Shown here: positions 1 through 64,000 of the stretch, in pieces
Layout: each line of letters begins with the position of its first letter
Numbering within the stretch: position 1 is the stretch's first letter
IMG/VR virus record: IMGVR_UViG_3300028920_000902
Coordinates: 12,298 to 76,297 of that record
From: a virus
Lineage: Duplodnaviria; Heunggongvirae; Uroviricota; Caudoviricetes
Reading direction: 5' to 3' (one strand)
DNA length: 64,000 bases
The notes under the pieces: generated by a model
What the model was told of the DNA's origin: nothing
What the model saw: the letters and a program-made list of their open reading frames with translations, nothing else
Databases searched by the model: none
Program-made: the position numbers and the translations under genes

Positions 1-2160
1 TCTGGTGCAGATGTTGATATTTATATAGCAAACGACAACCAAACCCTTGATGGCTGGGGCGGCCCTGTCGCGGGCGGGTATGATGTGTGGAGGGTTCCCG
101 GCCCATTCGACTATATTGGCGGGGGCAACAACGGAACCAATCTCAAGACTCGGCGTGGCGCATTCGGCGACATAACTGGCTCAGTAAAGACCAACATAGA
201 CGGAAGAAGATATACATGGGAGTGCTGCTATTTCTATGATGCGTCGCTTCTTTTGTTTGGGTGTTACAAGGTTGGCAGTCTTTATTTCAATGGTTGTACT
301 TTTAATGCTCCGGTGCTTGATTTTTCTTATCAGGGCGGTCTTACCAAAAACTACGTCAATGATTGTATCATTAACGGCAGTATATTGTTGGGCTATGATG
401 CTGTTGGCTATTGCACAGTTGTTTTTACGCGCTGCTATTTTGTTGGGAAAACACAGGCAGAGGTATTGGAGAATGTTAGGTTTCCTTCCAAGGTCACCTT
501 TGTTGACTGTGTGTTTGAGGTTGCGCTTGATGCTGAGTTGCCCACAAGCGTGTCTTCCATAAGGGAAGGAACGCTGCGGTACTCCACGTTCTTTGGGGAA
601 AGGCACTCTGCTGACTATACGGGGTATGACCACGGGTTCGGGTCAAACAGCCGCGAGGGGCCGGGGGCGTTCTACTTCGGGATGGGAACAGTATCAGGAA
701 CGGCCACACCGTCCTCTGGTGTGGGGCCAATGGACACGCACTTTGAGACTTCGCCAGAGGGTGATGTCGATGTACAGTGGGATTTTGGAGATGGCACGTA
801 CTCAGAGGAGTGGCAGTCTGACCACCGCTATACCGCACCCGGCAAGTACGAGGTCACGCTGACGTGGACAGACAGGCTTGGCAACACTTCGACCACGACC
901 TTCACCATATATGTGTACGATTGGGACTACTCCGGGTCTGGAGTGTGGGCCAGCTATACCGATGAGTGTCTGCGGCTGTCGATGCACCCGGCAAAGGGGC
1001 TGGGATGGTCTGAATTCAACGGAGACGGCTGGCCGTTCCCCGAAGCACGAGTGGGGCCGCTGAAGATAATTGATGACAAGTACAAGGAGCGCCAGTTGGT
1101 TCTGGATTCCCTGCACGGAAGGGTGGTGGAGATTGGCCTGACCGAGGGGTTCAGAGACCTGGCTGGCAGCGCCTATGAGGGTGGAAATTTCTCCACGGAG
1201 ATACGGTTTCCAGAGGAAATCGGGGACGCTGAACACTACTTCATGGAGTCTTTGGAACACCATGCCCATTTCAGGCCGTTCGATGAGGATGATGGGTATC
1301 TGGACGGGTTCGGGGTGGACTTCTCGCTGCTGAAAGACGGTGCCCAGAGCGACACCGTGAAGACTGAGGACATTCCCCTCACCGGAGACGTGACTCCGAG
1401 GCTTGTAGGGCCGGGGGACAGAGAGGCCCACCGTTGGCAGCCCCGCATCGTTACGAACGCCTCTGGATACCGCCTTGTGCGTCTGAGAGATTATTACGTG
1501 GTGCGCGACAAGGCATCCGGCCCAGATGACAGGGTGATGACAGAACAGGGTTGGGAACAGGACTTGGCCGACGTGTTGTTGCACATGGGCAGAAATGAGT
1601 TGAATCCGGTGCTTAACTTCGCCACGGGGGTGGATTTCTCTGGCAGTTACAGCTCTGTTGTGGCGGGGCCGGACGGACTGGAGGGTTCTGCGCTGGCTTT
1701 TGCGGGTGCTGGATTGACCTCTGCCGACTCGCTGAGTCTTGCGGGGAATTTCTCCATAGTGGCATGGGTGAACCAGATAGGCGCCACCCAGACCATACTG
1801 AATCAGGCATCGGGATTCCGGGTCAGGATTGTGGTAACTGGTACTGACTACACGTTGGAGTACAGAGATGGAAGCGGCACCTACACGTCTCCCGTGTTGA
1901 GTTGGCCTGGAACTGAATGGTCTATGTGTACAATTGTACGGTCTGGGCGAACACTAAGCATGTATCACGATGATACACTTGTGTTTTCTCAGGAGGTGAC
2001 GGTGGTGACCAACACCGGGGCGGTGCAAATATTCCCGTCGGGTACGGGTTACGGATACGACATTAAGATTCTGGACGGGGCGCTTGAGGCGGGGGCTGTT
2101 GCATATCACCACAAAGATGTCACCGAGAAGGAAGGGGTGGGTACATGCCCGCTGTACTGA
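1..2160 (+). CDS. tail fiber/receptor-binding-like structural protein, 5' partial (PKD domain plus ConA/LamG-like domain)
   Basis: Reading frame is open from nt 1 (no upstream stop; first in-frame start is GTG at 85). PKD-like motif WDFGDG...YTAPGKYEVTLTWTD at ~nt 770-930. C-terminal LamG/ConA-like segment LSLAGNFSIVAWVNQ. Confidence 0.65.
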   Translation, partial: SGADVDIYIANDNQTLDGWGGPVAGGYDVWRVPGPFDYIGGGNNGTNLKTRRGAFGDITGSVKTNIDGRRYTWECCYFYDASLLLFGCYKVGSLYFNGCTFNAPVLDFSYQGGLTKNYVNDCIINGSILLGYDAVGYCTVVFTRCYFVGKTQAEVLENVRFPSKVTFVDCVFEVALDAELPTSVSSIREGTLRYSTFFGERHSADYTGYDHGFGSNSREGPGAFYFGMGTVSGTATPSSGVGPMDTHFETSPEGDVDVQWDFGDGTYSEEWQSDHRYTAPGKYEVTLTWTDRLGNTSTTTFTIYVYDWDYSGSGVWASYTDECLRLSMHPAKGLGWSEFNGDGWPFPEARVGPLKIIDDKYKERQLVLDSLHGRVVEIGLTEGFRDLAGSAYEGGNFSTEIRFPEEIGDAEHYFMESLEHHAHFRPFDEDDGYLDGFGVDFSLLKDGAQSDTVKTEDIPLTGDVTPRLVGPGDREAHRWQPRIVTNASGYRLVRLRDYYVVRDKASGPDDRVMTEQGWEQDLADVLLHMGRNELNPVLNFATGVDFSGSYSSVVAGPDGLEGSALAFAGAGLTSADSLSLAGNFSIVAWVNQIGATQTILNQASGFRVRIVVTGTDYTLEYRDGSGTYTSPVLSWPGTEWSMCTIVRSGRTLSMYHDDTLVFSQEVTVVTNTGAVQIFPSGTGYGYDIKILDGALEAGAVAYHHKDVTEKEGVGTCPLY

Positions 2161-2327
2161 CAGACAGAAACGAGAGTTTGCGCACGTTTCAGCCTCGCCA
2201 GATTAGTCCCAATCTGTCGTTGGAGGAGTCGTTTCGGCAGTTGAATGAGGCATACATAGAGTTGTTTGGTGAGGTGAAGCAGATGCGGCAGCTTCTATAT
2301 TCTTTGGACAGAAAAATCAACAGTTGA
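2145..2327 (+). CDS. small hypothetical protein (60 aa)
   Basis: ATG overlaps the upstream stop; AGGAAGG-like RBS upstream; no recognisable domain. Confidence 0.4.
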   Translation: MPAVLTDRNESLRTFQPRQISPNLSLEESFRQLNEAYIELFGEVKQMRQLLYSLDRKINS

Positions 2328-2339
2328 AGGGGGTCACAA

Positions 2340-2651
2340 ATGGCTCGGAGTAGTGTGTACAATGTGGTGATTGCGGATTCGTGTCAGACAGCGACGTACC
2401 ATGCGCATCTTCCGGCTGATATGAAGCGCAATTTTGGTGAGGCCATTCCGAAGGGTGCGGTTGGTGTGAGCTGGAGTGGCAGTGGTCAGTCAAACCTGTT
2501 TTATGTACCTTATGGTGCGGGGACAGATACGAGCAAGGTGGTGTGTTTGATTGATCATGCCGACGGGGTGATTCATGCGATCAGTCCGGGGTATATCATT
2601 GATGACAATGCGTTCCAGACAACTGCTCGTAACATTGTGATTCATTACTAG
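2340..2651 (+). CDS. hypothetical protein (103 aa)
   Basis: AAGGGGG RBS 8 nt upstream of the ATG; sits in a co-directional structural gene run. Confidence 0.5.
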   Translation: MARSSVYNVVIADSCQTATYHAHLPADMKRNFGEAIPKGAVGVSWSGSGQSNLFYVPYGAGTDTSKVVCLIDHADGVIHAISPGYIIDDNAFQTTARNIVIHY

Positions 2652-2659
2652 GGGATAAT

Positions 2660-4858
2660 ATGGCACAGGATTGGAAAGATTCATTGCCAAAGAAGAGGCT
2701 GAGCAAGCGGTTCAAGTTCTCTTCTGGTGGTGCCCAGTCGTTGGGGAACACGGGTACTGGTGAGAATGGACGGCTTGAGCCATCCAAGCCTGTTGCCATG
2801 TTCCAGACTGCCGACGGGCCACGGATGGTACACGAGGGGGAGGACATGCAGAAGCTCCCCAACGGGGACATACAGGTGATTCCCGCGAGCCAGTCACAGC
2901 TTGGACAGTTGGAGCGACGGGGCGTGAAGGGGTATGCTCTGGGTGGAACGATGCGTTCTCACGGCGGCGGTCACCACGATGCGTTTTTGGGCAGCCAATC
3001 GGGGGTTTCTTCAAACCCGTTTAAGGCAACTCCCGAGCAGCAAACGGTGGATGCCCCGACCCTGAATCTCGGTGCGCCCGTGGCAAATGCACCAGCACCA
3101 CAACAGACTGTGGACATAGCCCCGCCCCAGCAGCAGAGAACCGTTGGGCTTGGGCTTGATGTGGGTGCCCCTGTGACAACTAGCAATACCGCTGCTGGTG
3201 ATGTGACTCCGACCACGACCACTCCCACCGTAGGCGAGTCTGCGGTTGCCCGTGGGCTTGGTGGGCTTGAGGCCATTGCGGCAGGTGAGTCTCCGGTAGA
3301 CAGGACAATAGCCAACCGCACCCTTGGCAACCTTGGGGCACAGCAGGAAGCCGAGCGCATGGCAGCCATACAGGCGCAGGCACAGCAGGGTGTTTCTGGC
3401 CCCGCTGCACAAGCACAGCAGGCAATGCTTGGCATCACTCAGGGGTCACAAATGGGTCAGGTGGCTGGGGAGTTGGCTCAGGGTGCGCAGCAAAGAGCAC
3501 AACAGGCGGTAAGAGACCTGTTGGCTGGTGGGCAAGCGCAACAGCGGTTTGAGTTTGATAAGGAGAAGTACGGGGATGAAGAGTTTACCCGCATGGCAAC
3601 AGATATTGCGAACGGTATGACATTCGAGCAAGCAAAGCAAAAGTATCCTAACCTTAGCCGCGAAGATTATGAGTCAACACGTGGAACTGTTCTGTTTGAA
3701 CAGGATCGGGCAAGGCTTGAGGCTGCTCGTGACGATGTTGGAACATGGGTAGACCAAATGGTGACAAGTGACCCCGAGTGGATGTCTTCCGGGAAGTGGA
3801 TGACAGACCCACAGATGCAGGCAAGGTTGACCAATCTTTGGAAAGAAGAGGGAATGGATGGTGAATACAACCCCAACAACGCTGCGCATCAGGCATGGGC
3901 ACAGACCCAGATAGCCCCCTATACTGTTACTCCCGAGGAAGCGGAAATAAATCGGGTGCGAAACTCGACATGGTATCAGGGACTTGATCCAGATGAACAG
4001 AACGAGGTGGATGATTTGCTTGACTTCGCTGCGACCATTTCTGTTACTCAAGGATACCAGCTTGGTCAAAATACAGATGGGTCTACATATATAATGAATG
4101 CTGATAATGAGGTTGTATATGGGAGCAGGACAAATGACCCAGGCGCGGCTCCGGGCTTGAGCAGCGAGGATGTAAATGGGTTCATTGATGCTATGGCGGA
4201 TAATGGCATAACCGTTTCTCCATCCCGTGCGCGGCAGTACATGAACGAACATCCGGGCGAAGGTTATCCCACGCTGGAAGAGTTTAATGTGTGGAACTCT
4301 AGCGCGGCTGATATTAGTAATATTATGGACTACTTTAACGGTGAGCCAGATGCAATACTGAGTACCGCCGATGTGGCAAAAATTGATGAAATCAAAGCTG
4401 CCCAACTTGCAGTTGATGCCGGTACGGCCACCGACGAACAGAAGCAATTGCTTGCAAGGTTCCCGGTTGAGTTTGCCGATGGGGCAGTGTTCGAGGGCGG
4501 CAAAATGGAGAGTACTGATGATTTTCGCTTTTACGTGAGTAAGTACGGAAATCTGCATCGCCACATGGAGTACAACAACGAGATATATAGGGCATCAAGC
4601 CAAGAGGCGACGTTTACCAGCGAAATGACGGAGTGGATTAATCAAAATGCCGGAAGGATTGTGCAAATTGACGGAACGTACTATAGAATTTCAGCCACAA
4701 ACCCGATTGTGAATATGACAATTCAGTCAAACGAGGTTACTTCTGGCAATGATTCCCGCACCTTTGGTGCGTCCGTTCAGGGGTTGAAGGTTGTCAATGT
4801 TGAAAGCGGTGTGGAGGAAACGCTTACCTTTGGTGCAAAATATCGTGTTGAGGATTAG
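2660..4858 (+). CDS. hypothetical virion structural protein (732 aa, Gln/Ala-rich central region)
   Basis: Long ORF with GGGGA RBS; placed among tail genes; no specific motif recognised. Confidence 0.6.
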   Translation: MAQDWKDSLPKKRLSKRFKFSSGGAQSLGNTGTGENGRLEPSKPVAMFQTADGPRMVHEGEDMQKLPNGDIQVIPASQSQLGQLERRGVKGYALGGTMRSHGGGHHDAFLGSQSGVSSNPFKATPEQQTVDAPTLNLGAPVANAPAPQQTVDIAPPQQQRTVGLGLDVGAPVTTSNTAAGDVTPTTTTPTVGESAVARGLGGLEAIAAGESPVDRTIANRTLGNLGAQQEAERMAAIQAQAQQGVSGPAAQAQQAMLGITQGSQMGQVAGELAQGAQQRAQQAVRDLLAGGQAQQRFEFDKEKYGDEEFTRMATDIANGMTFEQAKQKYPNLSREDYESTRGTVLFEQDRARLEAARDDVGTWVDQMVTSDPEWMSSGKWMTDPQMQARLTNLWKEEGMDGEYNPNNAAHQAWAQTQIAPYTVTPEEAEINRVRNSTWYQGLDPDEQNEVDDLLDFAATISVTQGYQLGQNTDGSTYIMNADNEVVYGSRTNDPGAAPGLSSEDVNGFIDAMADNGITVSPSRARQYMNEHPGEGYPTLEEFNVWNSSAADISNIMDYFNGEPDAILSTADVAKIDEIKAAQLAVDAGTATDEQKQLLARFPVEFADGAVFEGGKMESTDDFRFYVSKYGNLHRHMEYNNEIYRASSQEATFTSEMTEWINQNAGRIVQIDGTYYRISATNPIVNMTIQSNEVTSGNDSRTFGASVQGLKVVNVESGVEETLTFGAKYRVED

Positions 4859-4865
4859 TGGTGGC

Positions 4866-5336
4866 TTGGTTGTGGTAACTGGTGCGCCGAGGAGCGGGAC
4901 ATCATGGATGGTGCGGCAAGTAGCTAAGATGGGAATACCACCAGTTGCAAAACCGTTTTTGAGAGAACACGACAGGATACGAAGGTTTAATCCCGAGGGA
5001 TTTTATGACAGCAAGCTCTTTGATGTGTTGGGAATGGAAATGCGGCGAGCATGTATGAAGGTGTGGGGGGGGCTTCTTTCGTTTGTGTCGCCAAGAAAGG
5101 TTTCGTTTGTCATTGTTTGTCGGCGGAATAGAGATGATACCATTAGGAGCTATGGTAACCTTCTCAAAGAATTAGGATGGTTGTTTCCCAAATGGATTGC
5201 GAGGGTGGTTGTGGACATACATCTCAATGCCATTAAAAAGTGGTGTCTTACAACAGACATTCCATACCGCATAGTTGATATGGACAACATTTCTGATGAG
5301 GTTATGACAAGCATTGGGAGGGAAATATGGCAGTAG
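4866..5336 (+). CDS. sulfotransferase-like protein (PAPS-binding motifs)
   Basis: 5'-PSB-like motif GAPRSGTSW and 3'-PB-like motif RNRDDTIRSY. Probable TTG/GTG start just after the upstream stop at 4858. Confidence 0.5.
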   Translation: MVVVTGAPRSGTSWMVRQVAKMGIPPVAKPFLREHDRIRRFNPEGFYDSKLFDVLGMEMRRACMKVWGGLLSFVSPRKVSFVIVCRRNRDDTIRSYGNLLKELGWLFPKWIARVVVDIHLNAIKKWCLTTDIPYRIVDMDNISDEVMTSIGREIWQ

Positions 5337-5683
5337 GAACAATTATTGCGGCGGCAATTGCGGCGACAGCAACCACCGTTTCGGGCATAGCATCATCTGT
5401 CTCGTCCTCGCAGGCACAGGGAGAAGCGCGGGAAATGCACAAGGAAGAATTGGCCCGCGAAGAGGAACAGCAGGAATATGAGCGGGGGCAAACGCGCCGC
5501 GTGCTGGGACTTAAGACCCGCGAACTTGAGATGCGCGAGAGGGAGTCAATGTTTCAGCAGCGAATGACCCGAAAACAGATGAAAAAGCAAGACCAAGACA
5601 AGCTGGCAAACATGCTGCTCTTCAGAGCAAACAATGACGAGAACTTTAAGAATTCCCTTTGGGCGCGCTGGGGAAGGGGGTAG
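5327..5683 (+). CDS. hypothetical protein with N-terminal hydrophobic helix and charged coiled-coil (118 aa)
   Basis: N-terminal segment AVGTIIAAAIAATATTV, then an E/R/K-rich region. Confidence 0.45.
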   Translation: MAVGTIIAAAIAATATTVSGIASSVSSSQAQGEAREMHKEELAREEEQQEYERGQTRRVLGLKTRELEMRERESMFQQRMTRKQMKKQDQDKLANMLLFRANNDENFKNSLWARWGRG

Positions 5684-5686
5684 CCC

Positions 5687-7096
5687 GTGGCAAGCACATA
5701 TAATCCCCGAGACTATGTGCAGGATTATGGTTGGATTGCACAAGCTGGGAGCCAGATTGCGGCCGGTGTTGGGGGTGCCATCAAAAACATGCCCCAATTC
5801 CGCGAACACAAGGTAAAGACGGGGGAGCTTTACAGCGGTGTTCAGAAACACGTTTACAAGATGCCCGACAAGGCTGTGCATGACATTGGCACAACAAAGG
5901 CCGAGTTGGCGAAGCTTGTTCCCAAGCCGGAAAAAAACGAAGATCCAAGAAGCTATACCAAGCGCATCTCCGAATGGTATAAGCCAATTACATCAAGGCT
6001 GGAGGCTATTGGAATATCGAAGCAGGATCTCATTTCGATGATTCCGATGGGTGCCGATATTGGAACGCTCGGTAAGGAGGCGGCACAGGAGTCCCGCACC
6101 GCACAGCTTGGGCAAGCAGCACAGGGTGCGCTGGGGGCACAGTTTAAGGGACAGGAGCCAAGCCAGCAACTGTCTGCTGATGTTGGGTTGCAGCGGGAGA
6201 CTGCCCCCGGCGGGGAACCGTCTCGTTCTCAGCAATTGGGGCTTTCTGCGCCACCCACAATGCAGCCACAAATGGCAACCGCTGGCGAGGCACGAACACG
6301 CCCAGAGGCACAGCAACGCATTGCCACGACACTTGGGCAGCAGGGGGCGACACCACAAGAGATTCGTCAGCAACAGCTTGCCCTAGGCGGGGCGCTTCCA
6401 GAACAGGCGCCGTCTCCAGACGATGCTCTTATGGCTGACGTTAAGACTAAGGGTGGCATGACTTCTGCACTTGGCGCAAACACATACATTTTTGGGAAAA
6501 CCGAAGAGCTTGGTAGGTCAGAAGCCAAGGCCAAGGGTGTGAAGAAGGTGCTGGATCAAGTAAGCAAAGACCCAATGATTCTGTCAGATCCCAAGAAGCG
6601 GCAAAAGCTCATTGCCGAAGCAAAGCCCCTTGGTTTGTGGGATAATGATGGTGGCCTTGCCAGCAAGGAAACTATGCTTGAAATTTTGACTTCTGAAGAG
6701 GAGAATGTTGAGCGCCTGAAAGGAGATGTAAAGGCTGCGGAGGAGCAGAAAAACCAGGCGGTACACGGAAAAACAAAACAGCCCACACCCAAGACGGCAA
6801 CACCAAAGTCTGCTCCGGCAGCGGAAGCTACGCTTAGCACCATTGTGAACCGCGAACTTGGTAATATATTTCCCAACGATGTTGAGTTCAGCAAGGATGA
6901 TTTTGGTCGTATACAGCGCGTAGTAAAGCCCAATACGATGGCCGCACAGATTGCCGGAGACGTGGAGTTGCTCAATGCATTTAGGTATATCGTGGCGAAA
7001 GAAAATGCACGGGCGGCACGAATACCACAGCCTACGCCGGAGGCCATCGAACGGGTTAAGGCGATGATGGGTGGGGGTAAGGGAGAAGGGTTTTAG
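5687..7096 (+). CDS. hypothetical virion/internal protein (469 aa, Q-rich)
   Basis: GTG start after GGGGAAGGGGG; low-complexity Q/A-rich middle; in structural module. Confidence 0.5.
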   Translation: MASTYNPRDYVQDYGWIAQAGSQIAAGVGGAIKNMPQFREHKVKTGELYSGVQKHVYKMPDKAVHDIGTTKAELAKLVPKPEKNEDPRSYTKRISEWYKPITSRLEAIGISKQDLISMIPMGADIGTLGKEAAQESRTAQLGQAAQGALGAQFKGQEPSQQLSADVGLQRETAPGGEPSRSQQLGLSAPPTMQPQMATAGEARTRPEAQQRIATTLGQQGATPQEIRQQQLALGGALPEQAPSPDDALMADVKTKGGMTSALGANTYIFGKTEELGRSEAKAKGVKKVLDQVSKDPMILSDPKKRQKLIAEAKPLGLWDNDGGLASKETMLEILTSEEENVERLKGDVKAAEEQKNQAVHGKTKQPTPKTATPKSAPAAEATLSTIVNRELGNIFPNDVEFSKDDFGRIQRVVKPNTMAAQIAGDVELLNAFRYIVAKENARAARIPQPTPEAIERVKAMMGGGKGEGF

Positions 7097-10000
7097 TGGC
7101 CCGACAGGATAATTTTCTTTCAGCAGCCGCAGGGCTGTCTGCATATTCGGGGTGGTCTCCTGACGAGATTCGCACCAATGTCACCGATGTGCTTTCTTCG
7201 GGGGATACGCAACGAATTGGCGGTCTGACCCAAGCTCTGTCTGCGCTTAAGCCATATGGTGGCTGGGGGTCGGAAGAGATAGAGAGCAATCTTCGGACGC
7301 TGTTTCCTCAAACAGAAATCCCGCAGCCCACGTTTCGTGACACCACGCCACAGATAGAACCAGCCATTGCATCCAGCACGGCAGTGGACATACAGCCTAC
7401 AATTCCGCAGCCAACCGAAGAGCAAGTTGCAGAAAGCATTATGATTCCTGCTGCCCATGCCGGTGCGCGTGGGGCGGCGGAAGCCGTGGCGGCAGAACCG
7501 CCGCCAACTGAAGAGATGGGGCCGGAAGACATACCTCTCCCCGAGCTTGAAAAGCCAATGCAGGGGCCCGGTGGAGAGGTGCCGGGAACGCCCCAAACAT
7601 ATGACATGTATCTTGCCAGTCTTCCAAAAGAAGACCGCGAGAAGATAGAAAACGACGCACGGTATGAGGCCTACTGGCACGAGTTTGGAAAGATAGGGTC
7701 TGTGTCGGCAGGGCTTGCTGCATCAATTCCGTTTTTGAATCAGATAAGCGATGAGGAGAAAGCAGAATTTCTGTCAATGAACCCAGAGTTGTTTATGGCT
7801 GGGCAACTTGGTGGAACGGTTCTTCAGTCCATAGGGCTGGCAGGGTTGGTTGGAAAGGGTTTGCAGGCAATTCCGGCCATTGCAAAGTCCCCCCTGCTTG
7901 TGCAAGCCATTACGAGGGCAACCGTTGCGGGCGGGCTGTCCGGGGCTCGCGGTGTTGATGAGGCAATCCGTGGCAAGGGCACTTTGGCAGAAGCTGTTGG
8001 CGATGCGGTGCGTGGTGCTGGCGCTGGACTTGTTTCGATTGTTCCTGAGGTTTTTGCTCCCGCGAACGCCATACAGCTAATTGCGCAGCCCCTTGCCGAT
8101 CTTGTGTACGATGTTGGGGTTGGTGCCGTGTCTGGCGAGGATGTTGGAAGCGACGATTGGTGGAAGAACGAGCTTTTGAACCTTGCCATATCTGAAGGGT
8201 TTGCCATTCGCGATGTGGCTTCAGGGGCCAAGTTCAAAGCCACTCAGGGAGCACAGAGAGCAGAGGTACAGAAATGGCTAAAGGGCAAGGGTGGTGATGG
8301 GTTTGAAATTCTCGACAAACTAGACTTGCCAAGACCAACTCCGGGAGATGAACAGCGCCCGACAGAAACAAAAATTGGTGAACCTACAAAGAGCGTTGCA
8401 GAAACAAAGCCAGAAGAAGAGGAGCCTACGTTTGATGTTGGGACTGCTGGGGCTGACGCGACAAACCCGACAAAGGTACAGGTGCCTGCCGACCTTCAAG
8501 AAAGGGTCGTATTTGGGAAGGTTGAAGTTTCTCCCGCACAGAAAGACAAACTTACAGGTCTCCCCAATAACTCAGTAACCAAGACACAGGTAGATGCTGT
8601 TGCTGATGATGATTGGACAATCAGCATAGATGGGGATAAGTTCAAGGCTGTGAACGATACCCAAGGCCACAAGGCCGGGGATAACGTAATCACACAGATA
8701 GGTGCATTGTTTCACAAGCACTTTGGCCAGTTTGATGATGTTTTCTATGGTCGAGAGGGTGGTGAGGAATTTTTTGGGAACCTCGGCAAGGAGCTTACCC
8801 CAGAAAAATTAGCCGCTGCGCAGGCTTTTTTGGAGGAGGCACCAGACGCAATACGCATTGGAAATGACCCGTTTACACTATCTATGGGCATCGGGAAGGG
8901 TAACTATACCACAGAGGGTGGTGATAAGGCCCTTGTGAGCGATAGGGCATCCTTTATGGCCAAGGATAGTGGAAGAAATCAATTAGTTGTTGACAAAGAT
9001 GGTGTTGCAGAATACATTAAGGGGAAGGAGGTTGGCCGCAAGCAATATGTGGTTGACTTCAGCCGTAAACAAGCGAAGGAGGCCATAGATGAACTTGCCA
9101 AGGCGGGTGAAATTGACGCCGCAACAGCTAAAAGACTACGGGGAGAGGTCGATAGAGGCCAAGAAGGCCCGAAGACTGGCGGACAAAGAGTATCAGAGAC
9201 AGCGCCAGGGGAGCCAGTAAAGCCACCGAAGACACCCACCGCTGCAAAGAAGCCCCCCGCTGGTGATGGCAACCAGAAAGAGCGTAGCTTCCCCAAGACG
9301 GCCGAGAAGAAGGGTCGTGTTGGCGGTACTGACAAGCTGTATACCCCACAATCCAATGCGGAATCGATTAAACGGGCCGATGCTCTTATCGAAGAGCGCG
9401 GCCTTGTCGGTGCTGAAGAATGGGTCAAGTCTGACGAATCTAAAGGTGCAGACAAGACTGTTGTTGCCCTAAGGCTGATTGATCATTATCAAACTAGTGC
9501 GGGCAAGGTAGAGGGCGCAAAATCTGAAGCCAATATGCAGAAGGCAATGGATATTGCTTCTGAGACTGCGCGGGCATTGACTAGTGCTGGTCAGGAGATT
9601 CAGGCGGTTCGTGTTCTCAGCAAGATTGCCCCAGAAACATTTCTTACCTCCGCGCAGAAACAGATTGACCGGGTAAACCGTCAGCGGCCCAAGGCACGCC
9701 AGCTTATTCTCAAGACCGAAGACGCACGCAAGATTACTCGTCTTGCCAAAGAGGCCCAGACGTGGGATACGCTGGACAAGGAAACACAGAACACAGTAAA
9801 GGCTATTCAGAAGGTGCTGGATACAGGCGAGGTTACTGTTGCTGACATTAACTCGCTGAAAACCCTTCAGGCAAGAATCCGTGATGCGGTTGGTGTTGAG
9901 CCACGATCTCCCAAGCCAAGGGCCACCCCAAAGAAGCCAAGTCTAAATTCCATGCTTCAGTCGCGGCTTAGCGACATGGCTGCGGAACGCATGGCTAAGT

Positions 10001-12369
10001 ACAAGAAGGCCGAGCAGGAGATTCGGCTTCGTGCAGGTCTCCCGGCAGAAGAAATGGCAGACATGTCTATTATTGGTGCTGCCAAGCTTGCGGAGACGGG
10101 CCTGAGGTTTGTTGAGTGGTCGAAGTCGATGGTGTCTGATTTGGGTGAGGACATAAAGCCACACCTCAAGAAGATATACAGACGTGCTCAGTCGGCCCTG
10201 AAAACCGAGCGTGCCCGCACTCGAAAACTGTGGGAACAGGCTACGGCGATTGACAGGATATTGAAGAGGCTTGAGGCCAACGAGATGGTGCCCGAAGACA
10301 TGCTGGTTGATTTTCAGACCCGTCTTGCTGAGGCAGAGCAACTTACGGGCGAGGCGCGAACAGAGGCTGTGCTGGAAACCCAGCAGGCTATTGAAATGCT
10401 GAAGCCGGTTGGGTTGTTGAGGAAAGTGTCTACTATTCAAACCCTTGCCCAGCTTCTCAATGTTAAGACATTGGGCAGAAACATTATTGGTAATGCCCTG
10501 ATGCAGGGTGCCGAGCGTGTTTCGTCTGTTGTTGGAACGCCGATAGACATTGTGGTTTCAAAAGCAACGGGCAAGCGGTCTGTGACGCTACGGCGTGGTG
10601 GGGTAAAGGCATTGGAGGAAATGTACAAGGGTCTTATGTTTGCAACCCGCAGGGCATGGAAGGGGCTTCCTCAAGGCGATATTGAAACAAAGTATTCGCT
10701 TAAAGCCCCGGCATTCAGGACTGATGCTGAGGGTAAGTTCAAGTATGCCGAGAGGGCTGTGGCATATATGGAGCGGGCACTTGGGGTGGTTCTTGGTGCT
10801 ACTGACCGAGCGGTGGTGGAGTCTGCCAAAAACAGAACACTTGGTGAATTGGCGGAACTTGCAGCAATAAACAATCGTATTCCCAAGGCAGAGCGCACAG
10901 AGTATGTACAAAACTGGATAAAGAATGCATCAGATGAGGCAATAGACTTGTCTCACGAGTACGGCAAATATGTGACCTTTCAGGACGATAATTTTCTTGC
11001 TGATGCGGCAACAAAACTCAAAAGAGACATCCTGAATGTTAAAAAAGACTTCGGGATTGGTGATTTGATTCTTAAGTATCCCAAGACCCCCTCTAACCTT
11101 GTGAACCGTGCCTTTGCCTACTCTCCCGCAGGGTTTGTGAAGTCCATGTACCATCTTGCCAAGGCCATCCCTGCGTTCGGGGGCGAGTTTGATCAGCGGG
11201 CGTTTGTTCAGTCCATGTCTCGTGCCCTTGTCGGCACGGCTGGACTAACGGGGATGGGATATGCGCTGTACAATCTGGGGGTTATTACTGGGGATGCGGA
11301 GAACTACAGCGTAAGCGCCTTTGAGCGCGAGCAGACGGGTGGTGGCCCCTTCCGCATAAACACCTCGGCGCTGATGCGGTGGGCGCAGTCCGGGTTTAAG
11401 GGAACAGATGTGCTCAAGAAAAGACAGGGCGATACAATGGTGTCATATGATTGGGCACAGCCTCTTGCCATTTCTCTTTCAATGGGCGCAAACTGGCAGC
11501 AGACTATTCAAGATGAATACATTAAGAAGGGCGACTACGGTTCTCTTCTGGGAAATATGGTGGACTTGTTTAGTGCTGGGGCGCAGTCGTTTGCTGAGTT
11601 GCCGATGTTGACCGGTCTTCAGACATTGTTTGGCAGGGGGGTGCCGGGAGACGAGGGGCGTCAGGCAATTCGCGCATTTGAGCGAGTTTTTGAACAGGCG
11701 CCATCTTCGTTTGTTCCCACATTCGTGTACCAGATACGACAGGTAATGGACAACACCGCACGAGAAAAACATGACCCAAACCCGTTCCGCAAAGCCCTTA
11801 ATGGTGCCATTAACAAGCTTCCGTTTGTTGAAAAGATGCTGCCGGAAGCATACAACACGCTGGGTCTGAAAAAGAAGGAAATCTACAAGGGTGGAACCAA
11901 TTCGTTGTTCAACGTGTTTTTTAACCCCGCGTTTGTGACTAAGTACGAAGTTGATCCAATGGTGCAGATGATACTTGAACCATATGTGGCAGAACGCAGA
12001 ACGGGGCAGTTGCCGAGAAGGGCGCCGAGAAAAATTACTTATAGTGTGGACCGCTTCAAGGGCATTGCCAAGCTAGACGAGTTGACACAAGACAAGCTTG
12101 CGGAGATTGGTGCTTCTCGGACAAAAGACAACGTGGTGATGAATCTGGATGCCAAAGACATTTCCGAACTCCAGAGATTTATGGCCGCGCTCACCACGAA
12201 ACAGTTGCAGAATGTCAACAGGGGTGCCCTTAAGAAGAAAACACCAGAACAGCAGGAGAAGATATTGGCTAAGAGCATACAACATGTATCCCAAATGGCA
12301 CGCTTGCAGTATCTCCAGAAGAAGGCGGGAATAATCAAGAGATATACATTGCCCAAGGAGGCACAATGA
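7096..12369 (+). CDS. very large virion protein (1757 aa; tape-measure/internal-virion-protein-like) with embedded GGDEF diguanylate cyclase domain
   Basis: Single 5.3 kb ORF with long helical K/E-rich segments and a Gly-rich C-terminal region. Full GGDEF-like stretch DGDKFKAVNDTQGHKAGDNV...YGREGGEEF...SMGIG...DRASFMAKDSGRNQLV. Confidence 0.8.
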   Translation: MARQDNFLSAAAGLSAYSGWSPDEIRTNVTDVLSSGDTQRIGGLTQALSALKPYGGWGSEEIESNLRTLFPQTEIPQPTFRDTTPQIEPAIASSTAVDIQPTIPQPTEEQVAESIMIPAAHAGARGAAEAVAAEPPPTEEMGPEDIPLPELEKPMQGPGGEVPGTPQTYDMYLASLPKEDREKIENDARYEAYWHEFGKIGSVSAGLAASIPFLNQISDEEKAEFLSMNPELFMAGQLGGTVLQSIGLAGLVGKGLQAIPAIAKSPLLVQAITRATVAGGLSGARGVDEAIRGKGTLAEAVGDAVRGAGAGLVSIVPEVFAPANAIQLIAQPLADLVYDVGVGAVSGEDVGSDDWWKNELLNLAISEGFAIRDVASGAKFKATQGAQRAEVQKWLKGKGGDGFEILDKLDLPRPTPGDEQRPTETKIGEPTKSVAETKPEEEEPTFDVGTAGADATNPTKVQVPADLQERVVFGKVEVSPAQKDKLTGLPNNSVTKTQVDAVADDDWTISIDGDKFKAVNDTQGHKAGDNVITQIGALFHKHFGQFDDVFYGREGGEEFFGNLGKELTPEKLAAAQAFLEEAPDAIRIGNDPFTLSMGIGKGNYTTEGGDKALVSDRASFMAKDSGRNQLVVDKDGVAEYIKGKEVGRKQYVVDFSRKQAKEAIDELAKAGEIDAATAKRLRGEVDRGQEGPKTGGQRVSETAPGEPVKPPKTPTAAKKPPAGDGNQKERSFPKTAEKKGRVGGTDKLYTPQSNAESIKRADALIEERGLVGAEEWVKSDESKGADKTVVALRLIDHYQTSAGKVEGAKSEANMQKAMDIASETARALTSAGQEIQAVRVLSKIAPETFLTSAQKQIDRVNRQRPKARQLILKTEDARKITRLAKEAQTWDTLDKETQNTVKAIQKVLDTGEVTVADINSLKTLQARIRDAVGVEPRSPKPRATPKKPSLNSMLQSRLSDMAAERMAKYKKAEQEIRLRAGLPAEEMADMSIIGAAKLAETGLRFVEWSKSMVSDLGEDIKPHLKKIYRRAQSALKTERARTRKLWEQATAIDRILKRLEANEMVPEDMLVDFQTRLAEAEQLTGEARTEAVLETQQAIEMLKPVGLLRKVSTIQTLAQLLNVKTLGRNIIGNALMQGAERVSSVVGTPIDIVVSKATGKRSVTLRRGGVKALEEMYKGLMFATRRAWKGLPQGDIETKYSLKAPAFRTDAEGKFKYAERAVAYMERALGVVLGATDRAVVESAKNRTLGELAELAAINNRIPKAERTEYVQNWIKNASDEAIDLSHEYGKYVTFQDDNFLADAATKLKRDILNVKKDFGIGDLILKYPKTPSNLVNRAFAYSPAGFVKSMYHLAKAIPAFGGEFDQRAFVQSMSRALVGTAGLTGMGYALYNLGVITGDAENYSVSAFEREQTGGGPFRINTSALMRWAQSGFKGTDVLKKRQGDTMVSYDWAQPLAISLSMGANWQQTIQDEYIKKGDYGSLLGNMVDLFSAGAQSFAELPMLTGLQTLFGRGVPGDEGRQAIRAFERVFEQAPSSFVPTFVYQIRQVMDNTAREKHDPNPFRKALNGAINKLPFVEKMLPEAYNTLGLKKKEIYKGGTNSLFNVFFNPAFVTKYEVDPMVQMILEPYVAERRTGQLPRRAPRKITYSVDRFKGIAKLDELTQDKLAEIGASRTKDNVVMNLDAKDISELQRFMAALTTKQLQNVNRGALKKKTPEQQEKILAKSIQHVSQMARLQYLQKKAGIIKRYTLPKEAQ
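8605..9000 (+). other. GGDEF (GGEEF variant) nucleotide-cyclase domain inside the 1757 aa virion protein
   Basis: Motifs in canonical order: D-x-D-x-FK-x-NDxxGHxxGD, RxGGEEF at ~nt 8752-8772, and the C-terminal A-x-x-AKxxGRN element. Confidence 0.75.
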
Positions 12370-12608
12370 ATCTCCCGAAGAACGGCACGCTTGCTTGGAT
12401 AAAACTGCTTGTCCCGTTTTTTCTGTTGGCCATATCTTTTGCGGCGTGGTGCGGGAGGCTTGAGGCGCGGCTGACCAACGAGATGGAGTTGCGCCACAAT
12501 ACCGATCAGGGCATAGAGTATGTCAGGCGACAGAACGTGCAAATACTGCAAGAGATTGCCGGAGTGAAAGCGCATTTGGAGCACCTGAAATACCATGACT
12601 GTAAATAG
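12366..12608 (+). CDS. small membrane protein (80 aa, one TM helix)
   Basis: ATGA overlap with the upstream stop; hydrophobic stretch LAWIKLLVPFFLLAISFAAW. Confidence 0.5.
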   Translation: MNLPKNGTLAWIKLLVPFFLLAISFAAWCGRLEARLTNEMELRHNTDQGIEYVRRQNVQILQEIAGVKAHLEHLKYHDCK

Positions 12609-14223
12609 AATACCGCTGAGGAATTGGTCTGAGATTGAGTTTGAGCTTGCCAAGATTCGGGGCGAGCTTGATCGTCTTGGCGTGGCCTCGGAGCAGTCTT
12701 CCCGTGGCTGGTTCCAACAGTTGCACGTCAGAGACAGGGCACAGTTCCTTGGCGTTGCGGCAGGTGGATATCTCAGGCTCGATGCCAACAACTACCTTGA
12801 GCAAGTTCCCGCCGGAATAGGAGAAGCCAACACGGCGTCCAATGTTGGCGTGGGGGGCGTTGGGCTTTACAATGCCAAGGTCGGTGTTGACCTCCAGTTC
12901 AGAAACATCAACGCTGCTTCTGCCAGACTCTCGGTTGCGCTTGATGCGCCCAACAATGAGGTGGATTTGGATGTCGTCGAGGCCCAGATAAATCACGACA
13001 ACCTTGGCACTAGAACACATGACGGTGACACCTTGCAATTGGACGGAGTGACCAGCAACGGTGGAGCATTCAACTTTACCACTTCGGGCACGCTTACCTT
13101 TTCTAATACGGTGGCGCTGTCTACGTGTATTAATGCTGCTGGGGATACCGACAAGTTCCTTGTGTTGGATGGTGCCGACAACGTGGACTTCCGCACCGGC
13201 GCGGAGGTGCTGAGCGACATAGGTGGTGCTGCGGCTGTCCACACTCACGACGGCGATACGTTGCAGTTGGACGGGGTAAACAGCGACGGTGGGGCGTTCT
13301 CATTCAACACGACAGGTGCGGTGACGTTCAACCAAGACGTGAACACCCAGAATCTCGGAGTGACGGGCAACATCACGGTTACCGGAACGGTTGATGGTGT
13401 GGACGTTGCAGATCACCATGCCCGCCACGAAAACGGCGGTGCGGACGAGATAGATGTTGGCGGGCTGTCGGGAGAGTTGGCTGACGCGCAGCCGGTGGCT
13501 GTGAGCAAGAATAGCGGGGCCATCGTTGGAACGCGAAGCGAATTGAACTTCATTGAGGGCGCAAACATCACGCTGACTATCGCCGACGATGCTGGCAATG
13601 ATGAGGTGGACATTACCATAGCGGCGGCTGGGGGCGGAGCGCACGATTTGCTGAGTGCCACACACTCCGATACTGCTGCCGATGCAGTCACCCGTGGGTC
13701 GCTTATCTATGGTAACGCAACGCCCAAGTGGGATGAGTTGGTGGTTGGCGCGGCCAACTCCGTACTTGTTACCGATGGCACAGATGTGTCGTGGGACAAC
13801 ACGCCAACTATCGACGGCCTGACGATGGCTGGCGACATTGCGATGGGCGGCAACTCCATCACCGGAGTGAATCAGGTGGACGGGGTGGACGTGAGCGATC
13901 ATCACGCACGTCACGAGAACGGTGGGGCTGATGAGATAAGCGTGGCCGGATTGTCCGGTGTCCTTGCTGATGCACAGACGCCCGCCGCCCACGTCCACGA
14001 CGGTGACACGTTGGAACACGACGCTGTGAACAGCAACGGTGGTGACTTCGATTTCACGACTACTGGAGACATACGACACATTGTTGGTGTGGGAAATGCG
14101 TTTGTGTTGACCGACGTGGTTACGGACGATACGGACAAGCGACCGGCAATCAGGGCAGAGCAGTACGATTCCACGGGAGAACCGGAGGGGTTTACTGTCA
14201 TATATGTTGAGGGGAAGGCGTGA
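12595..14223 (+). CDS. tail fiber protein with internal sequence repeats
   Basis: Repeated modules HTHDGDTLQLDGVxSxGGAF (3 copies) and VDVxDHHARHENGGADEIxVxGLSG (2 copies), also visible as DNA repeats near nt 13018, 13246, 13996 and 13400, 13888. Confidence 0.7.
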   Translation: MTVNRIPLRNWSEIEFELAKIRGELDRLGVASEQSSRGWFQQLHVRDRAQFLGVAAGGYLRLDANNYLEQVPAGIGEANTASNVGVGGVGLYNAKVGVDLQFRNINAASARLSVALDAPNNEVDLDVVEAQINHDNLGTRTHDGDTLQLDGVTSNGGAFNFTTSGTLTFSNTVALSTCINAAGDTDKFLVLDGADNVDFRTGAEVLSDIGGAAAVHTHDGDTLQLDGVNSDGGAFSFNTTGAVTFNQDVNTQNLGVTGNITVTGTVDGVDVADHHARHENGGADEIDVGGLSGELADAQPVAVSKNSGAIVGTRSELNFIEGANITLTIADDAGNDEVDITIAAAGGGAHDLLSATHSDTAADAVTRGSLIYGNATPKWDELVVGAANSVLVTDGTDVSWDNTPTIDGLTMAGDIAMGGNSITGVNQVDGVDVSDHHARHENGGADEISVAGLSGVLADAQTPAAHVHDGDTLEHDAVNSNGGDFDFTTTGDIRHIVGVGNAFVLTDVVTDDTDKRPAIRAEQYDSTGEPEGFTVIYVEGKA

Positions 14224-16274
14224 GCAAAGTATCCATAATTATCCCCGGTCGATATGAGCGGTATTTCCAGCCCACGGTGGACTCTGTGTTGGAGTCTGCT
14301 GTTGGTGATGTGGAAGTCATCGCCATTGTGGACGAGCAGGAATGGGATGTACCGCTGCAATCTGATGATCCACGGGTGAAAATCATTCGCTTGGAGAAGG
14401 CCATTGGACAGCGGGCGGCGTACAACCTCGGCGTGCGGGAGTCAACGGGCGAATACGTGATGAAGATAGACGCCCACGCGCTACTCTCCAAGGGGTTCGA
14501 TGAGGAGCTGAAGAAGTGCTGTGGGGAGAAGGACGTGGTACTCCCCGAGATGCGGCGGCTGGATGTACACGAGTGGAAGCCGAAGCGCGGTGGGGAAACG
14601 GTACATATGTACTTTGGGCTGGATCTGTACTGCCACTATTGGCGCAAAGCGAACACCGAGGACTACCCAGAGGTAATGACAGGGCAGGGGTCATGCTGGT
14701 TCTGTCGGCGGGAGTGGAACGACCACATTGGGCTGCTCGATGAGGCGGTGGGGTCGTGGGGTAACGTCGGCATAGAGGTTTCTTTGCGGACATGGCTGTG
14801 TGGCGGCAGGCAAATCTGCTGCACCAAAGCGTGGCAGGCGCACTATTTCCGCAAGGACGATGGGGGGTTCCCGTATCATCTGACGGGCAGGGACGTTCAT
14901 AAGGCCCACAAGTACACATGGAATAACTACTACTTCAAGGACGATGCTTTCACGAATCAGACGCGGCCTTTCAGGTGGCTGATACAGAAGTTTGAGCCGC
15001 CGGGGTGGGAGGCATATCTGGTGGACTGCTTTGAGTCTCCGAGGGTGATAGTGTACTACACGGATTCGCAGCTTGTGGAACACCTGGCGGCAGCCGTGCG
15101 GAAACGCTTGAAGAAGGTGTGTGGGCCGATACCGATTGTGAGCGTGTCTCAGGAGCCGCTGGGGTTTGGCAAGAACGTGTGTGTGGGTGAACAGCCGCGC
15201 ATATACAAGAGCGTCTACGAGGCCATGCTGGCAGGCGTGAAGGCAACCCCGCCGGGAAGCATCGTGTATCTGGCTGAACACGATGTGTTCTACCACCCGT
15301 CACACTTCGCGTTTCTGCCGCCGGAGCGGGGGACGCTGTATTTCAATGAGAACCGCTACTACTACACACGGGGACACGGGAAATTTGAGAAGGCGCGTGG
15401 GAAGGTGGCGTTGTCTCAATGTGTGGCATGGCGCGAGGACTTGATACAGCACGCCGAGGAGCGGCTGGCGGTGGCGCCAGAGGACATTACCGAAAGCTTT
15501 TCCGCATGGCAGGAGCGGACTGCGCTGAAGACGGTTACGTTCTCATCGAACCGCCCGAACGTGGACGTCCTGCACGGGGCCAACCTGACCCTCAAGGGGC
15601 GGAAGAAACTGCGGTACATGCAGGGTGAGGGCGGCACGGTTCGCGACCTTCCGGGGTGGGGCAGGCCGCCACACTTCTGTTCTGTTGTGGGGTACTCGAC
15701 GGATGATTTGCACATTGTGCTGCACGAGAAATTTGAGCGGCTGCTGCCACAGGTGTCTCCCATACGGTGCCCGAAACTGAAGCGCGACTGGCTGCCGAAG
15801 ATGTTTGCAATGGCTGGCAAGCGGGGTGCGGAGGTGGGGGTGCGGGATGGTGCGTACTCGGAACTGATATGCCAAGCTGTTCGTGGGGAGCATATCTGCG
15901 TGGACATCTGGGACGAGTATTACCACTTCGACAAAGAATACGGCAGGAAGAACCTTGAGGCGTGCCGGGAAAGGCTGAAGCCGTATGGTGTGCGGTACAT
16001 AGAGAAGCCAAGCGTTGAGGCGGCGGCAGAGATAGAGGACGAGTCTTTGGACTACGTGTACGTCGATGCTGACCATCGGTTTGACTGGGTGATGGAAGAC
16101 TTGATAGCGTGGGGCCGGAAGGTGCGCCCCGGCGGTGTGATTGCGGGGCATGACTACTATCGGTTCCGCAACGCGGGCGTGGTGGATGCGGTGGACTTGT
16201 ACACTCGGATGCACGATGTGCGCGAGTGGTTTGTGACCGACGAGAAGGAATCTAGCTTTTTCTGGGTGAAATAA
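14220..16274 (+). CDS. bifunctional glycosyltransferase family 2 / class I SAM methyltransferase (Methyltransf_24-like) fusion
   Basis: N-terminal GT-A signature SIIIPGRYERYF...IAIVDEQ...YVMKIDAHA. C-terminal DYVYVDADHRFDWVMEDLIAWGRKVRPGGVIAGHDY, typical of TylF/Methyltransf_24-like methyltransferases. Confidence 0.75.
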   Translation: MSKVSIIIPGRYERYFQPTVDSVLESAVGDVEVIAIVDEQEWDVPLQSDDPRVKIIRLEKAIGQRAAYNLGVRESTGEYVMKIDAHALLSKGFDEELKKCCGEKDVVLPEMRRLDVHEWKPKRGGETVHMYFGLDLYCHYWRKANTEDYPEVMTGQGSCWFCRREWNDHIGLLDEAVGSWGNVGIEVSLRTWLCGGRQICCTKAWQAHYFRKDDGGFPYHLTGRDVHKAHKYTWNNYYFKDDAFTNQTRPFRWLIQKFEPPGWEAYLVDCFESPRVIVYYTDSQLVEHLAAAVRKRLKKVCGPIPIVSVSQEPLGFGKNVCVGEQPRIYKSVYEAMLAGVKATPPGSIVYLAEHDVFYHPSHFAFLPPERGTLYFNENRYYYTRGHGKFEKARGKVALSQCVAWREDLIQHAEERLAVAPEDITESFSAWQERTALKTVTFSSNRPNVDVLHGANLTLKGRKKLRYMQGEGGTVRDLPGWGRPPHFCSVVGYSTDDLHIVLHEKFERLLPQVSPIRCPKLKRDWLPKMFAMAGKRGAEVGVRDGAYSELICQAVRGEHICVDIWDEYYHFDKEYGRKNLEACRERLKPYGVRYIEKPSVEAAAEIEDESLDYVYVDADHRFDWVMEDLIAWGRKVRPGGVIAGHDYYRFRNAGVVDAVDLYTRMHDVREWFVTDEKESSFFWVK

Positions 16275-18766
16275 TGGCAACCGACTATCTATTTGCAACA
16301 TTCAAACGGGGGACGCAGGAGACTGCGCCGGGCAAAGAGCATCTGGGGATGTGGGACCGGATGCTTGTTGACTGGATAGATCCCGATGTGTATCCCGTGA
16401 AGCACTCGGAGTGGATGCAGAAGTGCTTTTTGATTCTGCGGGTGAAGCGGGATCTGCGGGACATGCTGGTGCAGGGGTGCCAAGCCACCCACGACACCAT
16501 AGAGGACACGTTTAAGGTCGAGGACTACCGGGCGCGGCAGTTGTCGATAGACGTGGACACGGTGAAGGCTGCTCTGTCCATGTCGGATCTGACCGACAAG
16601 ATGGCGAGCAAAGACGCCATCCAGATAGTGGACGCGACGAGCCTCGGTGAGAGCCTGTTCAAGAGTTCCACGCTCATTGCCCCGACGGCGCGTGACGTGA
16701 TGGCGGTTACCAATGGTAATTACACCATAGGCTCCGGTGGTGGGGATAGCTATGCCACCTGGGCAGCCTTCGCCGCCGACATCGGAAGTCCGCTCGATGG
16801 CAACCTAACAGGCACACAGACCACAGATGTGACGGAGACGGCGCAATCAACGACCACCGAAAGCCTCAACGCGCACAAGTTCAAGTGTACATCCGACAGT
16901 TCGCCCGAAGGAAATCCAACTGCGGGACACAAAACCACCCTCGGCGATCACCATTGGATGCAGTTTGAGTGTGAGGGTGGCGGCGAGGTTGAGGTATGTG
17001 ATCTCAGGTGTGACCATGCTTCTGCGTCCGGTGGCAACCGGCACTGTATTGCATGGATAACCGTTACCACTGGCTGGACTGGATATTTCCATGACAACAT
17101 GCTGGACAAGGCCGGTGGGCGCGGGTTTGGTATACACGATGCCGATGCTCAACCGACGTGTTATGTGTGGAATAATGTCATATGGGGCGGCCGAGAGGGT
17201 GCTGGTGATGCTGTAGGTCTGAAGTCACACACTACCCTGCACGGTGGGTTCGAGATTGTTGAAAACAACACCATCTACGACATGGAAACCAGCGGTGTTG
17301 ACGCCCAGGGTGACGATCCAACCTACCGCAACAACGCCGTGTATGACAACGGCACCGACTTTGCGAACATCGGCGCTGCCACCGGCTACAACAACGCCGA
17401 CAGCGACGGCACGGCAGCGGATGTCAACTGGAGCGACGGCAGCGACAACCTGACCAACCAGACCGCCGCAGATGATTTCGTCTCCACCGATGACACGAAC
17501 GCCAGCTTCCTCGACATTGACCCGACAGGTGCTCTCAATGGCGCTGGAAACAGTACCATTTTGGGCGACAACACCGCTGGTATTCGTGGTAGGGCACGCC
17601 CGAATAACGATGGTGGCTATTCCATCGGTGCGGCGGAGGCAGACTACGGCAGCTCGTCGGGCAGCGCTTCGGGTTCGGCTTCGGGCAGCGCTAGTGGCAG
17701 TGCAAGCGGATCTGCCTCTGGCAGCGCTAGTGGCAGCGCGTCAGGCAGCGCCAGCGGCAGCGCATCGGGGAGTGCCAGCGGGTCGGCCAGCGGGTCGGCC
17801 AGCGGGTCAGCTAGTGGATCGGCCAGTGGGTCGGCTTCAGCCTCCGGCGGCTCTGGGTCGGCTTCGGAATCAGCCAGCGAATCGGCCTCGGAATCTGCGT
17901 CCGGGTCTGCCAGCGAGTCGGCATCACCCTCCCCTGAGAACATCATTAACATTGGTGGCGGTGATGCGAATGCTAACGCCGCAACAACTATCCGCATGTG
18001 GACTGCTGCCGACACCACCACGCGCACAGGCACCAAGCGGGTGGAGTTGGATGATACTACCATAAAGTTCCTGCTGAATACGGCCATCGGCGATGTAAAC
18101 CCCGACACTCTGCTGCATGTGTATGGTGGGTCGGCGGGAGCAGTTGCTGCTGTTGCGAACACCGTTCTTGCGGTGGAGGATGATACCACCGCCCTGATTA
18201 GTGTGCTTGCGCCGGATGCCAATTATTCCGGACTTGTCTTCGGCGCTGCCAGTGACAATGATGCGGCCACAATGTTTTTGGACTACACCAACACAGTGGT
18301 TGAACACCGGGTTGGCGGCACGGGTGGAACTTTGCACTATCAGTGGCACCTGTCGGGCATTCATAGTTTCTATGGTTCACAGATATTCTACGAGTCTACG
18401 GGTGTGGGTGCCGAGGAGGTTTTGCGTATTGCTGGAAACTTCATTACCATAAACGAGGACAGCAAAGACATAGATTTTCGTGTAGAAACAAATGGTGATA
18501 CCCACATGCTGTTCTCCGACGGGGGCAACGACAAGCTCTGCGTGTCTACCAATACGGGGCTGGCGGCAAAGTTGACCATCGTGCAGGACGATGCTTCGGG
18601 CGAGTCGTGCCTGTCGCTGGATCAGGATGACGAGTCGGAGGGCTTTATAGATTTCGTGGGAAGCGACACGGGGTCATGTCCTACGGCAACCACCAATAGC
18701 ACCGCATCTGTACGGGTAGAATTGAATGGAACCGTGTACCGCGTCCCCTTGTTTGACGATGCTTAA
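16274..18766 (+). CDS. tailspike-like protein (beta-helix/depolymerase-like N-terminal part, (SGSA)n linker, C-terminal domain)
   Basis: TAATG overlap with the upstream gene. NNxI-type beta-helix repeats (NNVIWGG, ENNTIYD, RNNAVYD). ~75-residue SGSASGSA run. Confidence 0.7.
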   Translation: MATDYLFATFKRGTQETAPGKEHLGMWDRMLVDWIDPDVYPVKHSEWMQKCFLILRVKRDLRDMLVQGCQATHDTIEDTFKVEDYRARQLSIDVDTVKAALSMSDLTDKMASKDAIQIVDATSLGESLFKSSTLIAPTARDVMAVTNGNYTIGSGGGDSYATWAAFAADIGSPLDGNLTGTQTTDVTETAQSTTTESLNAHKFKCTSDSSPEGNPTAGHKTTLGDHHWMQFECEGGGEVEVCDLRCDHASASGGNRHCIAWITVTTGWTGYFHDNMLDKAGGRGFGIHDADAQPTCYVWNNVIWGGREGAGDAVGLKSHTTLHGGFEIVENNTIYDMETSGVDAQGDDPTYRNNAVYDNGTDFANIGAATGYNNADSDGTAADVNWSDGSDNLTNQTAADDFVSTDDTNASFLDIDPTGALNGAGNSTILGDNTAGIRGRARPNNDGGYSIGAAEADYGSSSGSASGSASGSASGSASGSASGSASGSASGSASGSASGSASGSASGSASGSASGSASGSASASGGSGSASESASESASESASGSASESASPSPENIINIGGGDANANAATTIRMWTAADTTTRTGTKRVELDDTTIKFLLNTAIGDVNPDTLLHVYGGSAGAVAAVANTVLAVEDDTTALISVLAPDANYSGLVFGAASDNDAATMFLDYTNTVVEHRVGGTGGTLHYQWHLSGIHSFYGSQIFYESTGVGAEEVLRIAGNFITINEDSKDIDFRVETNGDTHMLFSDGGNDKLCVSTNTGLAAKLTIVQDDASGESCLSLDQDDESEGFIDFVGSDTGSCPTATTNSTASVRVELNGTVYRVPLFDDA
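17650..17925 (+). repeat. 12-bp-period coding tandem repeat encoding (Ser-Gly-Ser-Ala)n / SESA linker
   Basis: Repeated tcgggcagcgcc / agcgggtcggcc units seen directly in the DNA. Confidence 0.85.
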
Positions 18767-18806
18767 GATATGCACACCTCTGTACAAGAAGGCACACCCC
18801 CGTATG

Positions 18807-19274
18807 CGACGGGCGGTGAAACGAACGGGGTTGCGATGGGAAACGTGTACGGGGCCGCACATCTGGAGGAACAGGAATAACCTGGTTGGAGGTGCAGAGT
18901 GGTATCTGTTCTGGGATGCTGACATTGTGCCTGCCGATCCCCGGAGGGCCATACGACAGCTTCTCAACAGGAAGCGGTCAATAGTCGGTGGTGCCTACAT
19001 ACAGAGGGGGGCGGAGCACTATTGCGCTGCGGTAAACGACAGGGGGCATGTGTCACAGAACAGCACGGGCATTCATTCTGTTGATTGGGTGGGGGCTGGT
19101 TTTTTGTTGGTGCATCAGAGCGTTTTTGATACGTGTCCGAAGCCGTGGTTTCGGCACGAGTTTGTGGGAGACGATCAGACGCCAGAGGACATAGGGTTTT
19201 GCATGAATGCTCGCCGCAACGGGTTTAAGGTGTATGTGGACTGTGATGTGAAACTGGAACACATAGGAGGATAA
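18807..19274 (+). CDS. truncated GT2-like glycosyltransferase (C-terminal half only; possible pseudogene or split gene)
   Basis: DxD-like FWDADIVP plus downstream EDIGFCMNARRNGFKVYVDCDVKLEHIG, typical of a GT2 C-terminal half. At most ~55 aa precede the DAD motif, so the N-terminal Rossmann half is missing. Confidence 0.45.
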   Translation, partial: RRAVKRTGLRWETCTGPHIWRNRNNLVGGAEWYLFWDADIVPADPRRAIRQLLNRKRSIVGGAYIQRGAEHYCAAVNDRGHVSQNSTGIHSVDWVGAGFLLVHQSVFDTCPKPWFRHEFVGDDQTPEDIGFCMNARRNGFKVYVDCDVKLEHIGG

Positions 19275-19275
19275 T

Positions 19276-19449
19276 GTGGCTGAAGAAGACATCCGCACCC
19301 GCGAAGAGCTACTGATTGAGCAGTGTGAGGTTTTCAAAAAACGGGAGCAGTTGAGGAGCAACATTGCACAAGCCCAAAACATGATACGGGAGTGCAATCA
19401 GAAGATTGTTGAACTGGAGCAGGTGTTGCAGAAAAAGGAGTCAAAATAA
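19276..19449 (+). CDS. small coiled-coil protein (57 aa, below ORF-track cutoff)
   Basis: GGAGG RBS at 19266-19270, then a GTG start 5 nt downstream. Heptad-like E/K/Q-rich sequence. Ends 1 nt before the next ATG. Confidence 0.35.
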   Translation: MAEEDIRTREELLIEQCEVFKKREQLRSNIAQAQNMIRECNQKIVELEQVLQKKESK

Positions 19450-20397
19450 ATGGCAGTCAATGTATGGAGCGCAGCGGGAGCGGGCAACTGGAGCGCAGGG
19501 GGCAACTGGAGCCTCGGCCATGCCCCGCAGGCCGGTGAGGACGTGCTGTTCGACAACACAAGCGTGCAGAACTGCACCGTGGACGTAGCCGACTTTTTGA
19601 CTATTCTCGGGGATTTGACAGTAGCAGACACATACACGGGCACTGTCTCAGCAGCGGCGGCCAAAGTGTTTGTTGTTGGCGGAGATGTGTACTTGGGCAC
19701 CGGAGTAACGTGGAGCTGGAATACTGCCGCCACACTACGCCTCAAGCCAGTCGGGGCGCAGACTATCGAAACAAATGGCAACGGCGGGCACACCATTACT
19801 GGTGTGGCTGGTGCTGGTGGTTCGATGCAATTAGTAGATGCGTTGAACATGACAACTTGCAACATGACCGGATTTCCGTGGGACCAAAACGGGCAAGACA
19901 TTATCGCGTCTGGTAATTTGTCTATTACTGCCGCAGGGTGTACGTGGGATGGTGACATCAGTTGTTCTGGTATGTTCGTGAGCCTCAACAGTAGCAACGT
20001 CACTGGTTCGCTCACATTGTCTTCTACTGCATCAATCACCGTTTCTGGGTCGGTGACCGTTGCGCGGCTGATATTGTCTGCCGGAGAAACGTACACCATT
20101 TGGAGTGGTGCCAATGTACTGACCATTGGATCATACACAGCGGGCGACTGGGACGGAGCGACACTACAGGGTAACGCGGGCTTCGATTGGAACATGTCGG
20201 CCCCTGCTGGTATGGTCGTATCCAACATGGCGGTGGCAGACAGCAACAACTCGGGTGCGGCTATTGACGCCTCTGACGGTACGAACACAGACAATGGCGA
20301 CAACACGGGGTGGAATTTTGTCGCTCCCGCTCCCCCCGCAACCGCCAGCACCCCCAAACAGTCAAAGTGCAGCATTGGCATAGGAATTGGCATATGA
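19450..20397 (+). CDS. tail fiber/adhesin-like protein (Gly/Ser/Thr-rich beta-helical, 315 aa)
   Basis: N-terminal WSAAGAGNWSAGGNWSLGHAPQAGEDVLFDN motif typical of beta-helical adhesins and fibers; S/T-rich. Confidence 0.55.
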   Translation: MAVNVWSAAGAGNWSAGGNWSLGHAPQAGEDVLFDNTSVQNCTVDVADFLTILGDLTVADTYTGTVSAAAAKVFVVGGDVYLGTGVTWSWNTAATLRLKPVGAQTIETNGNGGHTITGVAGAGGSMQLVDALNMTTCNMTGFPWDQNGQDIIASGNLSITAAGCTWDGDISCSGMFVSLNSSNVTGSLTLSSTASITVSGSVTVARLILSAGETYTIWSGANVLTIGSYTAGDWDGATLQGNAGFDWNMSAPAGMVVSNMAVADSNNSGAAIDASDGTNTDNGDNTGWNFVAPAPPATASTPKQSKCSIGIGIGI

Positions 20398-20810
20398 TTG
20401 GCTACCCTGAACACTACGATGTGAAGCCGCCGGGCCGTGATGGCCGGGTGTGGACTGTTCAGAATCCTGATGGGAAGTTTGGCTACAATTACAGGGGCGT
20501 GAGAATCATTCCCAGAGACGGGTTTAAGACCGATTTCGCGTCAATCCCGCGTATTGCTTGGAGACTGATTGGGCCGCCGACAGGATATGGCAAAAAGGCT
20601 AACTACGGGCCTGCTGCTGTCATTCACGACGTTTGTTACGTGACTCGGGTGATGGGCAGCGACCCCAACGGGCGCAAGCTGGCTGACAAGGTGATGCTGG
20701 CGGCCATGAAGGACTTGGGGGTGTCCTTGTGGAGGCGGCGGCTGATGTACCGGATTCTGCGCCTGTTTGGGAGAAGGTACTATGGGCGCGGAGAGTGTGA
20801 ATTTCCCTAG
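20394..20810 (+). CDS. DUF1353-family phage protein
   Basis: GFKTDFASIPRIAWRLIGPP...AAVIHDVCY matches the DUF1353 signature; ATGA overlap with the upstream gene. Confidence 0.65.
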   Translation: MIGYPEHYDVKPPGRDGRVWTVQNPDGKFGYNYRGVRIIPRDGFKTDFASIPRIAWRLIGPPTGYGKKANYGPAAVIHDVCYVTRVMGSDPNGRKLADKVMLAAMKDLGVSLWRRRLMYRILRLFGRRYYGRGECEFP

Positions 20811-21109
20811 TCCTTGTCGAGTTCTATGTGGATATGGTTTCCTTCGGGCACCACGTCAAAGTCGGTGCCCAATTTGTTGCCCAGTCTTTGGATAACTTCA
20901 GCCCTGTCCATGTGGTCAATTTTGGGCCAGCGGATGTCGAATGCCCTTCCTGATGGGTGCAGGCTGCCAATTCCGTGGGTTCCCTCGCGGACTGAAGTGA
21001 TGAACAGGTCATTATCGTAGGCGTGATACCACTTCTCGACCAGCCGCAACCCCTCGGCAGTCTCTGTGGTCAGTTCGCCGTAAACTCCGAGCTTGTAAAA
21101 TGTACTCAT
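20807..21109 (-). CDS. endolysin, peptidase M15 (L-Ala-D-Glu peptidase/VanY-like)
   Basis: SLHPSGRAFDIRW ... GNHIHIEL zinc-binding H-x6-D ... H-x-H arrangement. Confidence 0.75.
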   Translation of the reverse strand: MSTFYKLGVYGELTTETAEGLRLVEKWYHAYDNDLFITSVREGTHGIGSLHPSGRAFDIRWPKIDHMDRAEVIQRLGNKLGTDFDVVPEGNHIHIELDKD

Positions 21110-21367
21110 TTATGAAACTCCTTCTGCTGCGACGAGCACAAGCGGTGTTTTCAGCCAATCTATGTCTTCAGGGACACAGATTACGGCAAGGTCGCACTTG
21201 TTGATTTCTTCTTTTGGGACACCCACGTAGAGGTGATTGCCGTTGTTGATGGAAAAATCGGTACTTTCGTCGCGCTTGGGGTCATATACGACCACCTCGT
21301 ACTTGTCGTTGAAAAAGGCCGCCATTTCCTTGCCCACATCCCCATAGCCAACAATGCCAACCATCAT
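21110..21367 (-). CDS. short Rossmann-fold NAD(P)-binding-like protein (85 aa; possibly a fragment)
   Basis: GIVGYGDVG...VVVYD glycine-rich dinucleotide-binding motif, but only 85 aa. Confidence 0.4.
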   Translation of the reverse strand: MMVGIVGYGDVGKEMAAFFNDKYEVVVYDPKRDESTDFSINNGNHLYVGVPKEEINKCDLAVICVPEDIDWLKTPLVLVAAEGVS

Positions 21368-21780
21368 TTCATGTCCTCCGCGTCTTCGATGAACCTGTCG
21401 ATGATTTGCTGCACATCTTCAGGGGTTTGTGCAATCTGCCACGGTAGCTCCCGTGCCTGTACCTTCTGCTGCCCGTGGAGGCCAGTCTTGGTTTTTAGCT
21501 CAAGACTAAGGGCCAAGCTGTGCCTGTCGTTGATGGGTATAAGCACGGTACAGTCAGGAAGGCCCCCCAGAGCCTTTCTGAGCCCCCACAGCACTCCGGG
21601 GTATGTCTTGGACAGGGCACGGTGTAGGACGCCCCAGAGACGGTCTGGGAGGCGTATATACGAAAGCCCCTTGGCAGCAAGGTAATCGTCGGTGAATTTC
21701 TGCAATGCCGCCTCGGGCATTTTCACCTTGCGGGTGGATTTGCGGGCGTAGCGGCCTGCCTGCTGGCGCTTAGTCAGCAT
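21364..21780 (-). CDS. VRR-NUC domain nuclease
   Basis: PDCTVLIP...LALSLELKTKTGLHGQQK matches the VRR-NUC PD-(D/E)xK pattern. Confidence 0.7.
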   Translation of the reverse strand: MLTKRQQAGRYARKSTRKVKMPEAALQKFTDDYLAAKGLSYIRLPDRLWGVLHRALSKTYPGVLWGLRKALGGLPDCTVLIPINDRHSLALSLELKTKTGLHGQQKVQARELPWQIAQTPEDVQQIIDRFIEDAEDMK

Positions 21781-21994
21781 TTGCTGCCTGTCTTTCTTTT
21801 TGCCAAAACCGCCGCGCTTCGTTGTTTAAGTGCTCATCTAGGCGCTTCATCGCTTCTATTTCGCGCTCTTTGGTAGGCAGATTTTCTTCGATCAGGCTGA
21901 CAACGTAGCCGCCAATCTTAAACCCCTCTTTTCTAATCCTTTTTAACCGTGCGTGTAGTTCGTCTGGCATTCTCAGAGTAAGCATTTTCATCAT
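21770..21994 (-). CDS. ribbon-helix-helix (Arc/CopG-like) DNA-binding protein
   Basis: MKMLTLRMPDELHARLKRIRKEGFKIGGYV; AAGGAG RBS upstream of an internal ATG. The longer ORF-track form (to 22177) would overlap the + strand gene. Confidence 0.55.
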   Translation of the reverse strand: MMKMLTLRMPDELHARLKRIRKEGFKIGGYVVSLIEENLPTKEREIEAMKRLDEHLNNEARRFWQKERQAANAD

Positions 21995-22001
21995 TTTCTC
22001 C

Positions 22002-22030
22002 TTGCAAATGTGCGACATCTTTTGTATATT
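22002..22030 (+). promoter_or_regulatory. sigma70-like promoter TTGCAA-N17-TATATT
   Basis: Exact 17-nt spacing; ~30 nt upstream of the DUF559 gene start, in a divergent intergenic region. Confidence 0.45.
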
Positions 22031-22061
22031 AAGATACCACATTCCACAGGAGATGTCAACC

Positions 22062-22694
22062 ATGAAACACACAAAAGAATGGAAATCGTGTTCAAAACTG
22101 TGGTATGTGCCTTGGCCCAAGGGTCGAGACAGGGAAAAAATGCTTGGATATGTGCGTGATAATATTAAGCTTGCCAAAAAAAATCCCCATGAATTACGTG
22201 TGTATTCTGTGTTGAAGACCGAATTTTGTCATATGAAGTTTGGATGGCAAAAGTGGTTGGCATTTCGCATCTTTGATTTTTGGTCACACAAATACGGATG
22301 TGTTGTTGAGGTTGATGGGGCCACGCACGACCCCATTAAAGATTATCTGAGAGACGAGGCATTTTTTAGGCGATATGCCATTATTACCCTGCGTGTTCGC
22401 AACGGCCACCAAGAAGACATTAATTGGCTTCGGCGCGTCCTTCCTCGGCTTGGGACTTGGAAAACGCGCCATCGAAACATGGGTATTGGCATAGACGCAA
22501 CGCGCTTGTCGGAACATCATGGCGTGAGCCTCTTGAAACAATTTATTAACTCTCTACATTCCGAAAGTATTCGACCAAACTATGCCCCAGAGCATGTCCT
22601 GCCAGCAAAGAAAAGGCACCCTCGCCTTCAAAAGATTTCCGGTGGGAAAAAACGCGTTCGTATTCCCTTTCACCGCAAGCTGAATTTGTATTAG
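22062..22694 (+). CDS. DUF559/Vsr-like endonuclease-fold protein
   Basis: FDFWSHKYGCVVEVDGATHD matches the DUF559 core; AGGAG RBS. Confidence 0.6.
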   Translation: MKHTKEWKSCSKLWYVPWPKGRDREKMLGYVRDNIKLAKKNPHELRVYSVLKTEFCHMKFGWQKWLAFRIFDFWSHKYGCVVEVDGATHDPIKDYLRDEAFFRRYAIITLRVRNGHQEDINWLRRVLPRLGTWKTRHRNMGIGIDATRLSEHHGVSLLKQFINSLHSESIRPNYAPEHVLPAKKRHPRLQKISGGKKRVRIPFHRKLNLY

Positions 22695-22797
22695 TGCGCT
22701 GCCTTTTCGTGGTTCGGCCCGCTCATGCGTTCTCTTCCCCCCCGGTGGCGGTCTCGACAATTCTGCACAGCGCAGCGCCCAGCAACGTAGTTGCTGC

Positions 22798-23160
22798 CTA
22801 CAGTTCGCCACTGTTGACCATTGATATGATTTTTTCCATCCTTTGGCGGTAATGCTCTCTGAAATTCTCCTCACCTTCCCCGCCTAATGCAAGAAATTCG
22901 CACCATAGTTCAGAACGGAGTTTTTGGGACATGGATTGGCGATCTCCGGGGCGTTTGGGTACATCTGGCACCACTTCGTGGTGAGCGCTACGCTGTGTAG
23001 CCTCCACGGACACCTTCAGGGGTTGGCCCCGAACCTGCACCAGATACAGCGCCTGCGCCAATGAGGACTCGGGGATGTCGAAGATGACCCGTGCCCCGTC
23101 CCCACCGGAAATCTGTAACCCCCGCTGTATCGTGGGGATTGATGCCTCAAAGGTTATCAC
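22798..23160 (-). CDS. hypothetical protein (120 aa), last gene of the recombination operon
   Basis: Adjacent to the upstream gene stop; no confident family assignment. Confidence 0.45.
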   Translation of the reverse strand: MITFEASIPTIQRGLQISGGDGARVIFDIPESSLAQALYLVQVRGQPLKVSVEATQRSAHHEVVPDVPKRPGDRQSMSQKLRSELWCEFLALGGEGEENFREHYRQRMEKIISMVNSGEL

Positions 23161-23391
23161 CTACCACCCCTCCCAGCTATTCTCGGCCCCCGCACCGGGC
23201 TTATCCTGAGACTCCACGGGGTCACCGACAGCAAAACTCCAATACGGGCCACCCTTCCCGGTTTTCTTCCAGCCGGAGAGCCAGTATTCGGTGCCGCCGA
23301 CGTTGATTCTGCCCTTACCGTCGGGCTGGTTCTCAGTCTTCTTGTCGGCATTGCGGAACATGATGCCTGAGTTATCCTTCTGCTTGTTCAC
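23161..23391 (-). CDS. DUF736-like protein
   Basis: NQPDGKGRINVGGTEYWLSGWKKTGKGGPYWSFAVGDP resembles the DUF736 core (xAWKKTSKEGRDYLSVKLDDP). Confidence 0.5.
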   Translation of the reverse strand: MNKQKDNSGIMFRNADKKTENQPDGKGRINVGGTEYWLSGWKKTGKGGPYWSFAVGDPVESQDKPGAGAENSWEGW

Positions 23392-23924
23392 TCGTTACCT
23401 CCCACGAGAATGTGTTTTGCTTGGTCTATCAGGGTGTCCGGCGGGAAATACCACCACTCACCATTGTCATCCTTCGTCTTTGGCACACCGACACGCCGCT
23501 GTTTCACGCCGCGCACGTACCCAAAACCGTCAATGTCTCCGAGCGCATACAGGTAGCGCCCAATGCCGTGGTGTACAGCAGCTCGCCGCAGCGCCTCAGA
23601 ACAGCCCCCCTTGAACGCCTCAATCGTGGTGTACTGCGCCCCGTCGGTCTTCCAGATCCATGCGGATTCTGATTCTTCCTTGTTAGTGTATATTCGTATT
23701 CCCAACGAGCACAAAATACCATTTGGGCAGGCTTCCATCTTGGTCTGCCAGCTAAACGCTCCCACAATACGGTCAAGGCGCTCCATGACATCCCGTGCAT
23801 CTATGTACGCCAGCAGCATACAGGTGGGCCGATTGTCGCTCCAGTATGGCCCGCCGCCGATTCTCCAGCGCACATTGTCCACCTCAAACGGTGCCGCAAG
23901 AGCCGATGCAATTGATTCTGTCAC
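23388..23924 (-). CDS. Rad52/Rad22-family single-strand annealing protein
   Basis: ALRRAAVHHGIGRYLY motif plus N-terminal beta-rich segment; AAGGGG RBS. Confidence 0.7.
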   Translation of the reverse strand: MTESIASALAAPFEVDNVRWRIGGGPYWSDNRPTCMLLAYIDARDVMERLDRIVGAFSWQTKMEACPNGILCSLGIRIYTNKEESESAWIWKTDGAQYTTIEAFKGGCSEALRRAAVHHGIGRYLYALGDIDGFGYVRGVKQRRVGVPKTKDDNGEWWYFPPDTLIDQAKHILVGGNE

Positions 23925-23956
23925 TTATCCCCTTCTATGGTTGTTCGGTGGTGCGC

Positions 23957-23981
23957 ACAACTAGTGCTATGATCTACTTCT
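23957..23981 (-). promoter_or_regulatory. conserved 25-nt motif (AGAAGTAGATCATAGCACTAGTTGT on - strand), copy 1
   Basis: Identical 25-mer recurs at 42568-42592 (+); a related copy is at 26904-26921. Each sits 40-60 nt upstream of an operon start and points into it. Confidence 0.45.
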
Positions 23982-24092
23982 TACCCAATCTACTTGTTGT
24001 TGTTGCGCCGCGCAACCACAAGATGTAGTATCCACTTTGCAGCGCACACGCACCCTGTATACGGATCGCATGTCAGCAACACCCACAGTTTG

Positions 24093-25865
24093 CTAATCGT
24101 CTGGGTTGTAGTTTCTGCCAAGCGACGTGTCTTCGTCTGTCTCAAAATAAAGCCCCGTGTTTACATCGTAGTTGAACTTGACCATTCCAACCTGTCCATA
24201 GTTCTTGTATTTGACCTTTTTGATGTGAACCTCGACGGTATTGTCATCAAAATTTCTGTACACCACAATCCCGTTATCTGCCTTGTTGTAGAAATTTGCT
24301 GACCCGCTGATGTCATAAAGCCCCGGAATTGGATACTTCCCGCTATCTTTGTGGCGATGCATCTTCGCTGGGTGAGCTACAAGTATCACACATACGCCGT
24401 GTTTTCTGGCGAATTTCCTCAGTTTGCGCAAGCAAACCCCGGTATACTCGCTGTCGTTCATGTCTCGCGGCTTCTGCATTTCTATCTCGTTCCACGGGTC
24501 TATTATCAGGCAATCAACTTCGTGCTGTACAGACATGCAGGAGGACAGGATGGTGTCAAGGCACAAATCTTCTTCCGTTGCATCAACAAAGTCGAAATGT
24601 GCGTCTATGAACTCTATTGCCCTGTCTACTTCGCTTCTCTGGGCTTCCCACATGTTTTTGGCACAGTATTTCTCGGCCAGTTTGTTGAAGTGTATCTCAA
24701 CCGGGTAGTTTTCTGGCGAAAACACAACAAAGCGCCACCCAAAGCGTTTGGCCAACAAAATTGATAAAAAGTCCACAAATTCGCTCTTGCCATGCGTTGG
24801 CACACCGGTCACGATGGTTAGATACCCCTTTTCGAGTCTCAGGCATTCATCAAATCGCGGGAGCATAAGGCGCTTTCCAGACTCCCGTGTGCCGTCATAG
24901 AATTTATATATGCTTTCTCTGAAGTCGGATGCCTTGACTGTGGTGGTCGATGGGAACATGTCATAGTCAACATTTTTGAGCTCTGGCTGATCGTCACCGT
25001 ACCCATCGCGCCTTAGCTGCTTGGCTGCTGCCACAAAATCGCCGTTGTGGTTGAGAATTGCGTATACAGCCGAGGCCTTGTATATCGTGTTGGCGGTGAA
25101 TTGTGTGGATGTGGTGAACACGTAGAGTCTGTCGGGTACGTGGTTCCACGTTGCGCTGATTCCACCGCTCTTGTCGGGGCGGCACAGGGCCACCTTGTCG
25201 CCGTTCTGGTGGGCAACAGTCCAACCATGACTGAGCAAAAGGTCAACGGGGTTGTTCTTCTGGTCATAATCATCAAGCGGGGAGAGGCCATTGCGGCTAA
25301 TTGATACTGTTTCTGGTGCCTGAAATGTTTTTAGATCTTCTGTTTTGTCGAAATATGCAGCGAACGCCATGAGATTATTGGCGTCTTCCAGACTGATTGT
25401 TGGTATTTCTGTCAGTTTGCCGCGCAGTATTTTGTATCCCGGCGAGGGGTTGCAAAGGAAGTATCCGCCCTCTCCCCGTGTTTCTATGAGTACCGTTGGT
25501 TTGTTCTTTGTCCCCTTTTGGGCCAGTTTTCTGTTTTCAATGCAGTTTTCGGGGCAGCGATAGAGTACATGGAACCCACCGCTGGGCGTTTTTTGAACCA
25601 CAAGCCTGTCGGTCAGGTGCGGAGTGTATTGCTTGACCAGGCTGCCCCATTCCTTGAACGCACTGCCCCCATCATCGAAGTCAACGCACTGTAAACCACC
25701 CGATACCTGCCCGCAAATGATGGCTATGGGGGGTTTCCACTTGGCAAATTCTTCCGGTGTGGGTATGCGGGTCTGGTATTCAGCCCACGGCACAAGCGGG
25801 CGCTTGTCGGACTTAACCGGAATAACGGAGAGTCCCGCACTCGCCAAGTCGGCAAAAATACTCAC
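24093..25865 (-). CDS. bifunctional primase-polymerase (PrimPol) / SF4-like helicase
   Basis: N-terminal PrimPol VDFDDGG. C-terminal Walker A GVPTHGKSEF and Walker B CLIIDPWNE. Confidence 0.8.
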   Translation of the reverse strand: MSIFADLASAGLSVIPVKSDKRPLVPWAEYQTRIPTPEEFAKWKPPIAIICGQVSGGLQCVDFDDGGSAFKEWGSLVKQYTPHLTDRLVVQKTPSGGFHVLYRCPENCIENRKLAQKGTKNKPTVLIETRGEGGYFLCNPSPGYKILRGKLTEIPTISLEDANNLMAFAAYFDKTEDLKTFQAPETVSISRNGLSPLDDYDQKNNPVDLLLSHGWTVAHQNGDKVALCRPDKSGGISATWNHVPDRLYVFTTSTQFTANTIYKASAVYAILNHNGDFVAAAKQLRRDGYGDDQPELKNVDYDMFPSTTTVKASDFRESIYKFYDGTRESGKRLMLPRFDECLRLEKGYLTIVTGVPTHGKSEFVDFLSILLAKRFGWRFVVFSPENYPVEIHFNKLAEKYCAKNMWEAQRSEVDRAIEFIDAHFDFVDATEEDLCLDTILSSCMSVQHEVDCLIIDPWNEIEMQKPRDMNDSEYTGVCLRKLRKFARKHGVCVILVAHPAKMHRHKDSGKYPIPGLYDISGSANFYNKADNGIVVYRNFDDNTVEVHIKKVKYKNYGQVGMVKFNYDVNTGLYFETDEDTSLGRNYNPDD

Positions 25866-26596
25866 GGTATGTAGCCGCCCTTTTTTGGCGGGGCCGTTTC
25901 TGCGTGTACAAAGCGCTTAAAGGGGGACGGCTTAGATAGGGTGCCCTTTCTGAAAAAGTCCTCAATGGTGTGTTTGTAGGTGTAGAAGTTGTTTTTGTCG
26001 TCGAGAGCATCAGCGTAGTTGCGCACCGCGTTGCACAGTTCCTGTTCCGAGTAGTCATCCCTCCATTGGCGGATTGCTGCCTGCTGGTCTTTAGTGAGCT
26101 TGCGGTGGGTTGTCAGGTCAGGGTGCAGCAACCAGAACATGAAAACATTTTTGGGGGATAATAGATCTTCTTCTTTTATGTCTTTAGATAGAATTGAACT
26201 GAACTGAATAGAAGTGGAAACGGGGGGGGTTGGTTTACTGCTGTGAGAGTTCGGTATTACTTCAGTATTACTTACTGTATCTACTATCCACCCCAATGAG
26301 TTACAACAGAAAGTTATTGTTTCGCTGACGGTCTTTTCAGAGTACAGTGTGAGTGCGCTCACATCGGAGTAAGAGTACGGTATCCCGTTACTTTGGAGTT
26401 CACCACGGGGTTTGCAGGTCGATGCAAGCTCTACAATTGCGCACCAACAGCCAAACATGGCCTCCCCGTTTTTCTCTTTCAGGATCTTCGTGTATCCAAA
26501 TCCGCGCTTGTTTGGCATGGCCACCCAATGGGTTCTCTCAAACCTTCTGCTTTGCGCGTTTTCAAAGATGTCATTCCAGTTACGAATGATGATCAT
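25862..26596 (-). CDS. replication initiation/replisome-organizer-like protein
   Basis: Likely start MIIIRNWNDIFENAQ...FERTHWVAMP (phage replisome organizer N-terminal-like). ATGA overlap with the primase gene. Confidence 0.5.
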   Translation of the reverse strand: MIIIRNWNDIFENAQSRRFERTHWVAMPNKRGFGYTKILKEKNGEAMFGCWCAIVELASTCKPRGELQSNGIPYSYSDVSALTLYSEKTVSETITFCCNSLGWIVDTVSNTEVIPNSHSSKPTPPVSTSIQFSSILSKDIKEEDLLSPKNVFMFWLLHPDLTTHRKLTKDQQAAIRQWRDDYSEQELCNAVRNYADALDDKNNFYTYKHTIEDFFRKGTLSKPSPFKRFVHAETAPPKKGGYIP

Positions 26597-26903
26597 ATGT
26601 TGTCCGAACAAAAAGAGACACCTGCCCCATGCAGACCGACCAAGGATTGTATGGGCTGTGCGCTCGTCGGGAGACGAGACAGGTGTCAGTGATTGCAGGC
26701 ATTGTGGTCGATCTGCATGTCCCCAATATACACCATGTCTGTGGGGAGTGCAAGGGTTATTTGAGGGGGCGGGGCAGGCCAGCCAAAGGATAACTGACTT
26801 GTCCGCGTAACCGCCACCACAACGGTCAGAGGCCCCCGGAACCTGTTTACCAATGCTCACGAAAGTACACTATGGGTCAATTTCTGTGCTGCAAAATAAA
26901 CCG

Positions 26904-26945
26904 CACAACTAGTGCTATGATCAACCACGCTACCCAGCGTAGCGC
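26904..26945 (-). promoter_or_regulatory. conserved motif copy 2 (ACAACTAGTGCTATGATC) plus CAGCGTAGCGCC element
   Basis: In the ~350 nt non-coding region upstream of the replication genes; shares both motif families. Confidence 0.4.
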
Positions 26946-26962
26946 CCCGCAACTTGTTGCGG

Positions 26963-27055
26963 CTACCGTATTACAGCCTCCCAGATCCACCCAATAACAA
27001 GATACACGGCAATGAGTGATACCAGCACGGTACATGCCCAGTAGAAGTTATTCAT
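26963..27055 (-). CDS. 30 aa hydrophobic peptide (single TM)
   Basis: MNNFYWACTVLVSLIAVYLVIGWIWEAVIR; ATG overlaps the stop of the upstream 54 aa ORF. Confidence 0.25.
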   Translation of the reverse strand: MNNFYWACTVLVSLIAVYLVIGWIWEAVIR

Positions 27056-27212
27056 GGTAGATATCCTGTTTGAGGGAGGTGATTTTCTGGTCAAGTATTC
27101 TGATTGCTTCGGCGAGGAACATGCCGGTTTCCACGATGTTTTCAAGAGCGAGGCGGTGTTGTTCGTGTCCGGATTCTAGTTCTTTGAGTCGGTTTTCTGT
27201 GGAGTTTTCCAT
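27048..27212 (-). CDS. 54 aa coiled-coil protein (below ORF-track cutoff)
   Basis: MENSTENRLKELESGHEQHRLALENIVETGMFLAEAIRILDQKITSLKQDIYHE read from the reverse strand. Confidence 0.3.
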   Translation of the reverse strand: MENSTENRLKELESGHEQHRLALENIVETGMFLAEAIRILDQKITSLKQDIYHE

Positions 27213-27374
27213 ATAGTTATCAACCTTTAGAGTATTGTGGCCACACGGCCACGCCCACGAGACCGTTACAATTTAGTTTCCGGCAGAGGTGATTATTGTG
27301 GTCAAGATACCACACCCAGCACGCATCATGTGCAAGTTTGGTTCGCAGGACTTCGATTAGTGCGGCTTGTGGTG

Positions 27375-28007
27375 TCATTTCACCATGTCGGTGAGCAGGT
27401 CGTTGAGATCGTCCCGTGTCGCATACAGTGCCGCATCCCATGCCGCATCCCGTGCCGCATCCCTCGCCGCATCCCGTGTCGCATACCATGCCGCATCCCG
27501 TGCCACATACAGTGCCGCATCCCGTGCCACATCCCATGCCACATCCCATGCCGCATCCCATGCCGCATACCACGCCGCATCCCTCGCCCCACTCCGTGCT
27601 GTTGCCAGCTCGTCATCGGTGATATCACCGCGTATCCACGCACGTTTTGCGTCGATAGCGTGCCACGAGCGCTCGTCCGCGACACCGGCAGCACCGATTA
27701 GTTGCTCGGCGACCTGACATGCGAACTCGTGGAGCACGTTGGTTACGTCGGTGGCGGAGAGAACGGTGCGGTTACGACACACCAACTTGTCGGTGTCCTC
27801 CTCGACAACCCCCCCCACCTCAACCTCGCAGAGGATGCAACCCGGAGCGTAGTGCAACGCATCGAGTACCCGCCGTGATGCGTGCAGCCCGGAGTGGCAC
27901 ATCTTCACGAATCCCTTGTGGTGATAGGTTTTGCCGACCTTCAGCTTCTGCCCGTCACGGAGCAGGCGGTTGTCTGCCACGAAGTGCCACGCACGAATCT
28001 TGGTCAT
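27375..28007 (-). CDS. hypothetical protein with C-terminal (D-A-A-W/R)n tetrapeptide tandem repeats
   Basis: AAGGAG RBS 7 nt before the ATG. ~15 repeats of DAAW/DAAR/DVAW encoded by 12-bp DNA repeats. Confidence 0.65.
   Translation of the reverse strand: MTKIRAWHFVADNRLLRDGQKLKVGKTYHHKGFVKMCHSGLHASRRVLDALHYAPGCILCEVEVGGVVEEDTDKLVCRNRTVLSATDVTNVLHEFACQVAEQLIGAAGVADERSWHAIDAKRAWIRGDITDDELATARSGARDAAWYAAWDAAWDVAWDVARDAALYVARDAAWYATRDAARDAARDAAWDAALYATRDDLNDLLTDMVK
27409..27592 (-). repeat. 12-bp tandem repeat (gccgcatcccgt-like units) within a coding region
   Basis: Direct DNA periodicity over ~180 nt. Confidence 0.85.
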
Positions 28008-28027
28008 GGTGTTGCTCCTTTGTTTGT

Positions 28028-28046
28028 GGTTGCGCAGTGCTAGCGC
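28028..28046 (-). promoter_or_regulatory. intergenic motif GGTTGCGCAGTGCTAGCGC (family 2), copy 1
   Basis: Near-identical at 29768-29786 and 30771-30787; degenerate copies at 29476-29494 and 26934-26945. Always just upstream of - strand early genes. Confidence 0.45.
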
Positions 28047-28071
28047 TCATTCCGTAGGTCACAGAGATACA

Positions 28072-28455
28072 TCATTTGGTGTCTCCCTCCTCTACGGGGT
28101 CATGGTTGAACGGCTCCTCGGAACGCTCGTATCCGTAATCCCGCATCACCTCCCGCTCCGGTTCCCCTGCCCGTATCCGCTCAAGGGCTACAGATAGCCA
28201 GTGCTGGGTGATTTTGTCACACCCCGCTGCGGGAGCAGTCAGGGCGGAGCGGAGTCGCTTGAGATACCCGAGCGCGGTTTCGCATAGGGTTGTCGGTGGT
28301 GTGATACAGTTCTCGATTGCGTCAAGACATCGTGCTACCTCCACAGAATCTAGCGAATCGAGACGAGTTACCGACACGACATCTCGAATGGCTATTGCTC
28401 GTCCGGGGTAGGCCAGGTTCAGAGATTGATTAGCACACTCAATTATGATTCTCAT
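28072..28455 (-). CDS. hypothetical early protein (127 aa)
   Basis: Co-directional; overlaps the neighbouring gene by 4 nt. Confidence 0.45.
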   Translation of the reverse strand: MRIIIECANQSLNLAYPGRAIAIRDVVSVTRLDSLDSVEVARCLDAIENCITPPTTLCETALGYLKRLRSALTAPAAGCDKITQHWLSVALERIRAGEPEREVMRDYGYERSEEPFNHDPVEEGDTK

Positions 28456-28667
28456 TTGGTTTCTATTACCCTATCAATAACCAAGTTAAAATTGAGTACG
28501 GTTAGCATGAAGCTCCAGCCGTATTTACTGCCGGGTGGTTGGTAGTCAGGCTTAAGCTGCCAGTCTACCCCGAGGAAGATGATATATCCCCCGTGGCTCC
28601 AGAACCGGAAACACCACCCGTTGGTGAAATAGACCTTGGCAAAGAGTATTGATCGTAGTAATTTCAT
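28452..28667 (-). CDS. hypothetical early protein (71 aa)
   Basis: ATGA overlap with the upstream gene. Confidence 0.4.
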   Translation of the reverse strand: MKLLRSILFAKVYFTNGWCFRFWSHGGYIIFLGVDWQLKPDYQPPGSKYGWSFMLTVLNFNLVIDRVIETK

Positions 28668-29014
28668 TCTGCCTCTATGTCCTCACAAAGGGCATCGCCC
28701 TTGGTTTTGTATGGATTCCCAACGCTGCGCATGTCGCTACACGGCGTTAGGCCGCACATATGTTCGCTGTGCCATGCACACTTGGCCCCTCTGGCGTTCC
28801 ACAGGTGGCAGCGGTCGTGTGTCTTTGCTGCGAGATACCCGCGCTCATACTCTGCGGCCAACAGGGCCACAAAATCAGCCTCTGCTTGACTGGAGATGGG
28901 GTGCCCAGAGGGACATTTGTCTTCGTGGTACATGGTATGTCTACTCCTGTGGCGGGGTGGTATTATCAAGGCGTGAGGCGTGTACACCAAGCATAAACCC
29001 AAACATAAGTCCAA
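28664..29014 (-). CDS. Cys/His-rich hypothetical early protein (start may be the internal ATG at 28933)
   Basis: CPSGHP...CHLWNARGAKCAWHSEHMCGLTPC metal-binding-like pattern; GGAG upstream of the internal Met. Confidence 0.45.
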   Translation of the reverse strand: MDLCLGLCLVYTPHALIIPPRHRSRHTMYHEDKCPSGHPISSQAEADFVALLAAEYERGYLAAKTHDRCHLWNARGAKCAWHSEHMCGLTPCSDMRSVGNPYKTKGDALCEDIEAE

Positions 29015-29075
29015 ATATTATGCCAGAAACGCACGACCAACAAACCACACACGCCTGATACCTTTCTGCATGTGT

Positions 29076-29203
29076 CACGGTAATTCTCCCGTTGATGTGT
29101 CTGGGTGTCCCACACAGCCAGGGCCATCACCGGAAGTTGATACCCACTCGTAACAATTTGGGCATAAGACGATCTCTTCTTCAAAGTACGCCTCTGCGTC
29201 CAT
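29076..29203 (-). CDS. 42 aa zinc-ribbon-like peptide (alternative to the 84 aa ORF 28966..29220)
   Basis: MDAEAYFEEEIVLCPNCYEWVSTSGDGPGCVGHPD; more protein-like than the overlapping W/R-rich frame. Confidence 0.3.
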
Positions 29204-29247
29204 GTCATAATCAAACCCACACGATGGACAGAGTATTTTTATGTGTC

Positions 29248-29448
29248 TCACTGTTCGTTTACCTGGAAGGGCTCATTGGTGCCGCTGATGGGCTCCTGTG
29301 ACAGTTCAAACCGTGCCCCACAGAATACGCAGTGGTGTGCTGAGGCTATTACCCAGTTGCCGCACTCTGAGCATGTGTGTTCAAGGCCAACGACTTCTGG
29401 ATTACCATCAATTGATGGTCCGAACGAGTGCTTAATCTTGTGTGTCAT
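29248..29448 (-). CDS. zinc-ribbon early protein (66 aa)
   Basis: CSECGN...CVFCG motif; AAAGGA RBS. Confidence 0.5.
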   Translation of the reverse strand: MTHKIKHSFGPSIDGNPEVVGLEHTCSECGNWVIASAHHCVFCGARFELSQEPISGTNEPFQVNEQ

Positions 29449-29476
29449 GCTGTTATCCTTTCGCTTGTGGTGTTTG

Positions 29477-29692
29477 CTACTCAGCGTAGCGCTCCGCGTG
29501 AGCGGCCAGTATAGAATCCTGCACAGTTACATCGAGTCTATTCCAGAGCGAGTCCGGGCAGGAGGTAATCAGCGAGGAGTGGTTGTAAGCCCAAGTACGG
29601 CAATCATCGAGGGGAGTAGTGGGTAGCTGGTTGGCAATGCCGTGCCACAGGGATGCGAACAGGTAGGAGTGGATGAGGAGGAGTCGTATCAT
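29477..29692 (-). CDS. hypothetical early protein (71 aa)
   Basis: AAAGGAG RBS 9 nt upstream. Confidence 0.5.
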   Translation of the reverse strand: MIRLLLIHSYLFASLWHGIANQLPTTPLDDCRTWAYNHSSLITSCPDSLWNRLDVTVQDSILAAHAERYAE

Positions 29693-29751
29693 TGTGTTGG
29701 CTCCTTTGAGGTGGTGTATTCTGCAATGTATCTATTTATCGTTATCCCGTC

Positions 29752-29786
29752 AACCACAATATATGGTGGTTGCGCAGTGCTAACGC
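29752..29786 (-). promoter_or_regulatory. inverted repeat AACCAC-N8-GTGGTT fused to GGTTGCGCAGTGCTAACGC (family 2), copy 2
   Basis: ~70 nt upstream of the gene starting at 29692; same composite as 30747-30787. Confidence 0.45.
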
Positions 29787-29917
29787 TCCTCAACGGAGTT
29801 GAGGAGGATGAAGGTATAATACTCCCACCTCTGTTTAGCAATATCCATACGTCCTCTGTTGATAGCGTTCCAGTATGCGTTGAGGGCATCGGAGAGCATA
29901 CGCTGCGTGGTGGTCAT
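29780..29917 (-). CDS. 45 aa hypothetical protein
   Basis: MTTTQRMLSDALNAYWNAINRGRMDIAKQRWEYYTFILLNSVEER; GAGGA RBS 7 nt upstream; ends right at the regulatory motif. Confidence 0.35.
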   Translation of the reverse strand: MTTTQRMLSDALNAYWNAINRGRMDIAKQRWEYYTFILLNSVEER

Positions 29918-29942
29918 GGTTGGTCCTCTGTTGGTGGTGTGT

Positions 29943-30197
29943 CTACTGCTCCGTGGTAACTGTATTGTACATCGGATCGGCAAAGCCGCATGTTGCTTTT
30001 CCAACACAGTTTCGAGTATGATAGCACTTTCCGAACTGTGGACAAATGCCTTGGTCTTGAATCTTCTTCGTGTGTCTCGTACGTTTGAACCACTGAGTAT
30101 ATGACCCGTACACCTCATCTTTAGGCACTGTGCGACGATAGGCCATATATTCGTCAAATACCGCCTGTGCACCAGCCCAATCTCGTGCATTCGTCAT
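29943..30197 (-). CDS. Cys-rich hypothetical early protein (84 aa)
   Basis: CPQFGKCYHTRNCVGKATCG; GGGGAAAA RBS. Confidence 0.5.
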   Translation of the reverse strand: MTNARDWAGAQAVFDEYMAYRRTVPKDEVYGSYTQWFKRTRHTKKIQDQGICPQFGKCYHTRNCVGKATCGFADPMYNTVTTEQ

Positions 30198-30205
30198 TTT
30201 TTCCC

Positions 30206-30412
30206 CTATACGATGGCGTAAATTGTTTTCTCGGCAGCCTTGGCAAAGTGGCGCTCTGCGGCCCCGAGGTTGGTGCAGCGGGTCACGAACACAACCGAAC
30301 CGGTGTCATCGTCAACCATGCGAACGCCGTAGGGGTACTGCTCGTTGTCGTTCTCGAAGATTTCCAAGGTCACGCCGTTTTCGTCATGCTTGCTCTTTAT
30401 CGTCCGTGCCAT
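30206..30412 (-). CDS. hypothetical early protein (68 aa from internal Met)
   Basis: AAAGGAG RBS 8 nt upstream of MARTIKSKHD. Confidence 0.45.
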   Translation of the reverse strand: MARTIKSKHDENGVTLEIFENDNEQYPYGVRMVDDDTGSVVFVTRCTNLGAAERHFAKAAEKTIYAIV

Positions 30413-30486
30413 GTCTCCCGCTCCTTTGTTTGGTGTGGTGGTTAGGCTGTGGTGGTTAGGCAATTCCCAATCGCCGCTCGACAATC

Positions 30487-30690
30487 TCAAGAGCAGAACT
30501 CGTAATAGACAGGGTAGTGGTGTTTGAATATGGCTTCACGCACCGCCTGCGGGATACAATCATATCCGGCGCGAGAAATAAAATGTATTGATGGGACACA
30601 GTCATACAAACAATAATATGCCAAATAGCCAATCTTGGTATTTTCTACAAACCTGTGCCGAACGTCTACCTTCCAGTCACCCATGATCAT
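30487..30690 (-). CDS. hypothetical early protein (67 aa)
   Basis: AAAGGA RBS; first gene after the divergent control region. Confidence 0.5.
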   Translation of the reverse strand: MIMGDWKVDVRHRFVENTKIGYLAYYCLYDCVPSIHFISRAGYDCIPQAVREAIFKHHYPVYYEFCS

Positions 30691-30746
30691 ACCAAATCCT
30701 TTTGTTAAGTGGTAAGCCCTAATGTAGTCAACAATCTGTCTTGTGC

Positions 30747-30787
30747 AACCACAAGATATAGTGGTTTTAGTTGCGCAGTGCTAGCGC
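30747..30787 (-). promoter_or_regulatory. inverted repeat AACCACAAGATATAGTGGTT plus TTGCGCAGTGCTAGCGC (family 2), copy 3, in divergent intergenic region
   Basis: Lies between the - gene start at 30690 and the + gene start at 30791. Confidence 0.45.
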
Positions 30788-30790
30788 CCG

Positions 30791-30979
30791 TTGCGTAGCA
30801 ACGCCAAAGGATGTATACTTATAGACATGGACACACAGGAGCTAAACAGGTTGGCAGAATACGCCCTTCAGCGGGTTGTGAGGTGTCCCGAGTGTGGCAA
30901 GCGGCCCAAATGGATATCCGTGGGCACGCACAAGCCAATATACTACTGTGAGGAGCATGGAGCGTGGAGATATGACTAG
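30791..30979 (+). CDS. zinc-ribbon protein (62 aa)
   Basis: CPECGKRPKW...YYCEEHG. Confidence 0.45.
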   Translation: MRSNAKGCILIDMDTQELNRLAEYALQRVVRCPECGKRPKWISVGTHKPIYYCEEHGAWRYD

Positions 30980-31529
30980 CACGGACTCACACGATATTGA
31001 CCCAGCCACAGCGGCAGCGCCCCGCAACGCAGTTGCGGCAGAGACTACACCAATAAAGAAACACCCCGGTGGTAGACCTACACTATACACAGACACACTA
31101 GCCAAGAGCCTAATGGAACAGGTAGCAAGCTCGCCTGACTCCATTGACACGATATGCGCCAATCACCATATCACACCAAGTACGTTCTGGTTGTGGGTGA
31201 AGGACAATCAAAAGTTTTCGGAGATGTTCAACCATGCGCGATCCGCAAGGTCACACACGCTGGTCCATTCAGACCATGCCAAGCTCCAGGAGCTAGAGAT
31301 CAAGGCAGAAATGGCCTCAAATGAGGAATTAAGGCGCATTGACCTGCAATCACGCATACACAGGATACGTATAGGGCGCAATCAGTGGATGGCTGAGCGC
31401 ATGAATCCACGCCAGTACGCCCCACAGCAGCATGTAGACGTCACCCAGAGGGCGCTCAACGTACACCTGCACGCTGACACACCAGAGGATGTGCAAGACA
31501 TGGCGAGCAGGCTAGAGGAGCTTAGGTAG
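30972..31529 (+). CDS. terminase small subunit-like HTH protein (Terminase_2-like)
   Basis: GGRPTLYTDTLAKSLMEQVASSPDSIDTICANHHITPSTFWLWVKDNQKFSEMFNHARS matches the TerS/HTH pattern; GGAG RBS. Confidence 0.55.
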   Translation: MTSTDSHDIDPATAAAPRNAVAAETTPIKKHPGGRPTLYTDTLAKSLMEQVASSPDSIDTICANHHITPSTFWLWVKDNQKFSEMFNHARSARSHTLVHSDHAKLQELEIKAEMASNEELRRIDLQSRIHRIRIGRNQWMAERMNPRQYAPQQHVDVTQRALNVHLHADTPEDVQDMASRLEELR

Positions 31530-31787
31530 GCAACACGAACGTACTCTATTAAGCGCTTAACGTGTCAGTACCGGCAGTGATTGTAGACTGTGCCCACTCC
31601 ATACGGGCACGCAAAGGGCAGTCAAGAGCTCCAGATGGCGCATAATTAACTATTATGTAAACTAACACGGTGTCAACCTGTAGGCAACACCCCCCCCAAT
31701 AGGCAAGGGGCGGCATACCCCCATACCTCTTGATGTATTATATATCTCTTGTCAGATTCTACGGCGCATTTTCCAGAAAGGGTTGCA

Positions 31788-32414
31788 ATGCCCACCCGGA
31801 TACAGTATATTGTGGGTATGACACATTCCGACCCCAACCAGTTGCACATGGACACTTGTGTTGTGTGTGGTGCTCTGTTTGAGCAACCAGTGCAGTCTGG
31901 CAGTAAGAAGATATACTGTACCAAGAAATGTGGTGACCGTGCTCGTCTTCGTAGGCACCGTTTGCGGGTGGCTGGCAGGCTTCCCATAGAGACGGATACG
32001 GCGCAGGTGTTCAAATTCAGCTATATGTATGCATCACACAAGAAAAACGCCACCCGGCGTGGTATTTCTTGGAATATTTCTAAGCCAGAGTGGATTCGGT
32101 GGAACGAGGTAACCCCGCAGGTGTGTGAATATTGCGGAATGACTCCCGAGACACAGGCCGCAATGACCTCGTATATGATTGACTACCGCAAGAAACATGG
32201 TACTACGCGCTGGATGAGCCGCTGCCCACAGGAAACACTGCGCCTTACAATAGACAGGAAGGACAATGCCGCAGGATACACCTTAGACAACATTGTTCGG
32301 GCGTGCTGGTTTTGTAACAACCTTAAGGGTGCCATGATTTCCTATGAGCATATGAAGGAGATTGCTCCCCGAGCTATAGCTGAGTACCAAGCAGTCATCT
32401 ACGATTCCGAATAA
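31788..32414 (+). CDS. HNH endonuclease with N-terminal zinc ribbon
   Basis: DRKDNAAGYTLDNIVRACWFCNNLKG is a canonical HNH motif; CVVCG...CTKKCG zinc ribbon. Confidence 0.75.
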   Translation: MPTRIQYIVGMTHSDPNQLHMDTCVVCGALFEQPVQSGSKKIYCTKKCGDRARLRRHRLRVAGRLPIETDTAQVFKFSYMYASHKKNATRRGISWNISKPEWIRWNEVTPQVCEYCGMTPETQAAMTSYMIDYRKKHGTTRWMSRCPQETLRLTIDRKDNAAGYTLDNIVRACWFCNNLKGAMISYEHMKEIAPRAIAEYQAVIYDSE

Positions 32415-32501
32415 TTCCTGCCCAATTACCCGTTGCACAATCCCCAAATCTGGCCCAAGATGTTCAGAAATACGGGAAGACACACTTTCTGCAATCTTCA
32501 G

Positions 32502-32530
32502 TTGCACATGGCGGTGAATAGTAGTATATT
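32502..32530 (+). promoter_or_regulatory. sigma70-like promoter TTGCAC-N17-TATATT
   Basis: Exact spacing; ~18 nt upstream of the GTG start at 32548, so a very short leader. Confidence 0.5.
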
Positions 32531-32547
32531 GCACAACGCAGGGTGGG

Positions 32548-32787
32548 GTGACGGGAGCGAAAGAGTACGACTACACGGTATCTGTCTCAGTTGGTGATGG
32601 CTACACGGTGAAGACATATTACTTCTCATCGCGGACGGGAAACTACAGTATCGAGTTCTTGGCTGGGGTCATTCAGGGCGCTACGGATTTGCGTCTTGTG
32701 TCTCCACGTGTTGAGCGGCAACTCACATCTGCCAACAAGTGCAAACGGAAACCGGCGAAGGCGCGCTCGGCATCCGCTGTGCGCTAG
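32548..32787 (+). CDS. hypothetical protein (79 aa)
   Basis: GTG start downstream of the promoter. Confidence 0.4.
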   Translation: MTGAKEYDYTVSVSVGDGYTVKTYYFSSRTGNYSIEFLAGVIQGATDLRLVSPRVERQLTSANKCKRKPAKARSASAVR

Positions 32788-32830
32788 ACGTTGTGGTAAA
32801 TTGTCAACCTCTTTTGAATTGTAGGCGGCG

Positions 32831-33028
32831 GTGAAAGAATACGGACGTAGACAGAAGATGCGGCACAACTGGTGTTCAAAGGGGTTTGGCTTTGTCAAAA
32901 AGCCTCTTCGGTGGTGGTATGAATCTGAGTGTGCTGCCCCGAGAAGCGTGATGAATAAACGGGCGAGAAGGGAAGCCGCCGCCGAAATAGCGGAAGAGCT
33001 TGCCAACTCCAGCACCCAACTCCGGTAG
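32831..33028 (+). CDS. hypothetical basic protein (65 aa)
   Basis: ORF followed by a T-run (33091-33097) after a weak hairpin. Confidence 0.35.
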   Translation: MKEYGRRQKMRHNWCSKGFGFVKKPLRWWYESECAAPRSVMNKRARREAAAEIAEELANSSTQLR

Positions 33029-33110
33029 TGCGTAAGGCAAACGCGGGTAGTGAAAGGTGGCGAAAATGGGGCGTTTTGTCGGGAAAACACTTTTTTTCTG
33101 CAGAAAGTAG

Positions 33111-33139
33111 TTGCACATGGCGTTGCAGAATGCTATATT
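33111..33139 (+). promoter_or_regulatory. sigma70-like promoter TTGCAC-N17-TATATT (near-duplicate of 32502)
   Basis: The shared extended sequence TTGCAcATGGCG places this in the same promoter family as 32502 and 22002. Confidence 0.5.
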
Positions 33140-33290
33140 GCAGAAGTGCGCCATAGCAGAGGTGACTAGTGGTGAGCGTCGGGGCGGATCAGCGGCGGGC
33201 CAGGTGCGAGGCCCGTTCCCGCTCCGCGCCACCCAAACCGAACGGAGAGATAACCCCAGAGAGGGAACACGCATAGCAGAGGAGTGAGGC

Positions 33291-33494
33291 ATGGCGAGGA
33301 AGCTGAAGGTGGGCGACATCGTAGTGGTGGATAGTGGCCATGTAGACATGGGCCATGTCTACGGTCTGATTGGTGAAGTAATGACGTACCACACCGACGG
33401 CAAAAGCTTCCCAATCAGGGTTTATCTCGGCAAATGCGTGTACGAGTATTTCGAGCCTGACGAACTCTACCGGCTGGGCTCTGTCAACGACTAG
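33291..33494 (+). CDS. hypothetical protein (67 aa)
   Basis: GGAG RBS; preceded by a ~150 nt GC-rich leader. Confidence 0.45.
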   Translation: MARKLKVGDIVVVDSGHVDMGHVYGLIGEVMTYHTDGKSFPIRVYLGKCVYEYFEPDELYRLGSVND

Positions 33495-33507
33495 CACGGA
33501 GTGAAAC

Positions 33508-33831
33508 ATGGACACACCGAGAGGGCGGGTGCTGCGTGACATTGAGAGGTTTGAGGGTGGTGTGAATTGGGGCAACTGTTCGCCAGACACCAACGCTGCA
33601 TGGTACAGACTTCGTGCCGCCCTCACCGAGCCGCAGGGGTGTGAGGGGAAGTGGCGATACCATGTCGAAGTAATTGACGGCTTCCAGTACAACATATACG
33701 AAAAGCTAACGGAGAAGGTGAACAGCTTTCTTGCTTCTCACGATGTGGTACAAGTGGCAACTGGCTGTGAACGTGGCCGCCCAACGTATTCGATTGTGTA
33801 TCGCACCCCCGAGGAGGGAGAGAACGTATGA
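33508..33831 (+). CDS. hypothetical protein (107 aa)
   Basis: Co-directional compact gene. Confidence 0.45.
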   Translation: MDTPRGRVLRDIERFEGGVNWGNCSPDTNAAWYRLRAALTEPQGCEGKWRYHVEVIDGFQYNIYEKLTEKVNSFLASHDVVQVATGCERGRPTYSIVYRTPEEGENV

Positions 33832-34148
33832 GTGAACTAAAACCGTGCCCGTTTTGTGGCCAGCCAGCGAGGGATGTCCCGTGTGCATTACCCAACGATT
33901 GTACAAAATCAGTACCGGGGGCGTGTTGTAACAACCCCAAGTGTGGCATATGTGGTATGCGTATGACGATCGCAGAGTGGAACCACCGCACCCCAGACAC
34001 AGCACCTACGGGGGAGATGCAGAGAGAGAAGGTATACGACATTCTCAGCGACTTTGCAGACATGGCACACCACGAGGGGCGCGTCTATCTGGATGCTGCC
34101 GTAGATCAGGTGATGGCCACTCTCAACCCTACCGAACAGGGAGACTGA
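33828..34148 (+). CDS. Lar-family-like zinc-finger protein (possible restriction alleviation)
   Basis: N-terminal KPCPFCGQ plus second Cys cluster CGICG; ATGA overlap. Confidence 0.5.
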   Translation: MSELKPCPFCGQPARDVPCALPNDCTKSVPGACCNNPKCGICGMRMTIAEWNHRTPDTAPTGEMQREKVYDILSDFADMAHHEGRVYLDAAVDQVMATLNPTEQGD

Positions 34149-34259
34149 CACCAGCCGTCCCCGGCCCTGTGTGTGTGGATTGGGCTCCAGACCTCCGGGC
34201 TGCGGGGCGGCACTGAAGGGAGCACTAGATACGTTGGTTGAAACTACGCCGGGAGGCGA

Positions 34260-34493
34260 ATGATGAGTGAAGACATTGGTGTTGCGATGATGGTGGAGCG
34301 TTTGGGCAATGAGGTTGGCCGTCTCGCGGATGCTGTGGAGAAAATGGTGGTAGCTCCCGGCTCCACACCAACCAACAGCGCTATGGTGCCATGCCCTTGG
34401 TATCAACGCGGGGCGCATTGTCACTACACCGACGAATGGTTTCCGTCGCATTGCGATTTTCATTGTAAGCTACAACGGGTACAGCACCAGTAG
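34260..34493 (+). CDS. hypothetical protein (77 aa)
   Basis: ORF only. Confidence 0.35.
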   Translation: MMSEDIGVAMMVERLGNEVGRLADAVEKMVVAPGSTPTNSAMVPCPWYQRGAHCHYTDEWFPSHCDFHCKLQRVQHQ

Positions 34494-34538
34494 CGCAGAA
34501 CGTTGTGCGCAATGGCCCACGGGCCGGGGAGGGGGAGA

Positions 34539-34964
34539 ATGACACACGGGGTTGCTTATTACAAACCGTCTGGTCTGTGGGTGGCACGGTGCCGAACAAC
34601 GTCGTTGAGTAAGCACATTGGGTACTATGACACCCGAGAGCAGGCTGCACAGGCGTACAATGCGTATGTGAGCGAGAACGGGTTGGACAAGCCGCTGAAT
34701 GAGGGTATTCCTTGTACGTGGCCCCCGAGGCATGGCGAAAAGCGGGTTCCGGCAAGCAAGTACCGTGGAGTGTCCAAGCGCCCGAACGGGTGGATGGCGC
34801 TGTTGACCGTTACCGAAACGGTGGATGACAAAAAAAGGACAGTAAGGCACTTTTTGGGTGACTTTGCGGACGAAATTAGCGCAGCAAAGGCCTACAATGA
34901 GGCGTGTGACAATCACGGTGTACCGGAGAGGAAGAATGAAATCATCGAAACTACCGTGGAATAA
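34539..34964 (+). CDS. tandem AP2-domain DNA-binding protein
   Basis: Two AP2-like units (HGVAYYKPSGLWVAR...REQAAQAYNAY and YRGVSKRPNGWMALL...ISAAKAYNEA); GGGGAGGGGGAG RBS. Confidence 0.7.
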   Translation: MTHGVAYYKPSGLWVARCRTTSLSKHIGYYDTREQAAQAYNAYVSENGLDKPLNEGIPCTWPPRHGEKRVPASKYRGVSKRPNGWMALLTVTETVDDKKRTVRHFLGDFADEISAAKAYNEACDNHGVPERKNEIIETTVE

Positions 34965-35784
34965 CCATGTGGTTGTATCGGATCTCCACGCCGGGAGCAA
35001 GCTGGGACTCTGCCCCCCCGACGGATGGCAATTGGATGAGGGCGGATATTACAAACCGTCGAAGGTGCAGAAAAAACTGTGGTCGTGGTGGGAGGAATTT
35101 TGGGGAGAATGGGTGCCGATGGTGATGCACGGAGAGCCGTTTGTGGTGATTTTGAACGGGGACGCACGAGACGGGTCACATCACGGCACATCGAGCACCA
35201 TAACAAACAGCGATGAAGACCAAAATGCCCTTGTTGAGAAGATTTTGACCCCCATTGTGGAACTCTGTGAGGGTCGTTTTTATTATGTGCGCGGAACCGA
35301 GGCTCACGCAGGCGAATCCGGGCAGCATGAGGAATCAATTGCCCGCTCGCTGGGGGCAATTCCGAACGAAATAGGTCAACATGCCCGATTTGAGCTGTAT
35401 CTGCGCTGCGGGCAGAAAAAGGGGGAGGGGTTGGTGCATTACACCCACCATGTGGGGACAACCAGCTCGTCGGCCTATGAGAGTACGGCGGTGTACAAGG
35501 AGTTGGTGGAGGCGTTTGTGGAAGCTGGCCGATGGGGCGACGAAACCCCGCAGGTTGTTGTGAGAAGTCACCGCCACAGGGGATTTGAGATACGAATTCC
35601 AACCCAACACGGGTACGGCATTTCCACGGTGACCCCCGGCTGGCAACTGAAGACGCCATTTGTTCACAAGCTTGGCATGAAGCAGGCCCGTCCGCAGATG
35701 GGTGGGTGCGTTGTGAGGCAGGGTGACGAGGAATTGCACACCAGAAGTCGCGTGTGGTCAATAGAGCGCCCCAAGGAGGGATGA
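34936..35784 (+). CDS. calcineurin-like metallophosphoesterase
   Basis: VVVSDLHAG and ILNGDARDGSHHG motifs; GGAGAGGAAG RBS. Confidence 0.65.
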   Translation: MKSSKLPWNNHVVVSDLHAGSKLGLCPPDGWQLDEGGYYKPSKVQKKLWSWWEEFWGEWVPMVMHGEPFVVILNGDARDGSHHGTSSTITNSDEDQNALVEKILTPIVELCEGRFYYVRGTEAHAGESGQHEESIARSLGAIPNEIGQHARFELYLRCGQKKGEGLVHYTHHVGTTSSSAYESTAVYKELVEAFVEAGRWGDETPQVVVRSHRHRGFEIRIPTQHGYGISTVTPGWQLKTPFVHKLGMKQARPQMGGCVVRQGDEELHTRSRVWSIERPKEG

Positions 35785-35999
35785 TGGCCAAGATTCAGTA
35801 TGATGAATGGGCGGCAGCTCTTGAGGAGGATGTGCCCAAGAGATATGAGCCGTGGAGCGACGAAGAGTGTAAATTTGTGTACGAGGCGTTCAAAAACGGC
35901 TACAGCGCACGGCAAATCTACAACGCAATGGGTGGGCGCCGCACCATATCTGCCATTTATCAGGCACGGAACAGGTATCCCAACAGGGGCAAGGAATGA
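35784..35999 (+). CDS. hypothetical protein (71 aa)
   Basis: AAGGAGGG RBS. Confidence 0.4.
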   Translation: MAKIQYDEWAAALEEDVPKRYEPWSDEECKFVYEAFKNGYSARQIYNAMGGRRTISAIYQARNRYPNRGKE

Positions 36000-36202
36000 A
36001 GGCCACACTGGAGTTTAATCTTCCCGACGAAAACAGCGAGTACCGAACAGCGTTTCATGCGCCCGGTATGTTTTGTGTGCTGTGGGATTTTGACCAATGG
36101 TTGCGGGAACAGATTAAATACCACGACAAGCCTTACGAAGATATTCGCAAAAAGCTCTGGGAGTGTCTGGAAAACAACAGGGTTTCACTTGAAAACATGT
36201 AG
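35996..36202 (+). CDS. hypothetical protein (68 aa)
   Basis: ATGA overlap. Confidence 0.4.
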   Translation: MKATLEFNLPDENSEYRTAFHAPGMFCVLWDFDQWLREQIKYHDKPYEDIRKKLWECLENNRVSLENM

Positions 36203-36211
36203 GGGAAAGCC

Positions 36212-36673
36212 GTGAAGTTCGCAACTACATCAATTTGGAGTGTATTGGTTTTTGCCATGGCGGTTTACCCAGAATCGTCATTTGGTTTTTTCTGGGGGCT
36301 GAGTGCCGGAGATTATTTAGACTTTGATCACTATGCCGACGGCACCGTTTCGCTCGGGGTTGGGCTGTACCACGAATCGGGAGATGTTGAGATTGGGGTT
36401 GAGGCGCATGTGTCGGGGCAGCTTGGGGTGGACTACAACCATTACTTTGGCGGGTGGGAGCTGGTTGATGAATACTACGATGCGTATGGTGATTATGTGT
36501 GCGAGTACGCTTACGACAATTCGTGGCTTGATTTGTCAATTGGCTACTACGTTCCCCTGTGTTTGTGGATTCACGATAAGGGTGTTGCGGTAGAGTTTTT
36601 TTGGAAAAGAACCGCGTGGGATGGTGATGTAATTGGGTTTGAGTTCACCCAACAGGTTTTTTGGGAGTTCTGA
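36212..36673 (+). CDS. secreted/exported hypothetical protein (signal-peptide-like N-terminus)
   Basis: MKFATTSIWSVLVFAMAVYPESSFG; GTG start with GGGGAAAG RBS. Confidence 0.45.
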   Translation: MKFATTSIWSVLVFAMAVYPESSFGFFWGLSAGDYLDFDHYADGTVSLGVGLYHESGDVEIGVEAHVSGQLGVDYNHYFGGWELVDEYYDAYGDYVCEYAYDNSWLDLSIGYYVPLCLWIHDKGVAVEFFWKRTAWDGDVIGFEFTQQVFWEF

Positions 36674-37197
36674 TGTTTTGGGAGCAGTTGCTTGATTGGT
36701 TTTCAAGTGTACGCGATTTGGCGCTTCCGTTTTTTGTGGTGCGGGAGTATGAGGGTGCCATTGTGTTGGTTTTGGGCCACTATTCCAGAACTGTTGGGCC
36801 GGGATTGCATTGGAAGGGCCCCTTTGTGGCAGAGGTGTTGTCGGAGAATATCAACTGGGACACCATGGACAGCGATTACCAAAGCCTCACAACATTGGAC
36901 GGACACAATGTGGTGGTGAGTTCAATAGTCAAATATCGGGTTGTGGACGTTAAAACGTTTGTTGTTGATGTGGAAGATGCCAGAAGTGCACTTGGTGACA
37001 TCGTGGCAAGGGAAATTGCGCGGGTGGTATTGAGTACAGATTGGGACGGGCTGCGAACACAGGAAATAGACAATCAGATTTCTATAGTTGTGCGCCGAGA
37101 AGCGAAGAAGTGGGGCATCGAAATAGACACAGTAACTCTGACCAATCGTGCCAAAATTCGTACAATACGATTAATGCAGGAGGGGGTACTGACATGA
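36673..37197 (+). CDS. SPFH/band-7 (prohibitin/HflK-like) domain protein
   Basis: PGLHW...NVVVSSIVKYRVVD...LRTQEID...KWGIEIDTV, collinear with the SPFH domain; TGATG overlap. Confidence 0.6.
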   Translation: MFWEQLLDWFSSVRDLALPFFVVREYEGAIVLVLGHYSRTVGPGLHWKGPFVAEVLSENINWDTMDSDYQSLTTLDGHNVVVSSIVKYRVVDVKTFVVDVEDARSALGDIVAREIARVVLSTDWDGLRTQEIDNQISIVVRREAKKWGIEIDTVTLTNRAKIRTIRLMQEGVLT

Positions 37198-37553
37198 GAG
37201 TGTACGTAGCGGGACCGTATTCGTGTGACCCGGTGCCGGACGCATTCAGCAACATGCGCAGGGGTGTGAGGGCATCTGTGGAGCTTTTCTTGGATGGGTA
37301 TACACCGTTCTCGCCGTGGCTTGATTGGATGTACTGGATGGTGCTTGCTGACGGCGAGGATATTCCCAAGGAGCGGATATACGAGTATTCTCTTGATTGG
37401 CTTGAGGTGTGCGACTGTGTGTATGTTCTCTCCGGCTGGGAGCGTTCGCCGGGCACGCAGAACGAGATTAAGTGGGCGAAGAAGCTGGGAATGCCGGTGT
37501 TTTTTGCCAGAGAAGATTTTGATGTATGGGTACGAGCGGAGACGGGGGAATGA
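37194..37553 (+). CDS. DUF4406 / nucleoside 2-deoxyribosyltransferase-like protein
   Basis: MRVYVAGPY...VYVLSGWERSPGTQNEIKWAKKLGMPV matches the family pattern. Confidence 0.6.
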   Translation: MRVYVAGPYSCDPVPDAFSNMRRGVRASVELFLDGYTPFSPWLDWMYWMVLADGEDIPKERIYEYSLDWLEVCDCVYVLSGWERSPGTQNEIKWAKKLGMPVFFAREDFDVWVRAETGE

Positions 37554-37560
37554 TTTTTTG

Positions 37561-37589
37561 TTGACATTGTTGTTGTTGTGTGGTATATT
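37561..37589 (+). promoter_or_regulatory. sigma70 consensus-like promoter TTGACA-N17-TATATT
   Basis: Perfect -35 and exact 17-nt spacer; ATG at 37600 lies ~4-6 nt from the predicted transcription start, so near-leaderless. Confidence 0.55.
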
Positions 37590-37599
37590 TGGGGGTAGA

Positions 37600-37878
37600 A
37601 TGAATTCGGCCATATTGGTGGATGAAATATATCGTGTGAAAATTCGGCCCCTGTCGCCAGCACAACGGCGGGAGATCGCCGATTTTCTTGGTGTATCATA
37701 TTTCACCCTTATGGGCAAGCTGTCAAAGACCGCCCGTGGGAACTTCACTCCCACCCAACGTCAGAAGCTGAAGGAGTGGTTCGGTGGACGAGGAACTGGA
37801 GATGTTTCTGAAACAGGAAGAGCACCGGAGGGCGATGATCCTGAAAGTGGCGAAATTCTGTCAGGAGCACGGCCTTGA
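37600..37878 (+). CDS. small HTH-like protein (93 aa)
   Basis: RPLSPAQRREIADFLGVSYFTLMGKLSK helix-turn-helix-like; immediately downstream of the promoter. Confidence 0.4.
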   Translation: MNSAILVDEIYRVKIRPLSPAQRREIADFLGVSYFTLMGKLSKTARGNFTPTQRQKLKEWFGGRGTGDVSETGRAPEGDDPESGEILSGARP

Positions 37879-37966
37879 CCCAGCCGCAACGCCAGCAGAA
37901 ATCCTTGACGCAGCTACAGGTAGATTTTCTAGCTACGCTTGGGAGGTTGGAAGAGCGGCTTGGTGA
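37784..37966 (+). CDS. small hypothetical protein (60 aa), alternative frame
   Basis: AAGGAG then 7 nt then GTG. Overlaps the 3' end of the 37600 ORF, so only one of the two is likely real. Confidence 0.3.
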   Translation: MDEELEMFLKQEEHRRAMILKVAKFCQEHGLDPAATPAEILDAATGRFSSYAWEVGRAAW

Positions 37967-40199
37967 CGGAACCCGTCGGATTGATGTCGAAGAAGACTTC
38001 CTGAAAAAGACTATTGCCGACGCCAAAAAGCCTCTTCGGGAGATTCAGGGGGCACGCTATCCTATCTGGAAGGCGTGCAAAGAAGGCGCTGATGGCAAAA
38101 AGGCCGAGTTCTACCAAAAGGCCGTAATCGAGCGCAGCAAGAACGACTTGTTCTATTGGATTGACTATTTCTGCTACATTCTCAATCCGCACCTCACCAA
38201 ATATGGTTTTCCAATGAAATTGCCACTCGTTCTGTACCCCAAGCAGATCGAGTATCAGAAGTGGCGCGAAGACCACTACCTGCGGAACAAGGGCGGGATT
38301 GTTTTCAAATGCCGGGATGTCGGTGTCTCGTGGATGAATGTCACCAATCAGGCATGGCATTGGTTCTTTGAAGACGGGTTTCAGGGTCGTTTCGGATCAT
38401 TGAAGGCGGAGGAGGTCGATTCCAAAAATGACCCTGATTCCCTGTTCCAAAAACTCAGGACAATCATCTACTCCGTGCCCCTGTGGATGCTGCCGTTGGA
38501 ATTCCACAACGAGGACAACAAGTACGACAAAATCATGCAGATATACAACCCGGTGACCCAGGCAACTATCACCGGCCAGCAGGGTGACAATATGGGAAGA
38601 GGGGGTCGCGCGTCCGAGTATGACGTTGATGAGTGGGCCAAGGTGCAACATGACAAGCTGGTGGACTCCAACCTTGGTTCAAACTCGCCCTGTGTGTTTT
38701 ACACCGGAACGCCGATGGGCAGAGACAACGATTATGCAGAGAAATTAACCTCAGGCAAAATTGATGTGTTTAGCTTCGATTGGTGGGATGACCCACGAAA
38801 GACTCCTGATTGGCTGGAAAACTACAAGGAAACGCATTCTAAGGCCGTTGTGCAGCAGGAGGTGTTGAAGAGCCTCGATGCGTTTGCCGGGGGAACGTGC
38901 ATTCCGTCAGACTGGGTGGCGGCCGCCGTACAGCTTTGGAACAAAATAGATAAGGGTGAGGTTGAGTACACGTCCGAGGAGCGGATGGGCGCGATGGATG
39001 TGGCGGCTGGTGGAACAAACCGAACGGTCTATCAGCACCGTCGGGGTATCGTTGTCGGCGATATGCGAGAGTGGGATTTGAACAACACCACGAGAATTGC
39101 GGAACACGGGGCTTCTGCTGCGGATGAGAACCAGGACATCATGCTCCAGTATGACCCCATTGCCGTTGGGGTGGGGGTCAAGTCCACATTTGAGGATATG
39201 GAACCCAGCTTTCGGCCCGTGCCGGTAGATTATCGAGGGGCGGCAAGCTCAATCCCGCTGGACGGGGACACACGAACGGCGGCACAACGGTGCCTCAACC
39301 GGCGGGCAGAACTGGCAATGAGGCTTCGCAGGCGGTTTGAGAAGACATATGAGTTCGTGCATGATGGTGTCAAACACGATTTGGACGGGCTTATTGCCAT
39401 ACCTGACCACGCTAAACTGAGAACGCAGCTTTCCGTTCCAGAGCGCTTTTCTGAACATGGAAAATGGCGGCTGGAGTCGAAAGAAGCAATGGTCAAACGG
39501 GGGGTCGAGAGTCCAGACTACTTTGATGTGACCTGCATGAACTTCGCCAATGAGGTAATAGACACGCGGGTTTTGCCCCATTTTAGCCCCCGGTTGTCGC
39601 ATTTGCGGGTGGATGACAATGCTCCCGTCAAAAGCATGGTCTGCAATGAGCGAAATCAGAACTTTGTGTCGGTATACCACCACAAGAACCTCAAGGCAGC
39701 GGCAATTGGGGCCGTCTGGACTGGCACGCTTACGGTGTACGACGAGTTCAACACATATAACCCCACGGTTCGGGAAGTGGTGGGCGCGATAACAACAAAA
39801 TTTCACCCAACAACCGTGCATGAATATGTGGGCAATAAAGAGATGTTTACCCGTGATGCTGATGATTTGTCCATGCAGTATCTAGAATACGGATTGCTGT
39901 TTGTGGAAAACAGCCTGTACAACGAAATGGCTTCATATGCGATACTCAATCAGATGATTGAGCGGGGCCAAATACGCATACTGAAGAAGTGCAAGATGCT
40001 GGTGGGTCAGTTGGACGAGTTTGTGCGGAAAAAGGGTGGTGAGCCGGACAAGGAAGGTATGGAGGTTGCGCTTGCCCTGTGTTCGTTGGTGAATCGCCTG
40101 AAAGAGTTTGGGTATGTCGAGGAACCAAAGCCAATCGTGCAGCACTACTACCGCAAAACGAGCGCAACACTTCACCCAGACCCGTTGGGGATAGCGTGA
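37875..40199 (+). CDS. terL: terminase large subunit
   Basis: ATPase Walker A-like KCRDVGVSW. C-terminal RNaseH-like nuclease region with conserved acidic residues. TTG start is uncertain. Confidence 0.8.
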   Translation: MTQPQRQQKSLTQLQVDFLATLGRLEERLGDGTRRIDVEEDFLKKTIADAKKPLREIQGARYPIWKACKEGADGKKAEFYQKAVIERSKNDLFYWIDYFCYILNPHLTKYGFPMKLPLVLYPKQIEYQKWREDHYLRNKGGIVFKCRDVGVSWMNVTNQAWHWFFEDGFQGRFGSLKAEEVDSKNDPDSLFQKLRTIIYSVPLWMLPLEFHNEDNKYDKIMQIYNPVTQATITGQQGDNMGRGGRASEYDVDEWAKVQHDKLVDSNLGSNSPCVFYTGTPMGRDNDYAEKLTSGKIDVFSFDWWDDPRKTPDWLENYKETHSKAVVQQEVLKSLDAFAGGTCIPSDWVAAAVQLWNKIDKGEVEYTSEERMGAMDVAAGGTNRTVYQHRRGIVVGDMREWDLNNTTRIAEHGASAADENQDIMLQYDPIAVGVGVKSTFEDMEPSFRPVPVDYRGAASSIPLDGDTRTAAQRCLNRRAELAMRLRRRFEKTYEFVHDGVKHDLDGLIAIPDHAKLRTQLSVPERFSEHGKWRLESKEAMVKRGVESPDYFDVTCMNFANEVIDTRVLPHFSPRLSHLRVDDNAPVKSMVCNERNQNFVSVYHHKNLKAAAIGAVWTGTLTVYDEFNTYNPTVREVVGAITTKFHPTTVHEYVGNKEMFTRDADDLSMQYLEYGLLFVENSLYNEMASYAILNQMIERGQIRILKKCKMLVGQLDEFVRKKGGEPDKEGMEVALALCSLVNRLKEFGYVEEPKPIVQHYYRKTSATLHPDPLGIA

Positions 40200-40549
40200 A
40201 ACTGTCAGTTGAGGTGCAGCCATCCGCCGGGGTGCCGTATGATTGGCTTGTGTACCGTGGGAAGCAGAAGCGGTATACCGGATTTGTGAAGGTGGTGGTT
40301 GAAGCAGACGCTGCCATAATCTATTATATCTACATCAAGCCTGCCCAGAGGCGTAAGGGCTTTGGTTCGTCGGTGCTTTCTGACATGAAGAACAGTTTTG
40401 AGGAAATCAAAACGCAGGTGTCGGCATCGTCCAAGGAAAGCATTGATTTTTTGTCCAAAAATGGGTTTATTAGGGACGGAGATTGGTTGGTATGGAAGAA
40501 GGTTCGCAGCTTGTTGACGCCCTTGAAGACGAAACAGCTCATTCTATGA
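40196..40549 (+). CDS. GNAT-family acetyltransferase
   Basis: IKPAQRRKGFGSSVL acetyl-CoA-binding motif; GTG overlaps the terL stop. Confidence 0.6.
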   Translation: MKLSVEVQPSAGVPYDWLVYRGKQKRYTGFVKVVVEADAAIIYYIYIKPAQRRKGFGSSVLSDMKNSFEEIKTQVSASSKESIDFLSKNGFIRDGDWLVWKKVRSLLTPLKTKQLIL

Positions 40550-40737
40550 CTCTCTTTGGAGAGTTGGAGATGACGCGGGTTCTCATTCTGGACATTGTTG
40601 CGGCACTCGTACAGCACGGGAAAATCGGGCATACGTGGCGGCGCTTGTTTTCAAACGAGGTTTTGGGAGACATTGAAACGGTAGTCCGTGGGGATTACCT
40701 AACAGAGGAGATGCAGCATGGCGAAGAAAAAGACTGA
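40546..40737 (+). CDS. hypothetical protein (63 aa)
   Basis: ATGA overlap. Confidence 0.4.
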   Translation: MTLFGELEMTRVLILDIVAALVQHGKIGHTWRRLFSNEVLGDIETVVRGDYLTEEMQHGEEKD

Positions 40738-40834
40738 GGCACAGCGGCGGGCAGAGGCACGGGAGAAAAACAAGAAGATTGCCAACCGTGTGAGCAAATC
40801 TGGCGTTCTCAAGTATACGAAAAGGGGGAAGTAA
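40718..40834 (+). CDS. small basic protein 1 (38 aa)
   Basis: GGAG RBS; MAKKKTEAQRRAEAREKNKKIANRVSKSGVLKYTKRGK. Confidence 0.35.
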   Translation: MAKKKTEAQRRAEAREKNKKIANRVSKSGVLKYTKRGK

Positions 40835-40959
40835 TGGGTAAAAATGCGCGAGGCAAGCGTGATGGCACTGGCCCGTACAAGGGCAGCTACCAGCAGCGTA
40901 CAAGCGGCAAGGGGCGGCGCCAGCAGGCTGGCCAGAAGTGTCCACAGAGGAAGAAGTAA
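40834..40959 (+). CDS. small basic protein 2 (41 aa)
   Basis: TAATG coupling; MGKNARGKRDGTGPYKGSYQQRTSGKGRRQQAGQKCPQRKK. Confidence 0.35.
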   Translation: MGKNARGKRDGTGPYKGSYQQRTSGKGRRQQAGQKCPQRKK

Positions 40960-41090
40960 TGCCGCTTACGAAGAAGGGCAAAAAGGTCAAGAAGTCGATG
41001 CAGAAGCAGTACGGCTCCAAGAAGGGCATGGAGGTTTTCTACGCATCGGTGAATAAGGGGAAGGTCAAAGGGGCACACAAGACCAAATGA
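40959..41090 (+). CDS. small basic protein 3 (43 aa)
   Basis: TAATG coupling; MPLTKKGKKVKKSMQKQYGSKKGMEVFYASVNKGKVKGAHKTK. Its stop overlaps the next ATG. Confidence 0.35.
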   Translation: MPLTKKGKKVKKSMQKQYGSKKGMEVFYASVNKGKVKGAHKTK

Positions 41091-41719
41091 AGCCTCGGTG
41101 GGACTACATCTTCCGGGTGGTGTGCTCCGGGTTTAATTTCTGGCCCATGAAGTGGTTTTTCTGCTTTGGAACCATGTTGTCCATTGTGCGGTCAGACATG
41201 CGGGTAGCGCAGGGCAAAGAGCCGAAATTCCCGAAGAAGTGCGACGATGTGGATGTGGGCGTTTTCTACGACGAGTTTCAGCCTATTTACATCACCAATT
41301 TTTGCAAGAGCAATGGGTGGGTGGTGGACAACCGCATTGTCTCAGACACAACCGGCAAGACCCTCTACATGGGCCTGAAGCCCAGAGAAGATGTTGCAGA
41401 CATGATGGGCAATGTCCATGTGGACATTTTTTGCTGGGTGAAGCATGATGGGTACTATTGGCACACGTATGATGTGGATATGAAGCGTCCCAAGAATGGG
41501 AAACTCAAGCGCTATACGTTCAAGGGTGTGCCAGCGTGGGCGATAGATGGCGGCGTTGTGGAGCGGGTGAACATTGGCGGGTCGCATCATTGTGGGTTTA
41601 TCCCGCTGAAGTATGGCACATTGCTTGACCTGTGGTATCCAGATTGGTTGGTGCCGCGAGAGTGCGTGAGCGAGGGAGAGGTTCGGGTGGTGAAATCCTG
41701 TAAGGAAATCGGCCTGTAA
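41087..41719 (+). CDS. LicD-family (fukutin-like) phosphotransferase
   Basis: FGTMLSIVRSDM and CDDVDVGVF correspond to the LicD GTLLGxxR / DDDxD motifs. Confidence 0.55.
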   Translation: MKPRWDYIFRVVCSGFNFWPMKWFFCFGTMLSIVRSDMRVAQGKEPKFPKKCDDVDVGVFYDEFQPIYITNFCKSNGWVVDNRIVSDTTGKTLYMGLKPREDVADMMGNVHVDIFCWVKHDGYYWHTYDVDMKRPKNGKLKRYTFKGVPAWAIDGGVVERVNIGGSHHCGFIPLKYGTLLDLWYPDWLVPRECVSEGEVRVVKSCKEIGL

Positions 41720-41736
41720 AATCTTACGGAGATGGC

Positions 41737-42582
41737 ATGAAAGCCTGCGTATCCACGGTGGTTACTGCTGACCATTTTCAGCACTACATTCCCTTGTTTT
41801 GCTATTCTCTCCAGCGGGCCGTCAAATGTGATGTTAAGATTTTCCTTCGCGGGAAACTTGACCACATTACGCGGGTGGCTCTCTGTGAGGCGGACTTGTA
41901 TCCGCTCATACTCCAAGACACCTTCCCCGGCTTCCCAAATTACACGTCCACGACAAACGCGCTGCGGTTCCTTCCGGGGCCGCGTGAATACATGCAGTAC
42001 GAGTGGGTCTATCACACCGATGTAGACTTTGTGTTCCTGCCCCACGAGCCAGATTTCCTTACCTACTATGCACGCAAGGCCGATGCGTGGGGGGAGGATT
42101 ACTGGTCGCGCAGGGGGCCAAAGCGGGCGTCTGGGACAGATGAGCGGGCCAAGAGGATAGCTGGTGGGTGTATGATGACCCGTGTACCTGATTGGTATGT
42201 GAAGACCCAGGAACTGCGCACAGAGATGCTTGAGAAGGTCAGGGTGGGGGAAATAGGCAGATACCGCGAGGATGATGAGCGGATGCTGTGGGACATCTGT
42301 GCCGGTGCAGGGATGAAGTGTCCCACCAAGAGGGGGAACAGGCGCCACAAGAAGTACAAGGAAATTCATCTTGGTGATTTCAAGTTTGACGGTCGGTGGG
42401 GGTCAAACCGCAAGATGGCTCGGCGGATTTCTGCCGGGAATTTCCAGAAGTGGTTTCGGCTGGAGGAAGACCCAATGTGGAAGCACCTGTGTTCAATAGT
42501 TGAACAGGACAAGGAAATCAAGACGATACTGGACAATGTTAGGGAGTACATGGACGGGCGCAGGGACAGAAGTAGATCATAG
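41737..42582 (+). CDS. putative nucleotide-sugar glycosyltransferase (GT-A-like)
   Basis: HTDVDFVF DxD-like motif; sits in the glycan island. Confidence 0.4.
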   Translation: MKACVSTVVTADHFQHYIPLFCYSLQRAVKCDVKIFLRGKLDHITRVALCEADLYPLILQDTFPGFPNYTSTTNALRFLPGPREYMQYEWVYHTDVDFVFLPHEPDFLTYYARKADAWGEDYWSRRGPKRASGTDERAKRIAGGCMMTRVPDWYVKTQELRTEMLEKVRVGEIGRYREDDERMLWDICAGAGMKCPTKRGNRRHKKYKEIHLGDFKFDGRWGSNRKMARRISAGNFQKWFRLEEDPMWKHLCSIVEQDKEIKTILDNVREYMDGRRDRSRS

Positions 42583-42592
42583 CACTAGTTGT
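42568..42592 (+). promoter_or_regulatory. conserved 25-nt motif AGAAGTAGATCATAGCACTAGTTGT, copy 3
   Basis: Identical to the reverse complement of 23957-23981; ~55 nt upstream of the methyltransferase start. Confidence 0.45.
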
Positions 42593-42645
42593 ATGCAATA
42601 CCGGGGCAACCAATTTATAAGCGCGCGCGGGAAAAGACAAAGGCA

Positions 42646-43503
42646 ATGAAGATAGCATACCAGACAAAAGACGTGACGTTGTGGCATGGCGACTGCCGGG
42701 AAGTAATGGCAGACATGGCCGCTGATTCCGTCGCGTTACTCTGGACAGATCCGCCATACGGACACGGGAACAACGACGGAGACCTTGCCGCTGCTCGCGT
42801 TGGGGTGGCCGGAGCACGGCAGCGCCCGGTAGAGGCGATAGCCAATGACGGTGCCGACGACATGCGGAATGTAGTTGACGGCATGCTTGTGCAGGCCGCA
42901 AGAGTGCTTATGCGCGACTGCTGCTGCTGCTGCTGCTGCGGCGGCGGCGGCCCGCGTCCCACGTTCGCATGGGTGGCGCAACGCATGGATACTTGCGGTC
43001 TGGTGTTTTTCCATTCCGTGATTTGGGACAAGACGGCACGCGGCCCTGGCATGGGGTGGCGCTATCGGCGCGACCACGAAATGCTGATGATTGCGCATCG
43101 CGCTGGTGGTCGGTTGCGGTGGTCTGACCCGGATACCGCAGTGTCAAATATTGTGCGCACAATGCCCCCGCGTGACAGGGAACATCCAAACGAGAAACCC
43201 CTTGCGCTTGTTCGTCAATTTGTCGGTTTGCACAGTATGCGCGGAGACACAGTTCTCGATCCGTTTTGTGGTAGTGGCACTACGCTTATAGCCGCACTGG
43301 ACACGGGGCGCAAGGCAATCGGAATTGAAGTAGATGAGCGATGGATTGATGTGGCAGTCAAGCGGTTGGAACGCTGGCATGCACAGACAAACCTTTTCAG
43401 ACAAGACGAAGACGCGCGCGCCGGACATGGGGAGTGCCCCGGCACAGCGTGCAACAGCGCAAGCCCAAAGGCTACGCAGGTCACTATGGAATTGGGATTA
43501 TAG
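42646..43503 (+). CDS. DNA N6-adenine/N4-cytosine methyltransferase (beta class) with internal poly-Cys/Gly run
   Basis: TDPPYG (motif IV), then HPNEKP, then DPFCGSGTT (motif I), the order typical of beta-class enzymes. CCCCCCCGGGG insertion. Confidence 0.8.
   Translation: MKIAYQTKDVTLWHGDCREVMADMAADSVALLWTDPPYGHGNNDGDLAAARVGVAGARQRPVEAIANDGADDMRNVVDGMLVQAARVLMRDCCCCCCCGGGGPRPTFAWVAQRMDTCGLVFFHSVIWDKTARGPGMGWRYRRDHEMLMIAHRAGGRLRWSDPDTAVSNIVRTMPPRDREHPNEKPLALVRQFVGLHSMRGDTVLDPFCGSGTTLIAALDTGRKAIGIEVDERWIDVAVKRLERWHAQTNLFRQDEDARAGHGECPGTACNSASPKATQVTMELGL
42919..42951 (+). repeat. trinucleotide simple sequence repeat (TGC)7(GGC)4 inside the methyltransferase gene
   Basis: Read directly from the DNA; in-frame Cys7Gly4. 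Confidence 0.9.
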
Positions 43504-43545
43504 GCGCAGCCTTCGGGCGTTGCGCGGACGTTGTAGGAAACAACC

Positions 43546-44250
43546 ATGATAACAGTTGATTGGATAGTGCCGGTTTGGCGCCCAGACAAATATCGACAGG
43601 CCAATCTTGTTCAACAAAGAACATGGATTGCGTCACAAAAAAGGCTGATAGTTAATTTCAAGCCCATGTATGATGATTCGGACGAATTTAACAAGCAGTG
43701 GCTGGTGAATCGAGGGTTTAGAGAGTCTACGGCGGGGTGGGTGTTTGTTGCTGATATGGATGTGATTGGGGAGGGAACAGAATATGTGTGGGATGTAACA
43801 CAATGGCTGAAGCAGAACAATCTCCAATGGGGCTTTGGTTGGAACCGGCTGGTCTACAGGGGAAAGGATGGCGGGAAGGACAGGGACGATTGGCCCAATC
43901 CCGGTGTTCAGGAGGGCGGGGTGGTCGTGTTTGGGCGCAGTCTGTGGAAGGAGATGGGTGGGGCCAACGAGTGGATACGGGAACTGTCTGGCCCGGACAA
44001 TGATTTGGCTCTGCGGGCGCGGTATGTGTCGGGCACATATTCATCGTATCCGCGCACTCTGACTCACCAATGGCACCCACGCTCAGAGATGAAGCGTGCC
44101 AAGTGGCTCAAAAACAATCAGTCAATCTTGAAATATACCAACAAGTTTCCGTGGCGGGTGGTGAAGCTGCTCAAGATGCAGCCGTGGGGCGGCGCCGAAC
44201 CATATTGCGACAAGAGCTTCTATGAAACTAGGACAAACGCCCACCTTTGA
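43546..44250 (+). CDS. putative glycosyltransferase (GT2-like)
   Basis: DNDLALRARYVSG resembles a GT2 C-terminal motif. Confidence 0.4.
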   Translation: MITVDWIVPVWRPDKYRQANLVQQRTWIASQKRLIVNFKPMYDDSDEFNKQWLVNRGFRESTAGWVFVADMDVIGEGTEYVWDVTQWLKQNNLQWGFGWNRLVYRGKDGGKDRDDWPNPGVQEGGVVVFGRSLWKEMGGANEWIRELSGPDNDLALRARYVSGTYSSYPRTLTHQWHPRSEMKRAKWLKNNQSILKYTNKFPWRVVKLLKMQPWGGAEPYCDKSFYETRTNAHL

Positions 44251-44935
44251 GCATTATCTCCTCACACGGTGGAATTTGGGAATCTATTCAAGGGCACAGA
44301 AGACCGTTGGGGGCGGCCGGATTGACCCCGAACAATGGATGGTGTCACGATTCCGGCTCTGGGAGAAATACTGTGTTCCGTCTGTTTTTAATCAGACCTG
44401 CCAGAACTTTACATGGCTTGTGGTTTTTGATCCGGCAACACCACGGCATTACGTTGAACGAGCAACGGCCATTTTGCACCCCAAACACGAGATTCTGTTT
44501 GCCAACAATTTCAGGCAGGGGATTAAAGTGCGGATTGGAAAGCCGACGGTTGACCGGCTCATCACCTCGCGGTTGGATAACGATGATGCGCTCCATGTTG
44601 ATTACATCAAGAAAATCCAAGAGCGGTTTCTTAGGCGCACTAAAACGGGTCTTTATGTGTTTCCGACAGGGTGGATTTGGAATCCCAGGAAGAGGAAGCT
44701 CTACCATTGTCGGTATCTCAGGAACCCGTTTCTGACATTGGTGGAGAAGCCGCAAACGAAGGTGCATACGGTTTTGGCGCACAGACATACGAAAATTGGG
44801 GAGATGTTTAAGGTACATCGGCTGGAGGGTGGGCATCGGTGGGTGCAGATAATCCACGGGGAGAACTTGGCGAACTACTGCCACGGTGACAGGGTGGATG
44901 AAAAGTTGCTGGTGGAGGGGGAGTATTGGGGATGA
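44222..44935 (+). CDS. putative glycosyltransferase (LTRWN-type N-terminus, rhamnosyltransferase-like)
   Basis: HYLLTRWNLGIY N-terminal motif; DNDD motif. Confidence 0.4.
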   Translation: MKLGQTPTFEHYLLTRWNLGIYSRAQKTVGGGRIDPEQWMVSRFRLWEKYCVPSVFNQTCQNFTWLVVFDPATPRHYVERATAILHPKHEILFANNFRQGIKVRIGKPTVDRLITSRLDNDDALHVDYIKKIQERFLRRTKTGLYVFPTGWIWNPRKRKLYHCRYLRNPFLTLVEKPQTKVHTVLAHRHTKIGEMFKVHRLEGGHRWVQIIHGENLANYCHGDRVDEKLLVEGEYWG

Positions 44936-45627
44936 TACTTGCCAAGAAGGCGAATGCTGAGTTTGGGTGGTTTCTGATGCGCTGGCAGGGGCATTTGCGG
45001 TATTTGTCACAGAAGCACAAGGTAAAAGTGGAGTGCGAGGATTGGCAGCGGTATTTGGTGAGTGATTTTGAGTATACGGGTGAGCCAGAGGATGAGGTGA
45101 CAGAGGTACACTATACCAAGCGGCTGCAAAGAAAAAAGCACCTGAAGCAGGAGTTCATACGCTATGGGGTGCTTGGTTCTCATCCGGGGTACGATGTTGT
45201 GATACACGCCCGGAATTTGAACAAGGGCGTTCATCGAAATTGGCCGGACGAGAAGTGGCAGGAGCTGGTGAAGGAGCTGAATGGATACCAGATTGCTTTT
45301 GTGGGCACATACGATGGGGCGCGGTGTTGGGGCGGGGACAAGCGCGGGGTGCCGCTGGAAGAGCTGTGTAACATCATGTGTAATTCTGACTTGTTTATTG
45401 CAGAGTCTAGCGGCCCGGCACACTTGGCAAGCCTGTGTGGGTTGAACCACTTGGTGATTACGGATCGGCGAAGGTGGCGGGTGGGGTGGAAAAAGTCGCG
45501 CAATTGGAACCGTTACGTCCGTGATTGGAACCCCTTGGGCACTCCGGCATATGTGCTGGATCAGGATGACTACAATCCGCCCGTGGCGAAGGTGCTGCGG
45601 GCAATCGAGAAGAACGGGTTACTGTGA
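44926..45627 (+). CDS. glycosyltransferase family 9-like (heptosyltransferase-like)
   Basis: RNWPDEKWQELVKEL and AESSGPAHLASLCG match GT9 C-terminal motifs. Confidence 0.55.
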   Translation: MGMILAKKANAEFGWFLMRWQGHLRYLSQKHKVKVECEDWQRYLVSDFEYTGEPEDEVTEVHYTKRLQRKKHLKQEFIRYGVLGSHPGYDVVIHARNLNKGVHRNWPDEKWQELVKELNGYQIAFVGTYDGARCWGGDKRGVPLEELCNIMCNSDLFIAESSGPAHLASLCGLNHLVITDRRRWRVGWKKSRNWNRYVRDWNPLGTPAYVLDQDDYNPPVAKVLRAIEKNGLL

Positions 45628-45733
45628 CTATAATCCGCCGGTAGAGAGGGTGCTTCATGCTATTGACAAAAACGGGCTTCTTTAGAAGACAGGGCGGTGA
45701 TGAATTTGCGCGTCTCAACTTTCCGGAGGTGGC

Positions 45734-46492
45734 GTGATCAAAATAGCCAATATGTCACCGGAAGATATTGCACACATTGTGCCCCCAAACACAATTTTAC
45801 TTGGGTATATGGGTTCAATATCACACGGTACACAGATTGTTGGCCCTGACTCGATAGACGACAAGGACATCATGGGGTGTGCGGTTGGGCCGATTGAGTG
45901 CTATTATGGGCTCAAGAAGTTTGAGCAGCGGGAGTGTAAGCGTGGTGTGTGGGACTCGGTTATCTACGAGTTGCGAAAGTATGTGTGTTTGTTGCTCAAG
46001 CAGAACCCAAACGTTCTGGGGTTGCTCTGGCTCCAGCGCAAGGACTACATACACATTTCCCCCGCAGGCCAGCGCCTTATTGATAACCGTACCCTTTTTG
46101 TGTCGAAAAAGGCATATCACAGCTTTGTGGGATACGCCCACGGGCAGTTACATCGTATGACACATGGTGCATATCAGGGATATATGGGGCAGAAGCGCAA
46201 GCAGTTGGTTGATAGGCATGGGTATGACACGAAGAACGCGGCACACCTTGTGCGTCTTCTCAGAATGGGCATTGAGTATTTAGTGGAGGGTGAGTTGCAT
46301 GTGTTTCGTGAAGATGCCCCAGAGCTTAAGGCCATTAAGCGTGGCGAGTGGACTCTTGAGCGCGTACAGCGTGAAGCTGACAGGCTATTTGAGTTGGCGC
46401 GAGAGGCGCATGTGAGATCATCATTGCCATCAGGGCCAGATTATGGTGGCGCGGAGAAGCTTCTTGTGTCAATTCTTAGGGACACCTTGTGA
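45734..46492 (+). CDS. nucleotidyltransferase-fold (Pol beta-like) protein
   Basis: GSISHGTQIVGPDSIDDKD resembles the hG[GS]...DxD minimal nucleotidyltransferase motif. Confidence 0.45.
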   Translation: MIKIANMSPEDIAHIVPPNTILLGYMGSISHGTQIVGPDSIDDKDIMGCAVGPIECYYGLKKFEQRECKRGVWDSVIYELRKYVCLLLKQNPNVLGLLWLQRKDYIHISPAGQRLIDNRTLFVSKKAYHSFVGYAHGQLHRMTHGAYQGYMGQKRKQLVDRHGYDTKNAAHLVRLLRMGIEYLVEGELHVFREDAPELKAIKRGEWTLERVQREADRLFELAREAHVRSSLPSGPDYGGAEKLLVSILRDTL

Positions 46493-47418
46493 ACATTTAC
46501 TTCCACGCCTCGGGGCCCAAGTCTGGTTTAGACAACAATGGCGGCTCCCGCACCATCCTCAAGTCTGCCGAGGTGCTGCGGGAACTAGGTCACCATGTAG
46601 ACGTTGTGGCGTCCTATGATGCTTTCACATGGTTCTCTCACCCCAAGCCAATCAAGCAGGTGCCAGAGGGTGATGGTGTGGTCGTAGCTGTCAGTGCACG
46701 GGATGTGAAGAATGCCGTCAAATATGCTCGGGGAAAGCCGGTTTATTGGTGGATACGTGGCAAGGAACTGTGGCAGATGCCCGAGGAGAAGTTGATTCAG
46801 CGGGCGAAGTGGGTGAATTGCATAGTGAACGCCGAACACTTGCGGGATTGGCTCAAATCGCATGGTGTCAAGTCAAAACTGTGCTATGCCGGGATTGACG
46901 ATTTGTGGGAGCCAGAGGGTGATGACCTGTGGGACATGGCAGGGTTCAAGGCATCGGAAAATATACAAGATCCGATAGTTGTTGGGTGTCTGAAGAACAT
47001 GCATCACCCCACGAAGCGGTGGGATATGTGCCTCGATTTGTTGGGGCGGTTGGACGAGAAGCGGTTCAAGGTGATTCACACGGGTGCCCCGGACAAGACC
47101 GAAGAGCAGATGCGGGAAATATACCAAAAATGTGATATATGGTTTGCACCATCAGAACTGGAGGGCTTTCACAATGTACCGCTGGAAGCGGGTCTATGTG
47201 GGTGTTTGGTTGTGTGTCGGCGCAGCCCTCGTGGGGGTTGTCGGGACTACGCTACTGAAGAGACTGCACACCTCTTTGACACAATTGAGGAGGCGGTCGA
47301 AGCTATTCTCCGCCCTGACTTCCGTAAGATACCACGGTTTTTCCAATATGCGTGGCCGAAGATAGGGAGCAGACACTCCAACATGGAGAAGTTTGTGGGG
47401 ATATTGTGCCGAAAGTAA
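46489..47418 (+). CDS. GT4-type (GT-B) glycosyltransferase
   Basis: ELEGFHNVPLEAGLCGCLVV E-x7-E motif. Confidence 0.65.
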   Translation: MNIYFHASGPKSGLDNNGGSRTILKSAEVLRELGHHVDVVASYDAFTWFSHPKPIKQVPEGDGVVVAVSARDVKNAVKYARGKPVYWWIRGKELWQMPEEKLIQRAKWVNCIVNAEHLRDWLKSHGVKSKLCYAGIDDLWEPEGDDLWDMAGFKASENIQDPIVVGCLKNMHHPTKRWDMCLDLLGRLDEKRFKVIHTGAPDKTEEQMREIYQKCDIWFAPSELEGFHNVPLEAGLCGCLVVCRRSPRGGCRDYATEETAHLFDTIEEAVEAILRPDFRKIPRFFQYAWPKIGSRHSNMEKFVGILCRK

Positions 47419-48116
47419 GTGTCTGTGTGCCCCTCTATAACTATGATCGCCACATCGTGGATTGTTTGCTGTCGTGTATCTGCCAGCCAGAGAGAGATAT
47501 TGAGGTAGTTGTGGTGGACGATTGCTCCACCGACCGCTCGTTGGAGTTCGCCCGGATGATGGAATCGGTTGATTCCCGCATACGGGTATTGGCCCATGCG
47601 GAGAATCTCGGCTATTCTGCGGCAAAAAACACCGCGATACGGGCCGCTAACTCTCCATATATCAGGATGTTAGACAGCGATGATATGCTAACGCTCGTGG
47701 GAATCACCAAGCCCCTCAAGGCCATTGAGGAAACAGGTGCCGATTTTGTTCATGGGATAGCTTACAAGTTGGATGGCAAAAACTCCACGGCAGGATATGC
47801 TCAAGCTCTGCGGAAGCAGCACAGACTGTCTTTTGACCGGCGCCCGGACATACATGCTCAGGGGGTTCTGTATCGGCGGGATTTGCATAAAAATTATGGG
47901 TATTATCCGGCAACCCTGCGGTCTCGCTCGGATAAATTCATGTGGCGATTATTTCAACATCGCGGCGTGAAGATGCACAAGATAGACTCGAAGCTTGCTT
48001 TTTACCGCATACATGGTAAATCTATGCAGGCATACCGCAATGCTCACCCAAAGTACAACAAAGAACAGACCGATGAGCTGAGGCGTCTTTTGCGTGCGGA
48101 GGGGATAACGTGGTAG
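47406..48116 (+). CDS. glycosyltransferase family 2
   Basis: VSVCVPLYNYDRHI...VVVVDDCSTD...LDSDD. Confidence 0.7.
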   Translation: MPKVSVCVPLYNYDRHIVDCLLSCICQPERDIEVVVVDDCSTDRSLEFARMMESVDSRIRVLAHAENLGYSAAKNTAIRAANSPYIRMLDSDDMLTLVGITKPLKAIEETGADFVHGIAYKLDGKNSTAGYAQALRKQHRLSFDRRPDIHAQGVLYRRDLHKNYGYYPATLRSRSDKFMWRLFQHRGVKMHKIDSKLAFYRIHGKSMQAYRNAHPKYNKEQTDELRRLLRAEGITW

Positions 48117-49012
48117 TTCTCATCCATGTGAGTCGCCGGAGAACAACGGGGAAAGACAAGTTTCTGGGTCGCCTGTCTGACGAAATTGAGCGGCAGGGTC
48201 ACAAGGTTGTACGCTCTCCCAAGGAAAAGCACGACATCTATTTGGACAGAATATCGTTCAAGTGGGATACGGGGGCGCCACGGATTCTGCGGTTGAACGG
48301 GGTACACATAAACTCAGACCGTCCGATGAAGAAGCCCAATGACGAAATACGGCATCACGCCAAGCGGGCTGATGGGATAGTGTATCAGTCGCAGTTTTGC
48401 AAACAGATGAACGAGCGGTATGCCACGTATGGGCTGAAAATACCCAATCGTGTGATATTCAACGGCGCTCCGGTGGTGAGGCGGCGCTCAAAGCTGGCAA
48501 CACTCTATGACCGTACTTTTGTGGCATGTGCCAGATGGCGCCCACACAAGCGGCTGAATGACATTGTTGAGGCATTTGGACTAGCTAACATTCCCAATGC
48601 AGAGCTGGTTGTGTTAGGTAAGGTTACTCCTCGTTGTGTGCCGAATGTGCGTTTTATGGGGACGGTGAGCCAAGATGTGGTTGAGGCGCTGATGACCAAT
48701 GCGGTGGCGTCAATACACATTGCGTATCTTGATTGGTGTCCAAACAGCGTTGTCGAGGCACAGATGTGTGGGTGTCCGGTGATAACAAACAACGTGGGGG
48801 GCACGCGGGAAATTGCCCCAGAGCATGTGGTGGAAATCGACCCGGAATACTACGGCAAATCCGTGCGTTTGTATCACCCCCCATTGGTGGATCGACACAA
48901 GATTGCGAGTGCCATGTGGGCCTCGCTGAAGTGGGAACCCCCACAGACAGATCACATAGACATACGGAACGTGGCGAAACAGTATATTGAGTTCATGGAG
49001 ACGTTGCTATGA
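48110..49012 (+). CDS. GT4-type (GT-B) glycosyltransferase
   Basis: DWCPNSVVEAQMCGCPVI. Confidence 0.65.
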   Translation: MVVLIHVSRRRTTGKDKFLGRLSDEIERQGHKVVRSPKEKHDIYLDRISFKWDTGAPRILRLNGVHINSDRPMKKPNDEIRHHAKRADGIVYQSQFCKQMNERYATYGLKIPNRVIFNGAPVVRRRSKLATLYDRTFVACARWRPHKRLNDIVEAFGLANIPNAELVVLGKVTPRCVPNVRFMGTVSQDVVEALMTNAVASIHIAYLDWCPNSVVEAQMCGCPVITNNVGGTREIAPEHVVEIDPEYYGKSVRLYHPPLVDRHKIASAMWASLKWEPPQTDHIDIRNVAKQYIEFMETLL

Positions 49013-49674
49013 GGTGTGCCGTTCTGGGAAGGGGAAAGAGCCTTGCGCTGTGGAACGCCATTCCGGCGAGGCCGTTGTTTGACCTGATCTATCTTGTGAA
49101 TGACTGTTCCGAGGAGTCGCGGCGCATAGGGTTGACTGCGGAAGACGGAACGATAGAGCACGTATTCGGCCGTAAAAACGCAACGGTGCTAACCAGGGAG
49201 ACATACGAGAGGCTGAATGTCAAAACGGCATGGGTGAATGCGCTTGGGGTGGACAATATACGGAACATGAAGCGGATGCTGCAATCCATACCCCAGCAGA
49301 CAAAGGTTCACACTCGCCCCCCGTGTATGTACGACCGGGGGTATTTGCCGATAGGCTGGAAGAAGCTGCTTCGTGGGGTTACGTCGGCGGCGAGGCGGTC
49401 AGACAACGGCAATGCGTGGCCCACGACCGGTCTGTATGCCATAGGGCTTATGCTGGCGAAGAATAGCCCGAGTGAGGTGTGGTTGTTCGGGTTTGATTTT
49501 TACCGCGACAAGTACCTGATTAAGGCGAATCGCCCCCACCAGAACCAGGGGGCTGCCAAGGTGCAAATGATGTATCGGTATTTGCAGAAGCTTGTGGATG
49601 AATTTGCGGAAACGCAGTTCTATTCGGCAACGGATTTGGGTATGGAGGGTGAGAATTGGCACTTAATCCGGTGA
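49009..49674 (+). CDS. CstII/Maf-like (GT42/DUF115-type) nonulosonic-acid transferase, paralog 1
   Basis: AVLGRGKSL (cf. AGNGPSL) and TGLYAIGLMLAKNSPSEVWLFGFDFY (cf. SGVYMCAVAIALGYKEIYLSGIDFY of CstII). Confidence 0.55.
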   Translation: MRCAVLGRGKSLALWNAIPARPLFDLIYLVNDCSEESRRIGLTAEDGTIEHVFGRKNATVLTRETYERLNVKTAWVNALGVDNIRNMKRMLQSIPQQTKVHTRPPCMYDRGYLPIGWKKLLRGVTSAARRSDNGNAWPTTGLYAIGLMLAKNSPSEVWLFGFDFYRDKYLIKANRPHQNQGAAKVQMMYRYLQKLVDEFAETQFYSATDLGMEGENWHLIR

Positions 49675-50210
49675 AGCTCATTTCTGTTGCCAAAGTTGTG
49701 GACAGTCAGTATCGCAACGGCAAGTTTAATCGCATGGACATGATTATGCGGCTGCTGTGTGCCGAAGAGGGGGGCAAATGGTGGAAGCAGTATCGGAAGA
49801 TGCAGCATATTCGCATCAACAAGATACGCAAGATTCGCCCAAACAAGTGGCCGTCGGGATATGAAAAGAGGCGCGTCAAGGACTTTCTGGCGCTGCTGGA
49901 GTCGTTTGCCGAGAAGGGGTATGACATGTCGGTGAAGGGCATACGGCTTGACCGGGACTTGGAAATTGTGAACGGGTCGCACCGCCTTGCGTGCTGTATA
50001 CTGAATGGAATAAGTGAGATACCAGTACAATGGCCTCCGGAGAGTACAAAGGTGCGACGGCCATATGCGCTGAAATGGTTCAAGAAGCACGGGTTTTCAA
50101 AGCGAGTTCTTAGGGGGCTTGAGGCGCGGCGCCGAAAGCTGTTGAAGGATTTGGGACTCAAAGACAGGACAACAGATGAGTATTTTGAAAACAACATCGG
50201 GTGGGGCTAG
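49656..50210 (+). CDS. ParB/sulfiredoxin-fold domain protein, paralog 1
   Basis: GYDMSVKGIRLDRDLEIVNGSHRLACCILNGISEIPV matches the ParB N-terminal G-x-HR-x-A core. Confidence 0.55.
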   Translation: MALNPVKLISVAKVVDSQYRNGKFNRMDMIMRLLCAEEGGKWWKQYRKMQHIRINKIRKIRPNKWPSGYEKRRVKDFLALLESFAEKGYDMSVKGIRLDRDLEIVNGSHRLACCILNGISEIPVQWPPESTKVRRPYALKWFKKHGFSKRVLRGLEARRRKLLKDLGLKDRTTDEYFENNIGWG

Positions 50211-51048
50211 GGTTATTTGTGAGTGCTGCTGCAACCATCAGGGCGATTTGGACATTGCCAGAGAGATGGTGGTGGTTGCTGCAACGTATTGCAAGGTAGA
50301 CTACGTTAAATTCCAGAAACGATGCGTGTGGGACTTGCTGACCGATGAGCAGTATGTGCGTCCATACGATGGGCCGAATTCCTTTGGAGCAACATATGGG
50401 GAGCATCGTGAGGCGCTGGAATTTTCCATGCCGGAGCATTATACCCTACGCGACCTGTGCCACCAGCATGGTGTAGGGTATGGGTGTTCTGTGTGGGACA
50501 AGACCTCTGCGCGGCAGTTGGTGGAGATGAGGCCAGACCTGTTGAAGATACCGTCTGCGAAGAACCACGATATTGACATGATGGCATGGATACTTGAGCG
50601 ATACGAGGGGCCGCTGCATGTGTCCTGTGGCATGATGACCAAGGACGAACGGGACAATTTGCGCCGCCTTACGAGTGAGTGGAAGGGGCGCATTGTGGTG
50701 TACCATTGTACGTCGGCATATCCGGTGGAATTTGAGGACGTGTGCTTGGCTGAGATTGACCTGTTGCGGCGAGAGTGGTCACATGCGGCGGCCGTGGGGT
50801 TCTCCGGTCACCATCGTGGCATTGCGGTGGATATTGCGGCGGTGGAGCGTGGGGCACAATGGGTTGAGCGGCATTTCACGCTGGACAGGACGTGGAAGGG
50901 CACAGACCACGCGGCGTCGCTGGAGCCTGACGGCATGAAGCGGCTGGTGCGGGACTTGCGGAATGTGCGGGTGGCAAGCGGCGTGAAGGAGAAGGACATC
51001 CTCGATTGCGAAGTCCCCAACCGGAGGAAGCTCAAGGGTGAAGACTAG
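50176..51048 (+). CDS. neuB: N-acetylneuraminate (nonulosonic acid) synthase NeuB/PseI/LegI family
   Basis: NHQGDLDIAREMVVVAATYCKVDYVKFQ ... GFSGHHRGIAVDIAAVERGAQWVERHFTLD matches NeuB TIM-barrel motifs; no C-terminal SAF domain. Confidence 0.75.
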   Translation: MSILKTTSGGARVICECCCNHQGDLDIAREMVVVAATYCKVDYVKFQKRCVWDLLTDEQYVRPYDGPNSFGATYGEHREALEFSMPEHYTLRDLCHQHGVGYGCSVWDKTSARQLVEMRPDLLKIPSAKNHDIDMMAWILERYEGPLHVSCGMMTKDERDNLRRLTSEWKGRIVVYHCTSAYPVEFEDVCLAEIDLLRREWSHAAAVGFSGHHRGIAVDIAAVERGAQWVERHFTLDRTWKGTDHAASLEPDGMKRLVRDLRNVRVASGVKEKDILDCEVPNRRKLKGED

Positions 51049-51700
51049 AGCGCTGATACCAATTCGGGCGGGGAGTAAGGGCATTCCCAACAAGAACATG
51101 AAGGAGATGTGCGGCAAGCCCCTATGCTATTGGGTTATTGATGCGGCTTTGGGGGCCAAATCTGTGGACGAGGTGTGGGTGAGTACCGACTATGACGAAG
51201 ACATTGTTGGGCACATCGAGCCATGTCTTGGTGTGCGAGTTTTGTATCGTCCCGCATGGCTTGCTACCGATACCGCAACCTCGGACGATGTTCTGCGGCA
51301 CTTCTGTTGGTCTGAGTGTGAGCCGGATGACGTAGTGGTGATGCTTCAGGCGACAAGCCCGCTGACTACTGGCAAGGATATAGACGGGGCTGTTGATAAG
51401 AGTACAAAGCACGACAGTCTTCTGTCTGTTGTAAATCCGAGGTGCTGTTTCTATTGGGACGAGGATGGTTGTCCAATTAATTATAATCCAAGCACACGAC
51501 CGTTTCGTGGCGAGATTAAAAAGATATGCATGGAAAACGGGGCTATATACATAACTAGCGCGGGCGCTTGTATGAGGGGCGAACCCCGTATCTGGGGTGA
51601 TACAGGTATGTATATGATGCCCCCAGAGACAGCCACAGAGATAGACACCCCCGAAGATTGGGACATCGTGGAGAAGCTGCTTGAAGCTCGCCTTTCGTAG
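51038..51700 (+). CDS. neuA: acylneuraminate cytidylyltransferase (CMP-nonulosonic acid synthetase) family
   Basis: ALIPIRAGSKGIPNKN canonical N-terminus, MLQATSPL, and a conserved C-terminal region; GTG start with AGGAAG RBS. Confidence 0.8.
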   Translation: MKTRALIPIRAGSKGIPNKNMKEMCGKPLCYWVIDAALGAKSVDEVWVSTDYDEDIVGHIEPCLGVRVLYRPAWLATDTATSDDVLRHFCWSECEPDDVVVMLQATSPLTTGKDIDGAVDKSTKHDSLLSVVNPRCCFYWDEDGCPINYNPSTRPFRGEIKKICMENGAIYITSAGACMRGEPRIWGDTGMYMMPPETATEIDTPEDWDIVEKLLEARLS

Positions 51701-51704
51701 ATGT

Positions 51705-52604
51705 ATGATGCAGCGGTACAGGGCTATCCTGCACCTTGTAGACCCGCTCATAGAGATGGGTCACGAGTTGAAACTGGTGGTGTCTGACCACGATGTGAAT
51801 ATCGAGGCTTACCGCGCACGACCCTGCGACTTTGCGGCTTCCGCTCCGAACACCGTGGCGTATCTTGCTGGCACCATTGGTTTAACAATTAAGCATTTGG
51901 ACAGGGTGAAATATACTCTCAAGAAACACCCCATTTGTGACCAATACCTTGGGTATGACAATTCGCGGGATGACATATTTGGAATACCCTATGTGGGCGA
52001 TTCCTGTTACTGGCGAGGAAAAACAATTACCACCGGCAATCCGATGCGGGATTTGATTACGGATGATTACCGTCCCAACACGGTGTTGATTCTTCATCCC
52101 GGTGGCGGCAGGGGGTACGTTTCGCCGATTCGGCAGGATTGGGCCAAAGAAATAACCACGCGGAACAACATTGAATTTCTGCGGTGTATTATTGATTGTC
52201 TGCCCGCGTCTGTGATCCAAATCACAATCAAGACCCATCCCGCCCCGTATCGGCGCTGCACAAAATCGGCACTTGAGAAGTTTGTTGCGCCAAATCTACA
52301 GCAACCAGTCACGGTGGAGGACACTAACCTTATAGGGCTTATCAACTCCCATGAGTACATATTGAATTTTGGGGGGACATCTGCGCTGTGGGTAATGGGC
52401 AGCGGGAAGAAGTGGGCCAACGTCACGGGGCTGGTGAAGTATCCTGACTCAAACCAGCGAGAGAAGTTTTTGTCTGCGCGAGGGGGAGGCGTGCGGATAG
52501 AGAACTTGGCCGAGTGGTTTGAGAAGCCAGCCCCTGCGGCGCAGCCCAAGCCAAATGCGGTTCCCAAAATACTGAAGGCGATGCATGAATCTTTTGGCCT
52601 TTGA
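51705..52604 (+). CDS. putative glycosyltransferase / capsule-polysaccharide-biosynthesis-like protein
   Basis: No sharp motif; GT-B-like length and context. Confidence 0.35.
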   Translation: MMQRYRAILHLVDPLIEMGHELKLVVSDHDVNIEAYRARPCDFAASAPNTVAYLAGTIGLTIKHLDRVKYTLKKHPICDQYLGYDNSRDDIFGIPYVGDSCYWRGKTITTGNPMRDLITDDYRPNTVLILHPGGGRGYVSPIRQDWAKEITTRNNIEFLRCIIDCLPASVIQITIKTHPAPYRRCTKSALEKFVAPNLQQPVTVEDTNLIGLINSHEYILNFGGTSALWVMGSGKKWANVTGLVKYPDSNQREKFLSARGGGVRIENLAEWFEKPAPAAQPKPNAVPKILKAMHESFGL

Positions 52605-53463
52605 GAGCGTCGAGCAGTACAAGGAGGTGCTTCACGACGATACGTTTGTGAAGATACCCTTCAAGAAATGGCCGACTGTTGGCAACGAGACGATGAAGAA
52701 GTATGCCTATACGACATGGCAGCCAGACGCACCGTATGTCATACTCCTGAATACCTACAAGGGCAAGTATGAGAGCGAGACGGAATGGGTCAGGGGGTTT
52801 CGGGGCAAGCGCTTGTGTGTGGTAGACGGTGGAGACAAGGGCCGGTATTGGGAGCCATTTGTGAGTGTGGCGGATGTGTATATAAAGGAGAATTCGTATC
52901 GTAACACAGACCGTGATAATGTGCGGATTGGGTGTTACTGTCCCAGCATGAAGGTGCCGTTTTTGCTCAAGAAACACAAGATTGAATGGTGCGAGAGGCG
53001 TGTGCGCGATTGGTTGTTCTGTGGCGACATGCACAAGGCGCGGAAGCGGCATGTGAAGAAGTGGGTTCATTCAGGGCTGAAGGGCAAATGGGGCGATGAA
53101 CACACATATGGTCGCCCGCAATATCTCAAGGAGATGGGCCGGTCGCGGATGGCCCCCTCGTTTAGGGGGTATGGGGACAGGTGCCGCAGGGAGTGGGAGG
53201 CGTTGCTTACGGGGGCATTGCTGGTGCAGGACGAGAGGCTGGTGGACTATCCGTTTGTTGTCATGCAGCCGGGAAAGCACTTTTCATTTGAGGCCAAATG
53301 GAACGAGAAAATTGCCTGTGCCGGATACGATCTTGCTCGGAAGTGCTGGATGTGTAGCCCAAGTATAGACATCAGGATGGCGGCGCTGTACACCTTTTTT
53401 GATGTGCCCCAGATGTGGACATATGGGGATGTTGTCGAAGCGGAGAACAGATGGTTTTCTTAG
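52585..53463 (+). CDS. exostosin-like (GT47-like) glycosyltransferase, paralog A
   Basis: C-terminal CRREWEALLTGALLVQDERLVDYPF resembles the exostosin GT47 core (FCLxPxG...R...EAL..GCIPV..D...PF). Confidence 0.45.
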   Translation: MNLLAFESVEQYKEVLHDDTFVKIPFKKWPTVGNETMKKYAYTTWQPDAPYVILLNTYKGKYESETEWVRGFRGKRLCVVDGGDKGRYWEPFVSVADVYIKENSYRNTDRDNVRIGCYCPSMKVPFLLKKHKIEWCERRVRDWLFCGDMHKARKRHVKKWVHSGLKGKWGDEHTYGRPQYLKEMGRSRMAPSFRGYGDRCRREWEALLTGALLVQDERLVDYPFVVMQPGKHFSFEAKWNEKIACAGYDLARKCWMCSPSIDIRMAALYTFFDVPQMWTYGDVVEAENRWFS

Positions 53464-54311
53464 TGTTTGAAAGCCCAGAACACTATGCCGAGGTTCTTGG
53501 CGACACGTCGTTTGTCAAGTCTACTGTTCCGGGTTTTCCCGTTGTGGCGAACAGGTCTATGTTGCGGTGTATAAGAACAGAGTGGCGTTCAGATTATCCA
53601 TATGTGATGGTGTTGAGATATCGCGGGGGGGAGATTGGGGGCTTCAGGGGAAAGCGCATTCTTTTTTCGGACTATCGGCCGGAGCCATCGCTGTTGGATG
53701 AGTTTCGGTGGGTTGATATTTATGTGAAAGAAAACAGCGCCACTTGCTCGGACGGGAACTTGAGAGTTGGGGCGTATCGCCCAAGCGCGGCTGTGCCGTG
53801 GTCTATTTACCGACACCCGGAACTGATAAGGCAAAAGAAAAAGCTGGATGTGTTTTTTTGTGGGCAATTGCGTGGCGGGCGAAAAAGGAAGCTTCGTGGA
53901 TTTAGCGGCAAACGTGTTAAGATTTGTGGGACGAAATATGGACGCAAGAAGTACCTTGAGATGATGGCAAAATCGAGGGTGTGTCCATCGTATACGGGGC
54001 TTGGAAAGCGGTGTCGGAGAGAGTGGGAGGCGCTGTTGTGTAACTCCCTCCTCATGGTTGACAACGATTTGCGCCAGTACCCGTTTAATGTGATGCTGCC
54101 AGACAAGCATTTTGTATGGGATGGAAATTTGGAGCGAGCGCTTGCAGGAGAATTTGAACACATTAGGCTGGCTGGACACGAGCTGGCGCGGAAGTGTTTT
54201 CTTTCGTCGCCATCGGTGGATATTCGTGCTGCGGCCCTTTATTTGTTTTTTGATGTGCCACAAATGTGGACATATGACGAACTTGTAGCACAAGAGGAGA
54301 AGCTGCTGTGA
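53451..54311 (+). CDS. exostosin-like (GT47-like) glycosyltransferase, paralog B (tandem duplicate)
   Basis: Collinear with the preceding gene (FESPEHYAEVL vs FESVEQYKEVL; CRREWEAL; DIRxAALYxFFDVPQMWTYD). Confidence 0.45.
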   Translation: MVFLVFESPEHYAEVLGDTSFVKSTVPGFPVVANRSMLRCIRTEWRSDYPYVMVLRYRGGEIGGFRGKRILFSDYRPEPSLLDEFRWVDIYVKENSATCSDGNLRVGAYRPSAAVPWSIYRHPELIRQKKKLDVFFCGQLRGGRKRKLRGFSGKRVKICGTKYGRKKYLEMMAKSRVCPSYTGLGKRCRREWEALLCNSLLMVDNDLRQYPFNVMLPDKHFVWDGNLERALAGEFEHIRLAGHELARKCFLSSPSVDIRAAALYLFFDVPQMWTYDELVAQEEKLL

Positions 54312-55111
54312 GTGCTAGGGCATATGACATAGAGGGCTTCAGGATGGGGCTTGATGCGAACGCTCCGGGGATAGGCCGCGAGTTGATTCGTAAGGGTGGC
54401 CGGGAATTTGCGTTCATGTGGGTGCTTCGTGAGGAGGTCAAGGGGTGTACGTTGGGGTATGACATAGGTGCAAACATTGGGTATACCACCCTTCCCATAG
54501 CCACGGCGTGTGAGAAGGTGTTTGCCTTTGAGCCAGACAAGCGTTCTCGGAAGCTGCTGGAGAAGAATCTTGAGTTGAACAAGTTGGGGAATGTGTTGGT
54601 GTTCAAGGATGCGGTGACTGACCATTGCTTGGGGGTGAATATTTACCTGTCGAAGAAACCTAACCAGTCTTCCATAGCCCGGAAGGTGGGTAAGAAGAAG
54701 CACGTTTCGAGTACGACGCTGGATACCCATGCCCGATTCAACGACGATGGGGTGTTCATCAAGATGGACATTGAGGGGGCAGAGGTCGAGGCAATCCGTG
54801 GGGCCAAGAAAATACTGTCCCACAACGAGCATGTGAAGATACTCATGGAGATTCACCCCAAAGCCTATGGTGAGAATCGGGACTTCCGCGAGACGATGGA
54901 CATACTTACGTTTCACGGTTTCAGGATGAAGTATATCGTGAACGCCAAGGGAATGATGGATCTGTTTCGGGCCAAGGGGGCGCGGCTGATTAAGCAGTTT
55001 GGTGACTATCCGAGGGCTGTGTGGGCACCGTTTAATGGGGCAAAGGAGTGGTGCCTGAACTTCTATGGCGGGAAGAAGATAGTCAGGAGCGTGTTGTGGG
55101 TAAAAGGATAG
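54308..55111 (+). CDS. FkbM-family methyltransferase
   Basis: GYDIGANIGYTT...VFAFEPD...FIKMDIEGAEVEAIRG. Confidence 0.7.
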   Translation: MSARAYDIEGFRMGLDANAPGIGRELIRKGGREFAFMWVLREEVKGCTLGYDIGANIGYTTLPIATACEKVFAFEPDKRSRKLLEKNLELNKLGNVLVFKDAVTDHCLGVNIYLSKKPNQSSIARKVGKKKHVSSTTLDTHARFNDDGVFIKMDIEGAEVEAIRGAKKILSHNEHVKILMEIHPKAYGENRDFRETMDILTFHGFRMKYIVNAKGMMDLFRAKGARLIKQFGDYPRAVWAPFNGAKEWCLNFYGGKKIVRSVLWVKG

Positions 55112-55911
55112 CGTGCATTTGTGGCAAGCCGGGGCGGGTGCAGCATACGCGGATGAAGTTCCTGCGGGACAACTACATGCCGTATCTGGATGTGTACGCT
55201 GACGATGTACCAACCCTCAATAAATATGAGGTTGTGTACTTCAGCCACTATTCGCTTGCAAAAAAGGTCAAGTTTGACGGAAAGCGCAAGTATCTGGCAT
55301 CGGTGACCAGTCACAAATATGACAAGAAGGAGTTGGGGAAGTTTGACAGGATAAGCGTGAACAATCGACTGCTGCTGGAGGAACTAAAGGAATTCAGTCC
55401 TGTGCTGACAGAGAACGGGGTGGACACGAAGTTCTGGACACCTAGTGATAGGGCAAACTCTCGCGGTGGTATTGGGTGGGTGGGGAATGTTGACAGATAT
55501 GCCAAGCGTTATGACATAGTTATGTGCCTTGAAGACAGGTTGCCGCTAAATTGGGTTCCCCTGCAAACATCAAAACACGACACTAGGCAGCGGCTAGAAC
55601 CTCAAAACATGCGGGAGTATTATCGGTCTATCTGGGTGTATGTGGTAACCAGCGATTCTGAGGGTACGCCAAATCCGGCATTAGAGGCAATGTCGTGTGG
55701 GGTTCCCGTACTTACCACTCCGGTTGGTAACATGCCAGATGTTCATAGTGCCGTTAAGTATCGTAACACAGAGCAATTGTGTATGATGCTTGGGAAATAT
55801 CATTGTGGGCACCACCCCAATAGAGAAGATATACGGCGGGAGATGGTTGAGAACTGGGACTGGTCAATCAAATACAGGGCGTGGGATGATTTCTTCAAGG
55901 AGTGGTTGTGA
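55093..55911 (+). CDS. GT4-type (GT-B) glycosyltransferase
   Basis: SDSEGTPNPALEAMSCGVPVLTT; GTG start with AGGAG RBS. Confidence 0.6.
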   Translation, partial: VVGKRIACICGKPGRVQHTRMKFLRDNYMPYLDVYADDVPTLNKYEVVYFSHYSLAKKVKFDGKRKYLASVTSHKYDKKELGKFDRISVNNRLLLEELKEFSPVLTENGVDTKFWTPSDRANSRGGIGWVGNVDRYAKRYDIVMCLEDRLPLNWVPLQTSKHDTRQRLEPQNMREYYRSIWVYVVTSDSEGTPNPALEAMSCGVPVLTTPVGNMPDVHSAVKYRNTEQLCMMLGKYHCGHHPNREDIRREMVENWDWSIKYRAWDDFFKEWL

Positions 55912-56537
55912 TTACGGCCTTCTTGATTACCAATGGGCGGTCGAGTTACCCGTATGCCATGCGGGCGCTGGAGGAACAGACCTACAAGGTGCCCATTGTC
56001 ACCATTCACAACAAGGGGTGGGTTGAGGCAAACAACCTTGCGTTGGAGACGTGTCCCACCGAGTTGATGCTGCGCGTGGACGATGACATGTTTCTGCATC
56101 CGGCTGCGGTGGAGTTCATGTTGGACACGCTGCCAGCCAAAACCACCATGCACAGGGGGAAGCTCTATGAGCCGCACACCCGCCGAGTTGCTGGAAGAAT
56201 TAAGGTCTACAAAGTTCCCCGCTGTCGGGAGATTGGAGGTTTCAGGGCAAACAGACTCGGTAAAATTGACCGAATTTTTGAACGCACGGTTGGACATGAT
56301 AATATCTCTATTGCAGACAAACAATGTCCTGTTGGAATCCATAGCTGTCCGCCTTGGAGCGAACAGCGAGAGTATGAGCGGCTTTGGGGACACAGAAAGT
56401 CAACCCGAGAGCAGATGAAGCGGTTTGACATGCCGTTGCAGGAACAATTCGGAATGCGGGTTTGGAAAATTGAACGTATAGCCAGACAGCGGAATGGGAG
56501 GTTTTGGAAATGGCTACAAGGAAAATCCGAGAGCTGA
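55908..56537 (+). CDS. glycosyltransferase family 2
   Basis: ITAFLITNGRSS...RVDDDMF DxD. Confidence 0.6.
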   Translation: MITAFLITNGRSSYPYAMRALEEQTYKVPIVTIHNKGWVEANNLALETCPTELMLRVDDDMFLHPAAVEFMLDTLPAKTTMHRGKLYEPHTRRVAGRIKVYKVPRCREIGGFRANRLGKIDRIFERTVGHDNISIADKQCPVGIHSCPPWSEQREYERLWGHRKSTREQMKRFDMPLQEQFGMRVWKIERIARQRNGRFWKWLQGKSES

Positions 56538-56839
56538 GATTCCGGCTCGACGAAGAGGGGAATTTGCAACACACCATTGTTTGTTTGACTCCCCACTATG
56601 CCCATGCGGTTGCATATTATGCCGGAATGGACTGCTGGGTGTACCGAGATTGGCAGCAATCACGGGGGAAAGACCCCGACAAGAAGGCCGAAAAGTACAA
56701 TCTGTTGCTCAAGAGCTTGGCGAAAAAGGGGATGCGGCAGCCCATAGAGGTGCGGGATGATGAGATACAGCATGGACACCACCGGGCGGCGGCATGGTTG
56801 GCACTCGGCCACAGGGAGATAGAATGTCAGGAAGTATAA
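56510..56839 (+). CDS. ParB/sulfiredoxin-fold domain protein, paralog 2
   Basis: GMRQPIEVRDDEIQHGHHRAAAWLALGHREIE. Confidence 0.5.
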   Translation: MATRKIRELRFRLDEEGNLQHTIVCLTPHYAHAVAYYAGMDCWVYRDWQQSRGKDPDKKAEKYNLLLKSLAKKGMRQPIEVRDDEIQHGHHRAAAWLALGHREIECQEV

Positions 56840-57705
56840 TCATTGGGGGCACGTATTTCACGGACGAGCGTATCAATATGATACAGGGTTGGTTTGGTGC
56901 GGATGTCACTACCGTTTCGTGGAATGATGTGGACTGTGGGCAGTACCCCCAGCTTGGGGATTGGGTGTTTGTGTTGGGGATAAAACAGTGGGTTCGGCGG
57001 CTCAAGAAGGCCAGATACACCTATCCCCAGATTGCCAAGAAGGTGGTTTCGTATATCGAGGGTTTGGGGCGCCCATACGGCCTCCTAGACGATTGTAACC
57101 TTGATGACGAGCGTGGCATAGGGGATAGACTCAGGATGGATTTGAGACCGGTTATTTGCCTCCTGAGAGAGTATCTGGAGCATGTGGAGTATCCGTCGTG
57201 GGTGCATCCATTTTCCATCCCCTCTCCCGATCTGTCCCAGTACAAGTCTGCCGGGGTGCCGATATCCTTTTGCGGTGCTAAGAGTCACCCGTCACGGCAG
57301 CATTGGATCGGTCAAATACGGGAAGTCGCTCCCGAGGGGTCGATATTCAAGCTCTACAAGGAGGGGGGCAAGGGGAAACTGCCCCGCGAAGAATATCTGT
57401 CACTAATCGGCGAAAGCAAGGTATCTTTAAGCTTTCAGGGGAATGGGTACTGCTGCTTCCGATACCAGGAGATTCCTGCTGTGGGTAGCTGTTTGGCGTC
57501 ACCAACGACACCCCATGTCGTGCGCAATGATTACGTGAACGGAAAGCACTGTATCAAATTTGATACACCAAACGACATTTTGAAGAAGATGGATGCGGCA
57601 GAGGACATTGCTGCTGCGGGGCATGAGCATTTTCTGAAATACCACACCAGCGAAGTGCGCTACAATGAACTAGCGGGGTATATTGATGAAGTACGTAGGC
57701 ATTAA
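56824..57705 (+). CDS. CgeB-like (Glyco_trans_1_2) GT-B glycosyltransferase
   Basis: C-terminal KVSLSFQGNGYCCFRYQEIPAVGSCLAS resembles the CgeB family. Confidence 0.45.
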   Translation: MSGSIIIGGTYFTDERINMIQGWFGADVTTVSWNDVDCGQYPQLGDWVFVLGIKQWVRRLKKARYTYPQIAKKVVSYIEGLGRPYGLLDDCNLDDERGIGDRLRMDLRPVICLLREYLEHVEYPSWVHPFSIPSPDLSQYKSAGVPISFCGAKSHPSRQHWIGQIREVAPEGSIFKLYKEGGKGKLPREEYLSLIGESKVSLSFQGNGYCCFRYQEIPAVGSCLASPTTPHVVRNDYVNGKHCIKFDTPNDILKKMDAAEDIAAAGHEHFLKYHTSEVRYNELAGYIDEVRRH

Positions 57706-58108
57706 GTCGTGCAAGGAGAAGCGCAAGGCATCGAATCGTGGTGGCAAAATCGTTGTGGTGAAAACGGAAGACTTGATTGCGGGGGATTGTCAGCGGCATC
57801 TCGATTACCTTGAGGGGAACTATCGGACATACATTATATTTCACCAGAACAACGGGAAGTCAAATGACTGGATTGAGGCGCGGATGCAGAAGTTTGACGA
57901 GCTTATTGAGAGCATTCGGGAGAACGGGTTTGACTATTCTCGGGGATTTGTTCGTGTGGCCGAACCCGGTGTACGTGTGGATGGATCTCATCGCGCTTGC
58001 ATATGTCATCATCTTGGGATTGATACACTTCAATGTCTAGAGGTGAAGATGAAACTGACCCCGGCACTCAAGAAGCACTTGGAGGAGCAGCGCCGTGCGT
58101 ATTGTTGA
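57683..58108 (+). CDS. ParB/sulfiredoxin-fold domain protein, paralog 3
   Basis: GFDYSRGFVRVAEPGVRVDGSHRACICHHLGIDTLQCLEV. Confidence 0.5.
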   Translation: MMKYVGIKSCKEKRKASNRGGKIVVVKTEDLIAGDCQRHLDYLEGNYRTYIIFHQNNGKSNDWIEARMQKFDELIESIRENGFDYSRGFVRVAEPGVRVDGSHRACICHHLGIDTLQCLEVKMKLTPALKKHLEEQRRAYC

Positions 58109-58895
58109 TTTCACCAAACCCCGCCGGGAAAGTCGAATGCGGCATGTTGCCGAGCGGGAACATTTTGAGTATATACCCATATCAGACCCCCACAATGTTC
58201 CCGATGGGGATTACTATCTTGTGCCGTCAAGCTGGTGGTACAAGGGAAAAGACAAGGGGGCTATAGAATGTGCAAACTCATTCCGTGGCCGGGTGGTAAT
58301 GGTGGATTACGCCAAGGAAATGGAGCAGAAGAGGAAGAACAAGGGCGGGCTGAGGGCGGATTATATTGCGATGATGGACAATGCTTCGCCGAATTCCGTA
58401 CCCGTGATTCCGTTTGCCGTGCCCTGTTTCGACCCCTCGCCTCGGTTCCGCCGCGACCCGCAGAAGGGGCGGGTGCTGGTGACGATGGAGGGCCCAACGG
58501 GGAAGGTGGTCGCCTCGTTGGTTGAGCGGCTGCGCGACAGGCACATCATATGGAAGATGCGGAGCAAGTTTCTCGACAGGCTGGAATACTATGCGGAAGT
58601 TCTGAGTGGTACGCGGCACAAAATTGTGTACTCGGAGGACAAGGACTACAATTGGGCACAGCCGCTGGTTGAGCAATGTGCCCAGTTTGTTGAGGAACAT
58701 GTAAACATAAAACAGTTGTCTTATCCAAACCAAGAGATGATACGGTATGGTGTGCCCACCTCTATATGGGATGGGAAGCGTTTTGTTGGACACGAGAGAA
58801 TAGAGAGAACCAAAAGGTTTTATGAGGGCAAACCGAGGGACTACTGTACTCGAAATTTGGTGAGGTTTTTGCGTGAGAATCTGCCTGATAATTGA
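58095..58895 (+). CDS. hypothetical protein in glycan island (266 aa)
   Basis: GTG start; no family recognised. Confidence 0.4.
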   Translation: MRIVDFTKPRRESRMRHVAEREHFEYIPISDPHNVPDGDYYLVPSSWWYKGKDKGAIECANSFRGRVVMVDYAKEMEQKRKNKGGLRADYIAMMDNASPNSVPVIPFAVPCFDPSPRFRRDPQKGRVLVTMEGPTGKVVASLVERLRDRHIIWKMRSKFLDRLEYYAEVLSGTRHKIVYSEDKDYNWAQPLVEQCAQFVEEHVNIKQLSYPNQEMIRYGVPTSIWDGKRFVGHERIERTKRFYEGKPRDYCTRNLVRFLRENLPDN

Positions 58896-59775
58896 CAAGT
58901 GGGGCTGGGCCTATGACCGCATAGCTCAGGGGCTTATCAAATTCAATAAGTCAGAACACGAGTTTGAGGTCTTTGCAGCGAAGACGGACGCGAAGAAAAT
59001 CAAGCGGTCGAAGGCTGACAGATTCCTCGTGATGGGTTATCAATATTGGGACAAGGTGGACTTTCTGCCCAAGGACAGAACCTTCGTTGGGGTACACGGG
59101 CACCATCAGTGGGACGGACACAAGACCACCCCGACCGAGGACGTGCTTCCGCCGAATGATCTTCACGAGTTTCTTTCCACTTTCCGGGGGGTGAATGTTG
59201 TCTCAGAACGATTGCACAGACTGTTTCCATACGCATCCTATACCCCAAACGGAGTCGATGTGGGGCTGTTTCGGCGCGAGCGTGTGCCGTGCCATTATTC
59301 TGGTGGTGGCAAGATGAAGATCGGTTGTGCGTATAACCCCAAACATGATTGGCGTAAGGGTGTCAAAGAGTTTGTTGAACCAGCGTTAAATATGGAGTAT
59401 GGTAGTGATGGGTATGATGATGACTGGATGGACAATGACGAGTATGAGCTTTGTTTGGCTCCAAGAAATCTAGCACTGTATGAAATGCCGGCATGGTATA
59501 ACACGATTGATATATATGTGTGTGCGTCATCCAGCGAAGGGCTTAGCCTTTCAGTCTTAGAGGCGCTGGCCTGTGGGAGAGGCATTGTTTCTACGATACC
59601 AAACGAAATAGAGGCACAAGACGTTGTGGCCAGAACCGTGCCGGACATTCGAGAGGGAATTGAGTGTTGCCTTGAGTATCCCAAACCAGAATCTGACAGA
59701 GCAATTCAAGAAGCCAAGGAGAGGTGGTCATGGGAGAAGAGATGCGGAGAATGGACAAGGTTCTTGGAGGGATGA
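58873..59775 (+). CDS. GT4-type (GT-B) glycosyltransferase
   Basis: SSSEGLSLSVLEALACGRGIVST. Confidence 0.65.
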   Translation: MRICLIIDKWGWAYDRIAQGLIKFNKSEHEFEVFAAKTDAKKIKRSKADRFLVMGYQYWDKVDFLPKDRTFVGVHGHHQWDGHKTTPTEDVLPPNDLHEFLSTFRGVNVVSERLHRLFPYASYTPNGVDVGLFRRERVPCHYSGGGKMKIGCAYNPKHDWRKGVKEFVEPALNMEYGSDGYDDDWMDNDEYELCLAPRNLALYEMPAWYNTIDIYVCASSSEGLSLSVLEALACGRGIVSTIPNEIEAQDVVARTVPDIREGIECCLEYPKPESDRAIQEAKERWSWEKRCGEWTRFLEG

Positions 59776-60339
59776 ATGGCACTATTTAAGCATTTCTTTA
59801 AGAACCGTGATGGTCTGTCGTTTGTACAAATTGGCGCAAATGATGGGGTGGACTTTGTTCGTGAGCGCGTGTTGACCTTCGGGTGGCGTGGGGTTTTCGT
59901 TGAGCCGATTCCACACATATTTAAACGGCTGAAAGAAACCTATCGGGGAGTTGGGGGGCTGGCGTTTGAGAATGTTGCTATTGCCGAGTCCGCCGGAACC
60001 AAGGACTTTCATGTGTGTGATGGACACGAGGTGTGTAGTGGCCTTGAGATTGTTCATCCCAAGGTAAGTCGTCATCCGTTTCACACTATTCGGGTTAAGT
60101 GCATTACAATTTCCCAGTTGTTTGAGCGTTACGGCATAGAGCGCCTTGATGTGTTGGTAATTGACACCGAGGGGTATGATGGCAAGATAATCAAGAGCAT
60201 GGATTTCAACGTAAGACCCAAGGTGCTGATATATGAAAGCAAGGATCTGCCTGATAATGATGAGGTGAGGGCGCTGCTTAAGGGGCAGGGGTACAAATTT
60301 CGTCCATTCAGTAACAACACGGTGGCATATCTAAAATGA
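59776..60339 (+). CDS. FkbM-family methyltransferase (second copy)
   Basis: FVQIGANDG...VFVEP...LDVLVIDTEGYD. Confidence 0.65.
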   Translation: MALFKHFFKNRDGLSFVQIGANDGVDFVRERVLTFGWRGVFVEPIPHIFKRLKETYRGVGGLAFENVAIAESAGTKDFHVCDGHEVCSGLEIVHPKVSRHPFHTIRVKCITISQLFERYGIERLDVLVIDTEGYDGKIIKSMDFNVRPKVLIYESKDLPDNDEVRALLKGQGYKFRPFSNNTVAYLK

Positions 60340-60965
60340 AAACATTGGCAATATATGGGTGTGGGTATAGTCTGAACGAATTGTCTGATGAGCAGTGGGA
60401 TGAGCTTCGTCAGTTTGATTCTATTGGTGTGAACTGGTTTGTGTTTCAGCGGTGGATCGAGCCTACTTACATGCTGGTTGGAGACATTCGGCACGACAGG
60501 AAGATAGCCAAGTTGGGACATACGCTTGAAGAAGCATTTGAGATATACGTCAAAGAGGCTTCTGCGCCGTGCTACAAGAACACAATTTTTGTGGCACGAG
60601 ATTATCAAATGCCGATGCTTGGAAACCTGAGAATGTGTGAATATGTCCCAGATCGGGAGTGGAGGGCATCTAGCATAACCCAATGTCTTCATTGGGCGGT
60701 CAAAAATGGATATGAGCGAGCATTGGTTGCTGGAGTGGACTTGTATGACTATCGTTTTTTCTTCTTGGAACACGAACAAGTCAGGAACTATGGGTTGGTT
60801 GGGGGCGGTTGGGCAAAGAGAAAAATTCACGGTCGCCATCAGGCATATAACAAAATGAAGAAGTGGTTTAAGAGTGGGGTGTGCAAGATTCCGATTTACT
60901 GCTACAATCCCAAGTCACTCATGTTTGATTTTCCGGGGACAAAATCATGGTTGCAGCAATCCTGA
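60336..60965 (+). CDS. CstII/Maf-like nonulosonic-acid transferase, paralog 2
   Basis: AIYGCGYSL and SSITQCLHWAVKNGYERALVAGVDLYDY. Confidence 0.5.
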   Translation: MKTLAIYGCGYSLNELSDEQWDELRQFDSIGVNWFVFQRWIEPTYMLVGDIRHDRKIAKLGHTLEEAFEIYVKEASAPCYKNTIFVARDYQMPMLGNLRMCEYVPDREWRASSITQCLHWAVKNGYERALVAGVDLYDYRFFFLEHEQVRNYGLVGGGWAKRKIHGRHQAYNKMKKWFKSGVCKIPIYCYNPKSLMFDFPGTKSWLQQS

Positions 60966-61618
60966 TTGGTCGCAAGGGGTCGAAGGGGTTTCCCGGCAAG
61001 AACACCCATGTGGTCTGCGGTAGGCCAATGTGTGAGTGGCCTCTGCTTGCGGCTCAGAAGATGGTGGACAAGATATACTACTCCACCGACGATGAAGATG
61101 TACACGAGATTGCAAAAGCCTATGGGGAGAGGTTGCATCGCCCCCCGGAACTGGCAACTGATGAGGCTCTGGGCGAGGATGTATACCAGCATTGTGCGGC
61201 GCGAGTGGTTGAGCCAATACTGGTGTTGTTGATGGCCAACGCCCCGACAGTTGCAGATTTCCACATTGCTGACGGGTTGCGGGCACTTCAGGATGGATAT
61301 GCCTCAGCTTGTACGGTGTCGAAGTACAACATGTTTCACCCAACAAGAGCAAGGGTGCGCGGGGAAAGCCTGTGGCATTACCATCATGGCGGCGCGAGTT
61401 GTGATCGTAATTCTGCCGGTGATGCTTGGTTCTATGATTGTGGGTGTGCTGTGGTGAGAAGGGAGAACATGAGTATGCTTCACAGTGGGCTTCCCCCACA
61501 GCGGTGGCTCCATGTGCCGTGCTATGGCATTGAGAACGAGGCGGGGATAGACGTGGATTACGAATGGCAACTTGGGCAGGTTGAGTGGTGGCTGAGGAGG
61601 TATGCAAAATGCGCGTAG
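60947..61618 (+). CDS. cytidylyltransferase, CMP-nonulosonic acid/CMP-KDO synthetase family (second copy)
   Basis: AAILIGRKGSKGFPGKN N-terminal motif. Confidence 0.75.
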   Translation: MVAAILIGRKGSKGFPGKNTHVVCGRPMCEWPLLAAQKMVDKIYYSTDDEDVHEIAKAYGERLHRPPELATDEALGEDVYQHCAARVVEPILVLLMANAPTVADFHIADGLRALQDGYASACTVSKYNMFHPTRARVRGESLWHYHHGGASCDRNSAGDAWFYDCGCAVVRRENMSMLHSGLPPQRWLHVPCYGIENEAGIDVDYEWQLGQVEWWLRRYAKCA

Positions 61619-62946
61619 TTCTCATTTCTCCACAATACCGAATACTGCATTCTCCAGTAAGTGATTTGTCCAAGAATGTTCATAGGAGGGCGCAGCCCAA
61701 TTTGGCGCTTGCCATACTTGCCACTACCCTGAATCGTGCGGGGTATGAGGTTTTGTATTTGGACAGCGTAATTGAGGGCATTGATCAAACCATTCGCTTC
61801 GATGAGGAAACAGACTATTATGGACTGATGCCAGACGGTATCCGGCGCCGGGTGGAAGAATTCAGTCCAGACTTGATTGCCATTACTTGTCTGACAACCA
61901 GCCAATACCCCCTTGTACGGGCTGTGTATTTTGAATTGCTTTCGCTTGGTATTCCCATTATCATTGGGGGAAACCATGCCAGCCTCAATGCTCGTGATGT
62001 CAGGGAGCTTGGGTTTCATTCCGTTGTGTGCGGGGAGGCGGATCAGAAGATTCTGGAGGTTGTTGACCGACTGAACAGTTTGCCCGACATTGTTCACCTT
62101 GGGCGGTTAGACGATTTGGACAAAAGCCCCCAGATAGATTGGTCACTTTTGCCAATGGAAAAGTATTGGACAAAAGCTCTTCCCCAAAATCCATTTCCCA
62201 AGAGTCGAAAGACCATCCTCTATGAGACATCGCGGGGCTGCCCGGAACATTGTGTTTTCTGTTCTACGGCGAACCACTTCGGCCACAAGTTTCGTCCGAA
62301 ATCGGCACGGCGCGTGGTGCAAGATATTACGGAGGCGGTTCGCACTACGGGGATTGAGGAGGTGCAGTTTTGTGATGACAGCATGGGGGTAAATCGCACT
62401 CGGTTCATGGACATATGCGAGGGGCTAAAGCCTCTTGGCATACATCTGTGCAACCCTTCTGGAATCAGGTTCTACATAAAGAAAGAGTCTGAGCTGCGAG
62501 AAACATTTGCCACGATGCGGGATGCGGGGTTTTACCAGATGACATTTGCTGTTGAAAGCGGCAACGAATATATCCTCAATACGGTAATCAAGAAGCGCCT
62601 TGATCTTGAATGGACACGGAAAGCGATAGGCGTTGCAAAAGACTACTTCAAAGTACACGCATTTTTCATCATTGGATTGCCGGGGGAAACCGAAGAGCAA
62701 ATCAACGATACCTTGCGCTACGCGAAAGATATCAAGGTGGACAGCTATTCGCTGTCGCTGGCGCAACCGTTTCCATCCACAGAGCTGTGGAGGATTTGCC
62801 GTCGCGGGGGGTGGATGGTTCCGGGCACCAAAGAGTCAGACATGTTGTTGGGAAAACAGGTGATTCGCAGGGACGATGGTTTGGACTTGGTATCTATCGC
62901 GGAGGACGCTCTTGAACGACTGGCTGGTAATAGCAACAGGCCCTAG
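61609..62946 (+). CDS. B12-binding-domain radical SAM enzyme
   Basis: CPEHCVFC (CxxxCxxC) radical SAM cluster motif after an N-terminal B12-binding-like Rossmann region. Confidence 0.8.
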   Translation: MRVVLISPQYRILHSPVSDLSKNVHRRAQPNLALAILATTLNRAGYEVLYLDSVIEGIDQTIRFDEETDYYGLMPDGIRRRVEEFSPDLIAITCLTTSQYPLVRAVYFELLSLGIPIIIGGNHASLNARDVRELGFHSVVCGEADQKILEVVDRLNSLPDIVHLGRLDDLDKSPQIDWSLLPMEKYWTKALPQNPFPKSRKTILYETSRGCPEHCVFCSTANHFGHKFRPKSARRVVQDITEAVRTTGIEEVQFCDDSMGVNRTRFMDICEGLKPLGIHLCNPSGIRFYIKKESELRETFATMRDAGFYQMTFAVESGNEYILNTVIKKRLDLEWTRKAIGVAKDYFKVHAFFIIGLPGETEEQINDTLRYAKDIKVDSYSLSLAQPFPSTELWRICRRGGWMVPGTKESDMLLGKQVIRRDDGLDLVSIAEDALERLAGNSNRP

Positions 62947-63460
62947 TGTTGGGGCTTATGCTGACGTAATTCGTGCTTTTGCAGATGGGAAAACCACCAT
63001 AGGTGTACACCACTTGGCGGGACGTTTTGTTCCCGACTATCACCTGTTTGTTTCAAAGAAGCGATACAAAAAGTACGGTAAGTATGTGAATCCCAAAAGC
63101 ACCCTGGTTTTGACCAGCAAGATGGGTGGCCATTTTGATGTGGAGAACGAGTATCCATCTTCTGTGGGGTCGATTGAATTTTTTGACGGCCGCGTAGTAA
63201 GCAGGGGGGCGTCCGGTGGGGTGCTGGCTGCTGCATATGCAATCATGTTGGGGGCGCAGCGGGTGTTTATCGCCGGAATGGACGGATATAGTGATGGGGC
63301 AGGTCACCATTACAAGGAGAAAGACAATTCTTGGAGTCGGCTCATGGAACACGAGGCTGCGACGCCAATGATTCTCAGGGATTTGAATAAGATTGTGCCG
63401 GTGACAATTATTACGCCGACAGTATACCAAGAATACTACGTGGGATTTGAACACAATTAA
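62912..63460 (+). CDS. CstII/Maf-like nonulosonic-acid transferase, paralog 3
   Basis: LVIATGPSV and SGGVLAAAYAIMLGAQRVFIAGMDGY; probable TTG start 5 nt after GGAGGA. Confidence 0.5.
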   Translation: MNDWLVIATGPSVGAYADVIRAFADGKTTIGVHHLAGRFVPDYHLFVSKKRYKKYGKYVNPKSTLVLTSKMGGHFDVENEYPSSVGSIEFFDGRVVSRGASGGVLAAAYAIMLGAQRVFIAGMDGYSDGAGHHYKEKDNSWSRLMEHEAATPMILRDLNKIVPVTIITPTVYQEYYVGFEHN

Positions 63461-63474
63461 CCAGGGGTGAACAG

Positions 63475-64000
63475 ATGAATGTGTACTGCAACACGGCCAT
63501 GTGTGAGATTGAAAGCAACTGTGAGAAACAGGATGCGGTGATGCTTCTTCAGGGGGCACGGAAGGTGGACTTGGACGAGTTTCCCAGCCTGAAGTACATG
63601 TACCGTGCCGGGATTGGAAGCGAGAACCTACCCCTTGAACAGATTGCCGAACGGGGGGTAAGGGTATGGTTCCCCCCAATGGGGGTAAGAGAAGAGATAT
63701 CAAAGGCCGTGGCAGAGTTGACGGTGGCCTTTATCATGCACGCAGCCACGTTGGACAAGTCAGACTTGGGTGAGTGGCACCGCTACAAGCGGGGCAGTTT
63801 GGTGGACAAGAAGATTCTGGTGATTGGAAATGGGCACATTGGCTCCAAGGTGGAGGCCATGCTGCCGTCTCGAACAATGGTGTATGACATCAAAAGCTCC
63901 ATGCCTAACGAGCTTGAGAAGTTTGCACGGGCAGCAGACATTGTGACCATTCACATACCGGCCAAGTGTATCAATCTTGGTACATCTGTGGCGTACAATC
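63475..64000 (+). CDS. D-isomer-specific 2-hydroxyacid dehydrogenase family protein (3' partial, runs off window)
   Basis: ILVIGNGHIGSKV NAD-binding GxGxxG motif; no stop before the window end. Confidence 0.7.
   Translation, partial: MNVYCNTAMCEIESNCEKQDAVMLLQGARKVDLDEFPSLKYMYRAGIGSENLPLEQIAERGVRVWFPPMGVREEISKAVAELTVAFIMHAATLDKSDLGEWHRYKRGSLVDKKILVIGNGHIGSKVEAMLPSRTMVYDIKSSMPNELEKFARAADIVTIHIPAKCINLGTSVAYN

Follow-up and report, generated by a model that had tools for sequence, protein, structure and literature searches.

A GGDEF domain in an exchangeable cassette of a large late-operon protein from an uncultivated phage, a candidate virion-delivered diguanylate cyclase

We analysed a 64,000-nt stretch of DNA from an uncultivated virus (IMGVR_UViG_3300028920_000902:12298-76297), hereafter the window, in which all positions are counted from the first letter. 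The gene under study (7096..12369, plus strand) starts with GTG and encodes a protein of 1757 aa, termed P0001. It overlaps by 1 nt the stop of the upstream gene (5687..7096, plus strand, 469 aa), with which it is translationally coupled, and its 3' end is overlapped by a downstream gene encoding 80 aa (12366..12608, plus strand). The open reading frame had been predicted with these same boundaries and this length, and gene calling on two independent ENA assemblies gave the identical gene. We rejected the possibility that the gene is an artefact of misassembly or gene fusion, since it was present in both assemblies and its architecture was repeated in an independent JGI sample.

A P22-type portal gene was located on the same strand just upstream of the window start and was followed by 13 genes and then by the 1757-aa gene, which is thus part of the late/structural operon. 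The phage is very divergent, since neither the 1757-aa protein (megablast and tblastn) nor the putative capsid gene (tblastn) had a match among 50,697 GenBank phages. The neighbouring genes and the upstream capsid-region genes had almost no match in Pfam or PHROGs. In the phage encoding P0004, a close homologue of P0001, a 468-aa gene occupied the position matching that of the 469-aa gene, the two being alike in position and length. Phage markers in the window included an Sf6-type small terminase (30894-31529), DNA methylases and endonuclease VII, together with a Prim-Pol/DnaB-type primase-helicase fusion (24093-25865, minus strand) and a Rad52/Erf-like annealing protein (23388-23924, minus strand) that both lie in a minus-strand early block. 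No tRNA genes were present. The window mapped to a 76,311-bp ENA contig (ERZ27252253:k141_3896401; loci L003, L012 and L013), on which the offsets of two loci differed by exactly 76,311 minus 141. This indicates a circular assembly with a k-mer overlap, and hence a complete genome of ~76.2 kb.

Roughly a quarter of the 76-kb genome was occupied by ~20 consecutive glycan-synthesis genes on the same strand (44222-63000, plus strand). This cluster encoded a NeuB nonulosonic-acid synthase (50176-51048, plus strand), two CMP-sugar synthetases (51038-51700 and 60947-61618, plus strand), a probable B12/radical-SAM enzyme (presumably the ORF at 61585-62946, plus strand), at least six glycosyltransferases, two FkbM methyltransferases and an RlaP nucleotidyltransferase. 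Two genes downstream of the 1757-aa gene, within the structural operon, a gene (14220-16274, plus strand) encodes a 684-aa protein in which a family-2 glycosyltransferase is fused to a Methyltransf_24 domain; it may serve virion glycosylation or host-surface modification.

The 1757-aa protein could be divided into several regions. Following the first residues, a conserved, moderately hydrophobic Gly/Ala-rich N-terminal region extended over aa ~198-395 (7687..8280, plus strand) and was 60-90% identical in the three close homologues P0002-P0004. One of its segments, aa 311-330, exceeded a Kyte-Doolittle value of 1.4, and the region is possibly membrane-interacting. Similar Gly-rich stretches, as judged by eye, were present in the homologues P0006, P0013 and P0014. 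A flexible linker rich in P, E, T and K (linker 1, aa 396-466, 8281..8493, plus strand) led to an exchangeable cassette (aa 467-700, 8494..9195, plus strand) that consisted of a GGDEF domain and a conserved tail of ~60 aa. A second linker, rich in P and K (aa 701-728, 9196..9279, plus strand), was followed by a C-terminal module of 1029 aa, which we call the carrier (aa 729-1757, 9280..12366, plus strand); it begins at the motif ERSFPK and is predicted to be mostly helical. GGDEF was the only recognisable enzymatic domain in P0001, and no Pfam hit at E <= 0.1 was obtained for MuF, portal-fusion, LPD, ART-PolyVal or PBECR markers. Sequence searches of PDB with the N-terminal region and the carrier gave no match to characterised ejection proteins, and the protein had no PHROG match. 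At the extreme N-terminus (aa 1-78, 7096-7330), the short motif Y-[SG]-G-W-[SG]-x-[DE]-E-I-x-[TS]-N occurred in two copies; this part was common to P0001 and P0004 (68% identity over aa 1-50) and was shared by neither P0002 nor P0003, a pattern that reveals a further mosaic boundary.

The GGDEF domain proper spanned aa 482-629 (8539..8982, plus strand), as delimited by Pfam, TIGR00254 and PDB matches and by residue alignments. Pfam GGDEF (PF00990) matched this segment with an E value of 3.1e-13 and 50.3 bits, compared to a gathering score of 23.8, over profile positions 2-161 of 161. NCBIfam TIGR00254 scored 49.9 bits against a cut-off of 37.4, and many diguanylate-cyclase equivalogs fell on the same stretch. 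A phmmer search of PDB matched 44 diguanylate-cyclase structures, the top one being 3ign_A (E 4e-13). The domain was ~28-34% identical to its best bacterial matches. The GGDEF match is far above chance, and the original prediction of a complete cyclase domain was confirmed, with the profile covered over its full length and all active-site residues kept. The range that had been proposed for it (~nt 8605-9000) was about right, the domain beginning roughly 65 nt earlier, and the catalytic GGEEF motif was found as claimed at aa 555-559 (8758..8772, plus strand).

To assign individual residues, the domain was aligned to ten bacterial GGDEF domains and to the GGDEF segment of PleD (29% identity, E 8e-13). 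We take D512, D514, K517, N520 and D529 of P0001 to be the counterparts of PleD D327, D329, K332, N335 and D344, respectively, and R553, K623 and R627 to be those of R366, K442 and R446, with G555-G-E-E-F559 as the GGEEF motif. In PleD, D327 is a metal-binding aspartate, N335 and D344 specify guanine, and K442 and R446 bind phosphate; in Hypr-type GGDEF enzymes the guanine-specifying aspartate is changed. These residue roles are established in the PleD literature (Chan et al. 2004, as cited in PMC5512222) and in that on Hypr-GGDEF enzymes. All functionally assigned positions were canonical in P0001 when compared to the ten bacterial domains and PleD, and none of the Mg/GTP-binding residues was lost. 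Because N520 and D529 correspond to the guanine-specifying pair, the product would be expected to be c-di-GMP.

The RxxD allosteric inhibitory site is a regulatory element found in many GGDEF members, not all. It was absent from P0001, which has G544-Q-F-D547 where PleD has R359-x-x-D362, the arginine being changed to glycine. The arginine is also replaced by glycine in P0002, and the RxxD site is absent too in P0018, the only other relative with a clear GGDEF domain. With GQFD in place of RxxD, product feedback has probably been lost. A codon comparison over aa 467-640 with the P0002 gene (locus L010, 72% identical overall) yielded a dS of 1.14, a dN of 0.082 and a dN/dS of 0.07, a ratio that fits an enzyme and a binding module equally and does not discriminate between them. 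On this ratio, the GGDEF domain is being maintained by purifying selection, as opposed to being a remnant in decay.

We examined mosaicism in an alignment of the four close homologues P0001-P0004. Between P0001 and P0002, the GGDEF cassette was 86-94% identical, which was above the ~76% of the backbone. The cassette could not be aligned to P0003 (gene at L011 250-5799) or P0004 (genes at L002 3711-9686 and L005 7151-13126), which bear a different module of ~350 aa at this place. Over aa 401-450, linker 1 of P0001 did not differ from that of P0003 (100% identity), whereas its identity to the P0002 linker was 26%; over aa 396-466 the dS against P0003 was 0.16. Judging from these sequences, a recombination boundary is located at linker 1. 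The pattern in which linkers and cassettes are shared means that all four linker-cassette combinations exist, and thus that related phages exchange the cassette by recombination.

The alternative cassette of P0003 and P0004 had no Pfam or PDB match, and a word-indexed homologue search for it was empty. Its AlphaFold2 model had a pLDDT of 39.8 and was unusable for a fold search, and when its profile was compared directly with that of GGDEF, the match did not reach significance. In a small local database it was homologous to a segment of another protein, P0033 (E 9.5e-10), and the six best PDB matches of that segment were all GGDEF proteins (E 0.035-0.74). After P0033 was added and a 35-aa insertion was removed from P0003 and P0004, hhalign against the GGDEF alignment gave 91% probability and an E value of 9e-7 over the catalytic core, a result that could be biased by this editing, as the insertion was chosen from our own reading of the motifs. 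The motifs D-x-x-N-L-x-x-x-N, H-x-x-A-N and R-x-G-G-D-E of the alternative cassette were collinear with the GGDEF motifs, and an asparagine stood in place of the guanine-reading aspartate. Together, these data support, short of proof, the assignment of the alternative cassette as a divergent GGDEF-like domain, linked through P0033, and suggest that the slot may alternate between two cyclase-type modules. This natural polymorphism is equivalent to an isogenic-like comparison, with one backbone carrying either a GGDEF or a divergent GGDEF-like module.

The carrier belongs to a large family. A search of 1.84 billion cluster representatives with the carrier profile recovered 5163 proteins at E <= 1e-3, of which 1117 reached E <= 1e-30. 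The carrier block was C-terminal in each of the 150 best matches listed (of 5163), in proteins ranging from 482 to 5587 aa. The carrier was absent from Pfam, and as it was also absent from PDB, PHROGs, INPHARED and PLSDB, no characterised relative anchors its role. A tblastn search with a Paenibacillus homologue against phages (INPHARED) and plasmids (PLSDB) found nothing, and an AlphaFold2 model of the C-terminal 708 aa of the carrier (pLDDT 43.8) was unusable for a fold search. The sequence matches of the carrier in PDB were at chance level and were rejected. They were FlgM (E 0.39) and TraC/VirB5 of pKM101 (1r8i_A; E 0.0025 over 48 residues, carrier aa ~1217-1264, A7 profile positions 168-215), the latter probably also a chance match.

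Members of the family carried a variety of other domains. By Pfam, P0018 combined GGDEF (E 5e-26), PBECR5, ART-PolyVal and the carrier. Among 21 other large carrier proteins, ART-PolyVal was found in six and RadC in two, FtsK-gamma, 2H phosphoesterase, Zeta toxin and DnaJ were found once each, and there was one weak GGDEF hit. P0014 had a ParB nuclease domain, and P0006 had an SLT transglycosylase domain at its N-terminus. GGDEF was rare in the family, occurring in about three of the ~210 carrier proteins examined; it was found in none of 53 carrier loci of bacterial genomes and none of three in IMG/VR, and among the 150 best carrier representatives (of 5163) only P0018 had a clear GGDEF domain. 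The carrier was present in prophages of many phyla, including those of Paenibacillus, Clostridia, Acidobacteriota, Caulobacteraceae and Gallionella. An adaptor gene of the SU10 podophage type lay upstream of the carrier gene in two other phages, and the carrier gene of a Paenibacillus prophage was also directly before an amidase-holin lysis cassette. The SU10-type adaptor neighbours of these relatives showed no similarity to any gene of the phage encoding P0001. As an uncatalogued family of 5163 representatives that lies outside the curated protein and phage libraries, the carrier family could serve as a source in which to look for additional injected effectors.

It is plausible that P0001 is a virion or ejected protein. 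The polyvalent domains of the carrier family, and the podophage-adaptor and late-operon contexts in which its genes occur, support such a delivered protein rather than prove it. Our preferred reading, which we hold with modest confidence, a little above even, is that P0001 is a cargo-carrying protein of the polyvalent/ejected type that delivers a guanine-specific cyclase for a podophage-like phage of ~76 kb. Counting against this reading are the single recognisable enzymatic domain of P0001 and its lack of polyvalent markers, the want of a characterised relative for the carrier, the absence of an obvious dimerisation element ahead of the GGDEF domain, and the phage genome itself, in which no domain of a c-di-GMP receptor was detected. 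In the scheme that we infer, from packaging and injection to dimerisation, catalysis and the consequences for the host, the protein would be synthesised late, be packaged into the particle by means of its carrier module and be threaded into the cell along with the DNA. The GGDEF domain would then refold, pair with a second copy and condense two molecules of host GTP into c-di-GMP, a synthesis that the lost RxxD feedback site would leave free of product inhibition. An early rise in c-di-GMP could switch the host state, with motility turned off, surface or matrix changes and possibly the exclusion of other phages; alternatively, it could perturb nucleotide-based signalling ahead of any phage gene expression. 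Which host process c-di-GMP would act on is a matter of speculation. Should P0001 prove to be packaged and active, it would provide the first concrete and testable example of a phage that delivers a ready-made second-messenger synthase with its DNA, so that c-di-GMP signalling would be seized ahead of phage gene expression.

A wider, tentative proposal concerns the slot as a whole, and we regard it as doubtful. The slot could be dedicated to nucleotide-signal synthases preloaded in the virion, being filled either by a feedback-free guanine cyclase or by a previously unrecognised GGDEF-derived family, presumably with another product. The two modules would then be alternative second-messenger generators, injected at the very start of infection so as to forestall or jam the signalling of the host or its nucleotide-based immunity.

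Delivery is one way in which a late-made cyclase could act. It is also conceivable, and in our judgement unlikely, that P0001 is made late and not delivered, and acts in the producing cell, for example as a membrane-anchored enzyme, where a late rise in c-di-GMP would serve the surface, the matrix, lysis timing or the glycan programme of the phage. An intact GGDEF domain under selection is consistent with such a function, as are the glycan cluster that fills about a quarter of the genome and the glycosyltransferase-methyltransferase fusion two genes downstream. It is generally known that polysaccharide synthases are commonly activated by c-di-GMP, and a phage-relevant case of c-di-GMP activating polysaccharide synthesis has been described (PMC8669472). 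However, the gene is part of the structural operon, and the cargo of its family is of the injected type (ART-PolyVal, PBECR and SLT). Moreover, neither PilZ nor any other domain of a c-di-GMP receptor was detected in the glycan genes of the phage.

The delivered-cyclase reading further assumes that the domain makes c-di-GMP. We consider it quite improbable that the domain works here as something other than a diguanylate cyclase, be it a module that binds GTP or nucleotides or has a structural role, or an enzyme with another product such as a linear or mixed cyclic dinucleotide. GGDEF cyclases need to form dimers, and isolated GGDEF domains are inactive when they do not dimerise; no obvious dimerisation element or stalk helix was evident upstream of the domain in P0001. 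In addition, the Asp-to-Asn change in the divergent cassette of the relatives suggests that a diversity of products is important at this position. Against these points, the GTP-binding, metal-binding and catalytic residues of P0001 are all canonical, including the guanine-specifying N520 and D529.

The original prediction had also offered a tape-measure function, and a tape-measure protein of a long-tailed phage with an embedded enzymatic domain would agree with the large size, the mostly helical prediction and the Gly-rich hydrophobic segments of P0001, with the lytic domains that such proteins sometimes bear (as SLT in P0006) and with a single PHROG "tail assembly chaperone" hit somewhere in 19-64 kb, but this option is very improbable, as there was no tape-measure hit in Pfam or PHROGs, the gene directly upstream encodes 469 aa and is not a frameshifted chaperone pair, the portal is of P22 type and relatives have SU10-type podophage adaptors, and a family that ranges from ~0.5 to 5.6 kaa with cytoplasm-acting cargo (ART and RNases) is unlike a length ruler.

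Large phage proteins with GGDEF domains have been described before. Iyer, Burroughs, Anand, de Souza and Aravind argued in 2017, from domain architecture and genomic context, that polyvalent proteins are packaged and co-injected with the DNA (PMC5512222). The same study defined the ART-PolyVal and PBECR5 families for polyvalent proteins and noted rare GGDEF domains among their cargo, for example in Acetonema longum WP_004096050.1. Polyvalent proteins unite two or more domains with unrelated biochemical activities in one large chain, and their genes lie among the virion or late genes of phages or the transfer genes of conjugative elements. The arrangement seen in P0001, with GGDEF housed in a large protein that the phage presumably injects, thus belongs to a kind already described computationally in 2017 (PMC5512222). 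The placement of such a domain in this protein had been called unusual, which is borne out by its rarity among carrier proteins and is qualified by this precedent. Like the GGDEF-bearing polyvalent proteins, P0001 has its GGDEF domain within a very large phage protein that is encoded among virion genes and is predicted to be injected, and its carrier family has members with ART-PolyVal and PBECR5. In contrast to the polyvalent proteins, P0001 has a single recognisable enzymatic cargo and no MuF, portal, LPD or ART markers, it has a C-terminal module of ~1000 aa that is absent from Pfam and PHROGs, and its GGDEF cassette is exchanged for another module among near-identical phages. What our analysis adds is a carrier family that had not been catalogued, together with an I-site (RxxD) that has been lost, a domain under strong selection and a cassette that is naturally polymorphic.

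The P0001 domain agrees with the cyclases PleD, WspR and DgcZ in its GGEEF motif and in the residues that contact metal, phosphate and guanine. Unlike them, it has no sensory or receiver domain, no coiled-coil stalk and no RxxD, and it is set between disordered linkers. P0001 also resembles the T4 Alt ADP-ribosyltransferase, the N4 virion RNA polymerase and T7 gp16 in its late-operon position and, in concept, as a pre-made enzyme entering with the genome; the N-terminal transglycosylase of T7 gp16 has a parallel in the N-terminal SLT domain of P0006. However, no sequence similarity to P0001 was detected for these three proteins, and sequence searches of PDB and PHROGs found none to the podophage ejection proteins T7 gp14-16 and P22 gp7/20/16. 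P0001 would make a second messenger, whereas T4 Alt modifies protein, the N4 polymerase synthesises RNA and T7 gp16 cuts the cell wall. A precedent for host c-di-GMP being raised by a phage is provided by the YIP peptides, which activate the host cyclase YfiN (PMC8085984). These peptides act indirectly, through a host enzyme, while the phage encoding P0001 brings its own cyclase. Our literature searches turned up no experimental example of a cyclase delivered by a virion.

At the beginning of the window, the segment 85-2160 (plus strand) is the 3' part of a 768-aa gene whose product has PKD and concanavalin/LamG-like domains and is likely a surface-exposed decoration or receptor-binding protein.

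What the first reader, a model, noticed from the sequence alone, without database searches (positions are those of the whole stretch)
17650..17925. Ser-rich (SGSA)n linker in the tailspike is a candidate substrate for the phage's own Maf/CstII-like nonulosonic-acid transferases
Maf-type enzymes attach pseudaminic or legionaminic acids to Ser/Thr of flagellins. This phage encodes three CstII/Maf-like paralogs (49009, 60336, 62912) plus NeuB/NeuA-like enzymes. Its tailspike has a ~75-residue Ser-Gly-Ser-Ala run, and the fiber at 19450-20397 is S/T-rich. Self-glycosylation of tail proteins with sialic-acid-like sugars would be a new virion modification system for tailed phages.
Basis: inference. 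Interest (0 to 1): 0.75.

Follow-up and report, generated by a model that had tools for sequence, protein, structure and literature searches.

The report
Phage mucin-like linker beside its glycosyltransferase

Summary

The stronger partner is the gene immediately upstream (14220-16274, TAATG stop/start overlap). It is a three-part enzyme whose N-terminal domain matches polypeptide GalNAc-transferases (GT27) in sequence and predicted fold, including the DxH and Gal/GalNAc-T motifs. It also carries a C-terminal methyltransferase domain.

In 95 dereplicated viral and metagenomic loci, relatives of this enzyme (28-90% identity) nearly always lie beside a same-strand (S-x)n run of 50-1000 residues. 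The proteins carrying the runs are otherwise unrelated, often LamG or CBM lectin-like. Relatives lacking the GT domain have no run (0 of 7). Conversely, long runs in IMG/VR almost always have this gene nearby. A 37-kb phage has the pair but no nonulosonic-acid genes.

Verdict: self-glycosylation is well supported comparatively, but by a ppGalNAc-T-like enzyme. A nonulosonic-acid role is possible and unsupported. Nothing is shown biochemically.

The parts
17648..17935 (+). Alternating-serine (S-x)n run, 96 aa: (SGSA)n followed by (SESA)n and ending SPSP; the mucin-like linker
   Evidence: 50% Ser, both Ser codon boxes used, the only such run in the window
16274..18766 (+). 830-aa tail-region protein. 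The N-domain (aa 1-458) is shared with P0001-P0003, the Ser run follows, and the C-domain (aa 555-830) is an orphan
   Evidence: No Pfam, PHROG or PDB match. Residues 145-375 are replaced by a diverged block in a near-identical phage
14220..16274 (+). 684-aa three-domain enzyme: ppGalNAc-T-like GT-A domain (aa 5-about 260), conserved middle domain (aa about 270-505, invariant E353-H354-D355) and Methyltransf_24 domain (aa 538-646). Its stop overlaps the start of the Ser-run gene (TAATG)
18726..19274 (+). Small ORF (156-182 aa) just downstream. It matches phrog_1574 and has DAD and ED..F motifs reminiscent of a mini GT-A; a possible second glycosyltransferase, not established
   Evidence: Homologues lie in 4 other GT27-like loci
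49009..49674 (+). MptE-like/Maf/CstII-like paralog 1 (221 aa); no demonstrated link to the Ser run
   Evidence: family HMM E 2e-9
50176..51048 (+). NeuB-family nonulosonic-acid synthase (290 aa, no C-terminal SAF domain)
51038..51700 (+). CMP-sugar cytidylyltransferase (CTP_transf_3; best NCBIfam match PseF, below cutoff)
60336..60965 (+). MptE-like/Maf/CstII-like paralog 2 (209 aa), directly upstream of the second cytidylyltransferase
60947..61618 (+). Second CMP-sugar cytidylyltransferase
62876..63460 (+). MptE-like/Maf/CstII-like paralog 3 (194 aa; the called start is probably 62912). AF2 model has pLDDT 92

Best explanation
The (SGSA)n/(SESA)n run is a mucin-like stalk or linker between two globular parts of a tail-region protein. 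It is most likely O-glycosylated on its serines in the host cytoplasm by the enzyme encoded immediately upstream. That enzyme's N-terminal domain has the sequence motifs and predicted fold of polypeptide GalNAc-transferases, the enzymes that start mucin-type O-glycosylation on Ser/Thr-rich repeats. I infer that it puts the first sugar (probably a HexNAc from a UDP-sugar) on Ser. The conserved middle domain may add a second sugar, and the C-terminal methyltransferase may methylate the glycan. Dense glycosylation would stiffen and extend the linker and shield it from proteases, so that the attached domain is held away from the virion. Shown here: the run, the enzyme's resemblance to GT27, and the conserved two-way gene coupling. 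Inferred: that the run is the substrate, the identity of the sugar, the roles of the middle and methyltransferase domains, and the biological benefit.
For: (1) The enzyme. A profile of the family hits ppGalNAc-T1, T2, T4, T9, T10 and T12 as its top 8 PDB matches (E 1e-11 to 2e-7) over aa 5-219/242. The DxH motif (kIDAH against T1 LDAH), the Gal/GalNAc-T motif (WGnvgiEvSlRtWlCGG against WGGENLEISFRIWQCGG) and the third metal-ligand His (aHyFRk against GHVFRK) are conserved. Ordinary GT2 structures match only the first 90 residues or so. The AF2 model (pLDDT 90) gives ppGalNAc-Ts as all top 50 Foldseek PDB hits, E about 1e-13. (2) Coupling. The stop and start codons overlap (TAATG). Of 33 dereplicated relatives at 45% identity or more with upstream flank, 23 have a same-strand Ser run ending a median 65 nt upstream and 3 have it just downstream. 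All 11 with at least 3 kb on both flanks have a run within 3 kb. Of distant relatives (28-44% identity), 28 of 36 have one. (3) The run-bearing proteins are otherwise unrelated: the N-domain of this window, LamG in 8 of 31, CBM96, CBM11, pentaxin-like and a tail-completion fusion. (4) Internal control: relatives lacking the GT domain have no run (0 of 7). (5) Reverse test: a (SESA)4-type DNA pattern hits only 53 stretches in 2.9 million IMG/VR contigs. Of about 20 genuine long runs, at least 16 have this GT gene in the locus or contig. (6) Protein-level selection on Ser. (7) By established knowledge, alternating-Ser repeats are the O-glycosylation substrates of bacterial serine-rich-repeat adhesins, and PDB 5hea (GalT1 of that pathway) is also a hit.
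Against: There is no biochemical evidence of any modification. ppGalNAc-Ts usually prefer Thr, whereas these runs are almost Thr-free. The lectin domain and membrane anchor of true GT27 enzymes are absent. The middle domain has no recognised homologue. Gene adjacency could instead reflect a shared insertion hot-spot in the tail module. In 7 of 33 close relatives no run was seen in the flank available, which was mostly short. In this window the run is internal and downstream of the enzyme gene, unlike the commonest layout, where it is C-terminal and upstream.
Confidence: 0.6

Rival explanations
1. One reading: the three Maf/CstII-like paralogs transfer a phage-made nonulosonic acid (from NeuB plus a CMP-synthetase) directly onto serines of the run, as Maf does on flagellin.
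Confidence: 0.1
2. Two-step model: the GT27-like enzyme starts the glycan on Ser, and enzymes of the distant island (GT4, GT2, Maf/CstII-like, FkbM methyltransferases) extend or cap it, for example with a nonulosonic acid.
For: This phage has both systems. CstII-type enzymes act on glycans rather than on protein. Structural neighbours of the paralog include ST6GALNAC2, which sialylates GalNAc-Ser/Thr.
Against: There is no co-occurrence evidence. Other phages carry the GT27-like module alone, and the fold similarity to ST6GALNAC2 is generic for sialyltransferases.
Confidence: 0.15
3. The run is just an unmodified flexible low-complexity spacer, and the neighbouring glycosyltransferase acts on something else, such as host envelope glycans, another virion protein or DNA.
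For: Ser/Gly/Ala-rich linkers are common and flexible without modification. No modification has been shown. The run length varies by one repeat unit between close variants, as expected of a simple spacer.
Against: This does not explain why such runs are very rare in viral contigs yet almost always lie next to this particular enzyme family, on unrelated carrier proteins, down to about 30% enzyme identity. It also does not explain why the enzyme resembles peptide O-glycosyltransferases specifically.
Confidence: 0.15

Closest known systems
Polypeptide N-acetylgalactosaminyltransferases (CAZy GT27) and mucin-type O-glycosylation of eukaryotes
   Same: A GT-A catalytic domain with the DxH motif, the Gal/GalNAc-T motif and the third His ligand; the best sequence and fold matches; a putative acceptor that is a long Ser-rich repeat, as in mucins.
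   Different: No ricin-type lectin domain, no membrane anchor and no secretory-pathway setting. The domain is fused to an unknown middle domain and a methyltransferase. The acceptor is Ser-only rather than Thr/Ser/Pro. The donor sugar and stereochemistry are unknown.
Serine-rich-repeat glycoproteins of Gram-positive bacteria (GspB, Fap1, SraP) and their cytoplasmic glycosyltransferases (established knowledge)
   Same: Hundreds of alternating-Ser residues (SASESAST-type) forming a stalk that displays a binding domain; cytoplasmic O-glycosylation by dedicated, genetically linked enzymes; multi-domain glycosyltransferases in the pathway, with GalT1 (5hea) a weak PDB hit.
   Different: The initiating enzyme there is the GT4 GtfA/GtfB pair. 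Those proteins use aSec export and an LPXTG anchor. Here the carrier proteins are phage virion-module proteins and the linked enzyme is GT27-like.
Mycobacteriophage virion glycosylation (Freeman et al. 2023, Cell Host Microbe; cited in PMC12619734 and PMC10877033)
   Same: Phage-encoded glycosyltransferases modify the phage's own structural proteins.
   Different: In that case glycans sit on the C-termini of the capsid and tail-tube subunits. Here the target is a dedicated long repeat domain on accessory or tail-region proteins, and the enzyme family has no match in 50,697 deposited phage genomes. I could not read the original paper.
Maf flagellin glycosyltransferases and Campylobacter CstI/CstII (GT42); Pfam PF01973 and PF06002
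   Same: The three window paralogs share the N-terminal GxGxS motif and the G-x-D-x-Y nucleotide-binding motif and have the same fold. They are encoded beside NeuB and CMP-synthetase genes.
   Different: They are much shorter (190-220 aa), with no acceptor-binding or lid domains. The window proteins do not reach Pfam thresholds themselves. Activity and acceptor are unknown.

Membership tests
GT27 polypeptide GalNAc-transferase | GT-A catalytic domain with a DxH metal-binding motif | tested here: met
   D84-A85-H86 is invariant in 63 homologues and aligns with the LDAH of GalNAc-T1
GT27 polypeptide GalNAc-transferase | Gal/GalNAc-T motif (WGGENxExSxRxWxCGG) and a downstream His metal ligand (GHVFR) | tested here: met
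   WGNVGIEVSLRTWLCGG and QAHYFR align with the T1 motifs. W180, G181, E186, W192, G196, H208, F210 and R211 are invariant
GT27 polypeptide GalNAc-transferase | Catalytic-domain fold closest to ppGalNAc-Ts | tested here: met
   All top 50 Foldseek PDB hits are ppGalNAc-Ts, E about 1e-13, about 310 aligned columns
GT27 polypeptide GalNAc-transferase | C-terminal ricin-type lectin domain and type II membrane anchor | tested here: not met
   The protein starts directly at GT-A strand 1. The C-terminal parts are an unknown domain plus Methyltransf_24
GT27 polypeptide GalNAc-transferase | Transfers GalNAc from UDP-GalNAc to peptide Ser/Thr with retention | not testable with these tools
   Needs an enzyme assay
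Maf / GT42 CstII (Pfam MptE-like PF01973, CST-I PF06002) | Match to the family profile | tested here: inconclusive
   The window proteins give no Pfam hit at E<=0.01. However, 65 of 102 members of their family hit PF01973 and 7 hit PF06002, and the family profile hits CstI and CstII at 2e-7 to 5e-6
Maf / GT42 CstII (Pfam MptE-like PF01973, CST-I PF06002) | Sialyltransferase-type nucleotide-binding fold | tested here: met
Maf / GT42 CstII (Pfam MptE-like PF01973, CST-I PF06002) | Acceptor-recognition domains (Maf flagellin-binding regions; CstII lid) and catalytic base | tested here: not met
   The proteins are only 190-220 aa and cover the core alone. The catalytic His was not examined
Nonulosonic-acid biosynthesis pathway (Neu, Pse or Leg) | Condensing synthase (NeuB family) and CMP-activating enzyme | tested here: met
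   NeuB scores 210 bits. Two CTP_transf_3 genes are present. All fall below the NCBIfam equivalog cutoffs, so the sugar is undetermined
Nonulosonic-acid biosynthesis pathway (Neu, Pse or Leg) | Upstream enzymes making the hexosamine precursor (NeuC, or PseB/C/H/G, or LegB/C/H/G) | tested here: not met
   None was recognised among 30 island ORFs by Pfam, nor by NCBIfam for the 10 ORFs nearest the NeuB, cytidylyltransferase and paralog genes. Several ORFs remain unknown
Serine-rich-repeat glycoprotein system | Long alternating-Ser repeat region | tested here: met
   96 aa here; 50-1000 aa in related loci
Serine-rich-repeat glycoprotein system | GtfA/GtfB initiating pair, aSec export, LPXTG anchor | tested here: not met
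   No such genes lie next to the run; the linked enzyme is GT27-like. GT4-like genes exist only in the distant island
Phage tailspike | Parallel beta-helix or other known receptor-binding/depolymerase fold, attached to the tail | tested here: inconclusive
   No Pfam, PHROG or PDB match, and no structure prediction was run on it. Support comes only from its position at the distal end of the tail module and a mosaic central block

The most novel reading that the evidence does not exclude
This phage builds a capped, mucin-type O-glycan on its own tail protein. The ppGalNAc-T-like enzyme would start the glycan on the Ser run, and the Maf/CstII-like paralogs would add a nonulosonic acid made by the phage's own NeuB and CMP-synthetases. 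The result would be a sialyl-Tn-like structure on a bacteriophage virion.
Probability: 0.12. Interest if true: 0.9.

Novelty: new variant of a known kind. Interest (0 to 1): 0.7.

Why it matters
If the inference holds, a large group of uncultured phages carries a self-contained kit for making mucin-like glycoprotein stalks. The group comprises more than 200 enzyme clusters at 90% identity, with no match to the enzyme's glycosyltransferase or middle domains among 50,697 deposited phage genomes. The kit is a repeat domain that can be attached to many different lectin-like or tail proteins, plus a dedicated enzyme related to those that start mucin glycosylation in animals.

That would extend virion glycosylation well beyond mycobacteriophages. 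It would give a prokaryotic-virus relative of GT27 enzymes for evolutionary and biotechnological study, for example cytoplasmic O-glycosylation of designed Ser repeats. It would also bear on how phage fibres resist proteases, evade recognition or stick to surfaces. In addition, it shows that the large nonulosonic-acid island in this phage still lacks an identified target.

Tried and rejected
1. Direct Pfam, NCBIfam and PDB searches of the three paralogs gave nothing or only E 0.17. A family profile and a structure model were needed.
3. The 830-aa protein, its N-domain profile and its C-domain have no match in INPHARED phages, Pfam, PHROGs or PDB. Its fold stays unknown because both structure-prediction jobs went to the enzymes.
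4. Megablast of 25 kb against deposited phages found nothing.
5. A NeuB-based scan of viral contigs found no close relative. Scans with the broad paralog alignments failed for lack of conserved stretches. The narrower alignment gave 3 loci.
6. I tested whether island genes accompany other GT27-like loci. None lies within 6 kb, but the flanks are too short to settle co-occurrence on long contigs.
7. hhalign of the enzyme's middle domain against its own GT domain showed no relationship, so 'second GT-A domain' rests only on the secondary-structure pattern and an invariant EHD motif.
8. The scan of bacterial and archaeal genomes found a single 5.8-kb MAG contig, so there is no host assignment. 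The window has no tRNA genes.
9. I could not obtain Freeman et al. 2023 itself. Full-text searches for phage serine-rich repeats with glycosyltransferases, or for phage ppGalNAc-T, found nothing relevant.
Full report
**1. The observation**

The window is part of a 76-kb phage contig (ENA ERZ27252253 k141_3896401). It encodes a prim-pol/helicase, small and large terminase subunits, a DUF1353 tail-chaperone-like protein and a tail-region block. It has no relative among deposited phage genomes.

ORF 16274..18766 (+, 830 aa) contains the run at aa 459-554, which is nt 17648-17935. The run is 96 residues: 48 Ser, 22 Ala, 20 Gly, 4 Glu and 2 Pro, with Ser at every second position.

- Ser makes up 50% of the run and 6.4% of the rest of the protein.
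- It is the only genuine run of this kind in all six frames of the 64-kb window.
- The serines use both codon boxes (AGY 20, TCN 28), and Tandem Repeats Finder sees only 64-86% regular DNA repeats. The periodicity is therefore maintained at protein level.
- A near-identical phage fragment (L005) differs in the run by a single SASE unit.

**2. The carrier protein**

The N-terminal 458 residues have three relatives.

- P0001 (1277 aa) has the same N-domain, then a Ser run of about 170-190 residues of the (SESASP)n type, then an unrelated 650-aa C-terminal part.
- P0002 and P0003 (480 aa) are the N-domain alone.

Neither the N- nor the C-domain matches anything in Pfam, PHROGs or the PDB, so 'tailspike' is not demonstrated. 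Two things speak for a host-recognition role. The gene sits at the distal end of the tail module. And between the window and the near-identical L005 phage, residues 145-375 are replaced by a strongly diverged block while the flanks stay almost identical. The neighbouring ORF 19450..20397 is 21% Ser+Thr with no repeat run.

**3. The nonulosonic-acid island and the three paralogs**

From about 44 kb to 63.5 kb the + strand carries a dense glycosylation island:

- a rhamnosyltransferase-like gene, a GT9-like gene, a GT2 and six GT1/GT4-like genes;
- two FkbM methyltransferases and a B12-radical-SAM enzyme;
- NeuB (50176..51048, 210 bits, no SAF domain);
- two CMP-sugar cytidylyltransferases (51038..51700 and 60947..61618).

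NCBIfam scores are below every equivalog cutoff, so the sugar cannot be named, and no precursor-pathway enzyme was recognised.

The three paralogs (49009, 60336, 62876/62912) share a GxGxS N-terminus and an AGxDxY motif but hit no Pfam or NCBIfam model themselves. Further tests place them in a known superfamily:

- A profile of the paralogs and close relatives hits CstII at E 2e-6 and CstI at 6.5e-3, over the CMP-binding GIDFY region.
- An exhaustive search found 358 relatives. Of 102 aligned members, 65 hit PF01973 (MptE-like, the former MAF_flag10 family) and 7 hit CST-I.
- The deep profile hits CstI at 1.9e-7, CstII at 4.9e-7 and MptE at 1e-4.

The proteins are minimal cores of 190-220 aa, and the same fold also serves pyrophosphokinases, so the activity is inferred from context only.

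**4. What turned up next to the run**

The gene directly upstream (14220..16274, 684 aa) ends in TAA overlapping the ATG of the Ser-run gene (TAATG). Pfam sees Glycos_transf_2 (aa 5-170) and Methyltransf_24 (aa 538-646).

A family profile searched against the PDB gives polypeptide GalNAc-transferases as the eight best hits (E 1.1e-11 to 1.9e-7). They align over aa 5-219/242, whereas ordinary GT2 enzymes match only the first 90 residues or so.

The alignment shows three conserved features, all invariant in 63 homologues:

| Feature | Phage enzyme | GalNAc-T1 |
|---|---|---|
| DxH motif | KIDAH | LDAH |
| Gal/GalNAc-T motif | WGNVGIEVSLRTWLCGG | WGGENLEISFRIWQCGG |
| Third metal-ligand His | AHYFRK | GHVFRK |

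The AF2 model (pLDDT 90) returns ppGalNAc-Ts as all top 50 Foldseek PDB hits, at E about 1e-13.

The middle domain (aa about 270-505) is conserved, with an invariant E353-H354-D355 after a beta-strand. It matches nothing known and is not detectably related to the first domain.

**5. The pairing is conserved, in both directions**

In P0001's phage, a 37-kb siphovirus-like contig, a 70%-identical enzyme gene lies immediately upstream of P0001.

Scans of IMG/VR and JGI metagenomes with the enzyme returned about 113 loci at 28-83% identity. A six-frame scan for Ser runs shows long same-strand (S-x)n runs (SESASESAS, SPSASPSLS or SASISESES types, 50-1000 aa) beside the gene in the great majority. 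After dereplication to 95 groups:

| Group of relatives | Result |
|---|---|
| At least 45% identity, with upstream flank (33) | 23 have a run ending a median 65 nt upstream; 3 have it just downstream (including this window) |
| Remaining 7 of those 33 | No run seen; flanks mostly short or missing |
| At least 45% identity, at least 3 kb on both sides (11) | All 11 have a run within 3 kb |
| 28-44% identity (36) | 28 have a run within 3 kb |
| Relatives lacking the GT domain (7) | None has a run |

The carrier proteins are otherwise unrelated. Their N-terminal parts include LamG (8 of 31), CBM96, CBM11, pentaxin-like and DUF2341 domains. In the 37-kb phage a second carrier joins a CBM96/DNRLRE-like domain through a 200-residue run to a C-terminal part that I judge, by eye only, to resemble a tail-completion protein.

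In the reverse test, a degenerate (SESA)4 DNA pattern matches only 53 stretches in 2.9 million viral contigs. Of about 20 that are genuine long runs, at least 16 have this enzyme gene in the same locus or contig.

The one hit in 185,579 species genomes is a 5.8-kb contig in a Gemmatimonadota MAG. It again has a 431-residue run ending 56 nt upstream of the enzyme gene.

The enzyme family has at least 212 clusters at 90% identity, all from metagenomes. No deposited phage genome matches its GT or middle domain.

**6. Is the island linked to the run?**

No evidence for a link was found.

- The 37-kb phage, of which 31 kb was examined, has the enzyme and two Ser-run proteins but no NeuB, cytidylyltransferase or Maf-like gene.
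- No island gene lies within 6 kb of any other locus of the family.
- A contig that shares the end of the island in synteny (L121) has no Ser run in 17 kb.

This does not exclude that, in this phage, island enzymes extend or cap a glycan started on the run.

**7. Mechanism proposed**

Shown: the run, the ppGalNAc-T-like enzyme and their conserved coupling.

Inferred: the enzyme O-glycosylates the run's serines in the cytoplasm. The middle domain and the methyltransferase elaborate the glycan. The dense glycan turns the run into a stiff, protease-resistant, mucin-like stalk that displays the attached domain.

The closest functional parallels are:

- eukaryotic mucins;
- serine-rich-repeat adhesins of Gram-positive bacteria (established knowledge; GalT1 of that pathway is a weak PDB hit);
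- glycosylated linkers of secreted glycoside hydrolases (established knowledge).

Phage self-glycosylation as such is already known from mycobacteriophages. I found no description of this module in full-text searches.

**8. Verdict**

My confidence in each reading:

| Reading | Confidence |
|---|---|
| Run and the GT27-like gene form a conserved module | about 0.95 |
| Run is glycosylated by the adjacent enzyme | about 0.6 |
| Direct Maf-type nonulosonic-acid transfer to the run | about 0.1 |
| Island extends or caps the glycan | about 0.15 |
| Unmodified spacer | about 0.15 |

Novelty: a new variant of a known kind, namely virion protein glycosylation and serine-repeat O-glycosylation.

Noticed in passing
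window 7096-12369 (+), aa 482-629: The 1757-aa protein in the tail module carries a GGDEF (diguanylate cyclase) domain (Pfam E 3e-13). Several PHROGs of unknown function match the same region. A GGDEF domain in a giant structural-module protein is unusual.
   Followed up: no
L009, L010, L020, L022, L024, L025, L030, L032, L036-L038, L044, L051, L065, L072, L077, L078 (C-termini of the Ser-run ORFs just upstream of the GT gene): In the 46-83%-identity group the Ser-run proteins end in a conserved tail of about 22 residues after the run, consensus A-M-P-I-I-S-S-x-G-I-H-S-x-x-x-G-G-x-I-I-N-G. Distant relatives end in SPSPSFP(D/F) or in DKY repeats. This could be a virion-anchoring or enzyme-recognition peptide. 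The window protein lacks it.
   Followed up: partly
window 16706-17398 (aa 145-375 of the 830-aa ORF) against L005 1391-3877: Between two otherwise near-identical phages this central block of the N-domain is replaced by a strongly diverged sequence (most of 151 aa differences), while the flanks, the Ser run and the C-domain are conserved. It looks like cassette exchange in a host-recognition domain.
   Followed up: partly
L001 1330-2973: In the 37-kb phage a second Ser-run protein joins a CBM96/DNRLRE-like N-domain through a 200-residue (SESA)n run to a C-terminal part that looks, by eye only, like a tail-completion or neck protein. This suggests a lectin-like domain displayed from the virion on a Ser stalk.
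   Followed up: partly
window 12595-14223 (+): The 542-aa protein has internal repeats (HDGDTLQLDGVxSxGGAFxF three times; DHHARHENGGADEIxVxGLSGxLADAQ twice) and no database match. It is probably a fibre-type protein.
   Followed up: no
window 58873-63460 and L121 1-7228: The end of the island (GT1, FkbM methyltransferase, MptE-like, cytidylyltransferase, MptE-like, B12-radical-SAM, MptE-like) is syntenic in another viral contig from the same IMG sample series. The radical-SAM enzyme is 79% identical. The island is therefore a conserved unit and not a one-off.
   Followed up: partly
window 50176-51048: The NeuB homologue is 290 aa and lacks the C-terminal SAF/antifreeze-like domain of canonical NeuB, PseI and LegI. 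No precursor-pathway enzymes were recognised nearby, and three adjacent ORFs of about 300 aa (51681-54311) have no family match.
   Followed up: no
L048, L050, L053, L054, L057, L061, L064: A sub-family has only the middle domain plus the methyltransferase (query aa 275-684), without the GT27-like domain, and never has a Ser run nearby. The middle and methyltransferase unit therefore also works in another context.
   Followed up: partly
window 18726-19274: The small ORF after the Ser-run gene matches phrog_1574 and has homologues (28-31% identity) in four other loci of the GT27-like family. By eye it carries DAD and ED..F motifs like a minimal GT-A glycosyltransferase.
   Followed up: partly
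L175 (JBDGYW010000451.1): The only hit among 185,579 species genomes is a 5.8-kb contig binned into a Gemmatimonadota MAG. It carries the same Ser-run plus enzyme pair and is either a weak host hint or a binning artefact.
   Followed up: no

What the first reader, a model, noticed from the sequence alone, without database searches (positions are those of the whole stretch)
41087..64000. ~23 kb phage-borne glycan biosynthesis/transfer island including a sialic-acid-type (nonulosonic acid) pathway
One uninterrupted + strand operon-like run directly after terL encodes a LicD-like protein, at least 12 glycosyltransferases of several families (GT2, GT4, GT9, GT47-like, CgeB-like, CstII/Maf-like) and two FkbM methyltransferases. 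It also encodes NeuB-like and two NeuA-like enzymes, a B12-radical-SAM enzyme, a nucleotidyltransferase and a 2-hydroxyacid dehydrogenase. A viral genome carrying its own nonulosonate synthase, two CMP-activating enzymes and three candidate transferases is rare. Upstream steps (NeuC/PseB/PseC-type) are not visible in this window, implying dependence on host precursors or genes beyond the window.
Basis: partly seen in the sequence, partly recalled or inferred. Interest (0 to 1): 0.85.

Follow-up and report, generated by a model that had tools for sequence, protein, structure and literature searches.

The report
Phage-encoded sugar-coating gene island
A 76-kb uncultivated tailed phage gives a third of its genome to 33 soluble sugar-building enzymes, including a sialic-acid-type branch, wedged between its DNA-packaging and portal genes; they most likely put a complex sugar coat on the virus particle, on a scale I found in no described phage.

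Summary
Joining the window to two fetched stretches of an identical public contig closes a circular 76,170-bp genome. The island spans 41087-65883: 33 same-strand, mostly overlapping genes, 32.6% of the genome. It lies between the large terminase and a P22-type portal, so it is phage DNA, not host.

Confirmed at family level:
- a NeuB-family synthase, two CTP_transf_3 cytidylyltransferases, seven glycosyltransferases above Pfam cut-offs, two FkbM methyltransferases, a B12 radical-SAM enzyme and a 2-hydroxyacid dehydrogenase;
- g11, which models as a Maf/CstI sialyltransferase fold;
- g30, whose relatives fall in the MptE-like (Maf) and CST-I families;
- g15, a GT-B fold protein.

A third Maf-like call (g27) and the LicD, GT9 and GT47 calls are weak or unproven. 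A DNA methyltransferase and three small ParB/sulfiredoxin-like proteins were missed.

No protein has a membrane segment. No recognisable NeuC/PseB/PseC-type gene exists anywhere in the genome.

A collinear core recurs in uncultivated phage contigs of 65-188 kb, with variable accessory genes.

Best reading: cytoplasmic glycosylation, most likely of the phage's own virion proteins (inferred). Remodelling of host surface glycans is the main rival.

The parts
37875..40199 (+). Large terminase (TerL), upstream boundary of the island
   Evidence: tblastn hits 148 phage records annotated as terminase large subunit, best E 2e-49. PHROG terL ATPase part E 1.3e-8. PDB 8dkr large terminase E 1.5e-6.
40079..40549 (+). 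Small GNAT acetyltransferase ORF. The true start is probably after the terL stop. It may be the first gene of the island.
   Evidence: Pfam Acetyltransf_7, 27.9 bits against a cut-off of 27, residues 59-131.
41087..41719 (+). g01, LicD-like (tentative). Paralog of g33, which closes the island.
   Evidence: 26.6% identity to g33, E 5e-5. g33 has a sub-threshold LicD hit, 18.2 bits. Shared FGT(L/M)L and DDxDV motifs. No Pfam, NCBIfam or PHROG hit of its own.
41737..42582 (+). g02, unknown function, conserved in a related island
   Evidence: 47% identity to an ORF in L020. No family hit.
42589..43503 (+). g03, N6/N4 DNA methyltransferase with an internal (TGC)7(GGC)4 repeat. Not a glycan enzyme.
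   Evidence: Pfam N6_N4_Mtase 91.2 bits. Repeat read.
43546..44250 (+). g04, unknown function, conserved in related islands
   Evidence: 47% and 43% identity in L004 and L020. No family hit.
44222..44935 (+). g05, GT-A type glycosyltransferase (Rhamno_transf family)
   Evidence: Pfam PF11316, 85.7 bits.
44926..45627 (+). g06, possible GT9-like protein (weak)
   Evidence: Pfam Glyco_transf_9, 20.3 bits against a cut-off of 22. Conserved in L004 and L020.
45734..46492 (+). g07, RlaP-type (polymerase-beta fold) nucleotidyltransferase
   Evidence: Pfam RlaP 48.1 bits. A DnaB helicase sits at the corresponding place in L004.
46489..47418 (+). g08, GT4 (GT-B) glycosyltransferase, core gene
   Evidence: Pfam Glyco_trans_1_4 37 bits. 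Homologs in L004, L019, L020, L021.
47352..48116 (+). g09, GT2 (GT-A) glycosyltransferase, core gene
   Evidence: Pfam Glycos_transf_2 99.6 bits. Homologs in all related islands.
48110..49012 (+). g10, GT4 glycosyltransferase, core gene
   Evidence: Pfam Glycos_transf_1 47.1 bits. Homologs in all related islands.
49009..49674 (+). g11, Maf/GT42 (CstI-type sialyltransferase) fold transferase, core gene
49656..50210 (+). g12, small ParB/sulfiredoxin-like protein (tentative), partner of g11
   Evidence: Family profile hits sulfiredoxin 6ky4, E 0.0038, over the GxHR motif. Fused to the g11 homolog in L020 ORF 8920-9990.
50176..51048 (+). g13, NeuB-family nonulosonic acid synthase, 290 aa, no C-terminal SAF domain
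   Evidence: Pfam NeuB 210 bits. TIGR03569 NeuB 180.7 bits exceeds TIGR03586 PseI 116.5; both are below cut-off. PDB SpsE, NeuB and PseI hits with conserved KFQ, SxH and ExHF motifs.
51038..51700 (+). g14, CMP-sugar-acid synthetase (CTP_transf_3)
   Evidence: Pfam 78.7 bits. Best NCBIfam match is PseF over its full length, 89.6 bits against a cut-off of 205.7.
51681..52604 (+). g15, GT-B fold enzyme, core gene. Either a transferase or a NeuC/PseG-like nucleotide-sugar hydrolase.
52585..54311 (+). g16 (52585-53463) and g17 (53415-54311), paralogs of unknown function
   Evidence: 42.6% identity, E 5e-72. Weak similarity to g22, E 0.004. g17 is absent from L005, L007 and L012. No family or PDB hit.
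54308..55111 (+). g18, FkbM-type methyltransferase, core gene
   Evidence: Pfam Methyltransf_21 64.6 bits.
55048..55911 (+). g19, GT4 glycosyltransferase, core gene
   Evidence: Pfam Glyco_trans_1_4 46.4 bits.
55902..56537 (+). g20, probable GT-A protein with an invariant DDD motif (tentative), core gene
   Evidence: Family profile hits the chondroitin synthase GT-A domain, E 0.076, across the DDD motif.
56504..56839 (+). g21, small ParB/sulfiredoxin-like protein (tentative)
   Evidence: Aligns with g12 and g23 over the GxHR motif. Homolog next to a GT4 gene in L025.
56794..57705 (+). g22, Glyco_trans_1_2 (CgeB-like) glycosyltransferase
   Evidence: Pfam 37.4 bits.
57683..58108 (+). g23, small ParB/sulfiredoxin-like protein (tentative)
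   Evidence: BLASTP to g12, E 8e-5. Profile result.
58095..58895 (+). g24, unknown function
   Evidence: No family hit. Weak homolog in L021.
58873..59775 (+). g25, GT4 glycosyltransferase
   Evidence: Pfam Glyco_trans_1_4 33.5 bits.
59776..60339 (+). g26, FkbM-type methyltransferase
   Evidence: Pfam Methyltransf_21 68.1 bits.
60336..60965 (+). g27, possible third Maf/GT42-like transferase (motifs only)
   Evidence: N-terminal GCGYSL and GVDLYDY motifs. Profile comparison with the g11 family is not significant, and there is no PDB or Pfam hit.
60947..61618 (+). g28, second, divergent CTP_transf_3 cytidylyltransferase
   Evidence: Pfam 44.7 bits. 44% identity to the g14 N-terminal half.
61585..62946 (+). 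g29, B12-binding radical-SAM enzyme (methyltransferase class)
   Evidence: Pfam B12-binding 54.2 and Radical_SAM 64.6 bits. Best NCBIfam matches (Sden_1168 P-methyltransferase, HpnJ) are far below cut-off.
62876..63460 (+). g30, MptE-like/Maf/CST-I family transferase
   Evidence: 177 relatives. 30 of 45 match PF01973 and 3 match PF06002 CST-I.
63475..64000 (+). g31, D-2-hydroxyacid dehydrogenase, truncated by the window end. The full gene runs to 64281. It is followed by g32, a GT4 (64278-65216), and g33, LicD-like (65209-65883). Then come DUF7666 on the minus strand and the P22-type portal (66836-68944).
   Evidence: Precomputed Pfam 2-Hacid_dh_C and P22_portal. NCBIfam. Pfam. Coordinates.
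14220..16274 (+). Separate 684-aa GT2 + Methyltransf_24 fusion among the large virion-type genes, outside the island
   Evidence: Pfam Glycos_transf_2 48 bits and Methyltransf_24 56.6 bits.

Best explanation
The segment is the larger part of a 24.8-kb, 33-gene glycosylation island (41087-65883). It sits inside a complete, circularly assembling 76,170-bp tailed-phage genome, between the large terminase and the portal gene.

Shown:
- All 33 products lack membrane segments.
- They include at least 10-11 glycosyltransferases of GT-A, GT-B and Maf/GT42 folds.
- There is a nonulosonic-acid branch: a NeuB-family synthase, two CMP-forming cytidylyltransferases, and two supported plus one possible Maf/CstI-like transferases.
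- Tailoring enzymes are present: two FkbM methyltransferases, a B12 radical-SAM enzyme, a 2-hydroxyacid dehydrogenase, two LicD-like proteins, and perhaps a GNAT.
- Three small ParB/sulfiredoxin-like proteins each sit next to a transferase. One of them is fused to the Maf-like enzyme in a relative.

Inferred mechanism:
1. The enzymes work in the cytoplasm of the infected cell, probably expressed with the packaging and structural genes.
2. They draw on host nucleotide sugars and on a host hexosamine. Alternatively the GT-B protein g15 releases that hexosamine from a UDP-sugar.
3. NeuB condenses the hexosamine with phosphoenolpyruvate to give a nine-carbon acid sugar, and g14/g28 activate it with CTP.
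4. The Maf/CstI-like enzymes transfer it. The GT-A and GT-B enzymes build the rest of a methylated glycan directly on the acceptor, with no lipid carrier and no export step.
5. The most likely acceptor is the phage's own virion proteins, giving a variable glycan coat. This is analogous to capsid and tail glycosylation in mycobacteriophages and to Maf-dependent flagellin glycosylation in bacteria.
For: Phage origin and position: genome closure, terL, and the portal with virion genes downstream.

Enzyme identities.

No hydrophobic segment typical of a membrane helix in any island protein. There is therefore no flippase, polymerase, transporter or polyprenyl-phosphate priming transferase.

Tight same-strand packing, with 27 of 32 junctions overlapping or abutting. 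Composition like the rest of the genome.

A second GT2-methyltransferase fusion lies among the large virion-type genes.

No integrase or other lysogeny gene turned up among the proteins scanned.

A collinear core (g32, g08, g09, g10, g11, g15, g18, g12 copies, g20, a radical-SAM enzyme, g24, g19, g21, g25, g23, g30) recurs at 30-50% identity in uncultivated phage contigs of 65-188 kb. Accessory genes differ: a sulfotransferase, an epimerase, extra methyltransferases, and NeuB/NeuA present or not seen. A strain that is 98-100% identical at most genes lacks g17 and has diverged g14 and g19. This is the pattern expected of an exposed, diversifying glycan.

Precedents: Corndog-type mycobacteriophages carry an O-methyltransferase and three glycosyltransferase genes inside the virion operon (PMC4351075). 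Glycans on mycobacteriophage capsid and tail-tube subunits are reported as cited in PMC12619734. Cytoplasmic O-glycosylation of flagellins with pseudaminic or legionaminic acid is described in PMC7591256 and bioRxiv 10.1101/2022.03.25.485807.
Against: The acceptor is not shown by any result here.

GT2, GT4 and GT9-type enzymes without membrane helices also act on lipid-linked intermediates at the inner face of the membrane, so the lack of membrane segments does not exclude host surface glycans.

The g11 fold matches the lipooligosaccharide sialyltransferase CstI as well as the protein-glycosylating Maf.

Expression timing is inferred from position only. The promoter and terminator scan was uninformative.

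In relative L004 a DnaB helicase sits inside the island, so the link to structural genes is not universal.

I saw no Ser/Thr-rich C-terminal tail on the candidate capsid protein.

The identity of the nonulosonic acid is unresolved, and both equivalog cut-offs are missed.
Confidence: 0.5

Rival explanations
1. Host surface remodelling. The phage enzymes act at the inner face of the host membrane on lipid-linked LPS, capsule, S-layer or teichoic-acid intermediates, or on host flagellin or pilin. The host's own export machinery then displays the altered glycan. This could block superinfection by other phages or alter the cell during a prolonged or pseudolysogenic infection.
For: The families present (GT2, GT4, GT9-like, LicD-like, CstI-like, NeuB/NeuA) are the standard toolkit of LPS and capsule loci.

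Jumbo cyanophages carry polymorphic multi-glycosyltransferase clusters that have been interpreted in this way (PMC7824862).

Peripheral glycosyltransferases need no membrane helix. Variability between related phages also fits.
Against: The island has no priming transferase, flippase, polymerase or transporter.

Its position is between terL and the portal, next to late-type genes.

No lysogeny gene was found among the proteins scanned.

A third of a 76-kb genome is a heavy cost for exclusion in a cell about to lyse.

The core is conserved across phages of very different size. Their hosts, which are unknown, would have to offer the same acceptor.
Confidence: 0.3
2. DNA hypermodification. The transferases attach sugars to modified bases of the phage genome to evade restriction, as in T4 and in the recently described 5hmC-glycan gene clusters.
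For: A DNA methyltransferase sits in the island. ParB-like proteins, methyltransferases and terminase are reported neighbours of DNA-modifying glycosyltransferases (bioRxiv 10.1101/2023.12.21.572611). The core is conserved across diverse phages, and DNA is the one acceptor they all share.
Against: No 5-methylpyrimidine dioxygenase (TET-like) and no thymidylate-synthase-like hydroxymethylase was recognised among the genes scanned across the complete genome.

The methyltransferase is the N6/N4 type, not C5.

The DNA glycans reported in that preprint are mono- to trisaccharides made by one to a few enzymes, not about 15 transferases plus a nonulosonate branch.
Confidence: 0.06
3. The segment is host chromosome, or a chimeric assembly joining a phage to a bacterial polysaccharide locus.
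For: The gene content resembles bacterial polysaccharide loci. Most public copies are short contigs.
Against: The contig closes on itself with a 141-bp overlap, and the island has phage genes on both sides.

Two long contigs (50-200 kb class) carry the island gene used for the look-up.

GC content and skew match the rest of the genome.

No relative of g11 exists in 185,579 species-representative bacterial and archaeal genomes.

Collinear islands occur on other phage-sized and IMG/VR contigs.
Confidence: 0.02

Closest known systems
Virion glycosylation genes of mycobacteriophages (Corndog gp35-38 and Che8-type; PMC4351075; Freeman et al. 2023 as cited in PMC12619734)
   Same: Glycosyltransferase and O-methyltransferase genes are embedded in the virion structure and assembly operon of a tailed phage. 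The enzymes are soluble. The proposed or demonstrated acceptor is capsid and tail protein.
   Different: Those systems have 2-4 genes and no sugar-synthesis branch. This one has 33 genes, a nonulosonate synthase and activation branch, Maf/CstI-like transferases, a radical-SAM enzyme, LicD-like and ParB/Srx-like proteins, and occupies 32.6% of the genome. Glycosylation of this phage's virion is not demonstrated.
Bacterial flagellin O-glycosylation islands (Maf or FlmG transferases with pseudaminic or legionaminic acid pathways; PMC7591256; PDB 5mu5)
   Same: A NeuB-family synthase, a CMP-synthetase and a Maf-fold transferase act in the cytoplasm on a structural protein before assembly. Gene content is variable, with methyl and acyl tailoring.
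   Different: The phage proteins are about 200 aa, catalytic domain only, against about 600 aa for Maf. g11 and g27 miss the Pfam models. The PseB/C/H/G or LegB/C/H/G steps are absent. There are many additional GT-A and GT-B enzymes. No flagellin is involved.
Campylobacter CstI/CstII (GT42) lipooligosaccharide sialyltransferases with NeuBCA
   Different: There is no sequence-level membership for g11 and no recognisable NeuC. The acceptor there is a lipid-anchored oligosaccharide.
Capsule/LPS modification clusters of jumbo cyanophages (PMC7824862)
   Same: Several glycosyltransferase families sit in one phage cluster that is polymorphic between related phages.
   Different: Those occur in genomes above 200 kb, include sugar kinases and nucleotidyltransferases, and are interpreted as host O-antigen remodelling. 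No nonulosonate branch or Maf-like enzymes are mentioned in that paper.
Phage DNA sugar-hypermodification clusters (bioRxiv 10.1101/2023.12.21.572611)
   Same: Glycosyltransferases lie near a methyltransferase, ParB-like proteins and terminase.
   Different: The defining 5mYOX or ThyS enzyme is absent. The methyltransferase is N6/N4 type. There are far more transferases.
Other GenBank phages with a NeuB gene (uncultured 484-kb phage LR756508; Marine virus AG-345-L05 MH319754)
   Same: They carry a short NeuB-family ORF (299 and 272 aa, against 290 aa here).
   Different: Identity is only 28-31%. None of the other island families lies within 15 kb, apart from one distant cytidylyltransferase.

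Membership tests
NeuB family (PF03102), nonulosonic acid synthases | Full-length match to the NeuB catalytic (TIM-barrel) domain above the gathering score | tested here: met
   210 bits against a cut-off of 22.1, residues 33-273 on profile positions 2-241 of 241.
NeuB family (PF03102), nonulosonic acid synthases | Conserved substrate and metal-binding motifs (KFQ, KIxS, SxH, ExHF, DH) | tested here: met
   Seen aligned to SpsE 1vli and NeuB 6ncs in the residue-level alignments. Read by eye, not scored.
N-acetylneuraminate synthase proper (TIGR03569) or pseudaminate synthase (TIGR03586) | Score above the equivalog cut-off | tested here: not met
   180.7 bits against 399.65 for NeuB; 116.5 against 340.25 for PseI. 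The product sugar is therefore unassigned.
Canonical two-domain NeuB | C-terminal SAF (antifreeze-like) domain | tested here: not met
   The protein ends at residue 290 with only the NeuB domain hit. A solved 290-aa NeuB (6ncs) shows that short forms exist.
CMP-sugar-acid synthetases (CTP_transf_3, PF02348) | Domain match above the gathering score | tested here: met
   g14 78.7 bits; g28 44.7 bits; cut-off 22.6.
PseF, NeuA or KdsB equivalogs | Equivalog cut-off | tested here: not met
   Best match is PseF, at 89.6 and 54.9 bits against 205.7. KdsB models score lower.
Maf / GT42 / MptE-like superfamily (PF01973, PF06002) | Sequence match to the Pfam models | tested here: not met
   g11, g27 and g30 themselves give no Pfam hit at E 0.01.
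Maf / GT42 / MptE-like superfamily (PF01973, PF06002) | Fold, or transitive homology to family members | tested here: met
Complete nonulosonate pathway (NeuC-NeuB-NeuA, or PseBCHGIF / LegBCHGIF) | Dedicated enzymes that make the six-carbon precursor | tested here: not met
   None is recognised among the genes scanned across the closed genome. The g15 GT-B fold is compatible with a NeuC/PseG-like hydrolase but is not assigned.
Self-contained surface-polysaccharide locus (Wzx/Wzy or ABC type) | Priming phosphoglycosyl transferase, flippase/polymerase or transporter (membrane proteins) | tested here: not met
   The highest 19-residue hydropathy values are 1.77 and 1.60, both in Rossmann-type strands. 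No membrane protein is present.
Phage virion-glycosylation system (mycobacteriophage type) | Glycosyltransferase genes inside the virion or packaging gene block | tested here: met
   The island lies between terL and the portal. A GT2-methyltransferase fusion lies among virion-type genes.
Phage virion-glycosylation system (mycobacteriophage type) | Glycans attached to capsid or tail proteins | not testable with these tools
   Needs virions.
Phage DNA sugar-hypermodification cluster | 5-methylpyrimidine dioxygenase, or ThyS-like hydroxymethylase, plus a C5 methyltransferase | tested here: not met
   No such Pfam hit among the genes scanned. The only methyltransferase acting on DNA is the N6/N4 type.
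LicD family (PF04991) | Domain match above the gathering score | tested here: inconclusive
   g33 scores 18.2 bits against 22.6. g01 has no hit. The shared GT(L/M)L and DDxDV motifs are consistent with LicD.
ParB/sulfiredoxin superfamily (g12, g21, g23) | Match over the GxHR nucleotide-binding core | tested here: inconclusive
   Family profile against sulfiredoxin 6ky4, E 0.0038; against Spo0J, E 1.7. Pfam ParB_N E 0.1 for 1 of 9 members.

The most novel reading that the evidence does not exclude
A clade of uncultivated tailed phages (65-188 kb) carries a conserved, collinear glycosylation assembly line of about 12-16 genes with lineage-specific add-ons. In this phage the add-on is a nonulosonic-acid branch. 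The system would build a complex, methylated, sialic-acid-like glycan coat on the virion through cytoplasmic, flagellin-style protein glycosylation. Small ParB/sulfiredoxin-like proteins would act as a previously unrecognised class of partner subunits for the transferases. If so, this is a viral 'glycocalyx' system comparable in scale to those of giant viruses, but in an ordinary-sized phage.
Probability: 0.35. Interest if true: 0.85.

Novelty: new variant of a known kind. Interest (0 to 1): 0.72.

Why it matters
Known phage glycosylation is small in scale: one to a few enzymes that glucosylate DNA, serotype-converting genes that alter the O-antigen, or 2-4 genes that decorate mycobacteriophage capsids.

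Here a 76-kb phage spends a third of its genome on a 33-gene sugar factory. It includes its own sialic-acid-type synthase, two activating enzymes and Maf/CstI-like transferases. A collinear core recurs in other uncultivated phages.

If the target is the virion, heavy glycan coats would not be confined to giant viruses and actinophages. They would become a factor in phage adsorption, stability, grazing and immune recognition, and in how viromes are interpreted.

The island also offers a compact, all-soluble set of enzymes for protein or glycan sialylation-like chemistry. It points to several families with no detectable sequence relatives of known function (g02, g04, g16/17, g24) and to a candidate new accessory protein class (g12, g21, g23).

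Tried and rejected
- Megablast of 24 kb against 50,697 phage records: no match.
- IMG/VR scans with terL and NeuB: only an identical 6.5-kb fragment for terL, nothing for NeuB.
- First contig look-up failed because of a wrong start codon on the radical-SAM gene.
- Pfam, NCBIfam and PHROGs gave nothing for 14 island proteins.
- Profile searches of solved-structure sequences gave nothing useful for the g11, g15, g16/17, g27 and LicD-pair families.
- hhalign of g11 against g27 and g30 was not significant, as single sequences and as profiles. I therefore do not claim that the three are paralogs.
- The AFDB50 fold library was unavailable. Foldseek on the PDB could not separate glycosyltransferase from epimerase/hydrolase for g15.
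- Promoter and terminator scan of the island was indistinguishable from shuffles.
- A scan of 185,579 species-representative genomes for g11 relatives found none, so there is no host clue.
- Cluster look-up gave no accession or name for relatives.
- A suspected sulfotransferase at 4797-5336 was not supported by Pfam.
- I considered and rejected host-chromosome or chimera origin and DNA hypermodification, for the reasons given under the rivals.
- I did not pursue host prediction, the capsid fold, or the full extent of the islands in L019-L022 beyond one extension.

Full report
OBSERVATION

The + strand of 41087-64000 carries an unbroken chain of 30 complete ORFs plus a truncated one at the window end. 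The chain is tightly packed: 27 of 32 junctions overlap or abut, and the largest internal gap is 106 bp.

- NeuB (50176-51048, 210 bits)
- two CTP_transf_3 cytidylyltransferases (51038-51700; 60947-61618)
- a GT2 (47352-48116)
- a Rhamno_transf GT-A (44222-44935)
- four GT4-type enzymes (46489, 48110, 55048, 58873)
- a CgeB-like Glyco_trans_1_2 (56794-57705)
- two FkbM methyltransferases (54308; 59776)
- a B12-binding radical-SAM enzyme (61585-62946)
- an RlaP nucleotidyltransferase (45734-46492)

The truncated last ORF is a D-2-hydroxyacid dehydrogenase.

Fourteen products had no hit in Pfam, NCBIfam or PHROGs.

- an N6/N4 DNA methyltransferase inside the run (42589-43503);
- three small related proteins (g12, g21, g23) whose family profile weakly matches sulfiredoxin/ParB over a GxHR motif (E 0.0038; Pfam ParB_N only E 0.1 for one member);
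- an 887-bp gap after terL that holds a small GNAT acetyltransferase ORF and three tiny basic ORFs.

IS IT PHAGE?

An exact-protein look-up placed the island on a 76,311-bp ENA contig that is identical to the window over the 14,225 bases compared. A second look-up, from the start of the window, landed on the end of the same contig. Joining the pieces gives a 76,170-bp circle. The 141-bp surplus equals the k-mer in the contig name.

In window coordinates the island ends at 65883. The genes beyond the window are:
- g31, the dehydrogenase, which runs to 64281;
- g32, a GT4 (weak by itself, but 35% identical to a Pfam-positive GT4 in L019);
- g33, a paralog of g01 with a sub-threshold LicD hit.

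Next come a minus-strand DUF7666 gene, a P22-type portal (66836-68944) and a block of virion-type genes that wraps round to the start of the window.

Upstream:
- The 774-aa protein at 37875-40199 is a large terminase. 148 phage records annotated as TerL match it, best E 2e-49. There are further PHROG and PDB hits.
- An Sf6-type small terminase lies at 30894-31529.
- A primase-helicase lies at 24093-25865 on the minus strand.

GC content is 52.1% in the island and 53.4% elsewhere, with the same GC skew.

The island is 24,797 bp, 32.6% of a complete phage genome. The lineage itself is new: there is no DNA match in GenBank phages, and only one distant portal hit.

THE NONULOSONATE BRANCH

g13 aligns over the whole NeuB catalytic domain, with the lysine, serine and histidine motifs visible against SpsE, NeuB and PseI structures. 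It scores higher on the NeuB model (180.7 bits) than on the PseI model (116.5), but far below both equivalog cut-offs. It lacks the C-terminal SAF domain, as does a solved 290-aa NeuB (6ncs). I therefore call it a nonulosonic acid synthase of unassigned product.

g14 matches PseF end to end but below cut-off. g28 is a divergent second copy.

g11 has no sequence hit anywhere, but an AlphaFold model built on six homologs (pTM 0.80) matches three structures best:

g30 has 177 relatives among 1.84 billion representatives. Of the 45 I scanned, 30 match PF01973 (MptE-like, the Maf domain) and 3 match PF06002 CST-I.

g27 shares only the N-terminal GxGxSL and the GxDxY motifs. Profile comparisons were not significant.

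So two Maf/CstI-like transferases are supported and a third is possible.

No NeuC, PseB/C/H/G or LegB/C/H/G gene is recognisable among the genes scanned across the closed genome.

RARITY

Only 3 of 50,697 GenBank phage records encode a NeuB relative. One of the three looks like a bacterial contig. The two phage neighbourhoods share no other island family, apart from one distant cytidylyltransferase.

g11 has six homologs among 5.8 billion proteins and none in 185,579 species-representative genomes.

RELATIVES

Metagenomic contigs with g11 or g15 homologs keep the gene order.

Across contigs of 65, 73, 105 and 188 kb, at 30-50% identity, a collinear core recurs: g32, g08, g09, g10, g11, g15, g18, copies of g12, g20, a radical-SAM enzyme, g24, g19, g21, g25, g23 and a g30-like gene.

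Accessory genes differ between contigs:
- a sulfotransferase and many class-I methyltransferases in L019;
- an epimerase, GT8, GT25 and GT47-like genes in L020;
- NeuB and NeuA present in L004, L005 and L020, but not seen in the fetched parts of L019 and L021.

A strain that is 98-100% identical at most genes (L007) lacks g17 and has g14 at 74% and g19 at 68% identity.

In L020 the g11 and g12 homologs are fused into one 357-aa ORF. L019 has five tandem g12-like genes. In L025 the g21-like and g23-like genes again sit next to GT4 genes. This links the small ParB/Srx-like proteins functionally to the transferases.

HOW IT MOST LIKELY WORKS

Shown:
- It is an all-soluble enzyme set with no membrane segment. 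It therefore has no priming transferase, flippase, polymerase or exporter.
- It sits in the packaging and structural part of a genome in which no lysogeny gene was found among the proteins scanned.

Inferred:
1. The enzymes act in the cytoplasm, probably late in infection.
2. They use host nucleotide sugars and a host-derived (or g15-derived) hexosamine.
3. NeuB and the cytidylyltransferases make a CMP-nonulosonate.
4. The Maf/CstI-like enzymes transfer it.
5. The GT-A and GT-B enzymes, FkbM and radical-SAM methyltransferases, dehydrogenase and LicD-like proteins build and tailor the rest.

I favour the phage's own virion proteins as acceptor (confidence about 0.5 for the whole statement), for four reasons:
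- the position of the island;
- the extra GT2-methyltransferase fusion among virion genes;
- the O-antigen-like variability between relatives;
- two precedents: mycobacteriophage virion glycosylation (PMC4351075; Freeman et al. as cited in PMC12619734) and cytoplasmic flagellin glycosylation with pseudaminic or legionaminic acid (PMC7591256; bioRxiv 10.1101/2022.03.25.485807).

RIVALS

Host surface remodelling is the main rival (about 0.3). The same families build LPS and capsules. Peripheral transferases need no membrane helix. CstI is as good a structural match as Maf. Jumbo cyanophage clusters have been read this way (PMC7824862).

DNA hypermodification is unlikely (about 0.06). The defining dioxygenase or hydroxymethylase is absent and the methyltransferase is of the wrong type (bioRxiv 10.1101/2023.12.21.572611).

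Host-chromosome or chimera origin is contradicted by the genome closure.

NOVELTY AND SCORE

Phage-encoded glycosylation is a known kind. This is a new variant in three respects:
- scale: 33 genes, a third of a 76-kb genome;
- content: a nonulosonate branch with Maf/CstI-like transferases, and ParB/Srx-like partner proteins;
- a conserved core across an undescribed group of phages.

My literature searches found no description of such a system.

The limits are plain: there is no isolate, the host is unknown, and the acceptor and the sugar identity are unproven. Interest 0.72.

Noticed in passing
window 7096-12369 (+): A 1757-aa protein among the virion-type genes carries a GGDEF (diguanylate-cyclase/palm) domain at residues 482-629 (Pfam 50.3 bits). 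Its only PHROG matches are families of unknown function.
   Followed up: no
window 14220-16274 (+): A 684-aa fusion of a GT2 glycosyltransferase and a Methyltransf_24 domain sits among the large virion-type genes, 25 kb from the island.
   Followed up: partly
window 42589-43503 (+), repeat near 42915-42950: The N6/N4 DNA methyltransferase contains an in-frame (TGC)7(GGC)4 trinucleotide repeat. It encodes a run of cysteines and glycines inside the catalytic domain and may vary in length.
   Followed up: no
window 40550-41086 (+): Three tiny ORFs of about 38-43 codons encode very basic Lys/Arg-rich peptides, between the GNAT ORF and the first island gene (sequence). Their function is unknown.
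   Followed up: no
window 24012, 30745 and (beyond the window) 66435; variant at 29750: The 13-mer GCAACCACAAGAT, preceded by a GTTGC element that forms an inverted repeat with it, recurs in intergenic DNA. Sites include upstream of the small terminase gene and upstream of the portal gene. A second shared element, GTTGCGCAGTG, lies at 28029, 29769 and 30770. These are candidate phage promoter or operator sites. Neither occurs at the start of the island.
   Followed up: partly
window 4797-5336 (+): A 179-aa ORF among the structural genes has a GAPRSGTSW loop resembling the PAPS-binding loop of sulfotransferases, but no Pfam hit. Relative L019 has a Pfam-positive sulfotransferase in its island.
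   Followed up: partly
window 27375-28007 (-) and 65880-66389 (-), the latter beyond the window: Two DUF7666 paralogs. One lies in the early region. The other is the only minus-strand gene between the island and the portal.
   Followed up: no
L007 (Ga0272443_10005229) against window 45.7-59.8 kb: This strain is 98-100% identical at most genes. It lacks g17 and has g14 at 74%, g19 at 68% and g18 at 92% identity. That suggests recent recombination inside the island.
   Followed up: partly
L020 8920-9990; L019 12577-14979: In L020 the Maf-like and ParB/Srx-like proteins are fused into one 357-aa ORF. L019 has five tandem ParB/Srx-like genes of 155-162 aa.
   Followed up: partly
window 23388-23924 (-), 34503-34964 (+), 36661-37197 (+), 20310-20810 (+): A Rad52-type annealing protein, an AP2-domain protein, an SPFH/Band-7 protein and a DUF1353 protein lie in the non-structural part of the genome.
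   Followed up: no
g30 relatives (P0048, P0053, P0055 and others): 14 of 45 scanned relatives of g30 are proteins of about 570 aa with an N-terminal HMGL-like (aldolase) domain fused to the MptE-like domain. I could not place this architecture.
   Followed up: no
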